DNA of 64,000 bases, taken from IMG/VR virus record IMGVR_UViG_3300042256_000013, positions 288,001 to 352,000 of that record. One strand, 5' to 3'. The DNA comes from a virus. Its lineage: Duplodnaviria; Heunggongvirae; Uroviricota; Caudoviricetes. Positions 1-64,000 of the stretch are shown in pieces. Made by a program: the position numbers and the translations under genes. Position 1 is the first letter of the stretch; each line of letters opens with the position of its first letter. The notes under the pieces are model-generated. The model ran no database searches, was not told the DNA's origin, and saw nothing but the letters and a program-made list of their open reading frames with translations.

Positions 1-77
1 CATTGGAACTGCCTTTACTTCACTAAAGCCATGACCGCTTACAGTAACATAAAACAGAAATGTTGCTAATACCATTT

Positions 78-1334
78 TTAATCCTCCACTTTCAGAAGGT
101 ATTTGTTGTTGATGACTTTGAAGTGGATAGTCTGACCATTCACTTTTACAGTACTTTTGTACACATCACCTTCACAAATCGGAGCAACAATGCTCGCATG
201 ATCCGCTGATGCAAGTGCATCAGAGATGGAAGTGTATACATCAAAGAAGTATACAATTTCACCCTGCGGAACTACTGTCAGACCCAGGATATTTGACAAT
301 TCGATAAAATCAGCATCATCCAGGAAGTTCTGAGCATCAATATCCCAAACACGGAATGCATAGAACTGATGTTCTTCCAGTTGTTCGATATTACCCTGGA
401 TACCCGGACCCATACATTCGCCCTGAATAGCAAGCTGGCGATTGTTATCGGTGCAGTACTTACGTAGACGTTCAATAATATCGTCTTTCAATGCTGCTTT
501 CCAGAATGCTGCACTTTCATCGAACTTCAGTGCGAGGTTACGTGAACACACGATACCTTGACCTTCTTCCCACTGGAACGGATAAGGAATGACTTCTGCA
601 ACGTCCAGTGTCTGAGTTTCCTCATTAAACACTTTCAGATCATCATCAATCTTTTCTACAAAGAAATCAGGATTGCTTACGAAAGCAATAGTCTGACTTG
701 AACCTTCCAGTTTCAGAGATTTACGGAAAGGTACACCCTGCATAGTCTGACTGTACTTACCGAACACGTTCTGAATACGATCTTCATCAGTTTTTGGAAT
801 GAAGATCGGGAAGTTACCAGCAGTCTTAACACGACCTGCACCAGTACCGCCATTACGTTCATCAGGACGTTCGTACTTAGTTACATCCAGGAACTGTTCG
901 ATTCCATTGCGAGAATCTTCAAGTGCACGGAACACTTTACAGAAGCGTTCTACACTATCAGACGCTTTGATGCTGAGTTGTTCTGCAATTGCAGAAATAG
1001 TTTCTGGATCAATAATTGTAATCGGCAGAGCTAAGCCCTGGCTAACCTGTCCACGCAATTTAATAGTACGTAGACGGAGGCGTTCTTTACCAGCTTCATC
1101 AGTTTTAGTTCCATTGCGAAGCAAGAAACCAAACAATGGATTATCAGCAGGAAGAAAAGAATCGATTTCAAAGAAAATACAGTAATTCGTAGGTTCGAAT
1201 TCGCCTTTCTTAATAACGACTTGCCAGCCATCAACAGTTGCTACTTCGATAGCATCTGCATTTACAATTGGGTCAACCGCATTGATTTTACGGACAGTTA
1301 CCAGACGACGACCTTCAGTTACGAGTTCAGCCAT
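78..1334 (-). CDS. ATP-dependent RNA ligase, DRB0094/Rnl5-like (N-terminal OB-fold + ligase domain)
   Basis: N-terminal ADAIEVATVDGWQVV..KGEF..FEIDSFLP and KLRGQVSQGL; ligase motifs KLEGSS (I), QGECMGPGIQGN (III), EGDVYK (IV), FKVINNKYLLK (V). Confidence 0.85.
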   Translation of the reverse strand: MAELVTEGRRLVTVRKINAVDPIVNADAIEVATVDGWQVVIKKGEFEPTNYCIFFEIDSFLPADNPLFGFLLRNGTKTDEAGKERLRLRTIKLRGQVSQGLALPITIIDPETISAIAEQLSIKASDSVERFCKVFRALEDSRNGIEQFLDVTKYERPDERNGGTGAGRVKTAGNFPIFIPKTDEDRIQNVFGKYSQTMQGVPFRKSLKLEGSSQTIAFVSNPDFFVEKIDDDLKVFNEETQTLDVAEVIPYPFQWEEGQGIVCSRNLALKFDESAAFWKAALKDDIIERLRKYCTDNNRQLAIQGECMGPGIQGNIEQLEEHQFYAFRVWDIDAQNFLDDADFIELSNILGLTVVPQGEIVYFFDVYTSISDALASADHASIVAPICEGDVYKSTVKVNGQTIHFKVINNKYLLKVED

Positions 1335-1369
1335 TTTTCTTTTCTCTCTTTGTTTGATTAAGTGTGAGC

Positions 1370-1398
1370 ATTATACATAATACTCACTGACCTGTCAA
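1370..1398 (-). promoter_or_regulatory. Consensus sigma70-type (early) promoter upstream of the RNA ligase
   Basis: Minus strand TTGACA-17 nt-TATAAT, perfect consensus. Confidence 0.85.
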
Positions 1399-1973
1399 GC
1401 ACTTGGAAGACAAAAATCGATATAATTTTGTTCTTTGTCAGAGTCAGAATATAACGTATTTTTAACGTTCGTGAACAAATTTTCAATAAGGAACGGGCAA
1501 CCTTGATGGTTACGATAGTTCATTATAATCTGATCGACGTGCTTTGTAAAGCACACATCAGCATAAAGAATATTTTGTAATTCAGTACCATCAGGCCAAT
1601 AAGCATCATAGTACTTGTCTTCGTACTTAATAGCACAATGACAGAAAATATCAGGAAACTTATAGCCAGTCCATTCTGAACGTTCATCAGTTTGCCAAAG
1701 TCCGACAATTTCAACTTCAGTATTATGAACATCCATCATATACGATTGGACGAATAATGCAGTTGGTAAACAAATTCCAGTACCTAACTGATTACGACCA
1801 CTACATACACTCATATCGAACAAAACACGGTTCCATTTACGAGAACGTAGCAAATGTGGATAATTAGTTTCTAACCAGTTACGATGAATAGCATCATGGG
1901 CTGGTTTGAATACTTTTAAGTGTTCTAAAATTACAGCATTATAAGCATTACCAATACTTTCTGAAATATTCAT
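1395..1973 (-). CDS. Hypothetical protein, possible transglutaminase/papain-like Cys-His-Asp fold
   Basis: GICLPTALF ... CHCAIKYEDKYYDAY spacing; start placed at MNISES, coupled to the upstream stop. Confidence 0.5.
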   Translation of the reverse strand: MNISESIGNAYNAVILEHLKVFKPAHDAIHRNWLETNYPHLLRSRKWNRVLFDMSVCSGRNQLGTGICLPTALFVQSYMMDVHNTEVEIVGLWQTDERSEWTGYKFPDIFCHCAIKYEDKYYDAYWPDGTELQNILYADVCFTKHVDQIIMNYRNHQGCPFLIENLFTNVKNTLYSDSDKEQNYIDFCLPSA

Positions 1974-2290
1974 TATACTCTCCGATTCCATTTATTCATT
2001 ACTTCGTCAATTGAGTTGCCAGTAAGTTCACATCCACAACCAAATTCACTTTCGAGACAACTAAATGACCAAACATAACCACGTTCAGTAATTTGAGACT
2101 CTAGTAATATTTGTAAGGGATGTTGATAATAATAAATTATTCCTAAATCTTCACCAAAATCACGAATATCTAAAAAAGGAGATTTTACCCATTCTCCAGT
2201 CGGATAAAGACTATCATGTAAATTATAATGGCCTGGTTGATTTCCACAAAATGGGCATGGTTTAATTTCACCAGTATATGGATGACTCAT
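1973..2290 (-). CDS. Lar-like (restriction alleviation) zinc-finger protein
   Basis: KPCPFCG N-terminus, second Cys cluster and C-terminal KWNRR, typical of the Lar family. Confidence 0.6.
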   Translation of the reverse strand: MSHPYTGEIKPCPFCGNQPGHYNLHDSLYPTGEWVKSPFLDIRDFGEDLGIIYYYQHPLQILLESQITERGYVWSFSCLESEFGCGCELTGNSIDEVMNKWNRRV

Positions 2291-2299
2291 AGAAGTGCC

Positions 2300-2623
2300 T
2301 TAATATTTGATTGGTAAATCTTCAAGTTTAACATCTAATCCATAATGTTCATTGAACTGCTCAATATTAAGAAAAATTCTAGAAGCAATTTCTTTATTAC
2401 GAACACGTGAACGACTATTCTTAGATGTAATTTCAATAGGAACATTAACCATCTTACTAAATGAATTTCGACGATAAGCACGTTCTTGAACTTCAATACG
2501 ATGGAATTTATATTTAAGTTTTAAGTACTGAAAACCAGGATCACTTTGAAGAAGATAAAGTAATTTATTCTTCGTCCAAAATGTCATCTTCGCTTTGTTG
2601 CGATTGATCAATTTTCTTTTCAT
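2300..2623 (-). CDS. Hypothetical protein
   Basis: ORF in operon orientation. Confidence 0.55.
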   Translation of the reverse strand: MKRKLINRNKAKMTFWTKNKLLYLLQSDPGFQYLKLKYKFHRIEVQERAYRRNSFSKMVNVPIEITSKNSRSRVRNKEIASRIFLNIEQFNEHYGLDVKLEDLPIKY

Positions 2624-2756
2624 GTTCTTTTAATTTCTTACGTAAAGTTGAACTGCTGGAAAATCCAGGCTTAGCCTGGAATTCTTCTTTCCGAATCTCA
2701 TATTCCTTATTCAAGGATTTGAGAATCTTTTTTGCGTGTTTATTGAAATCACTCAT
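2565..2756 (-). CDS. Hypothetical protein
   Basis: ORF with ATGA overlap to the upstream gene. Confidence 0.5.
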   Translation of the reverse strand: MSDFNKHAKKILKSLNKEYEIRKEEFQAKPGFSSSSTLRKKLKEHEKKIDQSQQSEDDILDEE

Positions 2757-3088
2757 GGAGCAATGCCAACATCATACATGTCTTCATAAACAGTGCCGTC
2801 TTCATCAGTTACCATCTCACGAACCCAATCATGGTATTTTTGAGATGCTTCACCAGTTACAAAACGAAGTTCTGTATGACCGTTATCCCATGATGCTAAA
2901 GATACAATAACTGGAGTATCATTTAGAATACGAGCAGCTTGGTCGAGTACCCAATCTTTATGATGTTGACCATCAATACCGCCATACTTACCAATAAAGA
3001 TAAGAGCCATTACATCCGGTGGTGCTTCAAAGAATGGATTAAGTACTGGATCATTTGTTACATCTACAACGCCTAAATAGCCTTCCAT
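2753..3088 (-). CDS. Conserved phage hypothetical protein
   Basis: YGGIDGQHHKDWVLDQ motif; AAGGA RBS. Confidence 0.65.
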   Translation of the reverse strand: MEGYLGVVDVTNDPVLNPFFEAPPDVMALIFIGKYGGIDGQHHKDWVLDQAARILNDTPVIVSLASWDNGHTELRFVTGEASQKYHDWVREMVTDEDGTVYEDMYDVGIAP

Positions 3089-3097
3089 ATTTTTTCC

Positions 3098-3373
3098 TTA
3101 TGGGTACATGATTTGTTTCTTATATAATTCTTCAAGTTCTTCATCTGAGCAATTCATCAGATTTTCAAATTGTGGAAATTCAACAACTAGTGCTGAACTT
3201 TCAATCTCAAGTTCACAAACTTCAAATTTAACATTAGAATATTCATTATAATATTCTAAATATCCACGTTTGATCATAGCAGAACGCAGATTGTCATATT
3301 CACCTTTCACTTCTTCAATTGGATACATAGAATTTGGTTCAAAATATAATTCCAGTACTTTATAAATTTTCAT
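3098..3373 (-). CDS. Hypothetical protein
   Basis: Tightly packed ORF. Confidence 0.6.
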   Translation of the reverse strand: MKIYKVLELYFEPNSMYPIEEVKGEYDNLRSAMIKRGYLEYYNEYSNVKFEVCELEIESSALVVEFPQFENLMNCSDEELEELYKKQIMYP

Positions 3374-3375
3374 TT

Positions 3376-3909
3376 TTATTTTCCATGCAATGGTTTATTG
3401 CTTTGGTAATAATAAGTCTTCTCTGATGTTTCAAGAGTGAAACTTTTCTGACATAGTGCTTCTGCCAGTTTATATGCTAACGATTTTGCTTCTTCTAAAA
3501 GCTCATCATTCGATTTAGGAAATCGTGGATAACAAATAACACGAGCAGTAATACCAGATTCTTTACCGCCAGTATATACATAATCACACGGAGAGATTTG
3601 ATAACATGCACCTTGTTCGAAAGTGAATTCACGAGTCGTTTTAACTGCTGTATCATAATCACCTGCCATATGGATAGTCACATATGACGTATCACATGAG
3701 TTTACTTCTTTATAGAATTCATGTTCTACTTTTTGCTTCAGGGAAAGACGCTGGAACATTACATTGAACCATGAAGAAAGTTCATCGAGTTCAATTTCAG
3801 TTAGATAATCATGTGCTTCAATTCGAAGTCCTGAACTTCTTTTATACCATTCTTCAATAGTATAACAATCTTGATATATCTTTTCAAATTCAGATTTGAA
3901 ATTATGCAT
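3376..3909 (-). CDS. Hypothetical protein
   Basis: ORF with YVYTGGKESG..ICYPRFP motif. Confidence 0.65.
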   Translation of the reverse strand: MHNFKSEFEKIYQDCYTIEEWYKRSSGLRIEAHDYLTEIELDELSSWFNVMFQRLSLKQKVEHEFYKEVNSCDTSYVTIHMAGDYDTAVKTTREFTFEQGACYQISPCDYVYTGGKESGITARVICYPRFPKSNDELLEEAKSLAYKLAEALCQKSFTLETSEKTYYYQSNKPLHGK

Positions 3910-4498
3910 TTTCTACCTTTATTGGAGTTAAGTGTAATACAGGTTCAGCCATATGTTCTTCTAAATCAACAATACGAAGAAACGTATAAGGACTAATAGT
4001 ACGAGTAGTGTCAAAGCACAATCCAGGATTATGTTTGGATTCATACATACGACCATAACCATAATATTTGTTTTCAATCCAAATACGATCACCATTAGAA
4101 AAATTAATAGTGTGATTATCCAGTTCAGCTTGAACTTGATCATTTTCATAAGCAAGAATAAGACGTAAAATATAACGATCCGCACGGTCAATTATCGGTC
4201 GATCAGTATGTCTGTCTTTATATTCTTTCCATGCAGTTGGATATTGTTTTTTAAGATACTCAAAATGTTGGTCTGAGGTCATCACAACAGTTGGTATCTC
4301 TTCGGTGCTAAGTTCACCAGGAATTAAATTTTGGTCAGGGAGTCGTAAACGAGTCAATTCTATTTGAGCAGCTTCTATTTTCTTTAAAGCTTTAGTGCTA
4401 CGGATTGATGAAATTTGAGTATTAAACAACCAACCAAGAACGCCAATGATAGCATGTGAAGCTACAAGTCCAATGATGCCTACCGTTGTGATGATCAT
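3902..4498 (-). CDS. Hypothetical membrane-anchored protein
   Basis: Hydrophobic N-terminus; GAGGA RBS. Confidence 0.65.
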   Translation of the reverse strand: MIITTVGIIGLVASHAIIGVLGWLFNTQISSIRSTKALKKIEAAQIELTRLRLPDQNLIPGELSTEEIPTVVMTSDQHFEYLKKQYPTAWKEYKDRHTDRPIIDRADRYILRLILAYENDQVQAELDNHTINFSNGDRIWIENKYYGYGRMYESKHNPGLCFDTTRTISPYTFLRIVDLEEHMAEPVLHLTPIKVENA

Positions 4499-4998
4499 GA
4501 TAAGTGTACTTCCTCGTTTTTATGTTTACGTTTAAAGAAACCATGTTGAACATCTTTTTCATTATCTTCTTTCAACATAGAACGAATTTTCATAAGCTTT
4601 TTCCAAGCTTCAGTACTGATAGCTTTACGCCCATTACGAACATTATTTTTGTTCTGTTTATAATGAGCTACATGCAATGGTTCATCAGCCAGCCAGCCAA
4701 AACAATAATGGTCAGGTTGATCAATTTGAACATAGATACGTTGTGCATCATAACTAACTGCACCATTTTGAATCACTTTAGTGAACAATAAATTATCGTT
4801 GTACTTACTTAATTGAACAGTGAATTCACCATTCTCATATCGTTCAAGTACTCTAAGTAATCTTGCACTTTCAGCCTTATCTTTAAATGGATGCATCTGA
4901 AAACGCTGAGGTCCAATACCGAACCAACCTGCTAATGAGGCTTCCATAATGAACCATCCAGCACTAATACCAGTCATAATTGCGAATCCAAAAGGCAT
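4495..4998 (-). CDS. Hypothetical membrane-anchored protein
   Basis: Hydrophobic N-terminus; GGAG RBS. Confidence 0.65.
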   Translation of the reverse strand: MPFGFAIMTGISAGWFIMEASLAGWFGIGPQRFQMHPFKDKAESARLLRVLERYENGEFTVQLSKYNDNLLFTKVIQNGAVSYDAQRIYVQIDQPDHYCFGWLADEPLHVAHYKQNKNNVRNGRKAISTEAWKKLMKIRSMLKEDNEKDVQHGFFKRKHKNEEVHLS

Positions 4999-5034
4999 TT
5001 TTATTTCTCCATTAACTAGATAAGGCTGATTCTA

Positions 5035-5622
5035 TCAGCCTTCTTTGGGTGTGTCAAGCTTTTCTTTCTGGAATTTACGGTAACAGTGGCGGCACATGCT
5101 TCTGTAAACATCATTTCCACCAATCAAAACTTGTTCAGTACTTTCAACTAAACGAGCATTGAAGATAGCCTTTTTACCACAATGGCAAATAGTTTTCATC
5201 TCTTCAATACTATCAGCAATCTCAAGAAGACGTTTCGACCCACTGAACAAGTTAGATTCAAAGTCCGTCTTAATGCCATAACAAAGTACTGGAACATTTA
5301 AATCATCGGCTATTACACCTAGAATATCAACCTGTTCTTTAGAAAGAAATTGACATTCATCAATGAAAACTGCTTTAACATCGTTAGTAACAATATCTTC
5401 TATTGCTTTGGTAAGTACTGTTAAGTCATCTTTAGGAATAATAATAGCATCAGTTTCAATACCAATTCTGGATGTTACTTTTCCTGTTCCATATCTATCG
5501 TCCAGTGCAGATGTGAATACAAGTACGTTGTAATTACGTTCTTTGTAGTTATAAGCTGCCTGAAGAAGTGCTGTACTTTTTCCTGCTGACATTACAGAAT
5601 GTCGGAAATAAATCTTCGCCAT
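5035..5622 (-). CDS. tdk: Thymidine kinase
   Basis: MSAGKSTALL P-loop, VFIDECQFL, YGIKTDF, Zn motifs CHCG and CRHC. Confidence 0.95.
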   Translation of the reverse strand: MAKIYFRHSVMSAGKSTALLQAAYNYKERNYNVLVFTSALDDRYGTGKVTSRIGIETDAIIIPKDDLTVLTKAIEDIVTNDVKAVFIDECQFLSKEQVDILGVIADDLNVPVLCYGIKTDFESNLFSGSKRLLEIADSIEEMKTICHCGKKAIFNARLVESTEQVLIGGNDVYRSMCRHCYRKFQKEKLDTPKEG

Positions 5623-5635
5623 AGTAAAATCCTTT

Positions 5636-5926
5636 TTACTTTAATTTAACATGCGTAGTTTTTACAGTACCACCAGTATTGACAAGTTCAATTTTGCCTT
5701 TCTTGATGAGTCTTTTTAAATCTGGATCATTCTTTGTCTGTAAACAATATTTTCTATTCACTGGAAAATTAAATCCAGAATTTAGTACTTCAAGGATTAA
5801 AGCCCTACGCTCTTTACCATAATCCATTTCACGAATTTTCCAGTACTTGAGTAATAATGGTGTCGGATTCCTATTACTATCACGCAATAACTCATCAGAC
5901 ATACGAATATATGTTCTTAATGCCAT
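5636..5926 (-). CDS. Hypothetical protein
   Basis: Packed ORF. Confidence 0.6.
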   Translation of the reverse strand: MALRTYIRMSDELLRDSNRNPTPLLLKYWKIREMDYGKERRALILEVLNSGFNFPVNRKYCLQTKNDPDLKRLIKKGKIELVNTGGTVKTTHVKLK

Positions 5927-6120
5927 TATTCATCATCTACTGATATATTATAAGTTTCAGTGTCATCTCGAACTATTTCATTAGAAAGTTCTGTTCCATC
6001 GTACCAATTTTCCAATGCTTCTTCTTTAGATGAAGCAAGTACACGGTAAGTTGCATATCCACGAACATATCCACTGTAATCTCTGGTTACAATATATTCT
6101 TTTTTATCTTCAGTACTCAT
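5926..6120 (-). CDS. Hypothetical protein
   Basis: ORF with AAGGA RBS. Confidence 0.6.
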   Translation of the reverse strand: MSTEDKKEYIVTRDYSGYVRGYATYRVLASSKEEALENWYDGTELSNEIVRDDTETYNISVDDE

Positions 6121-6144
6121 TTGTTCTAATTCCTTAAATTCTAA

Positions 6145-6555
6145 TCATTCAGATGTATTTTCTTTATCTTTAAAACCTAAATGCCAACGACGATATGCAC
6201 CGAGTTCAGTACTTTCATCGTATTCACATTCACTAATATCAGTTGCTTCTTTACCTTCTTTGAATTCATCTGATTCCCAAATATCAAAGTAATCTGATGG
6301 GTCATAACCAGAAATATGCCATCCAATAAGATCAACAAGAAACTCAATCTTATCTTGTTCTTCAGTTAGAATAGTACAGTGTTCTGTCCAATTGAAATTA
6401 TCAACATATACTTCAGAATGTTTACCCAGGATTTCTCCAAAATATACGGTAACACCAGTAAGTGCTTCCATCCATTCTCTTGTAGTTACAAAAAGACCAT
6501 CTACTGAACCTTGACGACCATAATCAAGTTCAAAACGTACTAAAATATTACTCAT
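6145..6555 (-). CDS. Conserved phage hypothetical protein
   Basis: DYGRQGSVDGLFV..YFGEILGKHSEV motif. Confidence 0.7.
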   Translation of the reverse strand: MSNILVRFELDYGRQGSVDGLFVTTREWMEALTGVTVYFGEILGKHSEVYVDNFNWTEHCTILTEEQDKIEFLVDLIGWHISGYDPSDYFDIWESDEFKEGKEATDISECEYDESTELGAYRRWHLGFKDKENTSE

Positions 6556-7255
6556 ATTTTTTTACCAAATAGTGTGTGAGACGAATCTCACGTTCATAAT
6601 TATCTAATTTTAACTGGATATAACGTGGGTCATCCAGTAAGGTAACAATACCTGTATATTCTTTCTTATTAAGAATTCCCCAAGCAAAATCTTCACTGTT
6701 AACTATTACAGCATCACCAATTACAGCTATCGTACCATCAGGATATGTAGCTTCTTGAACTCCATAATACTGTTGAACTTCTTCAATATCGTAATAATCT
6801 TCATAGTCAGAAGAATAAGCTTCATGTTCTTTTAAATCTTTAAGTACTTCTTCTAAATTTGTTCCTTTTGGAAATATTACATATTCAGGGAATAAATCAA
6901 ATGAAGATGGAAAAGTACTAATTTTCAATTCATATTCAACTGCTTCTTGATATGAAGTTATAATTTCGGGATATAGATAAAAAGTACCATGTTGATCTGA
7001 TTCAACTGATACGGCAATTAATGGTCGAAGTACTGGAGACGTTTGATATTCTAAGCAGAATTTATATGCTGCATCAATTGAATCAAACCAACCACCATCA
7101 ATAATATTTTCTGGATATTCCCATTGAAGAATATCAACGCAAATATTGGATTCTAATTTTAGTGGCGTATCATTCAATAATATTAGATATTTTTCTTCAG
7201 ATTGAATATCCTCAATAAGAGAATATAGATCATCAATTGTCATACTTTTCTCCAA
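6548..7255 (-). CDS. Hypothetical protein (true start may be MTIDD, a few codons downstream)
   Basis: Long acidic ORF. Confidence 0.65.
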   Translation of the reverse strand: MEKSMTIDDLYSLIEDIQSEEKYLILLNDTPLKLESNICVDILQWEYPENIIDGGWFDSIDAAYKFCLEYQTSPVLRPLIAVSVESDQHGTFYLYPEIITSYQEAVEYELKISTFPSSFDLFPEYVIFPKGTNLEEVLKDLKEHEAYSSDYEDYYDIEEVQQYYGVQEATYPDGTIAVIGDAVIVNSEDFAWGILNKKEYTGIVTLLDDPRYIQLKLDNYEREIRLTHYLVKKYE

Positions 7256-7256
7256 A

Positions 7257-7283
7257 TAAAAGAAAAGGAGGCAAAGCCTCCTT
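7257..7283 (-). terminator. Intrinsic terminator
   Basis: AAGGAGGC-TTT-GCCTCCTT followed by a T-rich tract on the minus strand. Confidence 0.7.
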
Positions 7284-7284
7284 A

Positions 7285-7890
7285 TTATTCTTCCTCTTGT
7301 TCTTCATCGTCAAATGTATAATCGTCGTCGGATTCATCATACTCTTCATCCTCCCAACGGTACGCATCATAACGTTCATCTTCCGAAGAAGTGAGTTCAA
7401 CATGAACTCCATGTTGTTTCAAATACGAAATGAAACTACCAGGATTGTTTTCATCCAAAGCGTTTTCAAAGAACACATAATATGCGTCTTCAAATTCTTT
7501 CTCTGCATAATAACCATACTCCCAATAAGTATCCCAATCCGTGTCTTGAGGCCAATTAGCCCATGTTGGATGAACTTTACGGTCTAATAGTCCACGATCA
7601 ATAATCGCAGTCTTATAGCGTTGTTCAAGTTCCTCGTTTGTTTCACGAAGTTTCCATTCTGGACGTGGAATACCACAGCCTATACTTTCTAAGCGATTAA
7701 GAATTTCATTACAAAATGCATAATAATCTGCTTCATCTACATCGTAACAATGTGCTGAACTACCTGAATAGTACTCTCCAAAATTCTGATGCGAATCAGA
7801 ATGAACTGAAAGAATATCATTACTATAGGAACCGCACGTTTCACAATCTGAATAGCTATCATGAACATTGATGGTCAATTCTACTGACAT
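7285..7890 (-). CDS. Hypothetical protein with acidic tail
   Basis: DCETCG motif, D/E-rich C-terminus, GGAG RBS. Confidence 0.7.
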   Translation of the reverse strand: MSVELTINVHDSYSDCETCGSYSNDILSVHSDSHQNFGEYYSGSSAHCYDVDEADYYAFCNEILNRLESIGCGIPRPEWKLRETNEELEQRYKTAIIDRGLLDRKVHPTWANWPQDTDWDTYWEYGYYAEKEFEDAYYVFFENALDENNPGSFISYLKQHGVHVELTSSEDERYDAYRWEDEEYDESDDDYTFDDEEQEEE

Positions 7891-7901
7891 ATATTTTCTC
7901 C

Positions 7902-7930
7902 AAAAGAAAAGGAGACTAAATTGTCTCCTT
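7902..7930 (-). terminator. Intrinsic terminator
   Basis: AAGGAGAC-loop-GTCTCCTT plus T tract. Confidence 0.7.
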
Positions 7931-7935
7931 ATTGA

Positions 7936-8385
7936 TTATTGTAGTACTTTAAGTTTATATAAGATGCTCTCAACAAAACTCATAATATCTTCGAGTGTGT
8001 TTACAGAGCCGTATTCTCCAAGTCCATCCAATATTTCATGTATTTTTATGCAATGTTTTACATATTCTTCCAGTAGAGGAATTGCTTCTTCAAAAGGTTG
8101 AAAAACATAAGAACTGCCAGTACTGAAAATTGGCCCACGGTCTGCCATCATTCCTTCTATGAAGGTATCAACATATTCTGGTAGGTTCTGATAGAATTCA
8201 TCCAGTTCCATATGTTTAGAATAGTAGTTGCACTGTAAGTGCCAGTGGTGTGCTTGGGATTCAAGAAATAGACTATTCTCTACGAATTTAATCAAAATAT
8301 CGTCATGAGTGTCGTCAGTAGTTTCTACATAATCAATCATACTGCGTATGTCGTTAGGATCAAAATGTTCGCTCATAAGTATCAT
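7936..8385 (-). CDS. Dps/ferritin-like protein
   Basis: AHHWHLQ..YSKHMELDEFY..DTFIE ferritin-like metal-binding pattern; TAAATA late-type element upstream at 8407-8412. Confidence 0.65.
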   Translation of the reverse strand: MILMSEHFDPNDIRSMIDYVETTDDTHDDILIKFVENSLFLESQAHHWHLQCNYYSKHMELDEFYQNLPEYVDTFIEGMMADRGPIFSTGSSYVFQPFEEAIPLLEEYVKHCIKIHEILDGLGEYGSVNTLEDIMSFVESILYKLKVLQ

Positions 8386-8409
8386 CCCTTCAGGTTATTG
8401 ATACTGTAT

Positions 8410-8775
8410 TTAGCAGTGAAAAATAAACTTCGGGTTGTAGTAATCACAAACCTTTTTGATTTTCTCATGTTCTACTGTTCCATAAACAAACAGAAATTCA
8501 CACGGAACTTCAGACAAATACATGGTATTAGTACTGATGAAATGTAAATTTTCTATCTTTTGAACAGGGAAATGAGGATCAAAATTTAAACAGATAACAC
8601 AATTATCTTCAAGAGCAATTTCTTTAGTTGCTTCATAAATTCCTAATGCTTTATCATCATTTAAATTTGGTAGGTATATCTGATTCTGTTTTGTTAGATA
8701 AGAATCATACTCAATTAAAATTAGAAAATATCTCAACATTGTACTGTTGAAATATTCATTGTCTGCAAGTTCCAT
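8410..8775 (-). CDS. Hypothetical protein
   Basis: ORF with GGAG RBS located inside a small hairpin (CTAAC-GGA-GTTAG). Confidence 0.6.
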   Translation of the reverse strand: MELADNEYFNSTMLRYFLILIEYDSYLTKQNQIYLPNLNDDKALGIYEATKEIALEDNCVICLNFDPHFPVQKIENLHFISTNTMYLSEVPCEFLFVYGTVEHEKIKKVCDYYNPKFIFHC

Positions 8776-8921
8776 TGCCTAACTCCGTTAGTCAAGAATT
8801 TTCGTTAGTACTCACGTTGTTCGTACTTAACTCAATTCCTTTTAAACTATTTAATACGTTTAACACTGTTTATACTGACGGGGTTTGTTGATCTATTTGC
8901 ATCCCCCCGCAAAGGGGAACG

Positions 8922-9394
8922 AAAAAAAGTCAGAACTAAGCTGACGGTGGTGGTCTTACCATCTGAATTTGTAGATTTCACTCAAATTTTGGACGGATCT
9001 ATATTGTCTAAAATTTGTAGTAAACACTGGCGGGTTGTCCGGTTTCCAGTTACTACAGTCGCATACAACGGTCGGAGTTTTCTCATTGCTCCGCATATAG
9101 TACTTGCTAATTCAGCAACAGGTACTATTGATATTCCGTAGAATATCTCCCTTTTAACAGGTGAGTATGCCTCTAATGCCTATCTGGTGCGTTCATGTCA
9201 AGGACGCATTTAAAGTGCCGCATTGCCGTGGGTGGTACAAACTATGCCAACTCCTAACGGGTAAAATATATTGCACTCGTACTGATTGAACTACTCAACT
9301 GCTGTTTACTTTTCAACGAGATCAGGTTCAAACTATTCCATTTCTGGATCAATCAGAGTTTTTAAAACAGTGAAGACCTTTTTATGATCTTCAC
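8922..9394 (-). ncRNA. Candidate large structured non-coding RNA (family unknown)
   Basis: No credible ORF, GC above background, at least 9 stems, extended -10 promoter at the 5' end, GTCAG/CTGAC + T7 terminator-like 3' end. Confidence 0.6.
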
Positions 9395-9397
9395 ATA

Positions 9398-9413
9398 CAT
9401 TATAGCACAAAAA
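9398..9413 (-). promoter_or_regulatory. Extended -10 promoter (TG-n-TATAAT)
   Basis: Minus strand TTTTTGTGCTATAATG; identical 16-mer at 37901-37916. Confidence 0.7.
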
Positions 9414-9434
9414 TTACAATCGTTTCATTTATTT

Positions 9435-9719
9435 TCAATCTTTATAAAATTGATCATTGTAACTTTGTGTTTGTACCCGATAATCAGGATCAATATTTTC
9501 TTGATGAATATTCTCATTCAAGAACTTAATTGCCTTTTCTTCTGAACTGAACTTCAATCGTTCTTGAGTACCTTTAGCACACAAGAATCGTGATTCATTA
9601 TAATCAGATTCATCAAACCATTGCATACAACAAATGGTTAGCAAAGTATCATCATTGCTAGAACGAATGATACGATAGTAAACTGGATTAATATTTTCAT
9701 ACTGTTCTGCTGGACTCAT
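9435..9719 (-). CDS. Hypothetical protein
   Basis: ORF with GAGG RBS. Confidence 0.6.
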   Translation of the reverse strand: MSPAEQYENINPVYYRIIRSSNDDTLLTICCMQWFDESDYNESRFLCAKGTQERLKFSSEEKAIKFLNENIHQENIDPDYRVQTQSYNDQFYKD

Positions 9720-9728
9720 TTTGGAACC

Positions 9729-10127
9729 TCACATGTAAAGTCGTTTTAATTCATTTGGGGAACGATCAAAGAACTGTTCAATGAAATTAATATCTTCAAA
9801 GAGTGACGGCTCCAGATCATGCTCATAGTATACACGTTTACTGTACTTTTGTAAACCGTTATACGCAATTTTAATTGGAAGAATAATTTGTTCATCTTCA
9901 TTAAGACTATACGTACAAGATAGTTTAACATATTTCTTTTCGTTGTCAAGCATATTTTTATGAAATGCCAGTTCAAGACCTTCCATATGGCTAAATGAAT
10001 CTTCTTTATTAACCATATTGATTGCTATGGTCACATGCTTTTCAAAACCTAAATCGGTAATGTTTTTTGTGCAAGCAGTAACTTCCAGGTTGTCAAAATC
10101 AATATCTTTCAGCATTCTACTCTCCAA
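9729..10127 (-). CDS. Hypothetical protein (start probably MLKDID)
   Basis: ORF; GGAG upstream of the internal ATG. Confidence 0.6.
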   Translation of the reverse strand: MESRMLKDIDFDNLEVTACTKNITDLGFEKHVTIAINMVNKEDSFSHMEGLELAFHKNMLDNEKKYVKLSCTYSLNEDEQIILPIKIAYNGLQKYSKRVYYEHDLEPSLFEDINFIEQFFDRSPNELKRLYM

Positions 10128-10130
10128 ACG

Positions 10131-10156
10131 AAAAAAGGAAATCTCACGATTTCCTT
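10131..10156 (-). terminator. Intrinsic terminator after the spanins
   Basis: AAGGAAATC-GTGA-GATTTCCTT plus T tract. Confidence 0.7.
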
Positions 10157-10186
10157 AATTTTACTTCAATATTTGGTTCCTGTCAA

Positions 10187-10501
10187 CTACTTTTTAGGAA
10201 CTTCTTTAAGATTTGTTATACCATTTAATGTGTTAACAAGTACATTATGCATTGATGCACATTTGTTATAATAGTCCTGCCAATCGCGTAGTACACGATA
10301 CATCTCTTGACCATTATATACCTTCTCACCTTTGTCATTTATGACAAAATTCTCAGGAATCGGTGTGTCAGTACCGCAAAGTTGTACTAAATTGGTTTGT
10401 TCGATGATAGGCTTATTTTGAACTGGAACATTTGAACAACCAGTGATTGCTAAAGTACAAGCAAGTACTACAGCAGCAAAAAACATTTTTATTTTATTCA
10501 C
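10187..10501 (-). CDS. Outer-membrane spanin (Rz1-like lipoprotein)
   Basis: Signal peptide with lipobox LAITG-C, further Cys residues; overlaps the upstream TM protein. Confidence 0.7.
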   Translation of the reverse strand: MNKIKMFFAAVVLACTLAITGCSNVPVQNKPIIEQTNLVQLCGTDTPIPENFVINDKGEKVYNGQEMYRVLRDWQDYYNKCASMHNVLVNTLNGITNLKEVPKK

Positions 10502-10866
10502 TTGGTTTTCTTCCCGTTTATAATATCAGCAGATTGTTGACGATATTCTTTCAATAAATCAACCCCAGCTTGATCCATACATTGTTGTAGGTAAATTGGC
10601 TGTTGTAGAATAGTTTTCTCTTTAATTATTGTATTTGTCTTAGCATCAGCAAGTAAATCTTTCTGGTCTTCTAAACCTTGAGCTTGAGCACTTTGGTACT
10701 TTGAGATACCTGCATCAACGATTTTCTCTACTTTTTGGTCTAAACTTTCTTGGTATCCATAATAATACGTATGGATTTTCCAGCCACCAAATACCATAAT
10801 AATTGTGTACAAGAAGAACGCAATAATGGTAATAGGGAGCTTGTATAACTTAATAAAATCTAACAT
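10498..10866 (-). CDS. Inner-membrane spanin (Rz-like)
   Basis: Single N-terminal TM helix, helical periplasmic part, C-terminal Cys; paired with a lipoprotein; TAAATA upstream at 10898-10903. Confidence 0.65.
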   Translation of the reverse strand: MLDFIKLYKLPITIIAFFLYTIIMVFGGWKIHTYYYGYQESLDQKVEKIVDAGISKYQSAQAQGLEDQKDLLADAKTNTIIKEKTILQQPIYLQQCMDQAGVDLLKEYRQQSADIINGKKTK

Positions 10867-10907
10867 GATAGCACCTCTTAATACTTAGGTTATACCATAT
10901 TTAATAG

Positions 10908-10932
10908 AAAACCCGCCATTTCTGACGGGTTT
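10908..10932 (-). terminator. Intrinsic terminator
   Basis: AAACCCGTCA/TGGCGGGTTTT stem. Confidence 0.65.
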
Positions 10933-10939
10933 CGATGAA

Positions 10940-11347
10940 TTATTTTTGAATTATTTTCAAAATATCAGAAACTGTTTTTAGTTTTTCAGCTTCGTTATCG
11001 GAAATTTCAACATTAAATTCATCTTCGATTGCCATTATAGTTTCAACAACATCTAACGAATCCATCCATAATACATCATACAGATACGTTAAATCACTAT
11101 CAATCTGCACAACATCGTCTACCACTTCTTGATGTACTCCAGGTACATCAGAAAATATTTTACGAAGACGTGCCATATAATGATCAGTACTGGTTAATTC
11201 TTTATCAACTAAGTTTTTGATCGTATTTTCGCGAAGTGCATTAATGCGAATTTCCACTTCTTGGAGAATATCATACCTACGTACAGTATTTTTTTCTTTA
11301 AGATAAATTGATTCTAACTCATTAAGTACTTCATTTAGACTTGGCAT
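10940..11347 (-). CDS. Acyl carrier protein-like domain with N-terminal extension
   Basis: MDSLDVVETIMAIEDEFNVEISDNEAEKLKTVSD closely follows the AcpP pattern DSLD..E..M..E.EF..EI.D.EAEKI.TV, including the phosphopantetheine Ser. Confidence 0.8.
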   Translation of the reverse strand: MPSLNEVLNELESIYLKEKNTVRRYDILQEVEIRINALRENTIKNLVDKELTSTDHYMARLRKIFSDVPGVHQEVVDDVVQIDSDLTYLYDVLWMDSLDVVETIMAIEDEFNVEISDNEAEKLKTVSDILKIIQK

Positions 11348-11906
11348 GTTTAATCCTTTCTTTGAAACCAGCAGTAACTCGAATAAGTAAACGCTGGCAA
11401 TTAGTTTCTAATAATGGACAGTTGTGAAGTACTTTGCTTGTGTACTTGTGTGCTGTATTTGTTGGAGCGACAGCTTCAATTAGTACTTCATTGGTTAGAA
11501 TATCTTGTACTGAATTATATCCAATAACATTAATTGGATTCATAATGAAGCTTGTTCCCTGAATAGTACTAAAAATGATATGAGTTTCAGGTTCAAAGTC
11601 ATCATGAATATCATTAGTACAATCTAAATGGTATCCATAGATTTGTGAACCACTATCACCAACATTTAGATCGCGTACACGATAATCAACAACAACTGAA
11701 CGATCATCATATTTTTTGACTTCATCAATCATCCGCTGAACTAATTGTGCCATTTCTGATGGAATACTATCAAGTACTTTTTTCGGATTTTCGTATTTAA
11801 ATTCCTGTACTGGAAGGTTCTCTGGAACCTCCCAACTGAACAGATTTAATTCAATACTACCCGTAGGTTGTAACGTATTAATGTCCACATTCATAGTATG
11901 ATACAT
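11331..11906 (-). CDS. Putative 2OG-Fe(II) oxygenase-like (DSBH) protein
   Basis: GYHLDC (HxD) ... VLHNCP (distal H) ... RLLIRV (R). Confidence 0.55.
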   Translation of the reverse strand: MYHTMNVDINTLQPTGSIELNLFSWEVPENLPVQEFKYENPKKVLDSIPSEMAQLVQRMIDEVKKYDDRSVVVDYRVRDLNVGDSGSQIYGYHLDCTNDIHDDFEPETHIIFSTIQGTSFIMNPINVIGYNSVQDILTNEVLIEAVAPTNTAHKYTSKVLHNCPLLETNCQRLLIRVTAGFKERIKHAKSK

Positions 11907-12357
11907 TGACCTCTACAGTTTCACCAGTAAAATCGATAACAATATTGAAGTTAGTTTCTAACACTTCGTTAAGACCATCTTCAAATTGAGCATTATAAAG
12001 AATGTCTTTAATTGCCTTAGCATCTTCAAGAGATAAATTCTGATTTGAGTTTTTATATGCTTCTGGACATTCTGATTCATCACGCCAGTACAGACGTTCT
12101 ACGTATTCATCAACTGTATCCCATGCACGAGGTGCATCTTTGGAAATGAATACTTCAGAAGAGTGAGTACATTCTTCACCATCATTCCATTCTGGAGTAT
12201 AACCCAAAACGAAAATATGTTCAAGTTCAGGGAACTTATCTTTTAGTTCATTGCAATCAATTTTTAGTTTTTCAAGAAACTCAGAACGAAGTTTAGATTT
12301 AAGTTCTTTGAGAGTTGCTTTATATTCAGTTACAGCAGTTTTTACATTATTAAACAT
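11878..12357 (-). CDS. Hypothetical protein, GYTPxxNDGxxCxH family copy 3
   Basis: GYTPEWNDGEECTHSS, C-terminal YYECGH; start reassigned to MFNNVK. Confidence 0.75.
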   Translation of the reverse strand: MFNNVKTAVTEYKATLKELKSKLRSEFLEKLKIDCNELKDKFPELEHIFVLGYTPEWNDGEECTHSSEVFISKDAPRAWDTVDEYVERLYWRDESECPEAYKNSNQNLSLEDAKAIKDILYNAQFEDGLNEVLETNFNIVIDFTGETVEVNVSYYECGH

Positions 12358-12358
12358 A

Positions 12359-12868
12359 TTAATATCCACAATAGTAATCGTCTTCAGTGATTTTAGGTTC
12401 ATCTCCAGTTAAATCAACATATACAATATAATTAGTATAGTGAATTTCTTCTACCAAATAATCGATATAACCTACCAAATAATCAACACTTTCCGAATCT
12501 TCTTCAGAATAAGTATTGATACTATCAAAACCTTCCCAATCACGAAGATCTTCGTCTTCAATTTCATCATCACCAGTCAGAAAATATGAAATACCAATTC
12601 CATATTCTGAAAGCTCGCCGAAATCATTGTAACGTTTCTGAGTACAAACATAATACGTATCACTTGAATGTGTACACGCATCACCATCATTAAACCCAGG
12701 AGTATAACCTTTAATGATTAACTTATTAAATCCTTCAATTTTGGCAAGTTCATCAACTAAACTTTTAAGTAACTCACGTTTATTAGTATCAACGAATTTA
12801 CGTAAATCGTATGCAGATGCATCGGATGCATCTTTTAATGTTTTAAATTGTTCAAACAAAGTTGTCAT
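12359..12868 (-). CDS. Hypothetical protein, GYTPxxNDGxxCxH family copy 2
   Basis: GYTPGFNDGDACTHSS, C-terminal YYCGY; start reassigned to MTTLFE. Confidence 0.75.
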   Translation of the reverse strand: MTTLFEQFKTLKDASDASAYDLRKFVDTNKRELLKSLVDELAKIEGFNKLIIKGYTPGFNDGDACTHSSDTYYVCTQKRYNDFGELSEYGIGISYFLTGDDEIEDEDLRDWEGFDSINTYSEEDSESVDYLVGYIDYLVEEIHYTNYIVYVDLTGDEPKITEDDYYCGY

Positions 12869-12869
12869 T

Positions 12870-13289
12870 TTAGTATCCGCAGTAATATTCTTCGTGTTTA
12901 ATTGTAATTGTTCCATCTTGAATGATGAATCCAAATTTATAGTTCGTACCATAAATGTGAATCAATATTTCATCCAGTAGTGCCATTTTAACTTCAATTG
13001 CACGACCTTCAGAATCACTTAGATTATTGTCATCATAATCTTCAGGAATATCTTCAATGAAATCACGAATATCATTGTCCATATAGCGAACTTGAATGTC
13101 GCTTCCATGTTCACATGCTTCTCCATCATTCCATTCTGGAGTGTAACCAACGATCATACCATTGGTTAATCCAGGATGGTCAATACCCAATTCTTTTACG
13201 AATAATCTCATTATTTCGTCATGATGTTCATTCAGGAGGGTATTGTATACTTCATGTGCAGTTTTGAATTGGTCTAAAAGGTTCATCAA
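12870..13289 (-). CDS. Hypothetical protein, GYTPxxNDGxxCxH family copy 1
   Basis: GYTPEWNDGEACEHGS, C-terminal YYCGY. Confidence 0.75.
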   Translation of the reverse strand: MMNLLDQFKTAHEVYNTLLNEHHDEIMRLFVKELGIDHPGLTNGMIVGYTPEWNDGEACEHGSDIQVRYMDNDIRDFIEDIPEDYDDNNLSDSEGRAIEVKMALLDEILIHIYGTNYKFGFIIQDGTITIKHEEYYCGY

Positions 13290-14536
13290 TTATTTCCATA
13301 CCATTGCATTTCGCGAAGTTCAATCAGCAGTTTAGATGCCTTTTTAATATCGGGAACACGTGGTAATACAGATTGTTTATATAGTACTTCACGGATGTAC
13401 TGATCTTTTTCTTGCCAGTACTCCATCATTTCATCGAACGTCCATGCACCATTACGGATAGCCAGAAGTTCTGCTGCGTCAGGTCGTTTGACATGAACTT
13501 CACCAGTACTTAATGCTTCTTCCGCTGTACGCATCAGACGAACAACATGCATAGCATGTTTTGTATCGTAGCCATTCTGTTGTTCAAGCTCAGAACGTGC
13601 TTCGTTACGGTTTGCTTTCCATGTATGATAGTTATGACGATTGTCAGAACTTTTCTCGTATTCTTCCTTGTTGAATTTTACGATCAGCTTAGGCTGTTCT
13701 TTTACTTCTTCAAGTGAAAGATTGCTTGTATCAATGCGATGAATACTACCATCATCATTTAGTGTACGACCACCTTCTTTTGGAACAACACCAAATGTAT
13801 TATCACCATAAGGAACTAATTGATAATCATGATTATAGTTCAGAATTGTGAAATCACGATCCAGTACTTGATAATCAAAATAGTTATGAACCAGTTTAAT
13901 GAAGTGATATTGCTTCAACGGTTGAGTACTAAGCATCTGTAGAGATGCATTTCGAAGTTGTTTCTCGAAATGAAGATCCATTGCAGTTTTAATGTACTTA
14001 CCACGACCACGTTCAACATCAATAAGACCCATAACGTAATCAGGGAAGGTATCACCAATCCACTGAATAGTTTGTTCACATGGGAATGAATCGAAGAATT
14101 CTTGAAGAATACGAACACCAGTACGTTCACGATCCATCCAGCCGTGGTGGTTCTTCATACGTTTGGCTTGGTTATGAGCATAACCAGTATAAGTAAACGC
14201 AACCTTAGAAGACAGTAAATCACTACGAGCCGCACGAAGATGATCATATAATCCAGTTCTAACTTGAATATCGGCTTCATCAACCCACAGTGATTCAAGA
14301 ATGTTAGGGTTAGCATCCAGATACAGTTTCATGTAGTTGTTAAGTTCGTAGTACTTTGTATCTTCTTCTTTCGTATCTGATACTTCGTTTACAGTAAAGA
14401 ACGGAGTTAAGATGAATTCTTTATCAGCCATAAAGATGCCACGAAAATCAGTATCGGATGTTGGAGTACTTGTACCGTAAGCCTGGGAGCCTGCCAGGTG
14501 TCTGACAATAAGATTGTCTAAATGATTATCTGCCAT
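13286..14536 (-). CDS. Pol-beta superfamily nucleotidyltransferase, RlaP/YcgL-like
   Basis: GSQAYGTSTPTSDTDFRG, NPNILESLW, GYDTKHAMHVVRL; AAGGA RBS before MADNHL. Confidence 0.85.
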   Translation of the reverse strand: MADNHLDNLIVRHLAGSQAYGTSTPTSDTDFRGIFMADKEFILTPFFTVNEVSDTKEEDTKYYELNNYMKLYLDANPNILESLWVDEADIQVRTGLYDHLRAARSDLLSSKVAFTYTGYAHNQAKRMKNHHGWMDRERTGVRILQEFFDSFPCEQTIQWIGDTFPDYVMGLIDVERGRGKYIKTAMDLHFEKQLRNASLQMLSTQPLKQYHFIKLVHNYFDYQVLDRDFTILNYNHDYQLVPYGDNTFGVVPKEGGRTLNDDGSIHRIDTSNLSLEEVKEQPKLIVKFNKEEYEKSSDNRHNYHTWKANRNEARSELEQQNGYDTKHAMHVVRLMRTAEEALSTGEVHVKRPDAAELLAIRNGAWTFDEMMEYWQEKDQYIREVLYKQSVLPRVPDIKKASKLLIELREMQWYGNN

Positions 14537-14657
14537 GTTTTTTCCTTTTTGAAAAATCCATATCATACACAATAACAGGAACAACTTTTCTATTTTGTCT
14601 TCCTTGGGATTGTATATTTTGTAATGAATTTGAATTATAAATTTTTTTCATATAGTT

Positions 14658-14993
14658 TTATAAAATATCTGAACAGTACTTCCAAGATATAACTTTTTCA
14701 CCATCTTTGAAGGTATCTGAACCAGAATAACAACACCATTGATTACCATCATGGTAAACAACTTCATACCATTCGGATGTACCAAGATCACCTATAGTTG
14801 CGATTTTAGCAAGTATTGGTTCTAATGCTTCTGGTATTAATACTGTTTCAGATAATAAACGTATAATGTCAGACCTGTTAGTTAAATCATAAATTTCCAC
14901 GCTTTTTGCTTGATCATTCATACGATCCGAAAAATTTTGACGTTCTTCTCGCACTTCACGAATAATATCTTCTCGCATATTTTTTGGTTTCAT
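14658..14993 (-). CDS. Hypothetical protein
   Basis: Packed ORF. Confidence 0.6.
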   Translation of the reverse strand: MKPKNMREDIIREVREERQNFSDRMNDQAKSVEIYDLTNRSDIIRLLSETVLIPEALEPILAKIATIGDLGTSEWYEVVYHDGNQWCCYSGSDTFKDGEKVISWKYCSDIL

Positions 14994-15850
14994 AGATAGT
15001 TCTCTCTACCATGTTGTAAGAGTCTTTCAATTATTAAGTTATAGTACTGTTCAGATTTTTCAATCAGAACGCAGTTCCTATTAAGTTGAACAGCACTTAA
15101 TGCAGTTGTACCTGAACCTCCGAATGGATCAAGAATCCAGTCTTGTTCTTCAGTACTGAGTTTTATAAAGAAGTTCGGAATGTCAATAGGATAAACCGCA
15201 GGATGACCAATATTCAAATTACTGGTGCTACAGGTTAGAACATTACTTGGACGTACCATATCTTCAGCAACACGCTTAGACATGTTCATTGTACTTCCAT
15301 TAGTTACGTTGTGCTCACCTTTGTTTTTACGTTTCTTCTCACTTTCAAGATATTTTGAAGTACTCTGTACTTTAACTTCATCTGGAAAGAATTTATATTT
15401 TGATGTGTGATTGAACTGAAAGATTCGTTCGAACCCATCTTTCAATCTTGTTTTAGCACCAGTTGGGAATGGATTTGTTTTGTTCCAAATGTACTCGTCA
15501 CTCCAGTTATAATCTTCAGACATAGCAATAATGGTGCGATACACATAGGTATCACGCTTACCTTTATCAACATGTTCTTTGATATTAAAGAAATACGAGC
15601 CATCATCATGAATTACATTCATAATATCAGTACTGATATTTTTATACCATTCAGGGAAGTCTTCAGGACTAATACTGTCATAAACATCCTTACGCTGTTC
15701 AGCATATGGAGGTGATGTAATAGCAGAATTGAACTTAATTTCAGATTCGTGGAGTTCATTTAAAACTTCAGCACAATCACCATTAATAACGATGATTGTG
15801 CTATTTCCTAATTCAATAACTTGATGCGGGGATTGACCAGAGTATTCCAT
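14990..15850 (-). CDS. DNA methyltransferase, N4-cytosine/N6-adenine, beta class
   Basis: Catalytic TSPPY precedes HPAVYP and the SAM-binding LDPFGGSGTT; SPPY is typical of m4C MTases. Confidence 0.9.
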   Translation of the reverse strand: MEYSGQSPHQVIELGNSTIIVINGDCAEVLNELHESEIKFNSAITSPPYAEQRKDVYDSISPEDFPEWYKNISTDIMNVIHDDGSYFFNIKEHVDKGKRDTYVYRTIIAMSEDYNWSDEYIWNKTNPFPTGAKTRLKDGFERIFQFNHTSKYKFFPDEVKVQSTSKYLESEKKRKNKGEHNVTNGSTMNMSKRVAEDMVRPSNVLTCSTSNLNIGHPAVYPIDIPNFFIKLSTEEQDWILDPFGGSGTTALSAVQLNRNCVLIEKSEQYYNLIIERLLQHGRENYL

Positions 15851-15857
15851 TTGTTCC

Positions 15858-16463
15858 TTATGAATACTTATCCAGTATTCCTTCTTTGAATTTTTCTAAT
15901 ATACGCATTTCTTCCATTATTTTTTGTTGTTTCAGAATTTCTTCTTCAGCGTCTTTAGCATCTTTGATAGCATCATATACTGCTTCGAACCAAAGATGAT
16001 CATTTCCACCGAACAGTACTACCTCTTGAATAGTAGTTTGTTTACTTTCAAGGATAAAATAATGATTCAAAATTTTATCATGCAGAATACGAGGATCAGG
16101 ATCTTCTTCAGAAGACCCATACATAGCAGGATGATGATATGCACGAATCCTGGAATCATAAAATGATTTAATTACTATTTCAGTATCTGGAATAATTAAT
16201 TTTACAATTTCCGTATTTCGGTCGAATGCACGAATTGGTTTTAAAATGTCAAAACGGTTAACATTTGTAGCAATTGTTTTCAGTAGATTATATTTTTTAG
16301 TTGACAATTCAGCCAACTTGTTTTTCATGAAAATTATATGCGACCTACGTTGAGCACGGATGCGTGGAGTAGGAATCGCATAAATGAATTCATTAAGTAG
16401 TTTCGTATTCTTACGCAGAATAAGAAACATTAGTTTCATATTTGAAAATTTCTTTTCTGACAT
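15858..16463 (-). CDS. Hypothetical protein (LRK paralog family)
   Basis: FLILRKN..IATNVNRF, coiled C-terminus. Confidence 0.65.
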   Translation of the reverse strand: MSEKKFSNMKLMFLILRKNTKLLNEFIYAIPTPRIRAQRRSHIIFMKNKLAELSTKKYNLLKTIATNVNRFDILKPIRAFDRNTEIVKLIIPDTEIVIKSFYDSRIRAYHHPAMYGSSEEDPDPRILHDKILNHYFILESKQTTIQEVVLFGGNDHLWFEAVYDAIKDAKDAEEEILKQQKIMEEMRILEKFKEGILDKYS

Positions 16464-16972
16464 TAGCGAAACTCCGACAAGATATTCATACGTTTTTCTT
16501 CAATCTCACGTTCTTTCATCAGGCGTTTCTGATGTTCCTGAGCACGGATTAAACACCCGAATGCAACAATGAATGCATGATGATCAGTACCTTCAAAGAT
16601 TACCACATTATTGGACATTACATTAGTGTGATATACAATGAACTGATTTCCAGTATTGTTATCGATTAAGGTAGGATGACCATAACGAGAACTATTACTA
16701 CCACTGGCTTCATGAATACTTTCAATTGTTGAAGTAAATGCTTGAATTGTTGCATTAGCGGATGAGAATCGATCAATCTCAGTTGCCATAATGCGAATCA
16801 TATTACGTAGCATTGGTTGTAGCGTTGAGTAATGATATTTCATATGAATTAAAAACTTGCGATCAGCATCAGTCTGAATATCTTCTTTTAATACATTATT
16901 ACTTTTACGCAGAAGTGCAAACAGCAAATCGGACTTTTTCATTTGAACCTCAATCTTCGTTAAGCATTTCAA
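16463..16972 (-). CDS. Hypothetical protein (LRK paralog family; start probably MKKSD)
   Basis: FALLRKS..MATEIDRF. Confidence 0.65.
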   Translation of the reverse strand: MKCLTKIEVQMKKSDLLFALLRKSNNVLKEDIQTDADRKFLIHMKYHYSTLQPMLRNMIRIMATEIDRFSSANATIQAFTSTIESIHEASGSNSSRYGHPTLIDNNTGNQFIVYHTNVMSNNVVIFEGTDHHAFIVAFGCLIRAQEHQKRLMKEREIEEKRMNILSEFR

Positions 16973-17255
16973 CTATCGTGTTGAAAACTTCAATTATAAC
17001 ATCTCCGTGGCATTCCAACGGAGCACAAGAGCACCCGATGCGTAGCTCACTGAGGCTCAAAACGTCATCGGTCGTTATTGTACCATTCTCCAGACATTCG
17101 TACAAGTACTCTCTGTACATTTGTATCGAAACTTGGCGAGAAATTCCCGCACCTGGATCGCGGGGAAACGGATTTCCCCACATTGTACCACGTCCGATGT
17201 AAATGTCAAACTCACCTTTGTGGCGATTGACAAGAATCGGTGTAACATATTCCAT
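16950..17255 (-). CDS. DUF4326-like protein
   Basis: DIYIGRGTMWGNPF ... GCSCAPLECHGDVI. Confidence 0.8.
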   Translation of the reverse strand: MEYVTPILVNRHKGEFDIYIGRGTMWGNPFPRDPGAGISRQVSIQMYREYLYECLENGTITTDDVLSLSELRIGCSCAPLECHGDVIIEVFNTIVEMLNED

Positions 17256-18004
17256 TATTCTTCAACTTCTCCAAAAACAAGTTCCATACGTTGTGGAGTA
17301 TTGAGATCTTCGAATTTTGTATCAACCAGTACTTCAGTAATATGTGAACGAATTACTTCTGCACCTTCATGCATTCGGATGTACGTTTGACGTTTAAAGA
17401 ATGAACCTTCTTTCCATGCTTTAGGATAATCATTCCAGTTAATGCCAACACCGATCAACATATCGAGTTTGTCATTAGTAGATTTTCCTTGAAGCATAGA
17501 GTGTCCAAACGTAGCATGAGCAGCCATAGAAATACTGTTACGAACAGCATCTTGTACACGCCATAGTACTGCATTAGTTGCTTCTGAACGCGATGGAACC
17601 TGGAATACACGACAATCGAAGTGTGGCAAACGTTTAGAGCATTCTTCAGGGAAATGCTGAAGTGCCAGTGCTACAAACATTGCAGTAGCCAATGATGCCA
17701 GTACTGAAACCATCTTTTGCTTTTTACCAGCAAAAAATACATCACTACCGTAATCACGTTGCCAGAACACCAGAGTAATTTCATCACTCTGCGTGTAACC
17801 AATATCAGCACCAGTTTCTTTTACAAGATATTTTGTAACTTCTTGCATGATAGCTGTCATGTCAATATCAAATGGTTTAGTCATACTCTTAGTGAACTTA
17901 CTAAAAGAACGACCATCGAGACGGGCGACAATTGGAAGCATAGGCATGAATTTTTCTGCCGTTTCCATTTTTTCATAATGCTTGATGCGATCACCGAGAT
18001 TCAT
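17255..18004 (-). CDS. tRNA(His) guanylyltransferase Thg1-like (3'-5' polymerase)
   Basis: ARLDGRSFSKFT, YTQSDEI, FDCRVF, WRVQDAVRNSI. Confidence 0.9.
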   Translation of the reverse strand: MNLGDRIKHYEKMETAEKFMPMLPIVARLDGRSFSKFTKSMTKPFDIDMTAIMQEVTKYLVKETGADIGYTQSDEITLVFWQRDYGSDVFFAGKKQKMVSVLASLATAMFVALALQHFPEECSKRLPHFDCRVFQVPSRSEATNAVLWRVQDAVRNSISMAAHATFGHSMLQGKSTNDKLDMLIGVGINWNDYPKAWKEGSFFKRQTYIRMHEGAEVIRSHITEVLVDTKFEDLNTPQRMELVFGEVEE

Positions 18005-18006
18005 TG

Positions 18007-18285
18007 TTATTCCTTAATGTATTTTTGAAGTTTATCATTGTTCGAGATATGCACTGAATTATAATCAGTAACATCTACGTGAAGGTTCACAAAGATAATT
18101 TCTTTTCCGAAATATATTTCACATGAGGCAATAATTTTACCATCCAGTTGAGTACTAGCATGATGAAGAATTACTTTATCACAACCATAGTACCATTCTT
18201 TTATGTGACGTTCAAACAGAATCTGATACAATTTATCAGGATATGTTTGTTTTATTTTTTTCGGCTTGATAGATTTCGAAGACAT
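18007..18285 (-). CDS. Hypothetical protein
   Basis: ORF with GAGG RBS. Confidence 0.55.
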   Translation of the reverse strand: MSSKSIKPKKIKQTYPDKLYQILFERHIKEWYYGCDKVILHHASTQLDGKIIASCEIYFGKEIIFVNLHVDVTDYNSVHISNNDKLQKYIKE

Positions 18286-18829
18286 TATTTTGAACCTCTA
18301 ATTTTTCTAATTCTTGTTGAAGTTTATATTCATTCCGACGCATATGGTCAAGTGAACGAACTACTCGAAACATCATCAATTCTTCATGTTCAGTTAAGAA
18401 CTCTTCACCATTGATGTAAATTTTTAGTGCTGGATTATCTCGATCAGGGTCATAACTATATCCTCCTGAACGGAAATTATAAATTTGGAAGTACATTTTT
18501 GAATATGCAGTATCATCAAGAACCATACGTGAATCATCCGTAGTATCACGGAAAACAAAACGCTTAGGATCACGAGCCATAGCAATTAATATTGCCAGTA
18601 CTTCAGGACGACACTTATTCAATTGGTACTTTGTATTGATAATATGACGTGTAGCATCTTTACGCTTATCGAAATGTTTAACATATTCCAATAACTTACC
18701 AGCACTTTTTCTTAGTATTAGCAGATGCAAGTGACGATGAATTTCAAATATTTCTTGAACATTCAATTCTTGATTCTTTTTAGCTGGAACTGGACGCATT
18801 CTTGGTACTGGCATTGGTTGATACCCCAT
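18236..18829 (-). CDS. Hypothetical protein (LRK paralog family)
   Basis: LLILRKS..MARDPKRF. Confidence 0.65.
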   Translation of the reverse strand: MGYQPMPVPRMRPVPAKKNQELNVQEIFEIHRHLHLLILRKSAGKLLEYVKHFDKRKDATRHIINTKYQLNKCRPEVLAILIAMARDPKRFVFRDTTDDSRMVLDDTAYSKMYFQIYNFRSGGYSYDPDRDNPALKIYINGEEFLTEHEELMMFRVVRSLDHMRRNEYKLQQELEKLEVQNNVFEIYQAEKNKTNIS

Positions 18830-18843
18830 AGATTTATTCCCAT

Positions 18844-18872
18844 ATTTTAACCGTAGGCGAGCCGCCTGTCAA
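18844..18872 (-). promoter_or_regulatory. Sigma70-type promoter
   Basis: TTGACA-17-TAAAAT. Confidence 0.7.
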
Positions 18873-18915
18873 GGATTATTTTCACTTAATTTGGATTTTT
18901 TTTTCGTGTACGCAG

Positions 18916-18944
18916 ATTATACCAGAAACGAAAAAAGCGGTCAA
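18916..18944 (-). promoter_or_regulatory. Sigma70-type promoter whose -35 lies in a terminator stem
   Basis: TTGACC-17-TATAAT. Confidence 0.65.
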
Positions 18945-18956
18945 TGACCGCTTTTT
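18931..18956 (-). terminator. Intrinsic (possibly bidirectional) terminator after the structural genes
   Basis: AAAAAGCGGTCA-T-TGACCGCTTTTTT. Confidence 0.8.
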
Positions 18957-18961
18957 GATTT

Positions 18962-21709
18962 TTACCATCTTGTTCCTGTTCCTGATGGAACACCTGTACT
19001 TGCAGGAATAGCAGAACCACGTTGGGTTGTGCTTGGTCTGTAAGTTAAGAAACGAGTAACTTTCTCTGTAACAATTGATGATATATTTGAACCTCCAGTA
19101 ACTACAGTACCGATGAATACTCTATATAATTCTTCAGTTAACATAGTTTCACTGAATTGATATACAGCCGTACCTTCTATTACTGTTATGTACAAATAGA
19201 ATGTACTATTAGCTGGATTACTTTTTATCGTACTTAAATCAACTGATTGAACTGGCATATCATGATATTTTCCTCCTAACAATACTGGTACTGTTTGGGT
19301 GAAATACACATTAAATCCTTGAGCAACATCTTGTGCAGCTACAACAATTCTTTCAATTGGTTCACTTGCAGGATTAGCTACCATTGCATCAAATTGAGAA
19401 ACTGTTGTTCCGAATAATTTAAATATCAACTTTGTTTTAACATCAGTAATATCACCATTCTCAAATAATCCAAAACCGACACCTGGTAGAACACCAACTT
19501 CGTATGAATTATTTAAACTCGAATTATATCCAGTTGGAATCATTTTTGGTGTTCCAGTAATTAATTTAGTACTGTTATCTACTTTACATACAATAGAGGA
19601 TAAATTATCCGCACTTGTAACTACACAAGTACTTGAAGGAATTCCAACATATGTAAAATCATCATACTTTGCAACTATCAATCCTGGTTGTCTGTTTAAC
19701 ATTGCTTGTCTTATACTAGATGCTGGGAGAGATCTTGTTATATATCTGGTACTTTCAATACTGTATACTGTAACTACATTATTAACAATTCCCAAATCTA
19801 TTTCAGCTAATAACAAATATGTATTTGATTGACCAGTTGGTGCATCAGTAATACCAGTAACTACTGCATAACTTTTTGTAAATGTATTTGGAACATAATA
19901 AAGTATAATATATGAATTAGTTGTGTTATACACTATATTCGATGCCTGATCTGATATAATTTCCTGTTTAATTGTAACTAATAAATTATTGTCAATAGAA
20001 AAAGAATCACTAAATGAATAATTTGTTTGATCCATTACAGTACCACTGAACTTTGTTATATTTTCAATAAATGATGTACCATACACGGTACTGTTTCCAG
20101 TACCATCGACTATTGTGACCATGTTAGAGTAACGATGGTCAGTGTTATCAAGAAGTTGACGATTTACATTTGGTGCAAATCCAGTTAAAGTATTTCCATT
20201 AACTACTGATTTATATGGATATGTTCTGGTAGTTCCTAATGAAGTAACTACTGTATTATCTAATCCAAAATAATTTCCATTTTGTGTACCACTACAACAA
20301 ATGAATATTTTATCACGTGCTATAATTGTTGGATGTATTAAATTATCCCCAATAGGAGAACCGTATGTTGGATAAATTGAATTGACAATCGTGTTTGATA
20401 GTACTCTATTTTGAATATTCCAAGTTTCATATAATGAAACAAATGAATTCAATGTTCCTTTAGAAACGATATGTTCAGTAAATGTATCGTGTCTTGCCAT
20501 TGTACATAACGACACTCCATCATTCGTTGTAAAGATTGTAGGAACTCTATTCAATGATGCGTTTAACGACAATCCTGATAAATTTTGCATATCAAAAAAG
20601 AATGGGTTATCGTAAGTAATTACTCCAGTACTTGAAGTTGTTATAGTAACTGGTGCTTGTGCAGAAGTATCATATGTGTATTGTTTTGTACTTGTATCGT
20701 ACACAAAACTGATACCACTCATTGTTCTAAGATTAGATTGCTGAGTTGCAGTTTCAATACCATGCATAAATGCAACACGTATATTATTTCCTGAACCTGC
20801 TGCCTGTAATGAACCTTCAACATTTCCCCAAAAAATAGATATTCCTCTATAAACATTTCCAGTTGGAATTATAATATATGGTTTATCTGAACTATTTTGA
20901 CTAAAATACATATCAGCTAATTTAATATTAGGACTTGCAATTAATGTGTCACCATATAAATTTGTACCATTAAATCCAGTTACCTTTGTTAATGAAGTAT
21001 AAACTCCAGCTTTAACGTTAGCGACAGATATTGTATACAACGAAATAGCAAATTCTGATGTATTGTTGTATCCGTCTAAACACCAAATATAAACAACACC
21101 ATTATGTACCATTGCATATTGAGGGTCTGTATTAACAATTAATGATGCAGGAAATTCAACACTTTCATGTGAAATTGCATTTAATGTACCATTAGTTAAT
21201 GAAATACTGTACGTATTTTCTGTACCATTATTTGTGTGCATAAGCAATACATCACCGGCATTTGAACCAACAAACGAGTTCAATACATGATTAGATGTAA
21301 AAAATGATGGTACAAATTTTTCATTAGTTTGAACTGGAGATAAAACACTACTTGTTCTAACACTGCTTTGATAGCAATAGTAGTACCCGAAAGTACTACC
21401 ATTAGTTCCTGGTCGAAGATAAACCATTGTTCCGTCATTTTCTAAAATTACGGGTTGTATACCTTTTCCTGTATAGTTCGTGGCTCCTTCGAAGGAGCCA
21501 TTAATACTCATAGGTAGATAATCCATCGTACCTACTCTTGATATTGGAAGAATAGAAACTATTTCATCAAATTCAGTTTTTGTGTAATATGGAAAATCCA
21601 GATTACCTTCAATATCAGGTGTTATATCGTTAACATCACGAATAACGTTAAGACCTTTTGTAGATATGTTTGCATCTACGCTTAGATCTCCATAAATTTT
21701 TTTAGACAT
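18962..21709 (-). CDS. Large putative virion structural protein (tail/baseplate-associated), paralog A
   Basis: S/T/N/G-rich, beta-strand-like; shares N- and C-terminal modules with the two upstream genes. Confidence 0.6.
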   Translation of the reverse strand: MSKKIYGDLSVDANISTKGLNVIRDVNDITPDIEGNLDFPYYTKTEFDEIVSILPISRVGTMDYLPMSINGSFEGATNYTGKGIQPVILENDGTMVYLRPGTNGSTFGYYYCYQSSVRTSSVLSPVQTNEKFVPSFFTSNHVLNSFVGSNAGDVLLMHTNNGTENTYSISLTNGTLNAISHESVEFPASLIVNTDPQYAMVHNGVVYIWCLDGYNNTSEFAISLYTISVANVKAGVYTSLTKVTGFNGTNLYGDTLIASPNIKLADMYFSQNSSDKPYIIIPTGNVYRGISIFWGNVEGSLQAAGSGNNIRVAFMHGIETATQQSNLRTMSGISFVYDTSTKQYTYDTSAQAPVTITTSSTGVITYDNPFFFDMQNLSGLSLNASLNRVPTIFTTNDGVSLCTMARHDTFTEHIVSKGTLNSFVSLYETWNIQNRVLSNTIVNSIYPTYGSPIGDNLIHPTIIARDKIFICCSGTQNGNYFGLDNTVVTSLGTTRTYPYKSVVNGNTLTGFAPNVNRQLLDNTDHRYSNMVTIVDGTGNSTVYGTSFIENITKFSGTVMDQTNYSFSDSFSIDNNLLVTIKQEIISDQASNIVYNTTNSYIILYYVPNTFTKSYAVVTGITDAPTGQSNTYLLLAEIDLGIVNNVVTVYSIESTRYITRSLPASSIRQAMLNRQPGLIVAKYDDFTYVGIPSSTCVVTSADNLSSIVCKVDNSTKLITGTPKMIPTGYNSSLNNSYEVGVLPGVGFGLFENGDITDVKTKLIFKLFGTTVSQFDAMVANPASEPIERIVVAAQDVAQGFNVYFTQTVPVLLGGKYHDMPVQSVDLSTIKSNPANSTFYLYITVIEGTAVYQFSETMLTEELYRVFIGTVVTGGSNISSIVTEKVTRFLTYRPSTTQRGSAIPASTGVPSGTGTRW

Positions 21710-21722
21710 TGTAATTTCCTTA

Positions 21723-24461
21723 TTACCAACTTATGCTTCCGGGTTGCTGAGGGTATCCAGTACTGACAGGGAATGCAGAACCAATTTGTGTTTCACTTGG
21801 TCTAAAGATGTCAAATCTTGAAACTTTATTAATGTTTAAAGTAGTTACATTAGTACCATCAGTTGTTGCTGTTCCAATGTACATATTGGTACTTGTTTCA
21901 CCTAATTCAGTTTCAGATACATGATATGAAATAGTACCATTCAATTCTTGAACATATATGTAAAATGTACTATTTCCCGGATTTGCTTTAACATCGTTTA
22001 AATTTAACACTGTTATTGGTAATTCATAATATACACCATTTAAAAATACTGGTGTTCGTTCAGTTAAGTATATATAAAATCCAACTGTTACATCTTGTGA
22101 AAGAATAACTATATCAGTTCCAGTTCCAGCAGCCATATTTGATGTAAATTGTGATAATGTATTTCCACAATTTTTAAATATTAATTTAGTTCCTTTATCC
22201 GTAGGACTAAACAGATAATATCCAAATCCTAAATTTGGTATATAACTATACTCACGTTGTGCATTAGAGTTGAATCCTATTATAAAAGTACTATCAGATA
22301 CAATAACGTTTGAAATTGTATTTCCATTAACAATTCCACAAACAGTGTGTATTTGAGAAGAACCGGGTATGGAATATGGAACTGTATAAGAAAATGATAT
22401 ATATGTAAAATCTGCATATTTCACACATGATAGACCACTATGCTGCCTCATCTCATTTTGAATTAATATATTAATCATGTTTGTTTTTGGTTCATTCATA
22501 AAAATAGTATTCATTGTAGCACTTAATACATTAGTACTGTTAGCAGTACAATCAACTGTAGCTGATAGAATTGCACCAACACCAGAACTATTATAAGCAG
22601 TTACACAAGCAATACTTTTACAGTAATCTGTTCTTGGTGAATAATATAATGATATTTTAGAATTTGTAATACCAGTTAATCCTGAACCAGAAATAATTGT
22701 ATTTTTTAACGATGTTAAAATAGAATTATCTATTGTTAGTGTTTTATCATAAGATAATGTAGTTGGATCAAATTTATTACCAGTTGTTAATTGTGTACTT
22801 TCAAAAAACACTGTTCCATAAGATTCAACCATATTAGCATTATCATGATATGATAATTTAGATATTGCAAGATTTTCATTATTATCACCAAATGGCATTC
22901 TGTAAATTTGTGGGGCATATCCAGTAATAGTACCACGTTCAACGGAATTATATACATAATTTCTTGACGTTCCTATATCTGCAATTCCACGATCATATTT
23001 GGTATATTGATTACCATTATATGTTCCAGTTCCAGAAAATAATATTCTGGTTGTGCTTATAGGTGATCCAGCAGTTAATTGATCACCAACTCTTGATGCA
23101 AATTCTGAATAAACATTAGTGTAATCTTGTAAACTAATAGTTCTATTTCTCATTTTATATGCATTTGCTTTATTAGTAAAATTAGAAATACTACATCTAC
23201 TAACCAAATATGTATCATCAAGAACATATTTTTCTTTTATTGAATATTGAATTCCGTTGTCAGTAACGAACATGGAATTTCCATTTCCATCAGCAACTTT
23301 TGTTCCAACTCCATATGTATTTGCTGAAGTTATAGAGTATGGATTATCCCAAGTAATTATTCCAGTACTTGCACCATTTGCATATATTGGTCTATTAGAA
23401 GTTAAATCAGTTGTGAAATTTCTGGTGATTACATTGTATGTAATAGTAATATTATACAATGTATCAACCCGTTGTGTATTATTAGCAGCAAATGCATTTG
23501 TATAAAATGAAAATATTATATTAGTTCCATCGTAATATGCTTTACCTCTACCAACTAATGAATAAGTATATCCTGCACAATTAGCTATAGTATTGTTATA
23601 TTTTATAAATGAATTAATTCCACTTTGAGTAGTTGCAGTATATACATCAGAAATTCTAATTACATTTCCTGGAGTTGCTGAACCATATAACGTATTTCCA
23701 GTAATGCCAGAAATTTGTTCAATAGTTGTGATTGCCCCGCTTTCAATTTGAGATGTTGGAATACGATAAAATACAAATTGAAGTGGATCATTATTATTAG
23801 GATTTATTACTAAAGGACCACCATATGTACTGGTATATAATGCAATTATATACACATAAGAATCAACTTTTAATGCAGTTAAAATATTATAAGGTATTGC
23901 TGATGATGGAAATGATGCAGATTTGTGATTAGTTTTATCAAGAGTTCCATATGTTAATACTACTGATAATATATTATTTTGTAAATCATGATACAATAAA
24001 GTATCTTTTGTATAAGAATCATAGAATAAAATGTCATTAGACGAACCTTCATAATATGGTCTTATGGTTGGATATGGAGAAGTATTCATATCAGGATTAT
24101 TAATATAAGTGTAATAATAATTAATTTTATTACCATTAGTACCTGGTCTTAAAAATACCAAAGTTCCATCTTCTTCTAACAGAATAGGCATACTTGAATA
24201 ATATGCTACAGTACTACCACCTTCATATGATCCAGATGCACCAACTGGTAAATTATTTAAAGCCCCATATTGAGATAATGGTAACTGTTTTAGAACATTA
24301 TCAATATCAATTCCTGTAGCTATTGGTAATTCAACATGACCATCAATATCTGCATGGAAAATTTCAGATTCAGATTCTAACTTAATACCGGTTCCAACTA
24401 TTTTATTTTGTACTGTCAGATTGTTTCTGACATTTACATTTCCTTTTATTTTATAAGCCAT
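21723..24461 (-). CDS. Large putative virion structural protein, paralog B
   Basis: GSYEG..PILLEEDGTLVFLRPGTNG matches GSFEG..PVILENDGTMVYLRPGTNG of paralog A; shared C-terminus. Confidence 0.6.
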   Translation of the reverse strand: MAYKIKGNVNVRNNLTVQNKIVGTGIKLESESEIFHADIDGHVELPIATGIDIDNVLKQLPLSQYGALNNLPVGASGSYEGGSTVAYYSSMPILLEEDGTLVFLRPGTNGNKINYYYTYINNPDMNTSPYPTIRPYYEGSSNDILFYDSYTKDTLLYHDLQNNILSVVLTYGTLDKTNHKSASFPSSAIPYNILTALKVDSYVYIIALYTSTYGGPLVINPNNNDPLQFVFYRIPTSQIESGAITTIEQISGITGNTLYGSATPGNVIRISDVYTATTQSGINSFIKYNNTIANCAGYTYSLVGRGKAYYDGTNIIFSFYTNAFAANNTQRVDTLYNITITYNVITRNFTTDLTSNRPIYANGASTGIITWDNPYSITSANTYGVGTKVADGNGNSMFVTDNGIQYSIKEKYVLDDTYLVSRCSISNFTNKANAYKMRNRTISLQDYTNVYSEFASRVGDQLTAGSPISTTRILFSGTGTYNGNQYTKYDRGIADIGTSRNYVYNSVERGTITGYAPQIYRMPFGDNNENLAISKLSYHDNANMVESYGTVFFESTQLTTGNKFDPTTLSYDKTLTIDNSILTSLKNTIISGSGLTGITNSKISLYYSPRTDYCKSIACVTAYNSSGVGAILSATVDCTANSTNVLSATMNTIFMNEPKTNMINILIQNEMRQHSGLSCVKYADFTYISFSYTVPYSIPGSSQIHTVCGIVNGNTISNVIVSDSTFIIGFNSNAQREYSYIPNLGFGYYLFSPTDKGTKLIFKNCGNTLSQFTSNMAAGTGTDIVILSQDVTVGFYIYLTERTPVFLNGVYYELPITVLNLNDVKANPGNSTFYIYVQELNGTISYHVSETELGETSTNMYIGTATTDGTNVTTLNINKVSRFDIFRPSETQIGSAFPVSTGYPQQPGSISW

Positions 24462-24470
24462 TATAATCCC

Positions 24471-25043
24471 TTACCAATTTATGGTTCCATTTTGTGTTGG
24501 TAATCCATTACTTACCGGGAAAGATGAACCAGCAGAATTATATGCTGGACTAAACACATCTAATCTTTTTCTTGCATTTATATTAATACCACCAATGGTT
24601 GTAATATTTGTAAAAAGTATTCCAATCCAAAAAATATTGTACGCAGATGAACCTGATTCAGAAATAACATCTTCAGAAATTAGATACTTAGCTAATCCTT
24701 GTTCTAATGTAATATAAACATAATATGTTGTATTAGCTGGATTAGGTTTAATTGTAGTTAAATTAATATTTGTTTGCGGTAATGTAAAAACTTTACCAGA
24801 TAATAAAACATCAGTTTCATCATTAAATTGAACAGTGTATCCAGAACTGGTAATATTTCCAGGCTCAAAATGTGATAGTGGTAATACACTTAGTATTTTA
24901 TTGAAATAGTCTATTCTGAAAGTATCTATACTAGCATTTCCTGTTCCATCAAATGCTGTATCATTTACTGAACGTGCTAAGTTTTTAGAACCAGCTTCAG
25001 CATGTCTACCAACTTCCATATTCCCTTTAATTTGTAATGCCAT
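24471..25043 (-). CDS. Short paralog C (N- and C-terminal modules only)
   Basis: MALQIKGN.., LPLS, NPANTTYYVY, GSSFPVSNGLPTQNGTINW; ATAAATA late-type element at 25077-25083. Confidence 0.6.
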   Translation of the reverse strand: MALQIKGNMEVGRHAEAGSKNLARSVNDTAFDGTGNASIDTFRIDYFNKILSVLPLSHFEPGNITSSGYTVQFNDETDVLLSGKVFTLPQTNINLTTIKPNPANTTYYVYITLEQGLAKYLISEDVISESGSSAYNIFWIGILFTNITTIGGININARKRLDVFSPAYNSAGSSFPVSNGLPTQNGTINW

Positions 25044-25097
25044 AATATCCTCATCTTTGACAGAATTTCATTATTGTATTTATGGACTATATAAACA

Positions 25098-25120
25098 AAA
25101 AAAGCACCCATTGGGTGCTT
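25098..25120 (-). terminator. Intrinsic terminator
   Basis: AAGCACCCA-A-TGGGTGCTT plus T7. Confidence 0.75.
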
Positions 25121-25292
25121 ATTCTTCATCAGGATCGTAGTCCGGTGCAATGTATGTTACAGTAACAATGAATGTTCCATGAGCATCACCAAATGCGTCA
25201 GTAACTACATCGTCATTATCAATGAAATCGATTGGATCAATTGACTCAACCTGATTACCCTGAAATGTTTTATTGTATATAACTTTACTCAT
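25119..25292 (-). CDS. Small hypothetical protein (57 aa, not in the ORF track)
   Basis: Translated by hand: MSKVIYNKTFQGNQVESIDPIDFIDNDDVVTDAFGDAHGTFIVTVTYIAPDYDPDEE; fills the gap and overlaps the nrdG stop. Confidence 0.6.
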   Translation of the reverse strand: MSKVIYNKTFQGNQVESIDPIDFIDNDDVVTDAFGDAHGTFIVTVTYIAPDYDPDEE

Positions 25293-25758
25293 AATCTTTA
25301 CCTTTTACCAGTACTCTTTGATTTTCTGAACCTCTGAATGGAAGTTTAAGGTTCTTGAGTTCTTCAACAAATTTACCATCAACAAGTACGTCAACGTAAT
25401 TCAGAACATCATGAGCATGATTTTCTAGTACTTCTTCCAGTGTATAACCAGTCCAGCACCAAATATTTTTTGTTGGGAATTCTTCTTTCACAATCCTACA
25501 CAAATCAAGAACAGTACTGATATTTTTAGTCATCAGTGCATCTCCACCAAGTAGAGTTAAACCCTCTACATAAGGCTTAGAGAGTTCTAATAGGATTGTA
25601 TTAATTTGTTCTTCCCCAAATGGTGTTCCTGAACGATAATCCCAAGCTTCTTCATTGAAACAACCAGGACAACCGTGACTACAACCTGATACATATAAAC
25701 TGACACGAACACCAGTGCCATTTATAAGGTCGTCTTTTACTATTGTTTGATAATTCAT
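25285..25758 (-). CDS. nrdG: Anaerobic ribonucleotide reductase activating enzyme
   Basis: NGTGVRVSLYVSGCSHGCPGCFN radical-SAM motif, FRGSENQR. Confidence 0.95.
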   Translation of the reverse strand: MNYQTIVKDDLINGTGVRVSLYVSGCSHGCPGCFNEEAWDYRSGTPFGEEQINTILLELSKPYVEGLTLLGGDALMTKNISTVLDLCRIVKEEFPTKNIWCWTGYTLEEVLENHAHDVLNYVDVLVDGKFVEELKNLKLPFRGSENQRVLVKGKDYE

Positions 25759-26207
25759 TAATAATTGCTCATAAGCAGTACCTGAGTATCAAAGATTTCA
25801 TCGTAGTACGTAATACTTTCCAGAAATTCTATTGCAGATTCCCGGTCTTTGAACCTCATAAATTTGTCACCATCATCACAACCAACGAACATAACAACAA
25901 ATTTGTTTTCATTGTAGTTCTTAATATAGTCATCACGATAAATTTCATGATGTAGTACTGAATTATAACTGGTTTTTGGAGATAACGTTTCTTGCATGTA
26001 GTATTCTTCTTCAGAAGTCATCCAATCTTCCCAAATATGATAATGATAGCAAGGAACCACTCGCCTATGTTCAGCTTCTGGATGCATATTTTCGCATGAA
26101 TAATAACTTATTGCTCGAAAATCTTCATCAAATACTGGAAGGTAGCCTAACAACCGATCTGAATTGTAGCAGAATGTCCAATTCACATTAACTTTATCGT
26201 GTATCAT
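25758..26207 (-). CDS. Hypothetical protein
   Basis: Packed ORF with AAGGA RBS. Confidence 0.6.
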   Translation of the reverse strand: MIHDKVNVNWTFCYNSDRLLGYLPVFDEDFRAISYYSCENMHPEAEHRRVVPCYHYHIWEDWMTSEEEYYMQETLSPKTSYNSVLHHEIYRDDYIKNYNENKFVVMFVGCDDGDKFMRFKDRESAIEFLESITYYDEIFDTQVLLMSNY

Positions 26208-26210
26208 GAT

Positions 26211-26723
26211 TTATTCCTTAGAGAATATTGGTACATAAGAGTTTATTTTGGTACAATATATCAACGCATCGCGAGTACTTCCACTAAAATTACTATCATC
26301 AATGATAATAGAATTTTGTTTAACTACAGTTCTCTCGAACAGATGTTTAATGTATTTGTCACGTTGTGTTGCTTTCAACATATTAATTTTAAATGTTGAA
26401 CCCATTTCTTCCATACGTGATAAGTGACTACGTAATTCAGCTTTTTGAAGACCCAGCGTAGGTGCAAGGTCTTTAAAGTACTGAATATCGTTTTTCTTTG
26501 CAATCCTTATATCTCTATCTAATAATTGCACCACTTTCAGTACAAAATCAGAAGAACTTTCTGGAATGATAATAGTACTTTTCTTCTTTACATATGGCCT
26601 AAAAGCACAACTGATTGTATGAATCATTGTATTGCGATTTTCGCCTAAAGAATAGCCATATTTTTCTTTTAGAGCAAAATATAGCAGCATGTTTTCACGT
26701 TTTGTCAAGTCGAATGGAATCAT
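26211..26723 (-). CDS. Hypothetical protein (possible degenerate PRTase-like IIIDDS..SGST motif)
   Basis: ORF. Confidence 0.55.
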   Translation of the reverse strand: MIPFDLTKRENMLLYFALKEKYGYSLGENRNTMIHTISCAFRPYVKKKSTIIIPESSSDFVLKVVQLLDRDIRIAKKNDIQYFKDLAPTLGLQKAELRSHLSRMEEMGSTFKINMLKATQRDKYIKHLFERTVVKQNSIIIDDSNFSGSTRDALIYCTKINSYVPIFSKE

Positions 26724-26724
26724 A

Positions 26725-27354
26725 TTAGATATTCATAAGGTTAAAGATAACGCCACTTCCTGCATAGAATGGCTTAATTTTTCCAGCAATATCATCTAAA
26801 GCATAGAAAGCAGGATACGTATCGCCGTTGATAGTTATAAAATAGTTCCCAAAAGACAAATCATGAACATGGTTCAATGTTGTAACTTGGTCTACATCGT
26901 TACTGTACTTTGTAAAGTAAAATTCATCATCACCCATATATGAAGTGAATTCGTCGATGTTTCCTTTGCGAACTGGTTTAGATGCAACGTATAGTATCTT
27001 ACCTTCACCATGATCTTTAGTTACAATTGTTGGTTTGATCTGAGTGAACTTACTAACTACTAATTCAATATGGTCAGCAGACTGATTGTAAGTATAATCA
27101 GAAACATGTTCCATGTAATAATCAAGTAATTCATATAACCCATTTTTCGCTTCAAGTAATAGATTAATTTGTGCTATTGATTCTTTAGCTTTATCTAAGA
27201 AATAAGAATTGTCTTCAATTTTATCGAAGGTTTCCAAAATATCTGGAATATTACCTCGAATACTTTCTACTGTAATTTTTCCTTCGCCAATTCCTGTAAT
27301 TAATTTAGATAATGTTTCTGCTACTTTTTGTTTACTTTGAGTTAAATTTTCCAT
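26725..27354 (-). CDS. Hypothetical protein
   Basis: Start reassigned to MENLTQ, just after the nrdD stop. Confidence 0.65.
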   Translation of the reverse strand: MENLTQSKQKVAETLSKLITGIGEGKITVESIRGNIPDILETFDKIEDNSYFLDKAKESIAQINLLLEAKNGLYELLDYYMEHVSDYTYNQSADHIELVVSKFTQIKPTIVTKDHGEGKILYVASKPVRKGNIDEFTSYMGDDEFYFTKYSNDVDQVTTLNHVHDLSFGNYFITINGDTYPAFYALDDIAGKIKPFYAGSGVIFNLMNI

Positions 27355-27355
27355 T

Positions 27356-29161
27356 TTAGCTTCCGTGTTTGATTCTTTGTATAACTTCTTGTTGTTTACC
27401 AGTATTGAAAGGTCTACTATTCGGTGCACTAAGATAACCAGAAACTCTACGAATAACTGACATAGTACCTTCTTCTCGGTTATCACATTGTGGACAATGG
27501 AACCCGACTTTATCTACCGAAAATTCACCTTCAAAATCGCACTTATAACATTTATCGACAGGTTGATTAATCCCAAAATATGGAATACGGTCATACGCAT
27601 AATCAATTAGTACTTCTAAGGCTTTCAAATTGTTAGAAAGATTTGGAGTCTCTACATAACTGATGTTTCCACCATTACTTAAGTACGCAAAACTTTCTTC
27701 GTAATCAAATTTACTGAAAGGAGATGATTCAATCCATACTGGTTGGTGGAATGAATTTGTTATAAAATCTCTCTTTAGTACATTTGGGTATTTTTCTTCT
27801 ATTGCTTTCGCAAATTTATAACATAAGCTCTCTGCTGGCGTTCCATATAAACTAAATGCGATAGTACTTTCATCTTTGAATTGTTCACATTTGTATTTCA
27901 TATAGTGCAAGATGGATTTACAATAATCCTTACTTAACTGTCCAAGCATAATTTCAGAACATTCAGCTAATCCAACATATCCAATACTGATACTTGCGTA
28001 TCCATTATAGAATAATTGATCAATTGTATCATCAGCATTCAATCTAGCAATAGCACCTTCCATAAACATAGTAGGGTTTTGACGAGCTTTCATTGTTTTC
28101 AATCGTTCTACACGATTCATTTGTGCTCGGTAAGCCATTGTCATGTGATAATCCAATTTACCGAAGAATTCACCATCGGATTTAGATTCAAGAGCAAGTA
28201 ATGGGAGATTAATAGATACTACACCTAAGTTAAATCTTCCATCATATTGTTCAGTACCTTCATTTTCCCATTTTCCAAGGAATGAACGACAACCCATAGG
28301 GGAAACGGCAATAGAAGTACTGCCAGTTACTTTCTTGTTTAATGGTACTGATACGAAATCTGGATAAATTCTCTTAGCACTTGTTTTAAGTGCTTGCTGT
28401 TTAAGGTCATAATTAGGATCAGACTCTTTCATGTTCACACCATCTTCTAAGAAGAAGACAACTTTAGGAAACACTGGAGTACTGCCATCTACACCTAAAC
28501 CTTTCTCATGTACTTTTAAGTACGAATCAGTAATCATCTTACCAAATTTAGAGGTGTTTAGACCCATTGTAATAGTTACAAACGGGGTTTGACCGTTACT
28601 GCTTGTGATGGTATTAACCTGGTACAGAAGTGCTTGCATAGCGTCGTACACCTCTTTCTGGAGGGTCTTCTGTACGTATTCATCCGGTAGACCGAATTCT
28701 TTTTGTTGCTCCAGAAGCTTGTTATAGGACTTCTGAACGTATGGTTCAAGACCAAAATCAATATGTGCAAGTGTTTGACCACCGTATTGACTTGCGGAAA
28801 CTGCCAGTACTATTTGTGTTAGTACAGTACTTGCTACACCAATACTATTAGGTGTACCAACTTGTGCATTACCAATCTTGAAACCATTTTCTAACATATC
28901 TCTGTAATTAACTAAACAACAGTTAGTCAAAGGGCTTATGAAATAGTCTAGATCGTGTATATGACCATATCCATTCTTGTGCCAAAGCATAAGTTCTTCT
29001 GAGATTTCATCCTCTGCATAATGCTTAGATAAAATACCTGCTAGTAAGTCACGATGCGTGTTTACAATCTTCGCATCCTTATTAGCATTCTCATTCATTA
29101 TATCTTTATTACTTTGGTTTATTAGTGCGGATACATCATTAAACAGTCTATCGTTATTCAT
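27356..29161 (-). CDS. nrdD: Anaerobic (class III) ribonucleoside-triphosphate reductase, no ATP cone
   Basis: HIHDLD, NCCL, PMGCRSFL, PAESLC, CxxC..CxxC, RRVSGYL glycyl-radical loop. Confidence 0.97.
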   Translation of the reverse strand: MNNDRLFNDVSALINQSNKDIMNENANKDAKIVNTHRDLLAGILSKHYAEDEISEELMLWHKNGYGHIHDLDYFISPLTNCCLVNYRDMLENGFKIGNAQVGTPNSIGVASTVLTQIVLAVSASQYGGQTLAHIDFGLEPYVQKSYNKLLEQQKEFGLPDEYVQKTLQKEVYDAMQALLYQVNTITSSNGQTPFVTITMGLNTSKFGKMITDSYLKVHEKGLGVDGSTPVFPKVVFFLEDGVNMKESDPNYDLKQQALKTSAKRIYPDFVSVPLNKKVTGSTSIAVSPMGCRSFLGKWENEGTEQYDGRFNLGVVSINLPLLALESKSDGEFFGKLDYHMTMAYRAQMNRVERLKTMKARQNPTMFMEGAIARLNADDTIDQLFYNGYASISIGYVGLAECSEIMLGQLSKDYCKSILHYMKYKCEQFKDESTIAFSLYGTPAESLCYKFAKAIEEKYPNVLKRDFITNSFHQPVWIESSPFSKFDYEESFAYLSNGGNISYVETPNLSNNLKALEVLIDYAYDRIPYFGINQPVDKCYKCDFEGEFSVDKVGFHCPQCDNREEGTMSVIRRVSGYLSAPNSRPFNTGKQQEVIQRIKHGS

Positions 29162-29211
29162 AAGACACTCCTTGTCAAATTGTTAGGTAGTTTATTTAAA
29201 CCACTTAAAAT

Positions 29212-29239
29212 AAAAATACCCCATATGAAGGGGTATTTT
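29212..29239 (-). terminator. Intrinsic terminator
   Basis: AAAATACCCC-loop-GGGGTATTTTT. Confidence 0.7.
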
Positions 29240-29271
29240 CTTTGATCTAGATCAAGGTTTTGGGACTTTGG

Positions 29272-29388
29272 TTAACGTTTGTTCAGGAAGCTACAGAAGT
29301 CCAAAACAAATAATATTGCCATTACTCCGATTGAACTTAGTGTTACAACGTAGAACCAAAACAACGCCATCAAAATATCATGCCACAT
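29272..29388 (-). CDS. Small membrane peptide (38 aa, not in the ORF track)
   Basis: MWHDILMALFWFYVVTLSSIGVMAILFVLDFCSFLNKR with AGGAG RBS. Confidence 0.55.
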   Translation of the reverse strand: MWHDILMALFWFYVVTLSSIGVMAILFVLDFCSFLNKR

Positions 29389-29390
29389 GA

Positions 29391-29948
29391 TTAGACTCCT
29401 TTAGCTTGAAATCCGTATGTTTTGCTTAGTATTTCAAGAATTATTGTTGGCATTTCTTCGTGAGTATATTCACGCATATCGATGAATGGAATATTCATCT
29501 CTTCGAGATTTTTCACAAAGATTGCATCAAGCTCTTTAGCTTCTTCTAAAGTCTGAGATCGACCGTACTGATCATATTCAGGCTTACGAGGAAGTAAGAA
29601 TACAATATTATCGTACTGCTGATATAATTCGAATGCAATTTCAGTACTGATATTATCATAATCATCATAGAATTCATTGTACATGATACCATTCAGTAAT
29701 GAAGCATCAGATACAACAAAATCCACCTTTCCATTTAAACGGAATAGGCGGTGATTCTGTTGAGCAGTAATAAGAACCTGATCTTGCATTGCCATTTTAT
29801 TTTCATCATAAACATAGTCTTTGATTACTTCAGTAACAATTTCAACTTTCTGTTTAGATTTAAGTTTAAGTGCTGCAAATAGGCCAGCAGCAGTTGTTGA
29901 TTTACCACAACATGGTCCACCAACAAGATTAATAACAACTGTATTCAT
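29391..29948 (-). CDS. P-loop kinase, NadR/AAA_28-like
   Basis: GGPCCGKSTT, TEVIKDY, VVSDASL, YDQYGRSQT. Confidence 0.75.
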   Translation of the reverse strand: MNTVVINLVGGPCCGKSTTAAGLFAALKLKSKQKVEIVTEVIKDYVYDENKMAMQDQVLITAQQNHRLFRLNGKVDFVVSDASLLNGIMYNEFYDDYDNISTEIAFELYQQYDNIVFLLPRKPEYDQYGRSQTLEEAKELDAIFVKNLEEMNIPFIDMREYTHEEMPTIILEILSKTYGFQAKGV

Positions 29949-30229
29949 TTTAAGCCTCCATGTAACCCAATGAATCGTCTGTACCACATTAATAGTGGCC
30001 CATTAAAATCTTCATTATATTTTGAACTTCTTAATTTATTATGTATAGAAATTTTAAATTTGAAGTTTTGTACCGTTGAATATGTATTTTCTTCTTTATC
30101 TAATAGAATAAGTTCAAATAACAGTTTAACGGTTTTCAAATACATTTCTGATTCTCCACCTAATTCGAATATTGCAATAATATCATCTAAACATTCACGA
30201 GGTGTTTTCATATTACTTACGCCAATCAT
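29945..30229 (-). CDS. Hypothetical protein
   Basis: Packed ORF. Confidence 0.55.
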   Translation of the reverse strand: MIGVSNMKTPRECLDDIIAIFELGGESEMYLKTVKLLFELILLDKEENTYSTVQNFKFKISIHNKLRSSKYNEDFNGPLLMWYRRFIGLHGGLK

Positions 30230-30407
30230 TTTTAGATGCTTCGTAGTTTTTTACCCATTCATCTATTGCTTCAAGAAATGGAATAACTTCTTCTTCCATT
30301 TGACGATTTAGTTTTTTACGTTCTTCTGCACGGTGGCGAGATAAACAATCATTAATCAGTTTATCAGTAGTTTCTTCATCCAGTACGATAAGATTTTGGT
30401 TACTCAT
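30213..30407 (-). CDS. Hypothetical protein
   Basis: ORF with GGAG RBS. Confidence 0.6.
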   Translation of the reverse strand: MSNQNLIVLDEETTDKLINDCLSRHRAEERKKLNRQMEEEVIPFLEAIDEWVKNYEASKNDWRK

Positions 30408-30424
30408 TTTGTTCTCCGAAGATT

Positions 30425-31045
30425 TTATTGGGTTCGTGCTGCTACTTTTGCTGGATAATAAATGTATTGATATTCAGACATACGCTTAGTCCAACATTCC
30501 CTGCAATTATTTCCACCAGTGTAAGACCGTGGAGGTAAATGATTTACCCTGCAAGTGTCACAAAACATTTGCTCACGTTCTAATTTTTCTAAAGAATAAA
30601 TGTTACCAACTTCAGTAATAACAGAACGGTCAACATTTAGGTCAGTTGCTAATGCCCTATTGGTAAATTGAGGATAATAAATCATGATATGACGAATTTG
30701 TTCAAGTGTCAGTACTGATGTAATTCGATTCCATACATTTTCAGACATTGGTTTACCATGTTTACGTACTAAAACTTTACGTAAACTTGATGAAACTTCT
30801 GGAAATGGCTTACGATATACTGCATATTCGTCAATATCATTTAGCATTTGTAGATCTACACCATAATATGATGCAAGAAACTCATTACTTGGAATACGTG
30901 ATTCTACATGAAGGCGAACCAAATTAGTATGTTTAGCAACTAATTCAACTGTTTTCTTACTAATACCCAAGTATTCAGCAATAAAAGTTACAGTTTCGTG
31001 TGGATAACGAGACACAATTTCGTTAAGTTGTTCATTATTGATCAT
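30425..31045 (-). CDS. Putative DNA-binding protein (repeated HTH-like segments + Cys4)
   Basis: IAEYLGISKKTV, LASYYGV, LATDLNVDRSVI; CDTC..CREC. Confidence 0.55.
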   Translation of the reverse strand: MINNEQLNEIVSRYPHETVTFIAEYLGISKKTVELVAKHTNLVRLHVESRIPSNEFLASYYGVDLQMLNDIDEYAVYRKPFPEVSSSLRKVLVRKHGKPMSENVWNRITSVLTLEQIRHIMIYYPQFTNRALATDLNVDRSVITEVGNIYSLEKLEREQMFCDTCRVNHLPPRSYTGGNNCRECWTKRMSEYQYIYYPAKVAARTQ

Positions 31046-31361
31046 AACTAATATCCTTTAGAGCTTTAATTACTACACCAACTTTAGGTGCTTTTTGAAT
31101 AGCTATAAAATTGTAATAATAAGATTTTACATGTTCATTATAGCATGAAGTACACATATTGGTATTCAAAATTAGTTGACTAACCAAGTTTCTATCACAC
31201 TTCCAACATATTCTTGCAACTCGTGGAACAACTTTATTAACTTTATATTTCTTACGTAAGTACCTATATTGCTCAGTACTTAAATTAAATTTCGATTTAA
31301 AGTTCAACCCGTTATAAAATTTAATTATTTTACCGAGATGTTCTTCATTAGGTATATTCAA
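31035..31361 (-). CDS. Basic Cys4 zinc-finger protein
   Basis: CWKC..CTSC; C-terminus resembles the downstream gene. Confidence 0.55.
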   Translation of the reverse strand: MNIPNEEHLGKIIKFYNGLNFKSKFNLSTEQYRYLRKKYKVNKVVPRVARICWKCDRNLVSQLILNTNMCTSCYNEHVKSYYYNFIAIQKAPKVGVVIKALKDISYDQ

Positions 31362-31677
31362 TTTCTTTTACTCCGAATGCCTCTATTGCTTTTTCACATA
31401 TGGGGCATGGTTTAGCTGATAATGGATTTCCATTTCTATCTATTCTGGCAATCAGAAGTTTATGAACTTCTTTTTTAGCTGCAATTAATGCTGCTATTTC
31501 TGCATGAAGGAATATTGATTCTGGTTTCCCTGCCAGTACTGCGAAATGTTTTTGAAGTGGATGAGAGCACTCGTAATCATTAGTTCTAATTGCAAGTACT
31601 CTACCTTTTTTGTCAAGTGCACACGCAATTATTTTATATTTCTTACGTGTGTTTTTCACTTGAGTAGGACGTGGCAT
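31348..31677 (-). CDS. Cytidine/deoxycytidylate deaminase-fold protein
   Basis: LHAEIAAL and KPCPIC Zn motifs; start reassigned to MPRPTQ. Confidence 0.8.
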   Translation of the reverse strand: MPRPTQVKNTRKKYKIIACALDKKGRVLAIRTNDYECSHPLQKHFAVLAGKPESIFLHAEIAALIAAKKEVHKLLIARIDRNGNPLSAKPCPICEKAIEAFGVKEIEYT

Positions 31678-31678
31678 T

Positions 31679-32353
31679 TCATGAAGTATGTGTATCAGCT
31701 TTGTGATCTTCATCCCTGATACCATATTTCTGTACGTCATATCCTAAACGTATGCTTTCCTTTGCATTGTAAATATCTGCATCAACGCAGATGATCTCCA
31801 GTTCAACCTCTGAATGCTGTTCCATTGTTAAACTTGGATCTTGAATTTTCTTTTTAAGTACTGGCAACAATTGTTCCATTTCTTCCAAATCAGCCTGAAG
31901 TTTTTCAATTTCATAATCTGGAAGCATTTTGATTTCACCATCATCCAGAATAGAAGCTTCAACAAATTCATGTGATGCCATCCATTCGTCGAAATTGAAA
32001 CCTTTCATTGCTTCTTTTCGGTGATTATTCTTGTCTTCTTCTGTATAATCACCGTACTTTTGAATAACCAATTGGTATAGATTTTCAACAGCTTCTTCCC
32101 ATGTATCCCCGCCACAATCCAATTCCCAATCATGTGCATGACAATGTTGATTGAATTGTTTATCGAAATGTGGGATCATCAGTTCTGCCCAAAATTGTAA
32201 TTTGGTATTCATGAACTGTAATTTTTCAACACGGTTCGTTTCTGGACACACCATGTGTGGTGTAATTTCAATAATAGCTGCTGATGCAAATGGTACATAT
32301 TTCGGATGCTCGACAATCCAGTAATATTTTTCTGCTATGTTCATTTTTTTCAC
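31679..32353 (-). CDS. Hypothetical protein
   Basis: HDWELDCGGDTWEEA motif. Confidence 0.65.
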   Translation of the reverse strand: MKKMNIAEKYYWIVEHPKYVPFASAAIIEITPHMVCPETNRVEKLQFMNTKLQFWAELMIPHFDKQFNQHCHAHDWELDCGGDTWEEAVENLYQLVIQKYGDYTEEDKNNHRKEAMKGFNFDEWMASHEFVEASILDDGEIKMLPDYEIEKLQADLEEMEQLLPVLKKKIQDPSLTMEQHSEVELEIICVDADIYNAKESIRLGYDVQKYGIRDEDHKADTHTS

Positions 32354-32377
32354 CTTAATTTAAGTGTCTTACTTAAA

Positions 32378-32496
32378 AGAAATACATCGCCCTGGAAGTT
32401 GGTAGTTCTAACGAGTAGGGATCATCCAGTACTAGCATTGAAGCGTAAACGGTCTTACATCTGGTTTTTGCCAGAAAGCACGGCTTATGTATTTCT
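32378..32496 (-). ncRNA. Candidate structured intergenic RNA element (~120 nt)
   Basis: Closing 10-bp inverted repeat AGAAATACAT/ATGTATTTCT, GCC/GGC, internal CTGGA/TCCAG and CTGG/CCAG stems; no minus-strand ORF. Confidence 0.4.
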
Positions 32497-32502
32497 CAAT
32501 TC

Positions 32503-32772
32503 TTACTTACGTTCTTTGATAGAATCAATAATAATTGATCCAATATCAATAACCATTAACAATAAAAATGCGATGTTAAGTACTGGTACGAAACCAGACA
32601 ACATCAGTATTTTGTATCGTTTAGGTGAACGAGAACTGTACATAGGAACATGTACAAAATTACCCGTTTTGGAATCATACTCTTTAATATACTTTTCTTT
32701 TTTGTCAAAGATAAAAAGAAATATATTGAAAGCAATTCCTATTAGTACTGATAAAATCAGAAATGTAGTCAT
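32503..32772 (-). CDS. Small membrane protein
   Basis: Two hydrophobic segments. Confidence 0.6.
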   Translation of the reverse strand: MTTFLILSVLIGIAFNIFLFIFDKKEKYIKEYDSKTGNFVHVPMYSSRSPKRYKILMLSGFVPVLNIAFLLLMVIDIGSIIIDSIKERK

Positions 32773-32773
32773 A

Positions 32774-34066
32774 TTAACGCCTTAAGTTTTTAACTACGAC
32801 GAAAGCATTGCGACCACGCTGAAGGACAAAATGTTTTGAATCAATAATGTCCACATCTTCAGTGAAGACGTTCTCTTTAGTATCGTAGAATTCGTTTACC
32901 TTGCGACCATTAATTTTGATCGCACCATTATTGATGAACTCACGTGCCATCTTACGAGAATCAGCTAATCCTGAATCTACCAGCAATGCTACTAAATCAA
33001 GAGTACTGGTTTGTTCTTGTACTTTAAATCCACTGCTAATCATCATATCAACAGCTTCATCATTCAGTTCCACATTCTTACCAAAGAAGAAATCCGATAA
33101 TGCACGAGCAGTCGAAGCTGCAACTGAATCATGAACAAGTTCAGTCATAGCATATGCTAACTGTAACTTAACGATATTTGGATCACCGTTAGTCATTTCA
33201 TTCACAATGTTCTCTACACTAAATGAGAATGGTTTGAAGTACTGGTACAGTTTAGGTACTTCAGTATCTTCAATATTACGCCAGAACTGGAAGAAATGGT
33301 ACGGCGTAGTACGTTGACCAGTCATCCAGATAGTACCAGATTCTGATTTACCAAATTTAGTACCATCAGCTTTAGTAACAAGCGGAAGAGTGATAACACC
33401 ACATTCAGCATCATTACCATGAAGCTTATGGATTAAATCTGTACCAGCAATCATATTACCCCACTGGTCTGAACCACCGATTTGAATCTTACAATTCATT
33501 TCAGTATACAGATATTCGAAATCCATTCCTTGAAGAATTGGGTATGCGAATTCAGTAAATGAAATACCTTGATCTGGTCGTTCAATACGAGAACGTACCG
33601 ACTCTTTATTGATCATGTTATTCACGGTGAATGCTTTACCGTAATCACGAAGGAACGAAAGCATATTAATGTCACGCATCCAATCGAAGTTGTTTACGAT
33701 TTCAACATCTTCACCTAAAATAGAAGTGATAACAGTACTAATACCAGCAACGTTACGACTGATCGTATCCCAATCCATCATAGAACGTTCTTCGGATTTG
33801 AAACTCGGATCACCAATGGAACCCGTAGCACCGCCAACCAGGGCAATAACTTTCACGCCGTGTTTCTTGAACACTTTCATTACTGATAGTGGAAGTAAAC
33901 TGCCAATATGTAATGAATCAGCAGTTGGATCAAAGCCACAATACACTGCTGAACCTTCGTCCAGTAATTTTGACAGTACTGTAATATCAGTACTTTGATT
34001 AATCAAACCGCGATCTTGTAACTCTACCAATGCCGAATGCATGTTATTCACCTTTATCTTGTTCAA
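32774..34066 (-). CDS. tyrS: Tyrosyl-tRNA synthetase (start may be MHSALV, 34042)
   Basis: YCGFDPTADSLHIGS, IGDPS, QIGGSDQWGN, KFGKS, C-terminal S4 domain. Confidence 0.97.
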   Translation of the reverse strand: MNKIKVNNMHSALVELQDRGLINQSTDITVLSKLLDEGSAVYCGFDPTADSLHIGSLLPLSVMKVFKKHGVKVIALVGGATGSIGDPSFKSEERSMMDWDTISRNVAGISTVITSILGEDVEIVNNFDWMRDINMLSFLRDYGKAFTVNNMINKESVRSRIERPDQGISFTEFAYPILQGMDFEYLYTEMNCKIQIGGSDQWGNMIAGTDLIHKLHGNDAECGVITLPLVTKADGTKFGKSESGTIWMTGQRTTPYHFFQFWRNIEDTEVPKLYQYFKPFSFSVENIVNEMTNGDPNIVKLQLAYAMTELVHDSVAASTARALSDFFFGKNVELNDEAVDMMISSGFKVQEQTSTLDLVALLVDSGLADSRKMAREFINNGAIKINGRKVNEFYDTKENVFTEDVDIIDSKHFVLQRGRNAFVVVKNLRR

Positions 34067-34328
34067 TTACACCTAGAATACAATCTTCTGGCATAATTAG
34101 AATATTTTCATTATCAATCTTTTCAGAATGAACTCGTTTATCACCTTCAGCGTAGGTAACAATGTCTCCAACTTTCACATCAGAAAGAAAACTTGGGCCA
34201 ACAGCTATTACTTCAGCATGTGTTGAATCTTCTTCTTGATTTGCAGTTAAGATAATTCCACCTGCACTTTTAGCTTCGTATACATATTTCTTTGCAATGA
34301 TATGATTATATACTGGTCTAATATTCAT
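34044..34328 (-). CDS. groES: Co-chaperonin GroES-like
   Basis: MNIRPVYN, SAGGIIL mobile loop, AEVIAVGP, VKVGD, EDCILGVI. Confidence 0.9.
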   Translation of the reverse strand: MNIRPVYNHIIAKKYVYEAKSAGGIILTANQEEDSTHAEVIAVGPSFLSDVKVGDIVTYAEGDKRVHSEKIDNENILIMPEDCILGVIEQDKGE

Positions 34329-34942
34329 TATTTTTCCTCGATGGTACGAAACTCTACTGTAAGTCCAGCCGCTTCAGCAGCTTTAATACCGTATTCCATA
34401 CCTTTACTAATTCCGTGGTCGATATATACCACTGAACCTTGTGCAACTTCCTTCCATGCTAGACCTGCATCAATACCCAATTGACGTTCTTCTGGAATAG
34501 TATCATCCAAAATTCCATCTTGTGTATAAAGCAAATGACTAGCAATTGGTGCTTCACCTAGAGAAAGAGAATGCCGTACACATTTACGTGCGTATTCAAT
34601 ATTTTCTTCTATAGTGTATTCATCTGAAGCAGCAAATGGTGATTCGAGAATGACCAATTTATGTTCAATATCAGAGTTTTGAACTGCGTTAAGTCTATCA
34701 TATTGCTCGATGAATTGCAAGGCCACTGCTGCAACTTGTACAAGTTCTTCACGTGCAGTACCCTCATGTGACCCGCCAAATTCATCATGAAGAATCGCCT
34801 GGCATACTTCACCAAATTCTTCACCTAATATAACTTGCCACAAGAAAGGATGTTGATTGCGGTCAGCACCCCATTTACTATCTTGTTTATTCATTTCTGC
34901 AAGAACGTCCGATAACGCTTTTGTTTTTGCATGGTCTGTCAT
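34328..34942 (-). CDS. MazG-like NTP pyrophosphohydrolase domain fused to a nucleoside-deoxyribosyltransferase/DUF4406-like domain
   Basis: ILGEEFGEV..REELVQVAAVA; LVILESPFA..GEAPIASHLLY..GISKGMEYGI. Confidence 0.7.
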   Translation of the reverse strand: MTDHAKTKALSDVLAEMNKQDSKWGADRNQHPFLWQVILGEEFGEVCQAILHDEFGGSHEGTAREELVQVAAVALQFIEQYDRLNAVQNSDIEHKLVILESPFAASDEYTIEENIEYARKCVRHSLSLGEAPIASHLLYTQDGILDDTIPEERQLGIDAGLAWKEVAQGSVVYIDHGISKGMEYGIKAAEAAGLTVEFRTIEEK

Positions 34943-34963
34943 TTTTTAATCCTTAATTGACCA

Positions 34964-35845
34964 TTACTGGTCGTTTAGTGTTTCTTTCCATTTGTTCAGT
35001 TTTTTGCTCATATAAGACAAGAACAAGTACTGAATTTCTTCTGCTGTATTATCTGGATGTTGTAATGCGAACATATCCATCGCACAAATTGCCAGATCAA
35101 CAGCTTCACCAGCAACACCATCTGAACCAGCATCTTTATAAGACAAACCATCTGCGATATTGTCTTCTAGTGCCATTTCACCTAATTCTTCCATGCATTT
35201 CTTGAATACATAGTTATTGGTACGAGTATCATCAGTACCTTTAGAACCCAATTCTACTGAAAGATTAAACATTTCATTAAGACCAGATTCCAGTACTGCA
35301 TTAATATTTCGTTTATCACTAAAATTAACTACTTGTGTTGTACAATCTGCTGGTAACTTTGATGTTTCACCTGCACGACCTTGAATTATTTTCATGGTAG
35401 CTATACGATAATAATGAGTGTATGCATCCTGTTCTTCATTCGTCAGCAATGCTACCAATGGTTCAATTTCACTATCATTAAACATATTCAGTACTGAATA
35501 AATTTGATGACCAGTTTTCAAAAATTGTTCTTCACCAGCTACACCTTCATTATACCAATCTACAAGATTAGCAAATTCAGCAACTTGCTCACCAAGTACT
35601 GAAGCTTTGAATATTTCAATTGAAGATTGTACACTGATTGAAATAACATCAGCTAGTACTAATAGATTAGAGTTTACCATGTCTCCAATAACAGATGCCG
35701 GACATGTACAGTAAGGTGTTCGAGTATTATTCTCATGATTATATTGAGTACTAATAACTTCCCCTGGTTCAATGTGCATCAGAATTTTACGTGCTTCAAT
35801 AATAGATTCGGTGTTCATCATTTTTCCTAAAAGAAAAGGGAGCAT
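34964..35845 (-). CDS. Hypothetical protein with C-terminal MazG-like domain (start probably MMNTES)
   Basis: KCMEELGEMA..GEAVDLAICAMD..KLNKW. Confidence 0.65.
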   Translation of the reverse strand: MLPFLLGKMMNTESIIEARKILMHIEPGEVISTQYNHENNTRTPYCTCPASVIGDMVNSNLLVLADVISISVQSSIEIFKASVLGEQVAEFANLVDWYNEGVAGEEQFLKTGHQIYSVLNMFNDSEIEPLVALLTNEEQDAYTHYYRIATMKIIQGRAGETSKLPADCTTQVVNFSDKRNINAVLESGLNEMFNLSVELGSKGTDDTRTNNYVFKKCMEELGEMALEDNIADGLSYKDAGSDGVAGEAVDLAICAMDMFALQHPDNTAEEIQYLFLSYMSKKLNKWKETLNDQ

Positions 35846-36390
35846 TAGCTCCCTTTGTGTTGACGTTTACGTTTAGTACAATCTTTCCAAGAAAGACTGC
35901 GGCGAGCCATAATATCATCCCAAGGATTCGGTAGATTCCTGCGACGACCACGAAATTCTGGTTCACCTTCTTCTTTAACTACTGCTGCTACCGCACGGCG
36001 TTCAGCAATGGTTTCCATTTTACGGTCGTAAGTAGTAGTATGACTTTTACGCCATTGACGGTTTCTCCAATAACGATGGTACGCATCAATGTATTTCTGA
36101 TGTGCATGATTATTTGTTGATTGGTATTCATGCTTGAACAACTCTGGTGAAACCATTACATTGTTCTTTGTGTACAAATAAAACATTTCGCAGAAAAATT
36201 TGTTATCCCATTTATTGTAATAACCGTATTTCCAAAAAGGTTCTTTCTCGTATTTGGTTAACCACTTCATGCGATAATAAAAAACATCAGGTGATTCTTT
36301 GTATATACTACTAAGCCATCCAATGAGATCATCAGTTTCTACTACATTACCATTATCGAAGAAGATTTTAAAAGTTTGATCAAAGAACAT
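35845..36390 (-). CDS. Conserved phage protein with basic C-terminus
   Basis: RGRRRNLPNPWDD..SWKDCTKRKRQH; AAGGAGG RBS. Confidence 0.7.
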   Translation of the reverse strand: MFFDQTFKIFFDNGNVVETDDLIGWLSSIYKESPDVFYYRMKWLTKYEKEPFWKYGYYNKWDNKFFCEMFYLYTKNNVMVSPELFKHEYQSTNNHAHQKYIDAYHRYWRNRQWRKSHTTTYDRKMETIAERRAVAAVVKEEGEPEFRGRRRNLPNPWDDIMARRSLSWKDCTKRKRQHKGS

Positions 36391-36415
36391 ATGTCCTCCT
36401 TATTATGAGTTAAAT

Positions 36416-36457
36416 TCACAATCGGAATGACATACGCCCTTTATTAAATTGTTTCAT
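36416..36457 (-). CDS. Putative leader peptide (uORF) MKQFNKGRMSFRL
   Basis: AAGGA RBS; its 3' end pairs with the RBS of the downstream gene. Confidence 0.4.
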   Translation of the reverse strand: MKQFNKGRMSFRL

Positions 36458-36591
36458 TTGTGTTCCTTAGCTAATATAAGCCCAATACCCGAAACCCACA
36501 ATAGCTCCGAGAGTGATAAGACATAACAGAATCCAACGACCTGCTGCACCCATACATAACAGTTCTACGATCATTTCGATCAATGCGAATA

Positions 36592-36843
36592 CTAACTCAC
36601 CCATTTGATGATGCTCCAGATAACAGGGAATGCTCCACCGTAATACATCAGTACTAGACCAACAATTACGCCCATAGCTCCATAATCAATTTCTACAAGG
36701 TGTAGTAAATGACTAGTTGGTTTAGATTTTATAACATCAATTAAGCCGCCAATAAACATCGCTATTCCAAATATAGAAATAACAAAATGAAAAATCATTG
36801 GCCCAATTTGAACTAAATCTGATAACATTTTTTCAGGTGTCAT
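36592..36843 (-). CDS. Small membrane protein
   Basis: Two TM segments. Confidence 0.6.
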   Translation of the reverse strand: MTPEKMLSDLVQIGPMIFHFVISIFGIAMFIGGLIDVIKSKPTSHLLHLVEIDYGAMGVIVGLVLMYYGGAFPVIWSIIKWVS

Positions 36844-37049
36844 GTAACTACCTGAATAAAATTAATAATTGCAGCCCAAATAACAAGTAAACCAGCTAAA
36901 CTCATCCCTCCAAATATTAGAGCGGGTTTGCATTCATGTTTACCAGTTGCTGACCATACAAATAGGTACAACCCTAATCCTAATGCAACTAATGCCGATC
37001 CAAATGTTAAAAACAAAAGGAACAATATTACTACAAATACCGTCATCAT
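36840..37049 (-). CDS. Small membrane protein
   Basis: Two TM segments. Confidence 0.6.
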   Translation of the reverse strand: MMTVFVVILFLLFLTFGSALVALGLGLYLFVWSATGKHECKPALIFGGMSLAGLLVIWAAIINFIQVVT

Positions 37050-37744
37050 GAGTTCACCTCTTTAGGGAATAAGATACGAAATCCAGTCATTACTGAATTG
37101 TGTGTTGCTTTGGCATAGTTTAACACAACCTGACAACGTTCGTCAAGTGTTCCAGTACTGTTTTTATACAATTCATACACTTGAGCATGAATTTCATTTA
37201 AGTACGCAATATCTTGCTCTTTAGTAGTAGAACATTCTGGATGATATTTCCACTTAGCATAATATGGGAACTTGAAAGCATGACAAATATTTTTCAATCC
37301 AAGTAATTCATCATAATCTTCTTCTACAGTAAGTTTCTTTTTACCTTTATCAAATGCTTTAGAAGCAATTGAACTGATACATGAACGTACTTCATGTGGT
37401 AATTTATCGCTGAATGCAGAATCAATATCTTTCTGAATAGCTGCATTACTGATACACATAAAGTACTTTGGTTGCATAGACCGTAATTCACCTTGAAATG
37501 ATTTACGATGCATTATTTCTACGTTAACTAGAAGATCGACAAATCCCAAATAGAAAGTTTTATGACGTTTCTCTGGAGGTTCGTCATCAATTACCAATGT
37601 AACATCAATATCATTAGGTTGAACATCGAAACCATGAAACTGTTCAACATAAGAACCATATATGATAATATTCTTATAACCTAATTCTGTAAAGTACTCG
37701 TGAATTTTATCCAGTACTAACTGTTGTTCAGGGGTGATATTCAT
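37046..37744 (-). CDS. Pol-beta-fold nucleotidyltransferase-like protein
   Basis: IIIYGSYV...PNDIDV (GS..DxD); start reassigned to MNITPE. Confidence 0.6.
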   Translation of the reverse strand: MNITPEQQLVLDKIHEYFTELGYKNIIIYGSYVEQFHGFDVQPNDIDVTLVIDDEPPEKRHKTFYLGFVDLLVNVEIMHRKSFQGELRSMQPKYFMCISNAAIQKDIDSAFSDKLPHEVRSCISSIASKAFDKGKKKLTVEEDYDELLGLKNICHAFKFPYYAKWKYHPECSTTKEQDIAYLNEIHAQVYELYKNSTGTLDERCQVVLNYAKATHNSVMTGFRILFPKEVNS

Positions 37745-37758
37745 TTTCTTTATCCAAT

Positions 37759-37783
37759 AAAAAAAGGCCACATTGCATGGCCT
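37759..37783 (-). terminator. Intrinsic terminator
   Basis: AGGCCAT-loop-GTGGCCT plus T tract. Confidence 0.65.
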
Positions 37784-37900
37784 ATAAAGAATGTAATAAA
37801 ACAACATGGAGTCAAAATATTATTATTGTTATGTAACTATTTATGTTGTTTATCATTCTACAGGCCAGAAATGGAGAACCATTTTGCTGTTTAATATCTG

Positions 37901-37916
37901 CATTATAGCACAAAAA
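37901..37916 (-). promoter_or_regulatory. Extended -10 promoter
   Basis: TTTTTGTGCTATAATG, identical to 9398-9413. Confidence 0.65.
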
Positions 37917-37917
37917 A

Positions 37918-38100
37918 TCAGGGCGTTCCATATATTTTTGTGAGATTTTCAGCAAGAGTTTTCATCTCTGTTTCAGTACCGTAAGCAATAGATTTACTGT
38001 ACTTAAAGAACCATAAACTTCTCACTTTCATACAATGATAAAAGATTATATCCGAATCACCAACTTGTGGATCAGCTTTAGCGTAGAATGATGTTTTCAT
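37918..38100 (-). CDS. Hypothetical protein
   Basis: Short ORF. Confidence 0.5.
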   Translation of the reverse strand: MKTSFYAKADPQVGDSDIIFYHCMKVRSLWFFKYSKSIAYGTETEMKTLAENLTKIYGTP

Positions 38101-38115
38101 TTTATTCAGTCCATT

Positions 38116-38141
38116 AAAAAAGGGGATACATAGTATCCCCT
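38116..38141 (-). terminator. Intrinsic terminator after phoH
   Basis: AGGGGATAC-loop-GTATCCCCT plus T tract. Confidence 0.75.
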
Positions 38142-38148
38142 AAAGTTG

Positions 38149-39591
38149 TTATAGATTTTCTTCTGCAAACGCAGCAAGAACAGAACGTTGTACGCCCTCT
38201 AACTCAATGATTCTGCAACCTTCCCAATCTTTGAATTTCTCGGTTACATAAGTCAAACCTGAGTTGGTAGGACTAATGAACTTATTATCAATCTGAGATA
38301 AGTTACCCATGATGATCACTTTACAGTTTTCACCAGCACGAGTAAGAATTGTTTTTGCTTGAGCAGGAGTAATGTTCTGGAATTCATCAACAATCAAGAT
38401 TGTATTGATGAAACTACGACCACGAACAAAGTTCAATGCTTTGAATTGGAAGACATTACGTTTCATAATTTCTTCAATTGAACCTTGTGGATTCGCATCG
38501 TCTTTATGCAGATACTCTAACGCATCCACAGCAGCACCACAGAATGGCATTACTTTTTCTAGTTCTGAACCTGGCAAGAAGCCGATTTCTTCGAACTGAG
38601 AATCTTGTGTTTTAGAGAAGATAATACGGTCATATTTCTTCTTCTCTAGTACTAATTCAAGTGCAGTTGCAATAGTGATTAACGTTTTACCAGTACCTGC
38701 TGGACCTAATAGGATTGTAAGATGTACATCTTTATCCATAATAGAGTTAATAGCCATTGCTTGTTGAATGTTCTTGGCTTTAATATCCCATACTTTACGA
38801 GACATAGCTTTCGCTAAACCTACATCGCTGAAACATAACATGTCACGATCATCATCTGCATCAAGTACTGAAGCATAACCTTCAAATACGAATAGACCAT
38901 CTGACTTATCATAAATGTAATCACCAATGAATAAATCAGAAGGAAGAATGTGTTTAACATTTTCTTCTGGAATCATGTGAACTAGTTTCGAACCAGCTTG
39001 ATTTGAATACACTACATCACCAACTTCAGCCCAAAAATCTTCTACTTCCAATTCGTGATTGCCAGTATGGATTAGGTCAGAGTCTTCAATAGTTACATCG
39101 TGACGATAATCTTGTACTTCAACACCGTATGCCAGTGCTTTAATACGCATATTAATGTCGCGAGTTACTAGAACTGCTTGTGATAGTTTAGCAACTAAGA
39201 TGATTTCGTCATCTGGTACTGTACTTTTGAAAAGAGTGTCAAGCTTAGGATCGAAGGTTTCAGAATCCAAATTTGGGTTCGCCATATGCCAGATTGCTGT
39301 AAGTTCTTCGATTGTTAGTACAAATAGACGAGTGTCTGCGTTGATGTGTGGGTGGGTTTTTGAAATCTGAACACCTTCAGTGCTGATTTCTTCATGAGTT
39401 GCTGTTTCAAGAATAGAACTAATGTTGCGAATAGCAACACGTGCATCTCGTGAAATATCAACTTTACGACTCTTGATGGAATCTAATTCTTCAAGTACTT
39501 TGAACGGTAGAATTACATGTGAACCTTCAAACGCTAGGATTGCGTTAGGATCACCAAGAATCACGTTTGTGTCAAGAACATATTTTTTCAT
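38149..39591 (-). CDS. phoH: PIN-PhoH (PhoH2-like) protein
   Basis: YVLDTNV PIN domain, DDEII, TRDINMRIKA; GPAGTGKT, IGFLPG, RGRSF, DEFQN. Confidence 0.92.
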   Translation of the reverse strand: MKKYVLDTNVILGDPNAILAFEGSHVILPFKVLEELDSIKSRKVDISRDARVAIRNISSILETATHEEISTEGVQISKTHPHINADTRLFVLTIEELTAIWHMANPNLDSETFDPKLDTLFKSTVPDDEIILVAKLSQAVLVTRDINMRIKALAYGVEVQDYRHDVTIEDSDLIHTGNHELEVEDFWAEVGDVVYSNQAGSKLVHMIPEENVKHILPSDLFIGDYIYDKSDGLFVFEGYASVLDADDDRDMLCFSDVGLAKAMSRKVWDIKAKNIQQAMAINSIMDKDVHLTILLGPAGTGKTLITIATALELVLEKKKYDRIIFSKTQDSQFEEIGFLPGSELEKVMPFCGAAVDALEYLHKDDANPQGSIEEIMKRNVFQFKALNFVRGRSFINTILIVDEFQNITPAQAKTILTRAGENCKVIIMGNLSQIDNKFISPTNSGLTYVTEKFKDWEGCRIIELEGVQRSVLAAFAEENL

Positions 39592-39663
39592 AAACATCCT
39601 TTTTGTGTTTGTGTGTGGTAACACGTTGTTTTTCCTAACTGTATTTAATGCTCCAAAATACAG

Positions 39664-39969
39664 TTAGTTTTTGACTGGCTGATAATCCACATAGCACTGG
39701 TTTCCTTGTGCTTCTTCATACCAGCACTCTTGATATACCAATTGCCCTAAGACAACTGGTTTATCAGAGATAGCCGATTTCTTATTACCGAATTGATCGG
39801 TATATTGGAACGAACATTGATTATTTGAAGTGCATTGGCCTAAGCCATAAACTTGTCCGACATTATAATAAACGTTCTGATGTTCAGTACTTTTATGATT
39901 TATGGAAATAGTAGTTAATATCCATGTCAATACAGCAGAAATTATTAAACACCAGATTAAACGTTTCAT
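39664..39969 (-). CDS. Hypothetical membrane-anchored/exported protein
   Basis: N-terminal TM, four Cys. Confidence 0.6.
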   Translation of the reverse strand: MKRLIWCLIISAVLTWILTTISINHKSTEHQNVYYNVGQVYGLGQCTSNNQCSFQYTDQFGNKKSAISDKPVVLGQLVYQECWYEEAQGNQCYVDYQPVKN

Positions 39970-40874
39970 TATAGACTCCGAATAAATTTAAATGCATTAT
40001 CCAAATATGCAACAATATTCATTGCTCCAATGGGATTGGCACTATGAACATGATATTCAAATGGACTTCCAATTTGATTATCAATCATGTACTCAACTAA
40101 GAATTTAGCAAAGGTATATCCCGTTTCTTCATCTTCATTTTCAGTATCGCCTAAATCGTGATCGAAAGAAATAAAGGACGGCAACCCATGTTCGTTGACG
40201 TAATCAACTGCTTCTTGATATGTGCGACAAACAACCATTTCCTCATTAGGATAGTACTTTTCAACATCACGAAGATCATCCAAGAACATCTTATATGAAG
40301 TTTCAGTTTTGTCATCATCCACATAGTCAATAAGCAGATTCTTTGAGCGAACAAGCTTCATCAGTTCAAATTTAGCAGTACCGACAAAGTTTTGTTCTAA
40401 CAGAATGTTCCAACCACATTCAATCTTGTTACCTTTAAGGTAACGACATGTATGTAATAAGTTCACACCTGCATTTTCAGCAGCAAAGTGTACGCCATTA
40501 TGTGCGTTATTACGAATTTCCAGAAGTTCATCATATGATACTTCTAACGAAAACGCATGGTTGTGAGAACCAATTACGGTATTTTTATAACTTACCAATG
40601 GTTGTAAACGATCCATCGGTAAATCATAATCGATTTCTTCTTTGGCTTCACGCATAACAGCGATTTCCAGACTTGGGTCATCGTGTTCTACCATTCCACC
40701 TACTGCACCCAGCAAACCATCATACCGCAATTCTGACAGTACTAAACTAACGTTAGGAATGTCATTATAAGGATAGTTAGCATAAGGAGTACAGTCTTTT
40801 GCATAAATCCATACGAACACACAATCATAACGTTCAGATCGTGTGCCGAATGGAATTTCTTGATACATAGCCAC
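39969..40874 (-). CDS. NUDT16-like Nudix hydrolase fused to a cyclic-phosphate-processing receiver-like domain
   Basis: LRYDGLLGAVGGMVE..REAKEEI Nudix box; C-terminal MFLDDLR..ISFDHDLG..TGY..HSANPIG. Confidence 0.75.
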   Translation of the reverse strand: MAMYQEIPFGTRSERYDCVFVWIYAKDCTPYANYPYNDIPNVSLVLSELRYDGLLGAVGGMVEHDDPSLEIAVMREAKEEIDYDLPMDRLQPLVSYKNTVIGSHNHAFSLEVSYDELLEIRNNAHNGVHFAAENAGVNLLHTCRYLKGNKIECGWNILLEQNFVGTAKFELMKLVRSKNLLIDYVDDDKTETSYKMFLDDLRDVEKYYPNEEMVVCRTYQEAVDYVNEHGLPSFISFDHDLGDTENEDEETGYTFAKFLVEYMIDNQIGSPFEYHVHSANPIGAMNIVAYLDNAFKFIRSL

Positions 40875-40885
40875 TTTGAGTACCT

Positions 40886-41671
40886 TTAGTATTCAGTTAA
40901 ATCAGAAACATTCATACGTTGTTCTACGTACAATTCCAGAACTTCAATTGCCTCAGAAACTGGCTGATATAAGTTATAAGAAAAATAATCATCTTTCTCA
41001 TGTTTTTCTGGATTCACGTTAACTACCAATGCATTTGTTGCGAGGCCAGCATAAATGCTCCAGGGAATAACAGTGTCTGAAGAACCAATTACAATGACAG
41101 TATCTTGGAAAGTTAAACTATCCAGTACTGAATACAGATCATCATAAATGTGTTTACGAACACCATCTTTGAACCAGAACGTTTCGCCGAACATTACTAC
41201 ATTAGGTTTAGAAATAACACCATCAGTTGGTGTATGTTCTGTATAACCAATATCACGAACTCGGTAGTTCTGATCATTAGTACTGTACGGTTCTACAACT
41301 TCAGTTAAGAAACCATGTAAGTGCATTGCAGTACCACCAGCACGTTCAGCAAGGTCATCAACGTTAGCAGTAATGTGAATTACATTTTCATCTCCGTAGA
41401 GTTGTTGCATACGTGCGATGAACTCATGACCAACATTCGGTTCATAGTTCTGAAGACCAACTCGCATGTTATTGTAGAAACGGTGAACCAGATCATAGTT
41501 AATGTCAAACGTTGCAATATTGCAAACTGTATCTACACTAACACCATCCCACAAGCCTTCTCCGGCAGCATCACGGAAAGTCTGAATTCCAGATTCTTTG
41601 GATAGTCCTGCACCAGTTGCAAATACAAGTCGTGGTTGGCCTTTATTTGCCAGAAAGCTTTCGAGATTCAT
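40886..41671 (-). CDS. Sir2/CobB-like NAD-dependent deacylase
   Basis: TGAGLSKESGIQTFRD, TANVDDL.ERAG, HLHG, KPNVVMFGE, VIGSS. Confidence 0.9.
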   Translation of the reverse strand: MNLESFLANKGQPRLVFATGAGLSKESGIQTFRDAAGEGLWDGVSVDTVCNIATFDINYDLVHRFYNNMRVGLQNYEPNVGHEFIARMQQLYGDENVIHITANVDDLAERAGGTAMHLHGFLTEVVEPYSTNDQNYRVRDIGYTEHTPTDGVISKPNVVMFGETFWFKDGVRKHIYDDLYSVLDSLTFQDTVIVIGSSDTVIPWSIYAGLATNALVVNVNPEKHEKDDYFSYNLYQPVSEAIEVLELYVEQRMNVSDLTEY

Positions 41672-41680
41672 TTGTTACCC

Positions 41681-41899
41681 TTATAAGTGAGAAAAATATA
41701 GTCGGCATCCACAATTAGGACACTTAGGTTCTTTGATGTAATACCCATCAGTACTTGGTACTGTTCGTGGAGCATCTTTAATAACATAAGCATTAAAACA
41801 ACGTATACAAGTTACTTTGTTATTAGCTGCTGGCTGGTCATCAACCCATTTACCAGAATATAAACGTTTTAAATGTGCTTCTAATTCTTCTGGAGTCAT
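41681..41899 (-). CDS. Small zinc-ribbon protein
   Basis: CIRC..CPNCG. Confidence 0.6.
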   Translation of the reverse strand: MTPEELEAHLKRLYSGKWVDDQPAANNKVTCIRCFNAYVIKDAPRTVPSTDGYYIKEPKCPNCGCRLYFSHL

Positions 41900-41912
41900 T
41901 ATGTGATTCCTA

Positions 41913-42359
41913 TTAAACAGTAACTTTCAATTGCTCATTCCCGAAGGTTAATTCTTCTGGAAGAACACCAAGATTAAAAACTAAATTAATAAGATCTTCA
42001 TCAGTATCTTTAGGCTTATACACAATACTCATATGACATTTAAGGTCATCGAATTTATGTTTAAATCCAGCATTTGTTAATTCTTTATACCGTTGTTGAA
42101 TTTCTGGAGCATCAAGTAGTAGTACTATTGCTTCCCATTCACCACCAGGTTTACCAAGTCGTTCAACACCAGTGATTTTTGCTTTATACTTCTTATCATT
42201 GGTAAGTAAATCTATTTCAGGATTACTTTCATCCTGCATCACTGTAACATGAAATTGTGAGGGTGTCAAGCATTCAACACCCGCAATTTTAAATATTTTT
42301 TGGATCTCTTTTGCCTGGTCAATATCCAGATCTAATCCAACATAACCTTTTCCTGCCAT
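41913..42359 (-). CDS. 2H phosphoesterase, T4 gp57B/Acb1-like (anti-CBASS candidate)
   Basis: GYV N-terminus, FHVTV and CHMSIVY (HxT/HxS), IVLLLDAPEIQQRY..AGFKHKFDD parallels T4 57B LVLVLDSEYLRCRH..GATHDFDD. Confidence 0.75.
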   Translation of the reverse strand: MAGKGYVGLDLDIDQAKEIQKIFKIAGVECLTPSQFHVTVMQDESNPEIDLLTNDKKYKAKITGVERLGKPGGEWEAIVLLLDAPEIQQRYKELTNAGFKHKFDDLKCHMSIVYKPKDTDEDLINLVFNLGVLPEELTFGNEQLKVTV

Positions 42360-42368
42360 TATACACCT

Positions 42369-42566
42369 TTACATCGTTAAAATCAAGTATCCTAATACTA
42401 TTAGGAACACACCTGCTATAACGAATAAAGACACTCCAGAAAAGATATAAAATCCTTTTTTAAACGTCATAGGACGTTCTTTGAATCTCGTTTTGTATTC
42501 TGAATAAGTCAGAAACCCAATAACGAAATACGCCAGTACTGTTAGAAATAGCATGTATGTTAACAT
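42369..42566 (-). CDS. Small membrane protein
   Basis: Two TM segments. Confidence 0.6.
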   Translation of the reverse strand: MLTYMLFLTVLAYFVIGFLTYSEYKTRFKERPMTFKKGFYIFSGVSLFVIAGVFLIVLGYLILTM

Positions 42567-42568
42567 AT

Positions 42569-43498
42569 TTAATAATCCCGTTCTTTATCATCACGGTACT
42601 TTTCAGCTAAATCAGCAACACTTTTATGAAAAGCAATGTGGGTATTGTAGTTAAACGCTTGACCACCAGAAATTGAAGGAACAACCTGAATATTCAATTG
42701 ACGAAGATTAGTTTCAAAAACTGATAAACCAATAATTTCTTCAGCATATACCAAATAATCAGTCATCTTGAAATCAAATTTACGCTGAACACCAGAACGT
42801 TCAATATGAACATTCTCATAAAAAGGCAATGGTGGACGCTTAAATTCTGCCAACATCAATGCCATATTAATTTCAGCCCATACCTTTTCTTCTAAAGTTT
42901 CTTCTTCAAGATTTTCGGCAATAACTTTTGATTCGTATTCAGGAATAAAAGTTTCATGATTAATGAAATAATCATAATGTGGATGACTGCGAATTTTCTC
43001 TACATGTTCATTAGTACTGAAAGTACCAGCATAGTACGTGAATTCTGAACTTAATGTTTCGTAGATATGTTTATGGACGGCATATATTGAAATAGGTAAT
43101 TCATAAACTTCATTATCATAACCTGTATATTGAATGTTGATACCATCATTCCAGATAATATCTTGAACATCATCAAATGTAAATGTCCAAGATTCAGGTT
43201 TATCCATATCTTCTTCAAGAAGAAAATCTTCTTTGTTCAAATTAGCACAAAGAAACCTATTATAAATTTCCCAAATTTCACGATTCCTGGTAGTTTCTTC
43301 AAGTTTGTACTTACCATAATCATTATAATAACCCGTCATCGGTAAACCAATAAGTTTGTGGAAATGATCGTTGTATAAGATTTTAGTACGATCTATACCA
43401 GGAGCAGCTACCGCTAATAAAATTACAACTTCATCTTTTTCACCAATAGGAAGTTGAGATACAGCACAAGAAGTGTTAAAAGAACCCATTTTAGGCAA
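42569..43498 (-). CDS. Conserved phage hypothetical protein
   Basis: MGSFNTSCAVSQLPI..GYYNDYG motif. Confidence 0.7.
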   Translation of the reverse strand: MPKMGSFNTSCAVSQLPIGEKDEVVILLAVAAPGIDRTKILYNDHFHKLIGLPMTGYYNDYGKYKLEETTRNREIWEIYNRFLCANLNKEDFLLEEDMDKPESWTFTFDDVQDIIWNDGINIQYTGYDNEVYELPISIYAVHKHIYETLSSEFTYYAGTFSTNEHVEKIRSHPHYDYFINHETFIPEYESKVIAENLEEETLEEKVWAEINMALMLAEFKRPPLPFYENVHIERSGVQRKFDFKMTDYLVYAEEIIGLSVFETNLRQLNIQVVPSISGGQAFNYNTHIAFHKSVADLAEKYRDDKERDY

Positions 43499-43727
43499 TC
43501 CATATATAGTAAAGTGTTATGGTAAAGTACGCACCAAATGCAATAGTTGCAAGTACTGTTAGTGCAAATATACCATATTTTGATAATGATTCTTTCCAAT
43601 TTGTAGGTTTAATAAACCCCATCATACCAGAAGTTATGAACAAGTTTAGTAAAGCTGGAAATAGTACTGCTAAACCAAATCCTACAGACATTATGGTTAG
43701 AGCAACATCTTTGAGAATTTCAAGCAT
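43491..43727 (-). CDS. Small membrane protein
   Basis: Two TM segments. Confidence 0.6.
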   Translation of the reverse strand: MLEILKDVALTIMSVGFGLAVLFPALLNLFITSGMMGFIKPTNWKESLSKYGIFALTVLATIAFGAYFTITLYYIWIA

Positions 43728-43749
43728 GATATATGTACCTTTTTAAATT

Positions 43750-43777
43750 AAAAAGAAGGGAGAGCAATGCTCTCCCT
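43750..43777 (-). terminator. Intrinsic terminator after NAMPT
   Basis: AGGGAGAGC-ATT-GCTCTCCCT plus T-rich tract. Confidence 0.75.
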
Positions 43778-43782
43778 AAGTC

Positions 43783-45297
43783 TTACAAACCTTTGTTCGC
43801 TCGCTCACGAACATCATCAAAGTTACTGAGATTGAAAATCTCACCATCGATGTAAATATCAACCATCATATCTTTAAGGAAGTGGTTGACTTCCTGAAGC
43901 TCAATGCGTTCAGCAATGATTTTGTGTGAATTGGTGCATTCATAGGTAGTCACACGACCACGCAGAGAACGTTTACCCACATCAGTGATTGGATCTTTGA
44001 ACAGATCTTCCCACGTGCCATCAGCCAATTGCTGAGCAGAACCTTTCATTGCGAATGAATAGGTATCGCGACCTTTTTCTGGATGAACCAGTTTACCACC
44101 CATACCGAACACAAGGTTCTCAATGGAATAGTTCTTAGCTTCCAAGTTCGCAACGATTTGGCGAATGCTGTCTTCGTTGATACCATCACCCTGAATTACA
44201 CCGATGAAACTTGGCAGTACTTTGAAGCCATTAGCATTCAGAGTAGTACCGAATTTGTCTGCCAGAATATCCAGGATCTCAATTGGCATAGTAGTAGCAT
44301 CACCACTATCTGGACGCATGACAAGACGAGCACCAGGACAACGTGCTGCGATTTCAATGATCATCTCTTTCAGACGAGTACCGATGAATTCACGAACGAA
44401 GCGGTAAGCATCATACGTATCAATTACTATTGAAACGATCGGTGGAACACCTTTCGAACCTTTAGCAATGAACGCATCAACTTTTTTCTCCCACAACCGA
44501 ACCATTTTCAGAGCCATATTAAAGTCGTCGCGTTTGTCTGCGTCAGAGTTAGAGCAAGTAGCACTATGCTCAGAAGCAGTTACTGAACTCAAATATGCTT
44601 TGTCAGTGTGGAAGTATTTTTTAATGTAACGGTTCGCAGACAGACAATCAGAACCACTGAAGATCATTGCGTGAGACATACCCGCCAGAATCGCTGATTC
44701 AAAGCTGGATGCACCGCGATCACCGAAGTTGTGAAGATGGTAGTCAACAAAGCGATGCCCTGCGTGACGTTCCATAGTGTCTGCTAAAAACTCTTTAATG
44801 CTGCGAGCATTACTTGCTACAGTAGTAGGGAACCACACTGCACGTTGCAACTGAGTCTCGATATAACTTGCGATAACGCAAACACGAGGGTCAGTACTGA
44901 AAGAACGTACCAGAGGGCAACCAACCGGAACTAAAGTACCTTCAGGAACAGCACGGATATGTACAGGAATTTTACCGCCATGTACTTCCAGAATATGTTC
45001 CCAAAAACCGCGATCAAAATCATCGCCACGTTGTTCGGTTTCAAGTTCTGCTTCATCAATATCATCAATTGTAATAGTGATATTCAAATACTTCTGAACG
45101 TAGTATTGAAGACCAGCCATTACAACATGTGTTGCGTACTTTGAAGGTTTACGAGCGATGATGTTACTTTCAAGAGCTACTACGCCCTCTTTCATCATGA
45201 AGCCGTGACCAGTTTTATACGAGTCAACGTTGAGGATAAAGTTTACGTTATCAGAGAACTCTGTAACGCCGTTAAAAGTTTTGTTAGTATTAGTCAT
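43783..45297 (-). CDS. nadV: Nicotinamide phosphoribosyltransferase (NAMPT)
   Basis: NVDSYKTGH, AVPEG, LHNFGDRG, ASEHS, VIDTYD, RPDSGD, IQGDG, FGMGG, RDTYSFAMK, FKDPITDVGKRS. Confidence 0.95.
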   Translation of the reverse strand: MTNTNKTFNGVTEFSDNVNFILNVDSYKTGHGFMMKEGVVALESNIIARKPSKYATHVVMAGLQYYVQKYLNITITIDDIDEAELETEQRGDDFDRGFWEHILEVHGGKIPVHIRAVPEGTLVPVGCPLVRSFSTDPRVCVIASYIETQLQRAVWFPTTVASNARSIKEFLADTMERHAGHRFVDYHLHNFGDRGASSFESAILAGMSHAMIFSGSDCLSANRYIKKYFHTDKAYLSSVTASEHSATCSNSDADKRDDFNMALKMVRLWEKKVDAFIAKGSKGVPPIVSIVIDTYDAYRFVREFIGTRLKEMIIEIAARCPGARLVMRPDSGDATTMPIEILDILADKFGTTLNANGFKVLPSFIGVIQGDGINEDSIRQIVANLEAKNYSIENLVFGMGGKLVHPEKGRDTYSFAMKGSAQQLADGTWEDLFKDPITDVGKRSLRGRVTTYECTNSHKIIAERIELQEVNHFLKDMMVDIYIDGEIFNLSNFDDVRERANKGL

Positions 45298-45299
45298 AT

Positions 45300-45348
45300 C
45301 TAAGACTCCCTTAGTTATTAAGTTTAAGTGAAAGCTACAACGCTTTCA
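45300..45348 (-). promoter_or_regulatory. Two-hairpin 5' leader motif, copy 1 (nadV)
   Basis: TGAAAGC-GTTGTA-GCTTTCA .. CTAAG-GGAGT-CTTAG-AT-ATG. Confidence 0.6.
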
Positions 45349-45356
45349 TTATTTGG

Positions 45357-45875
45357 TTATACCAAATGCTGTAATAAATTTACTGGTATTTTTGCCAATA
45401 AAGTTCGTGGTTCGAACATATCAGAATGTACCCTGATATATGAGGATATATCATACGGATTATTATACAGATTCAACGCAATTGCATCAAGTGAAAACTC
45501 ATACAAGTCTCCATATTCATCTGAATTACAGTAATGAAGTGTGCCATCTTTTTGCATTGAAATTTCAGTAATATCACGTGCTACAAATAAATTTCCCCGA
45601 TCTATTTGTCCAAAGTACGTTTGTGCCATTCGATCACTCTTATGCGGTACTAGACCATTATTTGTGCCATAAGTTCTTAGTGCGAATATACGGTTAGTTT
45701 CTTCAGTTTCTGGTTCACTCAGAACCATCTTAATCAAATATTGTATCGGGTCAATATGCTCAATGTTATCAGGTATTTTGTACTCTGTCAAGCATATTTT
45801 TTTCATAAAATTATCACGATTATCTGAAATGTATTTCATTTCATTGAAAAATCGTTCAGGTTGACAAAATAACAT
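45357..45875 (-). CDS. Hypothetical protein
   Basis: ORF with GAGGA RBS between the two NAD genes. Confidence 0.6.
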   Translation of the reverse strand: MLFCQPERFFNEMKYISDNRDNFMKKICLTEYKIPDNIEHIDPIQYLIKMVLSEPETEETNRIFALRTYGTNNGLVPHKSDRMAQTYFGQIDRGNLFVARDITEISMQKDGTLHYCNSDEYGDLYEFSLDAIALNLYNNPYDISSYIRVHSDMFEPRTLLAKIPVNLLQHLV

Positions 45876-45922
45876 AATATCCTCTCAATTAAAATGGAGT
45901 ACCTTTCAGTACTCCAAAACTC

Positions 45923-47014
45923 TTACAGAATACCCAGGAAAGTATCAATGATACTCAAATGGTCTTCAAAGAATTTATCACGATTCTTAACCAACTCACC
46001 CAGCGGCATCCAGAATGCTTTTTCAGCATCATCAGAACCTTTTACTTTTGGTAAAGTATTGTCCTGAAGTTGGATATGTGCACAACGGGTAATGATACGC
46101 CAACGAAGTGAACGATTGAAATCACCGAATTCCATACTTTCACGGATTGAACCTTCCAGTACTTTCATCGGAACATCAATCTTCGTTTCTTCTTTGAGTT
46201 CACGAAGTGCAGTTTGAACCTGATCTTTGTCTTGCCATGCGTCAAAGAACCCGCCAGGAAGTGCGTATAAACCTTTACCTGGGAAAGTACGACGCTTAAC
46301 CAAAAGTACGTGACCAGCACAAATTACCAGAGCATCACCCGTCAAGAACGGAATGTTGTCATACGGTAGTTTTTCTTTCATCTCTGAACGATAACGTTGT
46401 ACAAAATTGAATTCGCCAATCAGGTTATCGAACACCATTGGTTTCGTTTTCATGAACTTTTCCAGAAACTCTTTAGTTTCTTCTGGAAGAGATTCAGGAA
46501 CTTGTTTAGTACTGAAGAACTGATGACGCATTGCAGTACTGTTAAAGGTTTCATTTTCGAGACGATCACCTTTATTAACTACATGCGTAGCTTCCGTCAC
46601 AAAATCCTGATTCCACTGCGGGAAGAAGTTCAGATAGAAAGTACTTGCATCAGCTTCTTTCTGACAACCAGTAATGAAAATATTTTCACTTTGAGTTACA
46701 GATTTCACTTTTTCATGAACTTCCATCAACCATTTGCTGTTGTTATATACGTAGTCGTGGATTGGAAGGATGTTAACCTTAACCGAACGTCCTTTAGCCC
46801 ATTCTGCTTGTGCTAAACGACTAGACATAGCATCCAGTACTTGCTTGCGTTCTTCGAAGGTAAACGGATTCTTTGAATCACGTGCCATATCAGAAGAACC
46901 AACCAGGATTACCAAACGGTCTGAATTTTCTAATGCGTGTTTAATGGTAGCTTCATGACCAGCATGTGCCATCTGGAAACGACCAATATATACATAAACT
47001 TTTTCGTTTTTCAT
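45923..47014 (-). CDS. Bifunctional NMN adenylyltransferase / ADP-ribose Nudix hydrolase (NadM-Nudix, NatV-like)
   Basis: YIGRFQMAHAGH, GSS..KNPFTFEER, NSTAMR; ALPGGF..ALRELKEET, GSDDAEKAFW, FEDH; start reassigned to MKNEK. Confidence 0.93.
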   Translation of the reverse strand: MKNEKVYVYIGRFQMAHAGHEATIKHALENSDRLVILVGSSDMARDSKNPFTFEERKQVLDAMSSRLAQAEWAKGRSVKVNILPIHDYVYNNSKWLMEVHEKVKSVTQSENIFITGCQKEADASTFYLNFFPQWNQDFVTEATHVVNKGDRLENETFNSTAMRHQFFSTKQVPESLPEETKEFLEKFMKTKPMVFDNLIGEFNFVQRYRSEMKEKLPYDNIPFLTGDALVICAGHVLLVKRRTFPGKGLYALPGGFFDAWQDKDQVQTALRELKEETKIDVPMKVLEGSIRESMEFGDFNRSLRWRIITRCAHIQLQDNTLPKVKGSDDAEKAFWMPLGELVKNRDKFFEDHLSIIDTFLGIL

Positions 47015-47016
47015 TT

Positions 47017-47061
47017 CTAAGACTCCCTTAGTCATTATTGAGACAAGGCTACAACGCCTTG
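47017..47061 (-). promoter_or_regulatory. Two-hairpin 5' leader motif, copy 2 (NadM-Nudix)
   Basis: CAAGGC-GTTGTA-GCCTTG .. CTAAG-GGAGT-CTTAG-AA-ATG; TGCTATAAT promoter just upstream. Confidence 0.6.
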
Positions 47062-47221
47062 ATGTTTGTATTATAGCATAAAAATCAGCGTCGTTCCAAG
47101 TTTTTTGGCTCGCTGACTCCATAGAACGATGAAATATTAGCAAATTATCTTATGGTCGTCAAGCACTTTTTCGGTTTCGAAAGTAAATATTAATAGCAAT
47201 AGCTTGTTTTCAGTATCATAA

Positions 47222-47227
47222 TAAATA
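47222..47227 (+). promoter_or_regulatory. T4-late-like TAAATA element upstream of the Ig-domain gene
   Basis: TAAATA ~40 nt before the ATG; the same element precedes the spanins, structural genes, phoH and the GIY-YIG gene. Confidence 0.45.
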
Positions 47228-47264
47228 CTGAATATAATTATATAACTTTCTTAGGAGACTAAAA

Positions 47265-48170
47265 ATGGGAAAACCAATTGCTGGTCGTAATAAATCTCCA
47301 TTCGGTGTAGATGGTATCAATGTAGATGCTGCTGTTTTATCCGATGGTACACAATTGACTAATGTTCGCATTAGCAAACAACGTTCCATCAACGTATTTG
47401 ATCTAATCAGTACTGATGGTGCAACACTATATCCATTCGTAAAAATTACAGGTGTTGATGCAACAGGTGCAAACCTTTCTGTTGCTGATGATGCTGATAC
47501 TTTAGCTGGTAAATTAGCTAACGGTACTTTCTGCATTAGTATTGTTGATACTGCTGGTGATGTTGTTGGATTTGCTATCCGTCTACTACTAAACAAAGTA
47601 GTTCTACAAGATGGTTCAGTACAATTCTTGACAGATTATACTGGTCAAGGAGATCTAACTGTAGACGTAACTGGTGTAACTCTTACTCCAGCTACTTTAG
47701 CATTGAATGCAGGTGCTACACAACAACTAACTACTGTTGTTGCTCCAACTGATGCAACTAATAAATCAGTAACTTATACTTCAAGTACTACATCTGTAGC
47801 TACTGTAAGTTCAACTGGATTAGTAACTGCTGTAGCTAACGGTTCTTCAACTATCACAGTAACAACTGTTGATGGTTCATTTACTGATACTACTGCTGTA
47901 ACTGTAACTACTCCGATAGCTTCAGTAACTCTTGCACCAAGTACTGTAACATTAAGTCTAACTGGAACTACTACGCAACAACTAACCCCAACTATTGCTC
48001 CTGCAACTGCAAGTAACAAAGCTGTTTCTTACGTTTCAAGTGCACCGGGTGTTGCAACTGTTAGTGCTTCTGGATTAGTAACTGCTGTAGCTGCGGGTTC
48101 TGCTACTATCACTGTAACAACAACTGATGGTTCACATACTGCTACTTCTGCTATTACTGTAAACGCATAA
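47265..48170 (+). CDS. Virion-associated protein with two bacterial Ig-like (Big_2) domains
   Basis: Two repeats of V.L.P....QQLT..AP..A.NK.V.Y.SS...VATVS..GLVTAV..G..TITVTT.DGS; AGGAG RBS; only real plus-strand gene. Confidence 0.85.
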   Translation: MGKPIAGRNKSPFGVDGINVDAAVLSDGTQLTNVRISKQRSINVFDLISTDGATLYPFVKITGVDATGANLSVADDADTLAGKLANGTFCISIVDTAGDVVGFAIRLLLNKVVLQDGSVQFLTDYTGQGDLTVDVTGVTLTPATLALNAGATQQLTTVVAPTDATNKSVTYTSSTTSVATVSSTGLVTAVANGSSTITVTTVDGSFTDTTAVTVTTPIASVTLAPSTVTLSLTGTTTQQLTPTIAPATASNKAVSYVSSAPGVATVSASGLVTAVAAGSATITVTTTDGSHTATSAITVNA

Positions 48171-48192
48171 TTCTTAATTAAAAAATAGAAAC

Positions 48193-48221
48193 AAAAAAGG
48201 AGCCATCAGGCTCCTTTTTTT
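48193..48221. terminator. Bidirectional terminator between convergent genes
   Basis: AAAAAAGGAGCC-ATCA-GGCTCCTTTTTT. Confidence 0.85.
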
Positions 48222-48486
48222 ATGAGTTCAATTTTTGACATACAAAGTCGGCTTTCACCTTATCTTTGTACATTACGCGGAACCCGAATGCGTTAGTTAC
48301 AGGTTCATCATATGTATCAAGTTCATTTACGATGAAGTACTGTTCTTTTGCTGCGTCGAATCGCACTTTATGGTTCTGCACATTTTTCTTTGAAAGTGGT
48401 TTCGTTTCATTGGAAAATGAATAAAGTATACCAACAATGCAAGCAACTAAAAGTAAAGCCATTACGATAAGAATGAGAGTTTTCAT
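48220..48486 (-). CDS. Membrane-anchored hypothetical protein
   Basis: N-terminal TM; GAGG RBS. Confidence 0.6.
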   Translation of the reverse strand: MKTLILIVMALLLVACIVGILYSFSNETKPLSKKNVQNHKVRFDAAKEQYFIVNELDTYDEPVTNAFGFRVMYKDKVKADFVCQKLNS

Positions 48487-48962
48487 TTTGTATCCTCTAT
48501 GTCCGATAGTCTTTCTACAATTATACCAGCATTTCTGAGCACGTCAAGTGCTTGTTCTGGGGTACGATGATATTCTGTATCATAAATGACACGCTTTATC
48601 CCGCTCCCCGCAATCAGCAAAGAACAGACATAACACGGCTGTAGAGTACAATACAGTGTTGCACCGTCTCTGTCAACTGGATTTGCAAATAAAAGTGCAT
48701 TATGTTCAGCATGAAGTTCATGAAGTTGACTCCATTCATGATGTTCATGTTTAGCTTCATCAGAAACCCAATTTTGAAATTCACTATTATGTACTAAATG
48801 TGAATTAGCATCACAACAATTTTCTTGTTTAGCTGGTGAACCATTATATCCAGTACTAACAATGCGGTCATTTTTAACAATAACTGCACCTACATGTTGA
48901 GAAATACATTTACTTTCATCAGCTACTATTTTGGCGATATTCATCCAAGTTGAATGCTTCAT
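48483..48962 (-). CDS. cd: dCMP deaminase
   Basis: SKC...VGAVIVK..STGYNG, HAEHNAL, PCYVC. Confidence 0.92.
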   Translation of the reverse strand: MKHSTWMNIAKIVADESKCISQHVGAVIVKNDRIVSTGYNGSPAKQENCCDANSHLVHNSEFQNWVSDEAKHEHHEWSQLHELHAEHNALLFANPVDRDGATLYCTLQPCYVCSLLIAGSGIKRVIYDTEYHRTPEQALDVLRNAGIIVERLSDIEDTK

Positions 48963-49416
48963 AATCTAACCCAATTCCTTTTGCTATTTCAATTGTTTCG
49001 TTTTGAAACGTTACCAAATCCTGATAGTATATAACATCTTTTTCTTCTATCTGGAATGGACGATCAGCGTATTTACTCCAACGCTCGAACGTCTTTATCA
49101 AGTCATCTTTCTTGAAATAAAAATATGTGTCAGTGTGTTCTTCAAGATCTAATTCACCTTCAGTATATGGTGTCATTTTTTTAAGAACGCTCCATGAAGT
49201 ATGTTTTTCATAAATTTTACCACCATAGAGACAACATTTTTCATTGTAGAAAAGCTTACCCCAAAATCCTGAACGGTATTTTTCAGTATATTCGTTCAGC
49301 ATAAACACATGACGGTCTTTAGATTTTTCAATAAGTAATTCATTCAACTTAATTACTTTTTCGAAATTTTTAATCCAAACACGCGTATTATGATCAGTCA
49401 GTTGTTTGTACAGCAT
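48919..49416 (-). CDS. Hypothetical protein (paralog of the upstream gene)
   Basis: KYADRPFQIEEKD; start reassigned to MLYKQ. Confidence 0.6.
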   Translation of the reverse strand: MLYKQLTDHNTRVWIKNFEKVIKLNELLIEKSKDRHVFMLNEYTEKYRSGFWGKLFYNEKCCLYGGKIYEKHTSWSVLKKMTPYTEGELDLEEHTDTYFYFKKDDLIKTFERWSKYADRPFQIEEKDVIYYQDLVTFQNETIEIAKGIGLDYEAFNLDEYRQNSS

Positions 49417-49984
49417 TCTTTGCCTCGTAATAGTTTTTAGCCCGTTTAATATCAGACTCAATACATTCAAGTGTGCTAATATCATCCTTATCAAATTCAA
49501 ATGGACGATGTGCGTACTTAACAAGTATTTTATACCATTCACGAAAATCCCATCGTTCAAAGTAATAATAAGTACTACCAGCGGCTCGGTTTAGAATTTT
49601 AGTTTCTTCTTCAGTCCAACCAGGAACACCATATTTGATGAAATGATTTTCATAATACATCAATTTTGGGTCGAACTTACAGTACTCAAAGCTTTCAGTG
49701 AAATTTTGCTCAAAGAACAAATAAGAAGACATATATGATTCTTCTCGATCATAAAAACCAAGTTTAGTACTTTCATTGTAGAAACACTTACAAATAAATG
49801 CATGTCTTGTTAATGGTTTACGTTTAAAAATTAAACCAGGTTTAAATGCATCCATATATTCTTTGTACTTAGCATCAAAGACTTTCACTGCATCTTTGTT
49901 AATATCAATGATATAATTACAAATAAGTTTAATATTAGCAAGTAAATCATCAGTTTCTTGTGCTGTAAAAACACGTAATTTCAT
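49394..49984 (-). CDS. Hypothetical protein
   Basis: KYAHRPFEFDKDD; AAGGA RBS. Confidence 0.65.
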   Translation of the reverse strand: MKLRVFTAQETDDLLANIKLICNYIIDINKDAVKVFDAKYKEYMDAFKPGLIFKRKPLTRHAFICKCFYNESTKLGFYDREESYMSSYLFFEQNFTESFEYCKFDPKLMYYENHFIKYGVPGWTEEETKILNRAAGSTYYYFERWDFREWYKILVKYAHRPFEFDKDDISTLECIESDIKRAKNYYEAKNAVQTTD

Positions 49985-50000
49985 TTCATTTCCTTAATAG

Positions 50001-50024
50001 AAAAAGGCCGCCTAAGCAGCCTTT
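50001..50024 (-). terminator. Intrinsic terminator
   Basis: AAGGCTGC-TTAG-GCGGCCTTTTT. Confidence 0.65.
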
Positions 50025-50028
50025 AAGA

Positions 50029-50481
50029 TTATTTCGGTACATAATTGTACTTACTGAGATCATGTTCATCCAGGATACCGCTATCATATCCGTACTGAAG
50101 AATAATATCAAATCCTTCATCAACCATACGCACAACATCTGCATAACGGCGAACTTTGTCTTTGTTCTTTTCTACAGCATTAATTAGCTCGTTTAGTACT
50201 GGAGCTAATGCAGGGATATTATGTAGCTTAGCGAAACGTGGACGGCGAGTAGCCGCCAGAATATCATTCCAATCCGGTACAAACACTTCCCCACGAGTCG
50301 GAATGTCAGAAAGAACAAACGGGAAGTTTTGGTTATTCTTCTTCATTTGATCTTCCTGAGCAGTACGATAACCGCGACGGAAGAACGGATGCATTTGTTT
50401 TAATGCTTCAGAACTTAGAGGTTCATTTCTTTTATCCTGAAAGAATGTGTATCCAAGAGTATATTGATCATTTGTTGCCAT
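50029..50481 (-). CDS. Hypothetical protein
   Basis: ORF. Confidence 0.65.
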   Translation of the reverse strand: MATNDQYTLGYTFFQDKRNEPLSSEALKQMHPFFRRGYRTAQEDQMKKNNQNFPFVLSDIPTRGEVFVPDWNDILAATRRPRFAKLHNIPALAPVLNELINAVEKNKDKVRRYADVVRMVDEGFDIILQYGYDSGILDEHDLSKYNYVPK

Positions 50482-50487
50482 AAAAAT

Positions 50488-50787
50488 TTAGTCCTTTGGT
50501 ACTGCTACTTTCGTTTCGAAAGTTCCTTTTGTGTTACGTAATTCAACTGCATGTTCAAACAGAAAATCTGGTTGAATATTTTTAGCTACAAGATACCCAA
50601 GCATTAACTCAAGAATATCGGACATAGCATCCAGTACTGGTTCAGCTTCAGTTGAACCTTTCACTGATAATGCAGTACTTGCAATTTGTTCAAGTGCTAC
50701 ATTCATAAATTCTGAAGTACTAATACTTTCAGAATTAGCGGGAATCTCGTTCCCGCGAACCAATTGTTTAGTCATAATTACACCCAA
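50488..50787 (-). CDS. Degenerate MazG/PRA-PH-like protein
   Basis: KQLVRG..IP, MSDILE, R..KGTF resemble the KLVRD/ELADILE/RGGF family. Confidence 0.45.
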   Translation of the reverse strand: MGVIMTKQLVRGNEIPANSESISTSEFMNVALEQIASTALSVKGSTEAEPVLDAMSDILELMLGYLVAKNIQPDFLFEHAVELRNTKGTFETKVAVPKD

Positions 50788-51458
50788 TCAAATGAGCCGT
50801 CACGACGTTTAACTTTGTACTGGCCTTTAGCATTACGCTCACCAACCAGAATACCATCTACAAAGCCCTTAGAACCGTACTGAAGTGCTTCTTCAGCATT
50901 CAGCCACAAGTCACGATCACAATCTTTCATGAACTGTTCATAATCCTGACCTACAGCTTCCGCGATCTGCGTAGTCAAAAGACTATTCAGGCGATCAGAA
51001 TGTGCCAGTGCAATTTTCTGGTCAGTGATAAGACCTTTAGTACCAGAAGATACCTGGTGAGCCATAATGAATGCATCAGCACCCATCAAACGCATACCTG
51101 GAGTACCAACAACTGACTGAGTATAGCAACCCATAGAAGCAGCATAACCCATTACAATAGTTTTAATTGGCGAACGACAGTTCTTCGCAACATCTTTAAT
51201 GCCAAGTCCATCATGGACAGAACCACCTGGGGAGGTAATGAAGATGGTGATTGGTTGAGCACTGCGAGAATCCAGATACATTAACTGCATCTTGATAATG
51301 TGTGCCATTTGTTCGTTGAAATCAGTATCAATCATAATGATACGTTCCTGCATCATACGCGATGCGAGATCATAAGAACGCTCACCTTCAGCAGATTTTT
51401 CCAGTACAAATGGGATGGAGATAGAGGTTGGAGCTACAATTTGGTTAGTATCAGTCAT
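50778..51458 (-). CDS. clpP: ClpP-like protease subunit
   Basis: IPFVLE..GERSYDL.SR, ITSPGGSV, AASMG, MAHQ, DRDLWLNAEEA. Confidence 0.92.
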   Translation of the reverse strand: MTDTNQIVAPTSISIPFVLEKSAEGERSYDLASRMMQERIIMIDTDFNEQMAHIIKMQLMYLDSRSAQPITIFITSPGGSVHDGLGIKDVAKNCRSPIKTIVMGYAASMGCYTQSVVGTPGMRLMGADAFIMAHQVSSGTKGLITDQKIALAHSDRLNSLLTTQIAEAVGQDYEQFMKDCDRDLWLNAEEALQYGSKGFVDGILVGERNAKGQYKVKRRDGSFDWV

Positions 51459-51468
51459 AATTTATCCT

Positions 51469-51894
51469 TTAGTAAATATCGCCAGAAATGGTACTTACGT
51501 TACCATTAATATCATCACAGTCTACATCTCCAGAAATGGTATTAACATTTCCAGAAACATCGTCACAAGTTATATCTCCAGATGTAGTTCCAATGTTACC
51601 AAAAACATTTTCACAATTTACATCGCCAGAGACAGTATTAATTCCATTGGTTACATTAGCACAAGTAATTGTGCCATTACCAAGAGTAATGGATTCAACA
51701 TCACCATTTACTTCGATGTTTATTTCAACATCATCCCCAACAACCGGTAATCCATCAATAGTGATAAATGTACCGCCATCAGAAGTTTTCTTTACTACCA
51801 TTTCACTAAAAACAGTACTTTGACCATTAACCGTTACTTGGGTGTTTTTCGATGCCATTTGCATTAGTCGAATCAAAGCATCATTACTTGGCAT
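51469..51894 (-). CDS. Beta-helix repeat protein (DUF4097-like)
   Basis: Repeated NTxSGD[VI]xC units. Confidence 0.65.
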   Translation of the reverse strand: MPSNDALIRLMQMASKNTQVTVNGQSTVFSEMVVKKTSDGGTFITIDGLPVVGDDVEINIEVNGDVESITLGNGTITCANVTNGINTVSGDVNCENVFGNIGTTSGDITCDDVSGNVNTISGDVDCDDINGNVSTISGDIY

Positions 51895-51896
51895 GA

Positions 51897-52682
51897 TTAT
51901 ACCTCGAAAGTTAAAGTACTGTTAAAGTTTGGATTTTCAGCCGTCTGTTGACCATAACCACGAGGATTACAGATTACACGAGTATCGCCAATCATATAAT
52001 CTGCTGCTTGATGAATGTGACCGTGTACCCAAACTTGCGGATTTAAATCACCGACATAATAATCCATGAATGAACAGTAACATCCATTCAGTTTATCGCC
52101 GATATACATTTCGGGTACGCTTTGAAAACTAGGGGAATGGTGAGTCATCACCAGTACTTTCATAGTATCGCACGTCTCACGAACAATGTCAACCGCTTTT
52201 TTGATATATTGTTTAGATACATGATGCATTGCTTCAACATCTTCAGGTTTCAGCTTGCGTTGCCACGGTACACCAATTGGTCCATGCCGAATATGTTTAT
52301 AATCGTTCATCTCAATTGATGCAAGATAACGAGTTAGTGGAGTAGCACCATCAAAGTCAGTCCACAACGTACTACCAACAATCATCACATCATCAAAGAT
52401 TATGAAACTATCTTGTAAGAAGTGGAAGTTTTCAATAGTACTGTCCAGCAGAGCTAAACGATCATGAGTTCGATGAATACTACCTTTGTAGTATTCATGG
52501 TTGCCTGGTACTAACAGTACTTCTTTGTACTTGTTAGCCAGTATTTGAATGTGTTCACCATATGATGTACGGCAAACTTCTCCCAAATCACCAGGAATCA
52601 GAAGAATAGTATCTTTCTGATCTTCCAGTTCATGGATAAAATTAATATATCCGTGTAAATCGGACATAACGGCAAATTTCAT
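51897..52682 (-). CDS. Calcineurin-like metallophosphoesterase
   Basis: SDLH, PGDL, PGNHEYY, STLWTDF, THHSPS, WVHGHIH, CNPRGY; start MKFAV after GGAG; TTGACA-16-TAGAAT promoter upstream. Confidence 0.88.
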   Translation of the reverse strand: MKFAVMSDLHGYINFIHELEDQKDTILLIPGDLGEVCRTSYGEHIQILANKYKEVLLVPGNHEYYKGSIHRTHDRLALLDSTIENFHFLQDSFIIFDDVMIVGSTLWTDFDGATPLTRYLASIEMNDYKHIRHGPIGVPWQRKLKPEDVEAMHHVSKQYIKKAVDIVRETCDTMKVLVMTHHSPSFQSVPEMYIGDKLNGCYCSFMDYYVGDLNPQVWVHGHIHQAADYMIGDTRVICNPRGYGQQTAENPNFNSTLTFEV

Positions 52683-52742
52683 AGTGAATCTCCATTTGTT
52701 ATCAGCTATTCTACCAGAAATTTGCTGCATGTCAAGGACTTT

Positions 52743-54161
52743 TTATCCTTCTAAACGAGCCAATTTCTCACGTAAAACGTGTACAGCACTGTCACGTATT
52801 TCTTTAATACGTTCATAAGTGTCGCATGTATCTTTGTCGAAACGGAATTCTACCCAAACAGGTAAGAATAAACTTGGACGACCAGTACGCTTATCAATGG
52901 TAATCGCAGTACTTTCAACTGTAGTAATACAGTTATTGATTTCATCCCAACGATCCATCATCGTTTGGAATGTCCACTCAGCATCTTTTTCTTTGATGCC
53001 CGTACCACAACCAACTTCAAGTATACCATCTTCGGACTCCAAAATCAAGGAGCCAATCATACCTTTTCTCTTTCCTTCGCCTGGATTATAACCAATTACA
53101 CGCAGATCAATCTGCATCTTCAGTTTTAATTTAAGTTGTTTAGGAGAAGTGTGTGATTTCCAAATACCACTTTCACATTTTAGAATAACACCTTCTTCAC
53201 CATTCTCAATGGCTTCAGTATTATGATCAAATGCTTCACCAATATCAGAAACTTTACGGTACTCAACAAGACGAACAAAGTCCGAATTCAAAGTACTAAT
53301 AGCTGCTTCCAGTAATTCACGACGCTCTTTACGTTCAACATTCCATAAACCATTACGGAAACAATCAAACGGTATAACATCCCAAAGTACAAATACTACA
53401 CGCATAGCTTCTGAATCTGAAATACTATCTTTGCCCGCTTTCTGAATAATGCCATTACCAGTTTCACGTGGAAGAATATTTCCGTTACTATCCAGTACTA
53501 AACATTCTCCATTGAAGACAACTCCACTTTCAAATCGTGCATCGATATTTTTGACAGCAGTCGCCAGTTCAATCATATCTTGGTCTTTATGTCCAAGGAA
53601 GTCATAAATTTTACCATTTCTTGATGTGCAAAGCAAGGTATTATTTACAACAGCACTGTTCAAATATTGACCATCCATCTTAATCTCAGAGACAGCATAT
53701 CCATGAGTTTTGAAAGAAGTAATATTTGGAATAGTCTTTTCTGTAACTAATGAACAACGCATGTAAGGTTCATCTTTAATGAAGTCCTTACCATATACAT
53801 CGTTCGCATTCTTTTCTTGAATACCACAATCTAGGTTCTTCAGTACTACACGACGAATAATTTCAGCGTCGTCTTCATCTAATGAACCTAATAGTTCACT
53901 AAGGAAGTGTCGAGCAGCATTACCAGTGACTTCACGATTGTATAGATTATCCAGTTGATCAAGTGCTTCACTTAGAGTCAGAGATTGTTCTGTCTCAAAT
54001 GGTTCTGGAATCTTTTTAATCCCACTAACAATAGATGGCTCAAGTGCCAAATGAATGGCACGTTTGAGGTCTGCATTGTTGATATTCTCAGTGAGAATTT
54101 CCTTCTTAGCGTTAGTACTAGAAGTTTCTTTGATTTGTAAAATAATATCTAAAACAGACAT
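52743..54161 (-). CDS. ATP-dependent DNA ligase (T4 gp30-like)
   Basis: EIKMDG, SRNGK, NGE, WDVIP, EGVILK, CGTG, SLFLP..RFDK. Confidence 0.93.
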   Translation of the reverse strand: MSVLDIILQIKETSSTNAKKEILTENINNADLKRAIHLALEPSIVSGIKKIPEPFETEQSLTLSEALDQLDNLYNREVTGNAARHFLSELLGSLDEDDAEIIRRVVLKNLDCGIQEKNANDVYGKDFIKDEPYMRCSLVTEKTIPNITSFKTHGYAVSEIKMDGQYLNSAVVNNTLLCTSRNGKIYDFLGHKDQDMIELATAVKNIDARFESGVVFNGECLVLDSNGNILPRETGNGIIQKAGKDSISDSEAMRVVFVLWDVIPFDCFRNGLWNVERKERRELLEAAISTLNSDFVRLVEYRKVSDIGEAFDHNTEAIENGEEGVILKCESGIWKSHTSPKQLKLKLKMQIDLRVIGYNPGEGKRKGMIGSLILESEDGILEVGCGTGIKEKDAEWTFQTMMDRWDEINNCITTVESTAITIDKRTGRPSLFLPVWVEFRFDKDTCDTYERIKEIRDSAVHVLREKLARLEG

Positions 54162-54170
54162 TCTATTTCC

Positions 54171-55325
54171 TTATAGAGTGTAATAACCTACCTCAACAGT
54201 TTGAGGTATTGGAATTTGAGTTGTTTGATATGTTCGTTCTGATATTGAATTATAATCTCTCATGACATAAGCTAATAAATTAACCAAACTGAAGTTATAA
54301 TTATTTGAATATGTATTACCATCACATTTATCAGATGACGAATATGATACCTGATTACCACCCCAATATGTCTGAACATATTCTAATCTAAACGCGGTTA
54401 TTCGGTGATTTCCAACTTTATAGATTTTGCTATTTTTAATTGACTCTATACTAGAAAATGGTTGCTCTACGTATTGTAGATGAACATCTTCAATTTTATA
54501 TGGTTTATCATGAATGAACATAACATCCAAATAATTTGGAATATAATTATAATAAAACTCATAATTACTAACATACTTATTTGTTGTTCGTATTTGAGTA
54601 TTCATTTCTTCTATTACAGTAGCTCGATCAACGTCTATATGATTAGAAATAGTGAAATCTGGCAATTTACTAAGTGCGTAATATTCGTTATCTTCTAAAT
54701 TTCGAACAACAAACTTTAGTGAGCTTTTTGACGTGAATTGACTTGAATCATTCTTTGAGATATTGATAGCATGATACTTACCACAATATACAAAATCATA
54801 TTCTATATTTGTATTATTGTAATTACCAGCCATTGAAACATGAATAACGTCACCTACTTCTACTTCTTGAACATTTTTCTGCTGAGTCTTTTTTTGTGCT
54901 TCACGTGCAACTAAATCAGCAAATAATTTTGTTTTTTCATTTACTAATTTTTTATTATGAGTGAAGAACAGTTCATCCTGAAATTCACCTTCTACTATTG
55001 TATTAGTTTCCAGAAGATCGCACAAGTTATCTGATGTAATCTCGAACTCGAAACCTTCTGGATGCATAATACGCCACACAACGTTAGAAGTACTGTAACG
55101 ACTTACGTTAGTAACCATACGGAATCCAGTACGTGGAGTGTTATCTACGTAAATTGGTTCCATTGATTGTCTACTTATATTTTGACTAGCCCAACGATCC
55201 GCTTTTTCTTTTGATTGCTTGAATTTTTTTGTTTCTTCATTATCTGCTACAACCATCCAGCCAAGCATTTCTTCTGCTGAACGGTAAACACGTGTAACAT
55301 AAAATTTTTCAGGAATAACAGCCAT
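54171..55325 (-). CDS. Conserved phage hypothetical protein
   Basis: DNTPRTGF..RYSTSNVVWRIMHPEGFEFEITSDNL. Confidence 0.7.
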   Translation of the reverse strand: MAVIPEKFYVTRVYRSAEEMLGWMVVADNEETKKFKQSKEKADRWASQNISRQSMEPIYVDNTPRTGFRMVTNVSRYSTSNVVWRIMHPEGFEFEITSDNLCDLLETNTIVEGEFQDELFFTHNKKLVNEKTKLFADLVAREAQKKTQQKNVQEVEVGDVIHVSMAGNYNNTNIEYDFVYCGKYHAINISKNDSSQFTSKSSLKFVVRNLEDNEYYALSKLPDFTISNHIDVDRATVIEEMNTQIRTTNKYVSNYEFYYNYIPNYLDVMFIHDKPYKIEDVHLQYVEQPFSSIESIKNSKIYKVGNHRITAFRLEYVQTYWGGNQVSYSSSDKCDGNTYSNNYNFSLVNLLAYVMRDYNSISERTYQTTQIPIPQTVEVGYYTL

Positions 55326-55333
55326 GTCTTATA

Positions 55334-55804
55334 TTATTTTGCCAAAGGGAGAAATGCAATTGCTTCAAGTACTAAAATACCATAACGACCATAAGAGTCG
55401 TGCATTTCTACAGTTAATGTTGCATATTCATTTGTATCAGGTTTAGTACTACGGATACGTGACATATATTCAACAGCTACGTCATCCATTACAACACTGA
55501 TACTTGTTAGTGCGTTATTTACACCTGGTTCAAAAAAAGGTGCAAAAGGCATTACTTCATCAGGTTCTTTACGTTCCCATTCTTCCAGTAGTTCAAGAAT
55601 ACGACACATAGAATCATGCATACCACCGTTAAGAACTACAGTAGTTTTATCATACTTAGCCCACGTGTATACAACTGAACCTAAATGAGAAGTTTTTGAA
55701 TTCGTCATTGGGTATTTTACGAATAACTCAGCAGTACTATGCTGAGTCTGAATTCCGGCGTGAATTCCCGCCATGTACATATTTGTGATACTATATAAAC
55801 GCAT
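55334..55804 (-). CDS. PTH2 (peptidyl-tRNA hydrolase 2)-like fold protein
   Basis: AGIQTQHS..W...DKTTVVL..FFEPGVNNALTSI. Confidence 0.5.
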   Translation of the reverse strand: MRLYSITNMYMAGIHAGIQTQHSTAELFVKYPMTNSKTSHLGSVVYTWAKYDKTTVVLNGGMHDSMCRILELLEEWERKEPDEVMPFAPFFEPGVNNALTSISVVMDDVAVEYMSRIRSTKPDTNEYATLTVEMHDSYGRYGILVLEAIAFLPLAK

Positions 55805-56583
55805 TAATACTCCTTAATTGTGAAACCTGCTTCTTGACCCCATGCATCAGGAACTGCGGCAACAAATTTCATTGTCATTGTTTCTGTATCCATTTGACCA
55901 ATTGTGAAAGAACCATTACGGAATTGGGTATCTAACCATACACGGTTCCCAAATACCAAAGGTTCAGGTACGCCAGTGTGACCATGAATTACATAATCAA
56001 CACCTTCAACTACAGCTTCTAGTTTTTCTTTTGGCGGTACTTGATGATCATAAATTGCGTACTGAATAGCATCACGATCCCAAATCAACTGATAACGGTA
56101 CTCAGGATTATTTTCAGTATATTCTTTAATTAGATCCCACGTGTTGATGCTTGGGTAATGTGGAATACCAGCATGTGCTACACCAATTTTATAACCACGA
56201 TGATTCACTTCAATCAAGTACGGTACTTCATCAAGTAGAGTACAGAAATGGTCAATACCAGGTTGTCCAATTTCATCAAGTGTAGTTTGACCGCCATTTT
56301 GTTTCCAGCACATATCCCATTCACGGCTATTACGTGCATCCATCATCATACGTTCGTGGTTTCCAAGAACCATATGACGGTTTTCTTTATTCAAAAATTC
56401 AAATAAAGTTTTTGCGTTGTATTGACCACGATCAACGAGATCACCAACACTAATTAATACATCATCATCAGTGATGCCTAGTTCAATTAATGAACGTTGG
56501 AACAATTCGAAGTTCCCATGAATATCACCGATGAAATAAACATTTTTATCATCAGGAATGTCAATAACTTTTACAAAGCTCAT
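55804..56583 (-). CDS. Ser/Thr protein phosphatase (NinI/PrpA family)
   Basis: GDIHG, GDLVDRG, GNHE, HAG, WDR, HGHT. Confidence 0.92.
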   Translation of the reverse strand: MSFVKVIDIPDDKNVYFIGDIHGNFELFQRSLIELGITDDDVLISVGDLVDRGQYNAKTLFEFLNKENRHMVLGNHERMMMDARNSREWDMCWKQNGGQTTLDEIGQPGIDHFCTLLDEVPYLIEVNHRGYKIGVAHAGIPHYPSINTWDLIKEYTENNPEYRYQLIWDRDAIQYAIYDHQVPPKEKLEAVVEGVDYVIHGHTGVPEPLVFGNRVWLDTQFRNGSFTIGQMDTETMTMKFVAAVPDAWGQEAGFTIKEY

Positions 56584-56819
56584 GTGGCTTTCCTCTTTTT
56601 AATAATAGGTTTAGATAACCATTTAAAGCAAAATGCACCTATTTGACAAAAAACTTCGACCCACCAGAATAGAATTATAAGAATTAACATACCAAACAAT
56701 TGTAATGAGTTAAGGCTAAATTCGGTTTCTGATTTATGAAGGTATACAATGTAAGCAATAAACGCAATGGCAGCACCAAGTCCATATAGACAAAGTACTA
56801 AATCCCAATTAATGTCCAT
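56580..56819 (-). CDS. Small membrane protein
   Basis: Two TM segments. Confidence 0.6.
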   Translation of the reverse strand: MDINWDLVLCLYGLGAAIAFIAYIVYLHKSETEFSLNSLQLFGMLILIILFWWVEVFCQIGAFCFKWLSKPIIKKRKAT

Positions 56820-57084
56820 ATTCTTTTTCCTTATCTTTAACTAGATCAGGTTTTTTGTCACCAATTGGTAAAAGATTAGTCTGCCTATAGACACACCCGT
56901 CATCACATAACCATGAAAGTTCAATATCTGGAATAACTAAGTACGATTTTCCATCAAACGGATTAATAAAAACTCCAGTGTTTTTATCTATTTGTGCAAC
57001 TAAAGTTACACATTTACCATTATCTGCCGTATCAATTACTAAACCGTATACCATAGCAATTGTGCCAACTTTAAATTCACTCAT
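56809..57084 (-). CDS. Hypothetical protein
   Basis: ORF with GAGG RBS. Confidence 0.6.
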   Translation of the reverse strand: MSEFKVGTIAMVYGLVIDTADNGKCVTLVAQIDKNTGVFINPFDGKSYLVIPDIELSWLCDDGCVYRQTNLLPIGDKKPDLVKDKEKEYGH

Positions 57085-57085
57085 A

Positions 57086-57997
57086 TTATACCTCGTATGG
57101 TTTAAGTACTTCTTGGTTCTGTCGGAACCGATTTACGTAATCATTTTCACCACGTTCACGATACATTGTAATAATAGTATCAAAGTTTTCCCATGCGTAG
57201 TGCCTGAACCATCCAGAAGTAATGCTTGTACAAACTTTAATTAGTGCAGTTACAAATGAACTACGTGGATCTAATTCAAAGTTATTAGGGATTTGTGAAC
57301 GTTCAAGTGCAAGAACACAAGTTTCTTCATATACACCAAGAAGTCTAATACGTTCCGGTTGAGCAAAGAATTTATCTTTACTCGTCATAACATCTGCACC
57401 TTCAACAATATAATTCATGTAAGCAGGTTTATTATCAATCATAATTGCTTCATGAATAGTATCGTGATCATAGATGTAATTAACTCCATCACCACTGAAG
57501 AACGATGCTTTATTCTGATCCAGTACTGGATGCTTGTAGTTATACGTTTCTTTCTCACGAAGTTTGAAGATTTCATGTAGTACTGGATCATCCATATTAG
57601 CACCTAGTTTACGCATCAACATAATATCACGATGTGTTTTGATGAAATGTGGAGAATTCCGCAAGAATCGGTGTGACATTTTAATTGCGTACATAACATT
57701 TAATCCAGCACGTACATTTCTATTATCAGCATTGCAATAATTGATCAATTGTTCAGTACTGTTATTAGAATGACCAAAATAGATTTCAATATTTTTCTGG
57801 AACTCTGGCATTTCACTGTCTGTATATAACAGATGTGCATAATCTTCAGTACGCTCAATTTCTACAGTATCTTGTAATCGTGCAGACCATTTTTCATATT
57901 CTGCATGAGTCATCATTGCATCAAAATCACGAATATTATTTTTACGCATGAAATTAACTCCACTACTACTTCCAATAATCAACATATTAATCACCAA
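57086..57997 (-). CDS. Conserved phage protein with N-terminal nucleotidyltransferase-like motif (start probably MLIIGS)
   Basis: IIGS...RDFD; YDHDTIHE; EETCVLALER; TSGWFR. Confidence 0.6.
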   Translation of the reverse strand: MVINMLIIGSSSGVNFMRKNNIRDFDAMMTHAEYEKWSARLQDTVEIERTEDYAHLLYTDSEMPEFQKNIEIYFGHSNNSTEQLINYCNADNRNVRAGLNVMYAIKMSHRFLRNSPHFIKTHRDIMLMRKLGANMDDPVLHEIFKLREKETYNYKHPVLDQNKASFFSGDGVNYIYDHDTIHEAIMIDNKPAYMNYIVEGADVMTSKDKFFAQPERIRLLGVYEETCVLALERSQIPNNFELDPRSSFVTALIKVCTSITSGWFRHYAWENFDTIITMYRERGENDYVNRFRQNQEVLKPYEV

Positions 57998-58055
57998 TGG
58001 TTAGAGTATATTGTCATAATTTAATTAAAATGGGGAACACGGTTCCCCTATTATA

Positions 58056-58298
58056 TTAGCAGAATGCAGAACTACTAATCCAATGACCAGTTTCGCCGTA
58101 TGTCGAGGCATACCAATCATCAAGATATTGATAGTTATCTGAATCTTCATCGCACATTTCTTTGATAGCACTTCCTGGATAAAATGTTTCATCCATAACA
58201 CTGAATTCCTGACCAGTTTCATTAGCCAGTACTTCACCTTCTTTTATCAGTACTGCGATTTCTTTCTCAATTTGAGATAAACGTTTTGCTTTACTCAT
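58056..58298 (-). CDS. Small hypothetical protein (W.SS..C family)
   Basis: C-terminal GHWISSSAFC. Confidence 0.65.
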   Translation of the reverse strand: MSKAKRLSQIEKEIAVLIKEGEVLANETGQEFSVMDETFYPGSAIKEMCDEDSDNYQYLDDWYASTYGETGHWISSSAFC

Positions 58299-58307
58299 TT
58301 CAGTACC

Positions 58308-58553
58308 TTAGCATGTTTGGCTTGATGCAACCCAACCACCTTGATCTGCATCAAGATAGTATTCATTTACAAGCCATGATTCATCTTCGTCTTGAAGAAT
58401 AGCTGGTGGGTAATATGTACCACCCATACCATATGATACATCAAGACTAAAAGAAATACCATGTTCATCTGCAATAGAGATTGCGTCAGCGATTGCTTCA
58501 TCAATTTTTTGTACTGCTGCGGCTAACTGCTGTTTTGGGGTTAATTCACTCAT
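58308..58553 (-). CDS. Small hypothetical protein (W.SS..C family)
   Basis: YGMGGTYYP, C-terminal GGWVASSQTC. Confidence 0.65.
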   Translation of the reverse strand: MSELTPKQQLAAAVQKIDEAIADAISIADEHGISFSLDVSYGMGGTYYPPAILQDEDESWLVNEYYLDADQGGWVASSQTC

Positions 58554-58825
58554 TAGTAATCTTCGTCTTCTTCGTCATCTTCAGAGGTTTCATGGTTCCA
58601 TGAATCACTTGACCATTGAGATAACATTTGTTGAACTTCTTTTTCTTCTACATCAGTGGTATCATCATCAAATGCATAATGATAGTCGCCAACTGGTGCA
58701 AACCAATCCATACCATCGTATAGTTCAGTTTTAATTTCTTCAACTGTTTTGTTCACGAACAATTCAGTATAGTGATCACTCGACTCACTAATAATATGTA
58801 ATGCTACAATCATCTTCCAATCCAT
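58553..58825 (-). CDS. Acidic hypothetical protein
   Basis: Packed ORF. Confidence 0.6.
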   Translation of the reverse strand: MDWKMIVALHIISESSDHYTELFVNKTVEEIKTELYDGMDWFAPVGDYHYAFDDDTTDVEEKEVQQMLSQWSSDSWNHETSEDDEEDEDY

Positions 58826-59166
58826 TCCACGTTAGCATCAGTACTGCGATATTTGCTTGTACTTTGATCTTCATTCCAACGTTCTTCACAACACTTACAT
58901 GTAATAGCGTACCAATAAGAATCATCGGTTTTACACCAGTTTCCAGTATCAGCTTCTGGTTTTACAGTTACATATTTGTGTTTACAGTTAACTCTGAACG
59001 CATTTAAATCACTTATAGCTTTACCAGAGATTTCACGTAAACGTAAGTATTCCATACGTTGTGCTGCGAATTCCTGGTCTTCAGCATCTTTAAGTTCCTG
59101 ATATTCCATTGCACGTTCTTTAGACGTGAATTCAGATCCATCAGGAGTTATATAAACTTTAGTCAT
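58810..59166 (-). CDS. Hypothetical protein with Cys/His motif
   Basis: CKH..DTGNWCKTDDSYW..CKCC. Confidence 0.65.
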   Translation of the reverse strand: MTKVYITPDGSEFTSKERAMEYQELKDAEDQEFAAQRMEYLRLREISGKAISDLNAFRVNCKHKYVTVKPEADTGNWCKTDDSYWYAITCKCCEERWNEDQSTSKYRSTDANVEWIGR

Positions 59167-59366
59167 TTGTTTTTCCTATCTCTGATTTTTTCAACTATTA
59201 ACATAGGAATCAAAATGAACCATAGTACTGCGAATCCAGAATTAATAAAGAATCCTATTGGTTCATTCCAACTTTTTTCCATAGTATTAGAAATGACAAG
59301 CGTTAGTACTAATCCTACTACATAGATTATACAAACAATACCGATAAATTCTAACATTAGTCCCAC
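59163..59366 (-). CDS. Small membrane protein
   Basis: Two TM segments. Confidence 0.55.
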   Translation of the reverse strand: MGLMLEFIGIVCIIYVVGLVLTLVISNTMEKSWNEPIGFFINSGFAVLWFILIPMLIVEKIRDRKNK

Positions 59367-59707
59367 CCTAAATGATAACGCCAGCCTTGGGAACCGAAAG
59401 CATCATCATTATCACCAGCATCAAGAATGCTAATCATAAATTCGATTTCATCAGAAACCATAACGCCATTAACTGGAATTGAATTGGAAATATTGTCAAG
59501 TACTGCGGGGGTAAGTGGTGAGTAGTTTTCGAATAAGTCTTCGAAATCTGCATCGTCATGTCCAGAATAGTATTCGCGGTCAAATTCAACTACAAGATTA
59601 TACATAGTTCTTATATCACGGGCAAAAGAATCACGGTCAGATTCAGTACTGAATACTCCGTTAACTTCTAATTCGTTTTGTAATTTACCAAATTCACGTT
59701 CAGTCAT
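59357..59707 (-). CDS. Hypothetical protein
   Basis: C-terminal DDAFGSQGWRY. Confidence 0.65.
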   Translation of the reverse strand: MTEREFGKLQNELEVNGVFSTESDRDSFARDIRTMYNLVVEFDREYYSGHDDADFEDLFENYSPLTPAVLDNISNSIPVNGVMVSDEIEFMISILDAGDNDDAFGSQGWRYHLGWD

Positions 59708-59994
59708 ACGTAACGCTCCATCAATTTATCAAAGATTTCTTTTAATGATTTTCCATTGAACCAATCAACTAACTCTAAATCATTAAAAGATGAATCTTCA
59801 TCTTGATCTTCAGCGTGTTCATAGATTTCAACCATCCACGTTTTATTGAAATTTATATCAATTTTAAATACAAGTTCATTAAACGTGGATTCTTCAATAG
59901 TATCCATAATATTAGATACATATTCAAACTGTTCGTCTTCCGAGAGTTCATCAGGGAAGACGTATTTTACTTCATTAGCCATAACGTTTACCAA
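59704..59994 (-). CDS. Acidic hypothetical protein
   Basis: Packed ORF. Confidence 0.6.
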   Translation of the reverse strand: MVNVMANEVKYVFPDELSEDEQFEYVSNIMDTIEESTFNELVFKIDINFNKTWMVEIYEHAEDQDEDSSFNDLELVDWFNGKSLKEIFDKLMERYV

Positions 59995-60139
59995 TTAACC
60001 ACAGGCCAATTAATGCCAGTAGTGGAGAGAATACAACTGCTACTACACCCCAAATAAATGGACTACGTTTCTGTTTGTTCGCGAAAACAATAACCAGAAC
60101 AAATGCGATGATCCAAATCAGTGTAAAAAAGATGCTCAT
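59975..60139 (-). CDS. Small two-TM membrane protein (54 aa, not in the ORF track)
   Basis: MSIFFTLIWIIAFVLVIVFANKQKRSPFIWGVVAVVFSPLLALIGLWLIGKRYG; AAGGA RBS. Confidence 0.6.
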   Translation of the reverse strand: MSIFFTLIWIIAFVLVIVFANKQKRSPFIWGVVAVVFSPLLALIGLWLIGKRYG

Positions 60140-60149
60140 ATTTTATTCC

Positions 60150-60353
60150 TTACCAGTCGAGTTTACTTGCTCGTTCGTTGATCATTTTGATTGCTTCTTG
60201 ACGATTACGTTCATGTTCGTAATCTTCTTTTGTCCAGGGAACTTCTATGAGTTCCAATCCACAGCAGCGGCCTAACATGAATTCTTCCGAACCATAGCCA
60301 TCACCACAAATTTGACAAACTGTTTTAGTACGAATGTGATGTACATTAGTCAT
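60150..60353 (-). CDS. Small zinc-ribbon protein
   Basis: CQICG..RCCG; start reassigned to MTNVHH. Confidence 0.55.
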   Translation of the reverse strand: MTNVHHIRTKTVCQICGDGYGSEEFMLGRCCGLELIEVPWTKEDYEHERNRQEAIKMINERASKLDW

Positions 60354-60600
60354 ACAAACCGTCCATAATAATATCATAATAGTTATCAAGAAATTCTTCT
60401 TCCTCAAAACCATAGTGTTTAGTATGAATAGTTATATCACGAACTTCATAATTAGGATTTTTAAGAAAATTATCAATCTGAGATTTTACAGAAGCATGAA
60501 TCTCTTCAGGAGATGCGTTCATAAACAACTCACTCCATGAGTAATTGCTATCCTCATAAAATCCTAGTACTACACAAGCGAATACTAACTTATCAGTCAT
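60346..60600 (-). CDS. Hypothetical protein
   Basis: Packed ORF. Confidence 0.55.
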   Translation of the reverse strand: MTDKLVFACVVLGFYEDSNYSWSELFMNASPEEIHASVKSQIDNFLKNPNYEVRDITIHTKHYGFEEEEFLDNYYDIIMDGLYD

Positions 60601-60860
60601 TTCTTTCTACTCCAATAGTCGAATGCATGAATAAAGATATTACGAATAGTAATATCATTAATATTATCCATGTGTTCTTTTATGACAGAAACATCATAAG
60701 TTTCGTTAGTTTGAATGTACTGAACAATATCTTTCATTGGTGGAAAAACCTCATATATATCTGAATTTCTGAATATTTGGGAAAAATAAACAGGGTCATT
60801 AATTATGAAATCACCAATACTACGAATCAATTGTTTCTCGTTTAACGAGTATTCATTCAT
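60597..60860 (-). CDS. Hypothetical protein
   Basis: Packed ORF. Confidence 0.55.
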   Translation of the reverse strand: MNEYSLNEKQLIRSIGDFIINDPVYFSQIFRNSDIYEVFPPMKDIVQYIQTNETYDVSVIKEHMDNINDITIRNIFIHAFDYWSRKK

Positions 60861-61059
60861 TTTGATTTCCAGGACTTGTCAGTACATCAACCTTAATATC
60901 ATATTGATCTTCTGGATAGATATTACGAAGAGAAGCTATACAACCACCAACACCCAAATACCCACCAATTGCGTTGAGATAATTCTCAGTACTTTGTGCG
61001 ATAATATCGTATGGTTCTTTGCTATCTTTTTTACGAATTGTATATACAACGTGAATCAT
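60853..61059 (-). CDS. Hypothetical protein
   Basis: AAGGAG RBS. Confidence 0.6.
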   Translation of the reverse strand: MIHVVYTIRKKDSKEPYDIIAQSTENYLNAIGGYLGVGGCIASLRNIYPEDQYDIKVDVLTSPGNQNE

Positions 61060-61083
61060 GTTGTACTCCTTATATGTTAAATT

Positions 61084-61109
61084 AAAAGAAAGGACACTAT
61101 AGTGTCCTT
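61084..61109 (-). terminator. Intrinsic terminator
   Basis: AAGGACACT-AT-AGTGTCCTT plus T-rich tract. Confidence 0.65.
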
Positions 61110-61809
61110 ATTTGTCTTTCCATTTTTTACCATTTTGCCAATCTGGATGACTTAATCTATAATCATTTTCATCCATAGTATGGGTGACAGTGCCATCTTT
61201 ATGAACTAACCATTTTCTTTTAGAAGCAGCAGATGAATAATTTTTCTTATGTTCTTCTGTTCGAATTTTTCCAGTATTACTTTTTCTAATTCCATCAGAC
61301 CATTTTTGTTTTTCAGAATAAGACATATTATAAAAACAAGGCTTTCCATACATAGGATTATTTTCACCAACGAATTTTCCTATCATACGTTCACTAATTT
61401 TTGAACAAAATTCATCTGTCATTTTCATTCCTTTATTCCATGATACCACTTCCCCATTGTCATATTGGGCTTTTCGTATTCTGGACATATTTTGAATGAA
61501 TTGTTCTTTTTCTTCATTACTCATAAATGCGGTCATTCCACCACGACCACCAACCTTACAATTATATGTATCTTTTCTTTTAATGAATTCTTCATTCACT
61601 ATTTCTTTTTCTTTATCATACATATCAGAAGGTGTATCTAAAATGAATAAGGTTTCTCTCTTAAAATTTTCTATACCATATTTTTTAATGGCAAGTTTTA
61701 TGTATTTCCCAGAACCCATATAACTGTCATTCAAATTTTCAGTTTTATGTGCTCCAATATAAATTTTATTATTAATTAAATTTGTTACTTTGTAAATTAA
61801 ATAGTGCAT
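61108..61809 (-). mobile_element. Free-standing GIY-YIG homing endonuclease (Seg-like) with NUMOD3-type repeats
   Basis: YLIYKVTNLINNKIYIGAH..YMGSG..YGIENF..YNCKVGG; GENNPMYGK, RTEEHKKN; start at MHYLIY after GGAGG. Confidence 0.88.
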
Positions 61810-61827
61810 ACAATCCTCCGTATGCAC

Positions 61828-61835
61828 TATTTATA
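61828..61835 (-). promoter_or_regulatory. T4-type late promoter
   Basis: Exact TATAAATA overlapping the RBS-sequestering hairpin. Confidence 0.7.
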
Positions 61836-61841
61836 TCATTG

Positions 61842-62768
61842 TTAGAAATTACCTTCCGCGACAGCAAACACTTTCAACTTCAAAAGTTTACGCCACATTT
61901 CCACAACTTTTTGCCTGTCATCGTAAACTTTTTTCACATCGAAATTATTGAAGACATGTTCCATATACAGTTCGTACTTCACAATGTCGTCTGAACGGCT
62001 GTCATCTGCACCACGCATGAAGATATGATCGTATGGAATCAAATATGTCTGAAGCCATTTTTCAGTTTCTTCTTTACAGGTTTCATGACGACCACTCATG
62101 ATGATCACTGTACGACCAAGATAGTTCTTTTCTGCCAGTACTGACAGAATTACTTCTGCGTCTGGATCATCGACAGATACTTTCGTTTCTTCGTATGGAC
62201 CACGTTTACCATTCATATGAGCCAAAGTACCGTCAATATCAACAACGATGGCTTCAGGAAGATTAGTATTCGTTGGTACTGGAGCAGTGAAAGAACTGTA
62301 GAAGTACTTTTCTGCCATACCATCGATCACTTCTTCCGGTACTGATTTTTCACGAAGCAGGTTACGTTCCTTACACAGTTTAACGTACTCCTTAACTGCA
62401 AAGAACTCGTGAATGAAAGTTTTACCTTTCTTGAATTCTTCAAAGAAGTTTTGTTCTTTGTAAGTATAGCCCTGCTCTTTTGCGAACTCTTTCCACTTCT
62501 CACGAACGGAAGGGTTCAGACCAGTGTCGGCAACAATGATGTTCCACTTGTTAGCTGCTGCATGTACCGCTGCACTGTACTGAGCGTTTTGCACGTACTG
62601 TTCGTTGTCTTTGCGGAACTTGTAGTTACTATGGGAACCAGCCATTGTTTGGCGAATGTCATCAAGGTTTACAATAACAGTCTTTGACCGTGCTGATTTC
62701 ACTTGTTCATTCGCCCAGGTAGTTTTACCGCAACCCGGCAATCCGATTGTTACTGTTACTTGTGGCAT
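61842..62768 (-). CDS. pseT: Polynucleotide 5'-kinase / 3'-phosphatase
   Basis: GLPGCGKTT, NLDDIR; HAD motif DIDGTLA, SGR, MR..DSRSD..VK, YDDR. Confidence 0.95.
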   Translation of the reverse strand: MPQVTVTIGLPGCGKTTWANEQVKSARSKTVIVNLDDIRQTMAGSHSNYKFRKDNEQYVQNAQYSAAVHAAANKWNIIVADTGLNPSVREKWKEFAKEQGYTYKEQNFFEEFKKGKTFIHEFFAVKEYVKLCKERNLLREKSVPEEVIDGMAEKYFYSSFTAPVPTNTNLPEAIVVDIDGTLAHMNGKRGPYEETKVSVDDPDAEVILSVLAEKNYLGRTVIIMSGRHETCKEETEKWLQTYLIPYDHIFMRGADDSRSDDIVKYELYMEHVFNNFDVKKVYDDRQKVVEMWRKLLKLKVFAVAEGNF

Positions 62769-62982
62769 TTTCTTTTCCTATTCCAAATTTATCAGAGAAA
62801 ATTTTCAATACATGTTCAGACAAACGAATACTCGCTGAGTCCTCGCGAGAACTGTATTTCAACGGTGTCCATTCTAACCCATTTGAATCGAGAAAGTCAA
62901 GCCCTCGGAAGTAATCTTTTAACGAATTAAATTTGATTACGGTCATATCCTGGACGATGCTATGTTGCACTTGTACTTTCAT
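62725..62982 (-). CDS. Hypothetical protein
   Basis: AGGAG RBS. Confidence 0.5.
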   Translation of the reverse strand: MKVQVQHSIVQDMTVIKFNSLKDYFRGLDFLDSNGLEWTPLKYSSREDSASIRLSEHVLKIFSDKFGIGKENATSNSNNRIAGLR

Positions 62983-62993
62983 GTGATTCTCCT

Positions 62994-63224
62994 TTAGATT
63001 ATAATGTACTTGTCATGGTACTTCATCGTCAAATTGAAGAATGCTCCTTCGTCGAAGTAGAATTCCCTATCGACAATAAAGGCCACGTCACCTATATTTC
63101 TTACATAGTCCAGCATCTCCTGCATAGTATATGCGGGTAGATCTGTATATGATATAACTGAAAATTCCTGATCTCGGTATAGTACTTTAGCCGTTTGTAA
63201 TGTTGTTTGATTACTCACGAGCAT
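62994..63224 (-). CDS. Hypothetical protein
   Basis: Packed ORF. Confidence 0.55.
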   Translation of the reverse strand: MLVSNQTTLQTAKVLYRDQEFSVISYTDLPAYTMQEMLDYVRNIGDVAFIVDREFYFDEGAFFNLTMKYHDKYIII

Positions 63225-63450
63225 ATCTTCCTAAATCATAAATTTTTGATTTTTTGTTTTTGGGCTTACGATCCTTCTTATACGCAGTTGAACTAACTCC
63301 AAAAGTATTTTTAAGACGCTTAGCAGATTTCTGAACCCCTTTCCTTGAGCGTTCAGACTGAACAGCGTCTATCTCTTGTAGTATTCTTCTATGTTCTTCA
63401 GGAGTTCGTACTTCGCCCTTTGTTGCTTTATACTTTGGTTTAGCCATCAC
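63211..63450 (-). CDS. Small basic hypothetical protein
   Basis: K/R-rich, AAGGAG RBS, TAAATA at 63468-63473. Confidence 0.55.
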   Translation of the reverse strand: MMAKPKYKATKGEVRTPEEHRRILQEIDAVQSERSRKGVQKSAKRLKNTFGVSSTAYKKDRKPKNKKSKIYDLGRYARE

Positions 63451-63482
63451 TACTCCTTGTGGTAGGCTATTTAGAAGTACTG

Positions 63483-64000
63483 TTAGAAGTCGAAATCCTT
63501 CAGTACTTCTTTCATGTATTTCAGCATCACACCCTTGTAATCAACAGGACGTTGTTGATACAGGCTGAACGCAATACCCGGCTTACCAAGTTCGTTAGGC
63601 AGAACCTTCTGAACCTGCAATGCGTAGTCCTTACGTTCGAGATGCTTGTTCTGATCGTAAAACGCTTCACTTTCAGTGACTAATGCATTATAGCACGAAA
63701 ATACAAGCTGTTCCATTTTTTCAATCTTTTTCATTGCGTACACGTCAGTACTGAACATCTGTTTCAGGTCATCAGATGCACCTTGTACTACAGTTTCGTA
63801 CAAGCGTGAATCAACGTTGATGCCATCCTTAGTAAAGTGCAGAGCACAATACCAGTCAGTTTTAATTTTGCACATACGACCATCTTTCAGGATCAGTACG
63901 TACCCTTCAATGTCTGTCATTGCACGACATGCATCAATACTTTCGAACAATGTTTCTTTCATTGGGAAAGTTGAATCAATTTCACCGTACTTCTCAAATA
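63483..64000 (-). CDS. rnlA: RNA ligase 1 (T4 RnlA-like), 3' part; the frame is open to the window edge
   Basis: IEGYVL..KIKTDWYCALH motifs IV/V, DDLK, RKDYA. Confidence 0.85.
   Translation of the reverse strand, partial: FEKYGEIDSTFPMKETLFESIDACRAMTDIEGYVLILKDGRMCKIKTDWYCALHFTKDGINVDSRLYETVVQGASDDLKQMFSTDVYAMKKIEKMEQLVFSCYNALVTESEAFYDQNKHLERKDYALQVQKVLPNELGKPGIAFSLYQQRPVDYKGVMLKYMKEVLKDFDF

Follow-up and report, generated by a model that had tools for sequence, protein, structure and literature searches.

AGTACT as a selected DNA word in RaK2-like jumbo phages, apparently unrelated to a resident methyltransferase

Results

The palindrome AGTACT recurs throughout a 371-kb, Mimasvirus-like phage genome, from which the 64,000-nucleotide stretch analysed here (the window) was taken, and about a thousand copies are kept there by natural selection acting on the DNA itself. 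Tentatively, and at a little below even probability, we favour a reading in which the word carries no methylation, is under selection and is recognised in double-stranded DNA by a putative symmetric factor that either the phage or the host may encode. A dimer-type DNA-binding factor, distinct from the methyltransferase encoded in the window, would read AGTACT, with CAGTACTG as its optimum; it would coat or mark the phage DNA and would control early promoters, probably shutting them off.

Over-representation of AGTACT in the window and the genome

The window contains 166 AGTACT copies, compared with 15.2±3.7 (largest 26) in dinucleotide-preserving shuffles and a zero-order expectation of 21.6. 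This bears out the initial annotation, which had described the site as over-represented across the window and had counted 24 sites in the first 9.1 kb; the exact count to position 9104 is 24, and all 15 coordinates that it listed are real. Its estimate of ~33% GC has to be corrected to 35.0%. Genome-wide, 1087 copies occur where about 125 are expected (8.7-fold). Among the 64 hexamer palindromes, AGTACT is the sole outlier in the window, at 7.7-fold enrichment with the next at 2.3-fold, and 27 of these palindromes have zero copies. A 5' C precedes 74 of the 166 sites (CAGTACT), and 28 take the form CAGTACTG, the optimum form of the word, which is found 170 times genome-wide against a single copy of a reversed control word. 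Sites are spaced nearly at random, and a regular array is absent except for one 10-bp tandem repeat; a natural (AGTACTGGAT)x12 array is present. Literature searches that combined these phages with AGTACT or ScaI returned no description of the enrichment.

The excess is not a codon-pair effect. When synonymous codons were shuffled within each gene, so that every dipeptide and each gene's codon usage were kept, 251±12 copies were expected genome-wide and 963 were observed, with each reading frame 3.5–4.3-fold above this null. The initial annotation had argued the same point from the occurrence of sites in all three frames and had named disappearance of the enrichment under such shuffles as grounds for abandoning its proposal; the enrichment persists. 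Within the window, the copies fall into the three frames as 73, 18 and 74. Across the genome, density is higher in non-coding DNA (4.0 per kb) than in coding DNA (2.8 per kb). AGTACT thus shares with HIP1-like words an excess that spans the whole genome, every frame, and genes and non-coding DNA alike. A maximum-order Markov null, with 145 copies expected against the 166 observed in the window, absorbed the hexamer signal; this model is useless as a null here because AGTAC, GTACT and GTAC are themselves enriched. The features of the window are listed in Table 1.

Table 1. Features of the window discussed in the text, in window coordinates
Feature	Position	Strand	Remarks
AGTACT copies, dispersed	1..64000	.	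166 copies: 158 within genes (all three frames), 8 not fully inside a called gene
DUF5856 protein, clade-conserved	7936..8385	-	Labelled 'starvation-inducible DNA binding protein' in XbC2
Orphan beta-class DNA methyltransferase	14990..15850	-	PF01555; TSPPYA ... DPFGGSGTT; 4 AGTACT sites in gene
AGTACT pair 20 bp apart, within gene	28806..28831	.	Early-promoter context absent
Further close AGTACT pairs	37693/37713; 58228/58249	.	Early-promoter context absent
GIY-YIG (Seg-like) homing endonuclease gene	61108..61827	-	YLIYKV...KIYIGAHK; low-GC (0.29) stretch not aligning to XbC2

Distribution among relatives and the resident methyltransferase

Ten relatives, representing four named genera and the unclassified phage Hallingskeid, carry 891–1313 AGTACT copies. 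Kaldavass and Hallingskeid have more than 1100 each, and Serratia phage BF, from which the C5 methyltransferase (PF00145) is absent, has 1072. The relative XacN1 has 0 copies in 385 kb, and host genomes have 0.11–0.13 per kb.

M.ScaI is an m4C enzyme, and the initial annotation proposed that AGTACT is an M.ScaI-like methylation mark set by an SPPY methyltransferase encoded in the window. That gene is real: it encodes a genuine orphan enzyme of the PF01555 family with the motif TSPPYA, whose nearest solved structure is M.PvuII and which is probably of the N4-cytosine type. However, four equally AGTACT-rich relatives (RaK2, 121Q, PBECO4 and Hallingskeid, with 891–1313 copies) have no PF01555 gene, so that the presence of the methyltransferase does not track AGTACT excess across phages. 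No methyltransferase that targets the word accompanies it: some AGTACT-rich relatives lack PF01555 and some lack PF00145, and the phage-type Dam (PF05869), found in every relative checked for it, goes with GATC.

Published Nanopore data, obtained by comparing native and amplified DNA with Tombo and choosing motifs by manual inspection, report GATC, CCWGG and TGCAT as modified in Kaldavass and GATC and CCWGG in Hallingskeid, and list AGTACT for neither phage (PMC11780129). Kaldavass encodes an orthologue of the window enzyme (CDS0509, 96.5% identical), and of the two phages only this one, with the PF01555 enzyme, shows TGCAT modification. By elimination among the reported motifs, we infer that this enzyme targets TGCAT and not AGTACT. 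Independent support comes from a graded loss of TGCA sites by XbC2, which keeps 9%, 22% and 39% when 0, 1 and 2 strands read TGCAT, whereas the same classes in the GAP32 control give 33%, 41% and 40%. The window methyltransferase almost certainly neither reads nor marks AGTACT, and the methylation-mark proposal, already largely refuted, is in our judgement extremely unlikely. What stands of the initial annotation is a HIP-like phage mark that acts at the DNA level, is selected and is clade-wide; methylation of AGTACT by the SPPY enzyme is unsupported. With the neighbouring methyltransferase and methylation in general set aside, the search narrows to a DNA-binding or nuclease-restraining factor, possibly host-encoded.

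Small proviruses and the search for a reader

A family of small proviruses from the host order Enterobacterales, unrelated to the jumbo phages, carries 85–136 AGTACT copies in 28–32 kb, with the same C/G flank preference around the site as in the jumbo phages. By tblastn, only a T4-type lysozyme is common to the two groups, with an HNH endonuclease and two methyltransferases shared sporadically, and within the small provirus family only structural and lysis genes are conserved. A reader gene common to both groups was therefore rejected, as no plausible candidate is shared. Since the small proviruses carry the word and its flank without such a gene, the reader would come either from the host or from the jumbo phages, with the small phages in the latter case as mimics. 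Neither the phage collection nor the complete E. coli genomes yielded a megablast match when searched for the closest isolates of the small provirus.

A more specific proposal has RaK2-like jumbo phages use AGTACT, unmodified, as a 'self' word for a previously undescribed reader encoded by Enterobacterales or by the jumbo phages, and has small temperate phages independently adopt or copy word and flank for the same reader. We consider this unlikely; if true, it would amount to a tagging of phage DNA by sequence for which no precedent is known. The (AGTACTGGAT)x12 array and the second, unrelated phage family are ready material for pull-down and titration.

Phyletic contrast with the AGTACT-free XacN1 gave 146 candidate proteins, 40 of which were scanned with Pfam. 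No recognisable DNA-binding domain was found in these 40, which are conserved in the compared AGTACT-rich jumbo phages and absent from XacN1; the matches were to KTSC, PD-(D/E)XK, ParE-like, HD, cytidylyltransferase-like, weak AAA and Dam families. Within the window, the DUF5856 gene is the only one bearing any DNA-binding label, and its product is a candidate reader only, with no tie to AGTACT. The LexA box, the DnaG CTG priming site and the gyrase consensus were set aside, as they would not be expected to match either the palindrome or the bases beside it.

Evidence for selection on the word

The word leaves a trace in protein sequences. The Ser-Thr dipeptide occurs at 1.49 times expectation, against 0.99 for Thr-Ser, and VL, QY and KY show the same asymmetry, with an excess in this order but not in the reverse one; of the 783 Ser-Thr pairs, 484 are encoded as AGT-ACT, where 116 would be expected. 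Upkeep of AGTACT is costly enough to alter protein sequences, and something valuable must therefore read the word. The sites are likewise retained in relatives: in the comparison with XbC2, 72.8% are kept, which ranks AGTACT 4 of 1978, while hexamers as a whole stand at 46.8%, and with GAP32, 51.8% against 28.4%, so that, as for HIP1, sites are maintained beyond background in both. Flanking bases are constrained symmetrically as well: in four jumbo genomes, position -1 has C enriched 2–3-fold and G at 0.4-fold, and position +1 shows the mirror image.

AGTACT density peaks where protein constraint is lowest. It reaches 3.5 per kb in DNA unique to this genome and 2.5 per kb in the most conserved core, and is greatest (5–8 per kb) in the early region, close to the ends of the genome. 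The notion that recently acquired DNA lacks AGTACT was rejected on the same figures, as the core is poorer in sites than segments without an alignment in relatives. The initial annotation had cited the absence of sites from the mobile GIY-YIG gene as weak evidence; the absence is real (0 against 2.2 expected, not significant), but it carries no weight, because 12 window genes of at least 150 aa are free of the site.

Short palindromes are normally lost from phages because restriction enzymes cut them. In this clade GCGC is completely removed and 16–27 hexamer palindromes are absent; despite this loss, one restriction-type site, apparently unprotected, has been retained in about a thousand copies.

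The conservation data set a limit on the favoured explanation, as biased repair could likewise yield above-background conservation. Under such a reading there would be no reader, and the excess would be a by-product of biased repair or gene conversion, very-short-patch-like, that converts near-matches into AGTACT. Very-short-patch repair is the classical explanation of CCWGG excess and CTAG loss in enterobacteria, and the phage shows CCAG excess and CTAG depletion; biased conversion would also mimic site conservation. However, the deamination neighbours AGTATT (1.03-fold) and AATACT (1.14-fold) are not depleted, and the variant spectrum at differing sites is flat, the seven commonest single-base variants numbering 8–14 cases each. 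With undepleted neighbours and no dominant neighbour at variant sites, a very-short-patch-type bias was rejected. Host repair bias is unlikely because host genomes are AGTACT-poor, and no repair gene is common to the jumbo phages and the small proviruses. We regard the repair explanation as a whole as quite improbable.

Early promoters and possible functions of the word

In the early region, which lies outside the window, sigma70-type promoters contain the dual-box arrangement AGTAC-TTGCAA-N10-11-AGTACT-T-TATAAT, in which one AGTACT abuts the -35 hexamer and the other abuts the -10, 20–21 bp apart. Six full dual-box promoters occur at genome positions 4–14 kb. About 85 of the 1087 copies have a -35-type context, and promoter contexts overall account for less than 10% of sites. 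No dual-box promoter was found in the window, and none of the strong promoter-like sites checked there has AGTACT at the fixed positions.

These promoter positions bear on the idea that the word acts in RNA, through AGUACU self-pairing, or via an intrinsic property of the DNA such as flexibility of the central TA step. Most sites lie within genes, and any two copies on one transcript could pair; but non-coding DNA is richer still, the preferred flanks are the same on both strands, the promoter copies occupy fixed positions upstream of the transcription start, and the related palindrome TGTACA is not enriched in the window. We judge this idea very unlikely.

AGTACT might instead serve as a Chi-like tag of self against non-self, one that holds back a nuclease (a helicase-nuclease of phage or host origin, or an enzyme that degrades host DNA), so that AGTACT-dense DNA is spared and the AGTACT-poor host chromosome destroyed, the palindrome serving both orientations. 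The phage is about 25 times AGTACT-denser than its hosts, and its densest region lies near the genome ends. The clade also has a highly conserved PD-(D/E)XK nuclease, with 76–80% identity to RaK2 and Hallingskeid, for which XacN1 gave no match, and a copied tag could allow small proviruses to survive in these hosts. Even so, the tag function seems improbable to us, given that no nuclease is tied to AGTACT, that the Chi octamer itself reaches only about 2-fold its codon-shuffle expectation, and that symmetric flanks and fixed promoter positions suggest a double-stranded DNA binder, as in the favoured reading.

Comparison with known systems

Restriction-modification of the M.ScaI/ScaI type involves the same hexamer, and the window holds an m4C-type methyltransferase. 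The differences are that this methyltransferase does not co-occur with the enrichment and that AGTACT is not reported as modified; XacN1, with no AGTACT, is what would be expected for an ordinary restriction target.

SPO1 TF1 and phi29 p6 are genome-coating phage proteins that repress early promoters and recognise modified DNA or DNA shape. They are similar in having many genome-wide sites, with preferred ones within early promoters, but neither recognises a strict 6–8 bp palindrome. Chi (GCTGGTGG) and the DNA uptake sequences (USS/DUS) are likewise over-represented 'identity' words with a large density contrast to other DNA, by which a machinery distinguishes one DNA from another; unlike the palindrome AGTACT, they have known readers, lack symmetry and work in one orientation.

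The SlmA-binding sites of E. coli (SBS, GTGAGTACTCAC) share the AGTACT core and are dispersed palindromes, and SlmA, which reads them, is a dimeric helix-turn-helix protein from the same host order. For SlmA, the flank of AGTACT has to provide G1, T2 and, at position 3, a purine (PMC3020112). In the four jumbo genomes, the frequency at position -1 is 0.35–0.49 for C and 0.06–0.08 for G; -3 G and -2 T stand at about 1.0–1.1-fold in the three Mimasvirus genomes, and RaK2 differs, again without SBS-type G/T enrichment. The full SBS has 0 copies in these four genomes. SlmA was thus rejected as the reader, as C is preferred and G avoided where the SBS has a purine.

A further likeness is to HIP1 (GCGATCGC) of cyanobacteria, which is also a short palindrome over-represented genome-wide in genic and intergenic DNA, selected, and shifting codon and dipeptide choice. 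HIP1 reportedly has been discussed in connection with cognate methyltransferases, whereas AGTACT is tracked by no methyltransferase and is not among the motifs reported as modified; HIP1 also belongs to cellular chromosomes, and AGTACT to phage genomes that strip other palindromes. The interpretation in the initial annotation is thus partly supported, in its HIP-like selected word and not in its methyltransferase mechanism.

Extent and shape of the AGTACT enrichment

The window spans bases 288,001-352,000 of a complete phage genome of 371,104 bp. Among isolated phages, this genome is nearest to Xanthomonas phage XbC2 and Erwinia phage Kaldavass (~85-87% nucleotide identity), with GAP32, CBB, BF, RaK2 and 121Q further off; together they are RaK2-like jumbo phages of Enterobacterales. 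The AGTACT enrichment described in the initial annotation is striking and is confirmed, since every position listed there is a true site and its count of 24 in the first 9.1 kb is exact (24 by position 9104). The window contains 166 sites versus 15.2±3.7 in dinucleotide-preserving shuffles and 21.6 from base composition, and the whole genome 1087 versus ~125 expected, making AGTACT the sole outstanding hexamer palindrome. Enrichment centres on GTAC (2.4x) with A/T beside it; at the next position outward of A/T-flanked GTAC, C is 2-3x up and G stands at 0.4x, mirrored on the opposite side, and CAGTACTG occurs 170 times in the genome versus once for the reversed control word. That AGTACT is the unmethylated binding word of a symmetric factor is a plausible reading, to which we give slightly less than an even chance, and an action through RNA or a physical effect is very improbable.

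Palindrome loss is extreme across both window and genome: 19 hexamer palindromes are missing from this genome, GATATC occurs within genes twice versus 97 expected (codon shuffles), and the GCGC count is zero, as it is in all four tabulated jumbo genomes, in Hallingskeid and in three small proviruses. GATC and CCWGG, reported as methylated in relatives, show no avoidance here. The Chi fragments CTGGTG, CACCAG and TGGTGG rank among the top enriched hexamers genome-wide, and there are 25 copies of the full Chi octamer (composition predicts about 1.3 per strand); on the sense strand it is only ~2x above codon-shuffle expectation, so codon usage supplies most of its excess. The (AGTACTGGAT)x12 array lies amid many more AGTACT sites, beside a switch from minus-strand to plus-strand genes; because a 10-bp AGTACT spacing peak is absent in XbC2, GAP32 and RaK2, the array appears not to be conserved.

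Coordinates and properties of the features discussed
Feature	Reference	Coordinates	Remarks
PF01555 methyltransferase ORF	window	14990-15850	TSPPYA; C-terminal DPFGGSGTT
48-bp tandem repeat	window	51478-51630	3.2 copies, 74% matches; within minus-strand gene
(AGTACTGGAT)x12 perfect tandem array	genome (outside window)	19058-19177	12 AGTACT at exact 10-bp steps
C5 methyltransferase	genome	103576-104460	
PD-(D/E)XK nuclease	genome	169951-170652	76-80% identical in RaK2 and Hallingskeid; not found in XacN1
T4-type lysozyme-domain paralogues	genome	224398-225389; 283578-284519	
Dam with adjoining cytidylyltransferase-like gene	genome	357308-358396	
Dam (PF05869)	genome	357848-358396	

Selection on AGTACT sites

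When synonymous codons were permuted inside each gene, keeping the protein, every dipeptide and per-gene codon usage, 251±12 in-gene sites were expected versus 963 observed, with an excess of 3.5-4.3x in each reading frame. The excess thus persists under a codon- and dipeptide-preserving null, which bears out the earlier claim that sites in all three frames reflect no codon-pair effect. A coding artefact is excluded as its source by the same shuffle. Density is 4.0 per kb in non-coding and 2.8 per kb in coding DNA. This pressure has altered protein sequences: Ser-Thr pairs stand at 1.49x expectation and Thr-Ser at 0.99x, 484 of 783 Ser-Thr pairs are encoded AGT-ACT versus 116 expected, and Val-Leu, Gln-Tyr and Lys-Tyr are elevated while the reversed dipeptides are not.

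Sites are also maintained between relatives. When whole genomes are aligned, XbC2 preserves 72.8% of AGTACT sites versus 46.8% for all hexamers (rank 4 of 1978), and GAP32 51.8% versus 28.4%. Biased repair could in principle generate such an excess; however, no variant dominates among single-base differences at these sites in relatives, and AGTATT and AATACT, the transition neighbours, show no depletion, which counts against a very-short-patch-like process and makes this origin improbable. Density is lowest in the conserved core (2.5/kb), rises to 3.5/kb in segments for which relatives give no alignment, and reaches 5-8/kb at the genome ends, where the early region lies; it is thus highest in fast-evolving DNA, a pattern that fits selection for site number capped by protein constraint.

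The best-conserved hexamer in the genome-wide alignments is TATTTA (82% retained in XbC2, 75% in GAP32), probably the complement of a T4-type late-promoter core (TATAAATA) carried by the minus strand, which encodes the majority of the genes.

Distribution in jumbo phages and small proviruses

AGTACT counts per genome are 1105 in XbC2, 1011 in GAP32, 1072 in BF, 1235 in CBB, 937 in RaK2, 903 in 121Q, 891 in PBECO4, 1114 in Kaldavass and 1313 in Hallingskeid, versus 134-200 per genome for TCATGA, a control palindrome of the same composition. XacN1, a distant jumbo relative from Xanthomonas citri, has zero in 384,670 bp versus ~90 expected, with GTAC at a normal level, and is a natural negative control for the clade; 25 hexamer palindromes are missing from it. 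The T4-like phage RB14 has 24 sites versus 50 for the control. We found no description of AGTACT enrichment in these phages in the literature.

A pattern scan of IMG/VR revealed a second, unrelated AGTACT-rich group: small proviruses, 28-32 kb long, that include a serine integrase among their 33-36 genes (our gene calls). They carry 85-136 sites each versus 4-13 for the control and are without GCGC; three of the four show the C...G flank of the jumbo phages. Relatives occur in Leclercia, Phytobacter, Yersinia and Atlantibacter, and the genomes of the first three hosts contain just 0.11-0.13 AGTACT per kb, half the control count. Only a T4-type lysozyme (39-49% identity) is common to all compared small and jumbo genomes, with sporadic sharing of one HNH endonuclease and two methyltransferases. 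Since only structural and lysis genes are conserved inside the small family, it has no conserved regulator that could serve as its own recognition factor; the factor would therefore be either host-encoded, or borne by jumbo phages and mimicked by the small ones. The lysozyme domain has three paralogues per jumbo genome, 32-49% identical to the small-provirus endolysin, a resemblance suggestive of gene flow between jumbo phages and small proviruses.

Methyltransferases and AGTACT

The initial annotation proposed that AGTACT is methylated by the SPPY (PF01555) enzyme of the window. The solved structure nearest to this enzyme is that of M.PvuII, an N4-cytosine enzyme. Profile searches and tblastn did not find the PF01555 gene in RaK2, 121Q, PBECO4 or Hallingskeid, and no methyltransferase family follows the enrichment: BF has no C5 enzyme (PF00145), and phage-type Dam (PF05869) has tblastn homologues in all four AGTACT-rich relatives compared, as does the adjoining cytidylyltransferase-like gene. 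The PF01555 orthologue in Kaldavass, CDS0509 (96.5% identical), is among three methyltransferases listed for that phage, in which GATC, CCWGG and TGCAT are modified (Tombo, native versus amplified DNA); Hallingskeid, with two methyltransferases, shows only GATC and CCWGG, and AGTACT is reported as modified in neither, the motifs having been chosen by manual inspection (PMC11780129). Both phages carry >1100 AGTACT sites. Since the three methyltransferases of this genome (Dam, C5, PF01555) match the Kaldavass set, PF01555 is by elimination the TGCAT enzyme. Four lines of evidence cut its link to AGTACT, leaving AGTACT methylation by this enzyme scarcely credible; the specific mechanism fails, while the general reading of a selected word holds.

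TGCA reduction in XbC2 provides an independent test of the TGCAT assignment. Observed/expected TGCA is 0.31x in XbC2, 1.22x in this genome, 1.73x in GAP32 and 1.50x in RaK2. Survival in XbC2 of this genome's TGCA sites rises from 9% (TGCAT on neither strand) to 22% (one) and 39% (both, ATGCAT), versus 33%, 41% and 40% in the GAP32 control, which has almost no gradient. Protection of sites by TGCAT methylation against a TGCA-cutting enzyme would produce a gradient like that in XbC2. The loss, which occurred despite ~85% identity to this genome, looks like a recent adaptation to a TGCA-cutting host restriction enzyme.

Promoter context and candidate recognition factors

Strong sigma70-type promoters in the early region (genome 4-14 kb, outside the window) have the form AGTAC-TTGCAA, 10-11 bases, (G)AGTACT-T-TATAAT, with dual AGTACT boxes spaced 20-21 bp; RaK2 has a matching spacing peak and Hallingskeid recurrent 22-bp pairs. 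With only 6 full dual-box promoters and ~85 -35-type contexts in this genome, promoters account for less than one-tenth of the sites. In the window, 8 of 166 sites lie at least partly outside called genes, and the strong promoter-like sites checked there all lack AGTACT at the dual-box positions.

Proteins conserved in XbC2, GAP32, RaK2 and Hallingskeid yet not found in XacN1 number 146, and 40 of them, picked by high conservation or early-region location, were scanned in Pfam. No DNA-binding domain was detected in these 40; recognisable were KTSC, PD-(D/E)XK nuclease, ParE-like, HD, cytidylyltransferase-like, weak AAA and Dam. The PD-(D/E)XK nuclease is a possible partner in a nuclease-based reading of AGTACT; a role of the word as a Chi-like tag holding back a nuclease is unlikely, though not negligible.

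Among known systems, the SlmA site GTGAGTACTCAC has the same core as the phage word, but SlmA requires, in the three bases that precede AGTACT, G, T and then a purine (PMC3020112), whereas in phage sites the base directly before the word is preferentially C and seldom G, with no bias towards G or T farther from the core. As the phage flanks depart from what SlmA requires and four jumbo genomes contain zero full SlmA sites, SlmA was rejected as the host factor. The likeness to HIP1, the over-represented cyanobacterial palindrome, stands: AGTACT is a HIP-like selected word.

Follow-up and report, generated by a model that had tools for sequence, protein, structure and literature searches.

This work points to a conserved and repeated DNA unit of about 650 bp (9427-8775) which very probably is transcribed and folds as a large RNA of an uncatalogued family, and which on balance seems to act as an RNA-primed R-loop replication origin, working like ColE1 RNA II or T4 oriF, if judged from its sequence and by analogy. 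The window (the whole stretch analysed, 64,000 nucleotides, bases 288,001-352,000 of a complete 371,104-bp phage record, with window position 1 at base 288,001) belongs to a GAP32-like phage of 371 kb that holds five copies of the element. The original prediction took the locus for the only long non-coding gap of the window, GC-richer than its flanks, and read it as an independently transcribed, structured and possibly new RNA encoded by a self-contained gene of about 470 nt. The gap and its composition are as claimed: the ORF-free stretch 8776-9434 (659 nt) is the sole one of at least 250 nt in the 64-kb window, and GC rises to 40-42% as opposed to 29-33% in the flanks. The large structured RNA, uncatalogued and with its own promoter, is strongly supported as well, though the five-copy family had been missed. 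The self-contained gene, on the other hand, is probably to be given up, because its terminator is optional, being absent in about half of the copies, and sequence conservation runs about 150 nt beyond it, to about 8775, so that the unit takes in a G-tract downstream, a repeat whose changes follow those of the 3′ motif R1, and DNA-type hairpins. A structured origin, mentioned earlier as the alternative, and the structured RNA are best read as one system. The parts of the unit, in the order of transcription, are:

9427-9422 and 9409-9399, minus strand: promoter, with a TGAAAC-type -35 and an extended -10 (pattern match).
9370-9394, minus strand: optional 5′ hairpin followed by a T-rich run (terminator-like match).
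9145-9362, minus strand: 5′ RNA domain (covariation).
9097-9147, minus strand: middle hairpins 9147-9130 and 9128-9097 (co-changes on the tree).
8963-9093, minus strand: 3′ RNA core, with the invariant words GACCGT, GAAA and ACCCGC (covariation).
8991-9008, minus strand: portable hairpin-loop module, capping different helices in different copies.
8955-8941, minus strand: R1, first matched repeat at the 3′ end of the folded RNA and proposed guide (identity covariation).
8922-8945, minus strand: optional intrinsic terminator, whose 5′ arm overlaps R1 in this copy.
8900-8917, minus strand: C-tract/G-tract hairpin with the near-invariant GGGGGAT (covariation alignment).
8889-8875, minus strand: R2, second matched repeat and proposed DNA target, with the same five-position signature as R1.
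8775-8866, minus strand: A+T-rich block of DNA-type hairpins (mini-hairpin counts and DNA folding).

The genes around the locus are ordinary late or accessory ones (a Dps-like gene, a spanin, an acyl carrier protein). With Xanthomonas phage XbC2 the locus shares 97% identity and with Cronobacter phage GAP32 89%, and all 62 phage records matching it are RaK2/121Q/GAP32-like jumbo phages. Against GAP32 the element keeps 89% of its DNA positions, as compared with 7-86% in the six neighbouring genes tested. Near the element lie the Dps/ferritin-like gene (7936-8385, minus strand), which keeps adjoining this paralogue from GAP32 through RaK2, and the acyl carrier protein gene (10940-11347, minus strand). 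A protein-coding gene can be set aside: the longest ATG-initiated ORF has 47 amino acids, frame-breaking indels run throughout the alignments, and annotators call differing small ORFs or none. No conserved ORF, which would have spoken against the RNA first proposed, turned up.

Folding of the single sequence barely beats its shuffles (z = -1.84, with 6 of 100 shuffles equalling it), and the real support for an RNA fold is therefore covariation. We derived the fold by mutual information and tree-based counts of co-change from 93 non-redundant full-length copies, taken from phage, metagenome and bacterial collections, and then scored it on independent alignments. Since the structure was derived from the same sequences, the pairing figures lean in its favour, and the stronger evidence is the many independent compensatory events on the tree rather than the pairing percentages. 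Both methods consistently support a predicted minus-strand fold with at least four pseudoknots. The 5′ domain has 44 pairs, 32 of them with two-sided change, and 92.1% of its cells pair, which none of 500 shuffles reaches (slid controls, 33-41%); the 3′ domain, including the G-tract hairpin, has 27 pairs (18 with two-sided change) and 95.9% of cells paired, again with 0 of 500 shuffles and with slid controls over both domains at 33-52%. Even when only the cells departing from the commonest pair are counted, 68% (5′) and 84% (3′) still pair. The covariation check foreseen by the original prediction came out in favour of the fold.

The helices of the 5′ domain are 9325-9299, 9294-9279, 9276-9273/9218-9215, 9260-9257/9229-9226 and 9208-9188. 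The first pseudoknot joins 9356-9349 to the hairpin loop 9289-9282 and the second 9223-9221 to 9178-9176; the third is long-range, between the loop 9115-9110 and 8968-8963, with compensatory co-changes on the tree at 9113/8965 (10), 9111/8967 (8) and 9110/8968 (9). In the fourth, within the 3′ core, 9066-9062/9041-9037 crosses both 9057-9053/8974-8970 and 9050-9047/9029-9026. Of the 93 copies, 39 contain the hairpin-loop module, with 34 occurrences in the middle region and 10 in the 3′ core. Every stem in the list of inverted repeats drawn up earlier is present, and three of them need a different reading: the long-range 9349-9356/9282-9289 is real pairing, if in fact a pseudoknot into a hairpin loop; the stem 9016-9057 retains its inner part (9050-9047/9026-9029) and loses its outer arm as conserved pairing, 9057-9053 co-varying with 8970-8974, its family-wide partner; and the GTGAAGA/TCTTCAC stem at 9370-9394 exists but is an optional insert, absent from many homologues, for which we infer a role as insulator or attenuator. 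A long-range pairing of 9260-9254 with 8790-8784 was dropped, 9260-9257 pairing locally with 9229-9226, and a two-pair helix (the equivalent of 9187-9186/9148-9147) is not claimed, as it shows no compensatory change.

The novelty suspected at the outset agrees with Rfam, which gave no match at gathering score in the window; at E values up to 10 it gave chance matches only at the locus, and none over the element in seven homologous loci. By covariance model the element belongs neither to GOLLD, ROOL or OLE nor to any other Rfam family, and no description of it was found in the literature searched. Resemblances to group I introns, RNase P and hammerheads were considered and found no support in Rfam; homology to the ncRNAs of PA5oct or to Atu_ph07 was searched for and not found; and a retron msr-msd or group II intron is not supported, as no RVT_1 was found in the genome (the control was positive in 3 genomes) and none was seen in the islands discussed below. 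In size class, in its many pseudoknots and loop-loop contacts, in being phage-borne and in its unproven function the element is like GOLLD (RF01998) and ROOL (RF03087), from which it differs by the lack of an Rfam match and of a neighbouring tRNA array, by its attached cis DNA signals and by its dispersed multi-copy layout. It could be, although we think it unlikely, an ornate RNA of about 450-500 nt that stands alone and acts in trans, a scaffold, cage or protein sponge in the manner of GOLLD and ROOL, for which the downstream blocks would be processing or termination signals. The four or more pseudoknots and loop-loop pairings with their strong covariation, the promoter of its own, the terminator in some of the copies and the precedent of large ornate phage RNAs with kissing loops (PMC12286853) all suit such an RNA, which would, however, leave unexplained the R1/R2 identity match, the G-tract, the strand-specific DNA-type hairpins and the spread of copies. 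Nor do these sit beside tRNA arrays, which are often neighbours of GOLLD and ROOL: the window and 16 island loci are free of tRNA genes, and the tRNAs of the genome lie at 60-117 kb, as against copies at about 43, 129, 213, 297 and 359 kb.

The behaviour of R1 and R2 suggests an action on DNA. These are imperfect direct repeats, R2 repeating the motif found at the 3′ end of the RNA, and in 91 of 92 copies they agree at five variable positions, the one exception resembling a one-base alignment shift. Two of the positions have undergone concerted changes on the tree (five and four, 9 in total), further rare variants are matched in Munch, RaK2 and one Serratia island, and paralogues within one genome carry differing variants, each matched in cis. 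Gene conversion is an unlikely cause, since adjacent positions still differ in most copies. A third RNA strand complementary to both was searched for and not found: among the alignment columns the best in-strand complement scores 0.48-0.76, compared with 0.94-1.0 for identity. With R1 and R2 covarying by identity and no RNA-strand complement, the template DNA strand is the simplest remaining partner of R1, and we infer that R1 of the RNA pairs with template DNA at R2. The match is not in a single register, so that bulges would be needed in the hybrid. Iteron origins, too, typically have direct repeats near an A+T-rich block, and R1 and R2 might be bound by a protein, with the whole element acting as DNA; yet a single protein would not enforce different cis-matched repeats on the paralogues of one genome, and the G-U wobble pattern and GNRA-type loops, which fit an RNA on the minus strand, together with the conserved promoter, make this reading very improbable. 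Between the two repeats, the changes in all four pairs of the C/G hairpin fall on the C side, from C to U, and never on the G side, and the G-tract is, by this pattern, constrained beyond pairing.

The block after R2 resembles single-stranded DNA in its hairpin make-up. In this copy it consists of the hairpins 8866-8841, 8838-8796 (with tandem G-A mismatches) and 8795-8775 (with a C-GGA-G mini-loop), and as DNA it folds with z = -2.27 on the minus strand and -1.28 on the plus strand. Within the 180 nt that follow R2 (downstream blocks adding up to 16 kb), mini-hairpins of the form purine-C-GNA-G-pyrimidine number 81 in sense and 2 in antisense, an enrichment of about 17-fold; the genome background is 0.3 per kb, and the RNA core has 0.5 per kb. 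DNA makes such mini-hairpins far more stable than RNA does, and they are present at the priming sites of phage G4 and RSF1010 (PMC13037366). The sense strand, which bears them, is the strand that an R-loop would displace, and we propose that 8775-8866 could be a loading site for helicase and primase on it. An 11-nt version of the mini-hairpin is found in 25 of 89 downstream blocks and nowhere in this genome, whose present copy has a simpler mini-hairpin at 8788-8782. The same motif, chosen after seeing ColE1, occurs there once (position 1332), on the same strand and about 150 nt past the G-tract, in what we take to be ssiA.

The likeness to ColE1 consists of a promoter, a structured non-coding RNA of about 500 nt, then a G-tract and an A-run, a downstream hairpin motif on what would be the displaced strand (ssiA/n'-pas in ColE1, PMC3167613), no Rep protein, and a signature of RNA-template pairing, which in the element is seen from sequence. 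The ColE1/pMB1 pre-primer RNA II runs for about 550 nt from its promoter (PMC5043065); the element, with a median of 500 nt from predicted start to G-tract (398-593, 90 copies), follows this type of layout. In ColE1 the rG stretch pairs with template dC and nucleates the hybrid, and the displaced strand serves helicase and primase (PMC4412123, PMC5043065). Even so, by sequence the element is not a member of the ColE1 family: its profile HMM does not match ColE1, a covariance model of the 3′ core run with filters off gives nothing at E<=10, and remote homology to RNA II, suggested by motifs, was not found by these searches. Nor was the element found on plasmids when these were searched. Unlike ColE1, it is multiply pseudoknotted, has an internal terminator and several copies per phage chromosome, carries a variable matched repeat where ColE1 has a fixed G/C stretch, and shows no antisense RNA I at the locus, where plus-strand promoter-like matches are weak and at chance level. 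T4, which has several promoter-driven R-loop origins in one genome (PMC3016281), offers the other comparison: oriF/ori(uvsY) and oriG (PMC3016281) share with the element several promoter-driven sites in a large phage, RNase H and an A+T-rich downstream region, but are about 100 bp long, have little sequence in common and need no RNA fold, whereas the element is a conserved 650-bp family with an ornate one.

The extended -10 noted originally at 9399-9409 is present as written, and the promoter is conserved in most copies (the pattern was found in 70 of 93 homologues), with a predicted transcription start at about 9392 from sigma-70 spacing. Genome-wide its class counts 32 on the minus strand and 0 on the plus strand; within the window, minus-strand promoters of one phage class (TGAAAC/TGGAAC -35, extended -10) lie at 9427, 37930, 47098 and 63715. 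The terminator hairpin with its T7 run (8922-8945) is likewise as first described, but is an optional insert: 43 of 90 copies have a terminator-like hairpin in this place, between R1 and the G-tract. Such an internal terminator could suit a cis-acting nascent-RNA regulator of the downstream genes, a put/nut-like antiterminator or attenuator, as could the co-orientation of most copies with long operons and the loop module common to seven repeated early leaders of the genome. Still, the next gene is convergent in one 121Q copy and in several islands, the neighbour genes of paralogues are not conserved, and DNA-type hairpins would stay unexplained, so that we regard such a regulator as quite improbable. 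The early leaders themselves follow strong TTGAC-type early promoters on the minus strand, outside the window, at genome positions of about 1,111, 3,136, 4,630, 11,713, 12,900, 15,297 and 18,077; each has two small hairpins and then the word held in common with the portable loop module, and they are candidates for a put/nut-like nascent-RNA signal or for the binding site of one phage protein.

All five copies in this genome lie on the minus (main coding) strand, 55-86 kb apart. GAP32, fHe-Yen9-04, Munch, EJP2 and XaC1 also have five, 121Q has four, and RaK2 and Muenster have three detectable copies each, with a gap of about 185 kb; genome searches of PA5oct and Atu_ph07 detected none. Spacing is more even than under random placement (p of about 0.002 in this genome and 0.004-0.03 in four relatives, which are not independent, positions being partly orthologous). 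A fourfold-site skew test for one-way replication gave no signal (p = 0.54). The phage encodes RNase HI and a DnaB-type helicase; a search for gp59 gave no match, the control being likewise silent. Some copies in Munch, XaC1, RaK2 and 121Q have a gene for an HNH endonuclease or endonuclease VII a short way upstream (L003:1468-2106, L005:2027-2662, L073:1-553, L004:2360-2851), with no such neighbour at this genome's copy. Even spacing would also fit chromosome-organising sites, and an R-loop or DNA opening in cis for a non-replicative end (recombination entry, nucleoid or packaging anchor, transcription roadblock) shares all the evidence of RNA-DNA pairing and single-strand hairpins. We nevertheless hold it to be rather improbable, given the RNase H of the phage and the capture of the unit by small integrase-bearing islands without recognisable Rep, which fits copying better.

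These islands, of about 10 kb, occur in Citrobacter, Enterobacter, Serratia, Silvania, Buttiauxella and E. coli, and the single copy in each is full-length and includes promoter, R1/R2 and hairpins. Their typical genes are a large serine or tyrosine integrase, a CI/S24 repressor with a Ner-like partner and a resolvase, and their defence cargo includes Kiwa, Lamassu, GmrSD and Hachiman. Among the island proteins scanned none was recognised as a Rep or primase, though several have no family and could therefore be initiators. The island copies sit in at least three places among the phage copies on the tree, which suggests repeated capture. Islands are rare, as none of 150 other genomes of the order has a match; 2 of 5,426 E. 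coli genomes have one. Vibrio PLEs encode an initiator of their own, whereas the islands, with no recognisable Rep, carry the phage-type RNA unit instead. Like phage satellites such as the PLEs (bioRxiv 10.1101/671271), the islands are small and integrated, with integrase, repressor and defence cargo, and appear tied to a lytic phage. In Citrobacter and Enterobacter two different defence islands occupy the same ppdD-nadC site, and an E. coli island that carries this RNA lies at ffs, with a tyrosine integrase interrupted by IS3 (spans L286:3846-13148, L287:8760-19080 and L285:10997-21341 for the ppdD-nadC and ffs cases). In Serratia fonticola two identical 87-codon ORFs stand in tandem between copy and host genes (L289:16776-17491).

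If the origin reading is correct, RNA polymerase would start at the phage-class promoter and the nascent RNA would fold into the multiply pseudoknotted scaffold that covariation supports. In transcripts passing the optional terminator, or with their 3′ end delivered in cis, R1 would pair with template DNA at R2, 47-100 nt downstream, as identity covariation suggests, and this pairing and the G-tract would nucleate a persistent RNA-DNA hybrid. The displaced non-template strand could then fold into mini-hairpins on which helicase and primase load, and phage-encoded RNase H could trim the RNA to a primer. A genome of 350-370 kb would in this way be divided into replicons by its three to five co-oriented copies, and small bacterial islands may have acquired the unit as a way of being replicated in infected cells with no need for their own Rep. 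In favour of the origin stand the R1/R2 match without RNA-strand complement, the constraint on the G-tract, the ColE1-like distance from promoter to G-tract, the strand-specific mini-hairpins, the even spacing, the R-loop precedent of T4, the phage's own RNase HI and DnaB-type helicase, the Rep-less islands and the 11-nt motif present in downstream blocks and once in ColE1. It is weakened by the lack of sequence or covariance-model homology to ColE1, the three copies and wide gap of RaK2 and Muenster, the lack of detectable copies in PA5oct and Atu_ph07, the absent strand skew, a fold far more elaborate than T4 origins require, a terminator preceding the G-tract in about half of the copies (this one included), the bulges needed by the R1/R2 hybrid, the choice of the ColE1-shared motif after the fact and its absence from this copy, and the family-less island proteins that could be initiators.

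It is tempting, if doubtful, to go a step further and suppose that the folded RNA is itself the initiator, which would present R1 as a variable guide, invade the R2 DNA beside its own gene, open the duplex and leave a primer. This would be a programmable, RNA-guided and Rep-less origin, which jumbo phages would use in several copies and which Rep-less defence islands would have pirated. How the 350-kb RaK2/GAP32-like phages start replication is not described in the literature searched, and the origin reading would name five candidate sites per genome. The element also adds an uncatalogued class of large RNA for which, unlike for GOLLD and ROOL, there is a proposed mechanism open to direct test by compensatory mutations, and it suggests a route by which small islands with GmrSD, Hachiman, Kiwa or Lamassu cargo might be amplified during jumbo-phage infection.

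Elsewhere in the window, terminator-like hairpins at 7265-7283, 7909-7930 and 10135-10156 hold in one arm an AAGGA(G) word, resembling a ribosome-binding site, just before the next gene, a possible coupling of termination to translation start. The word AGTACT has 166 occurrences in the window and 1,087 genome-wide. Among the genome's 30 tRNAs, ARAGORN reports one with a CTA anticodon (96039-96112 of the genome, minus strand), possibly an amber suppressor.
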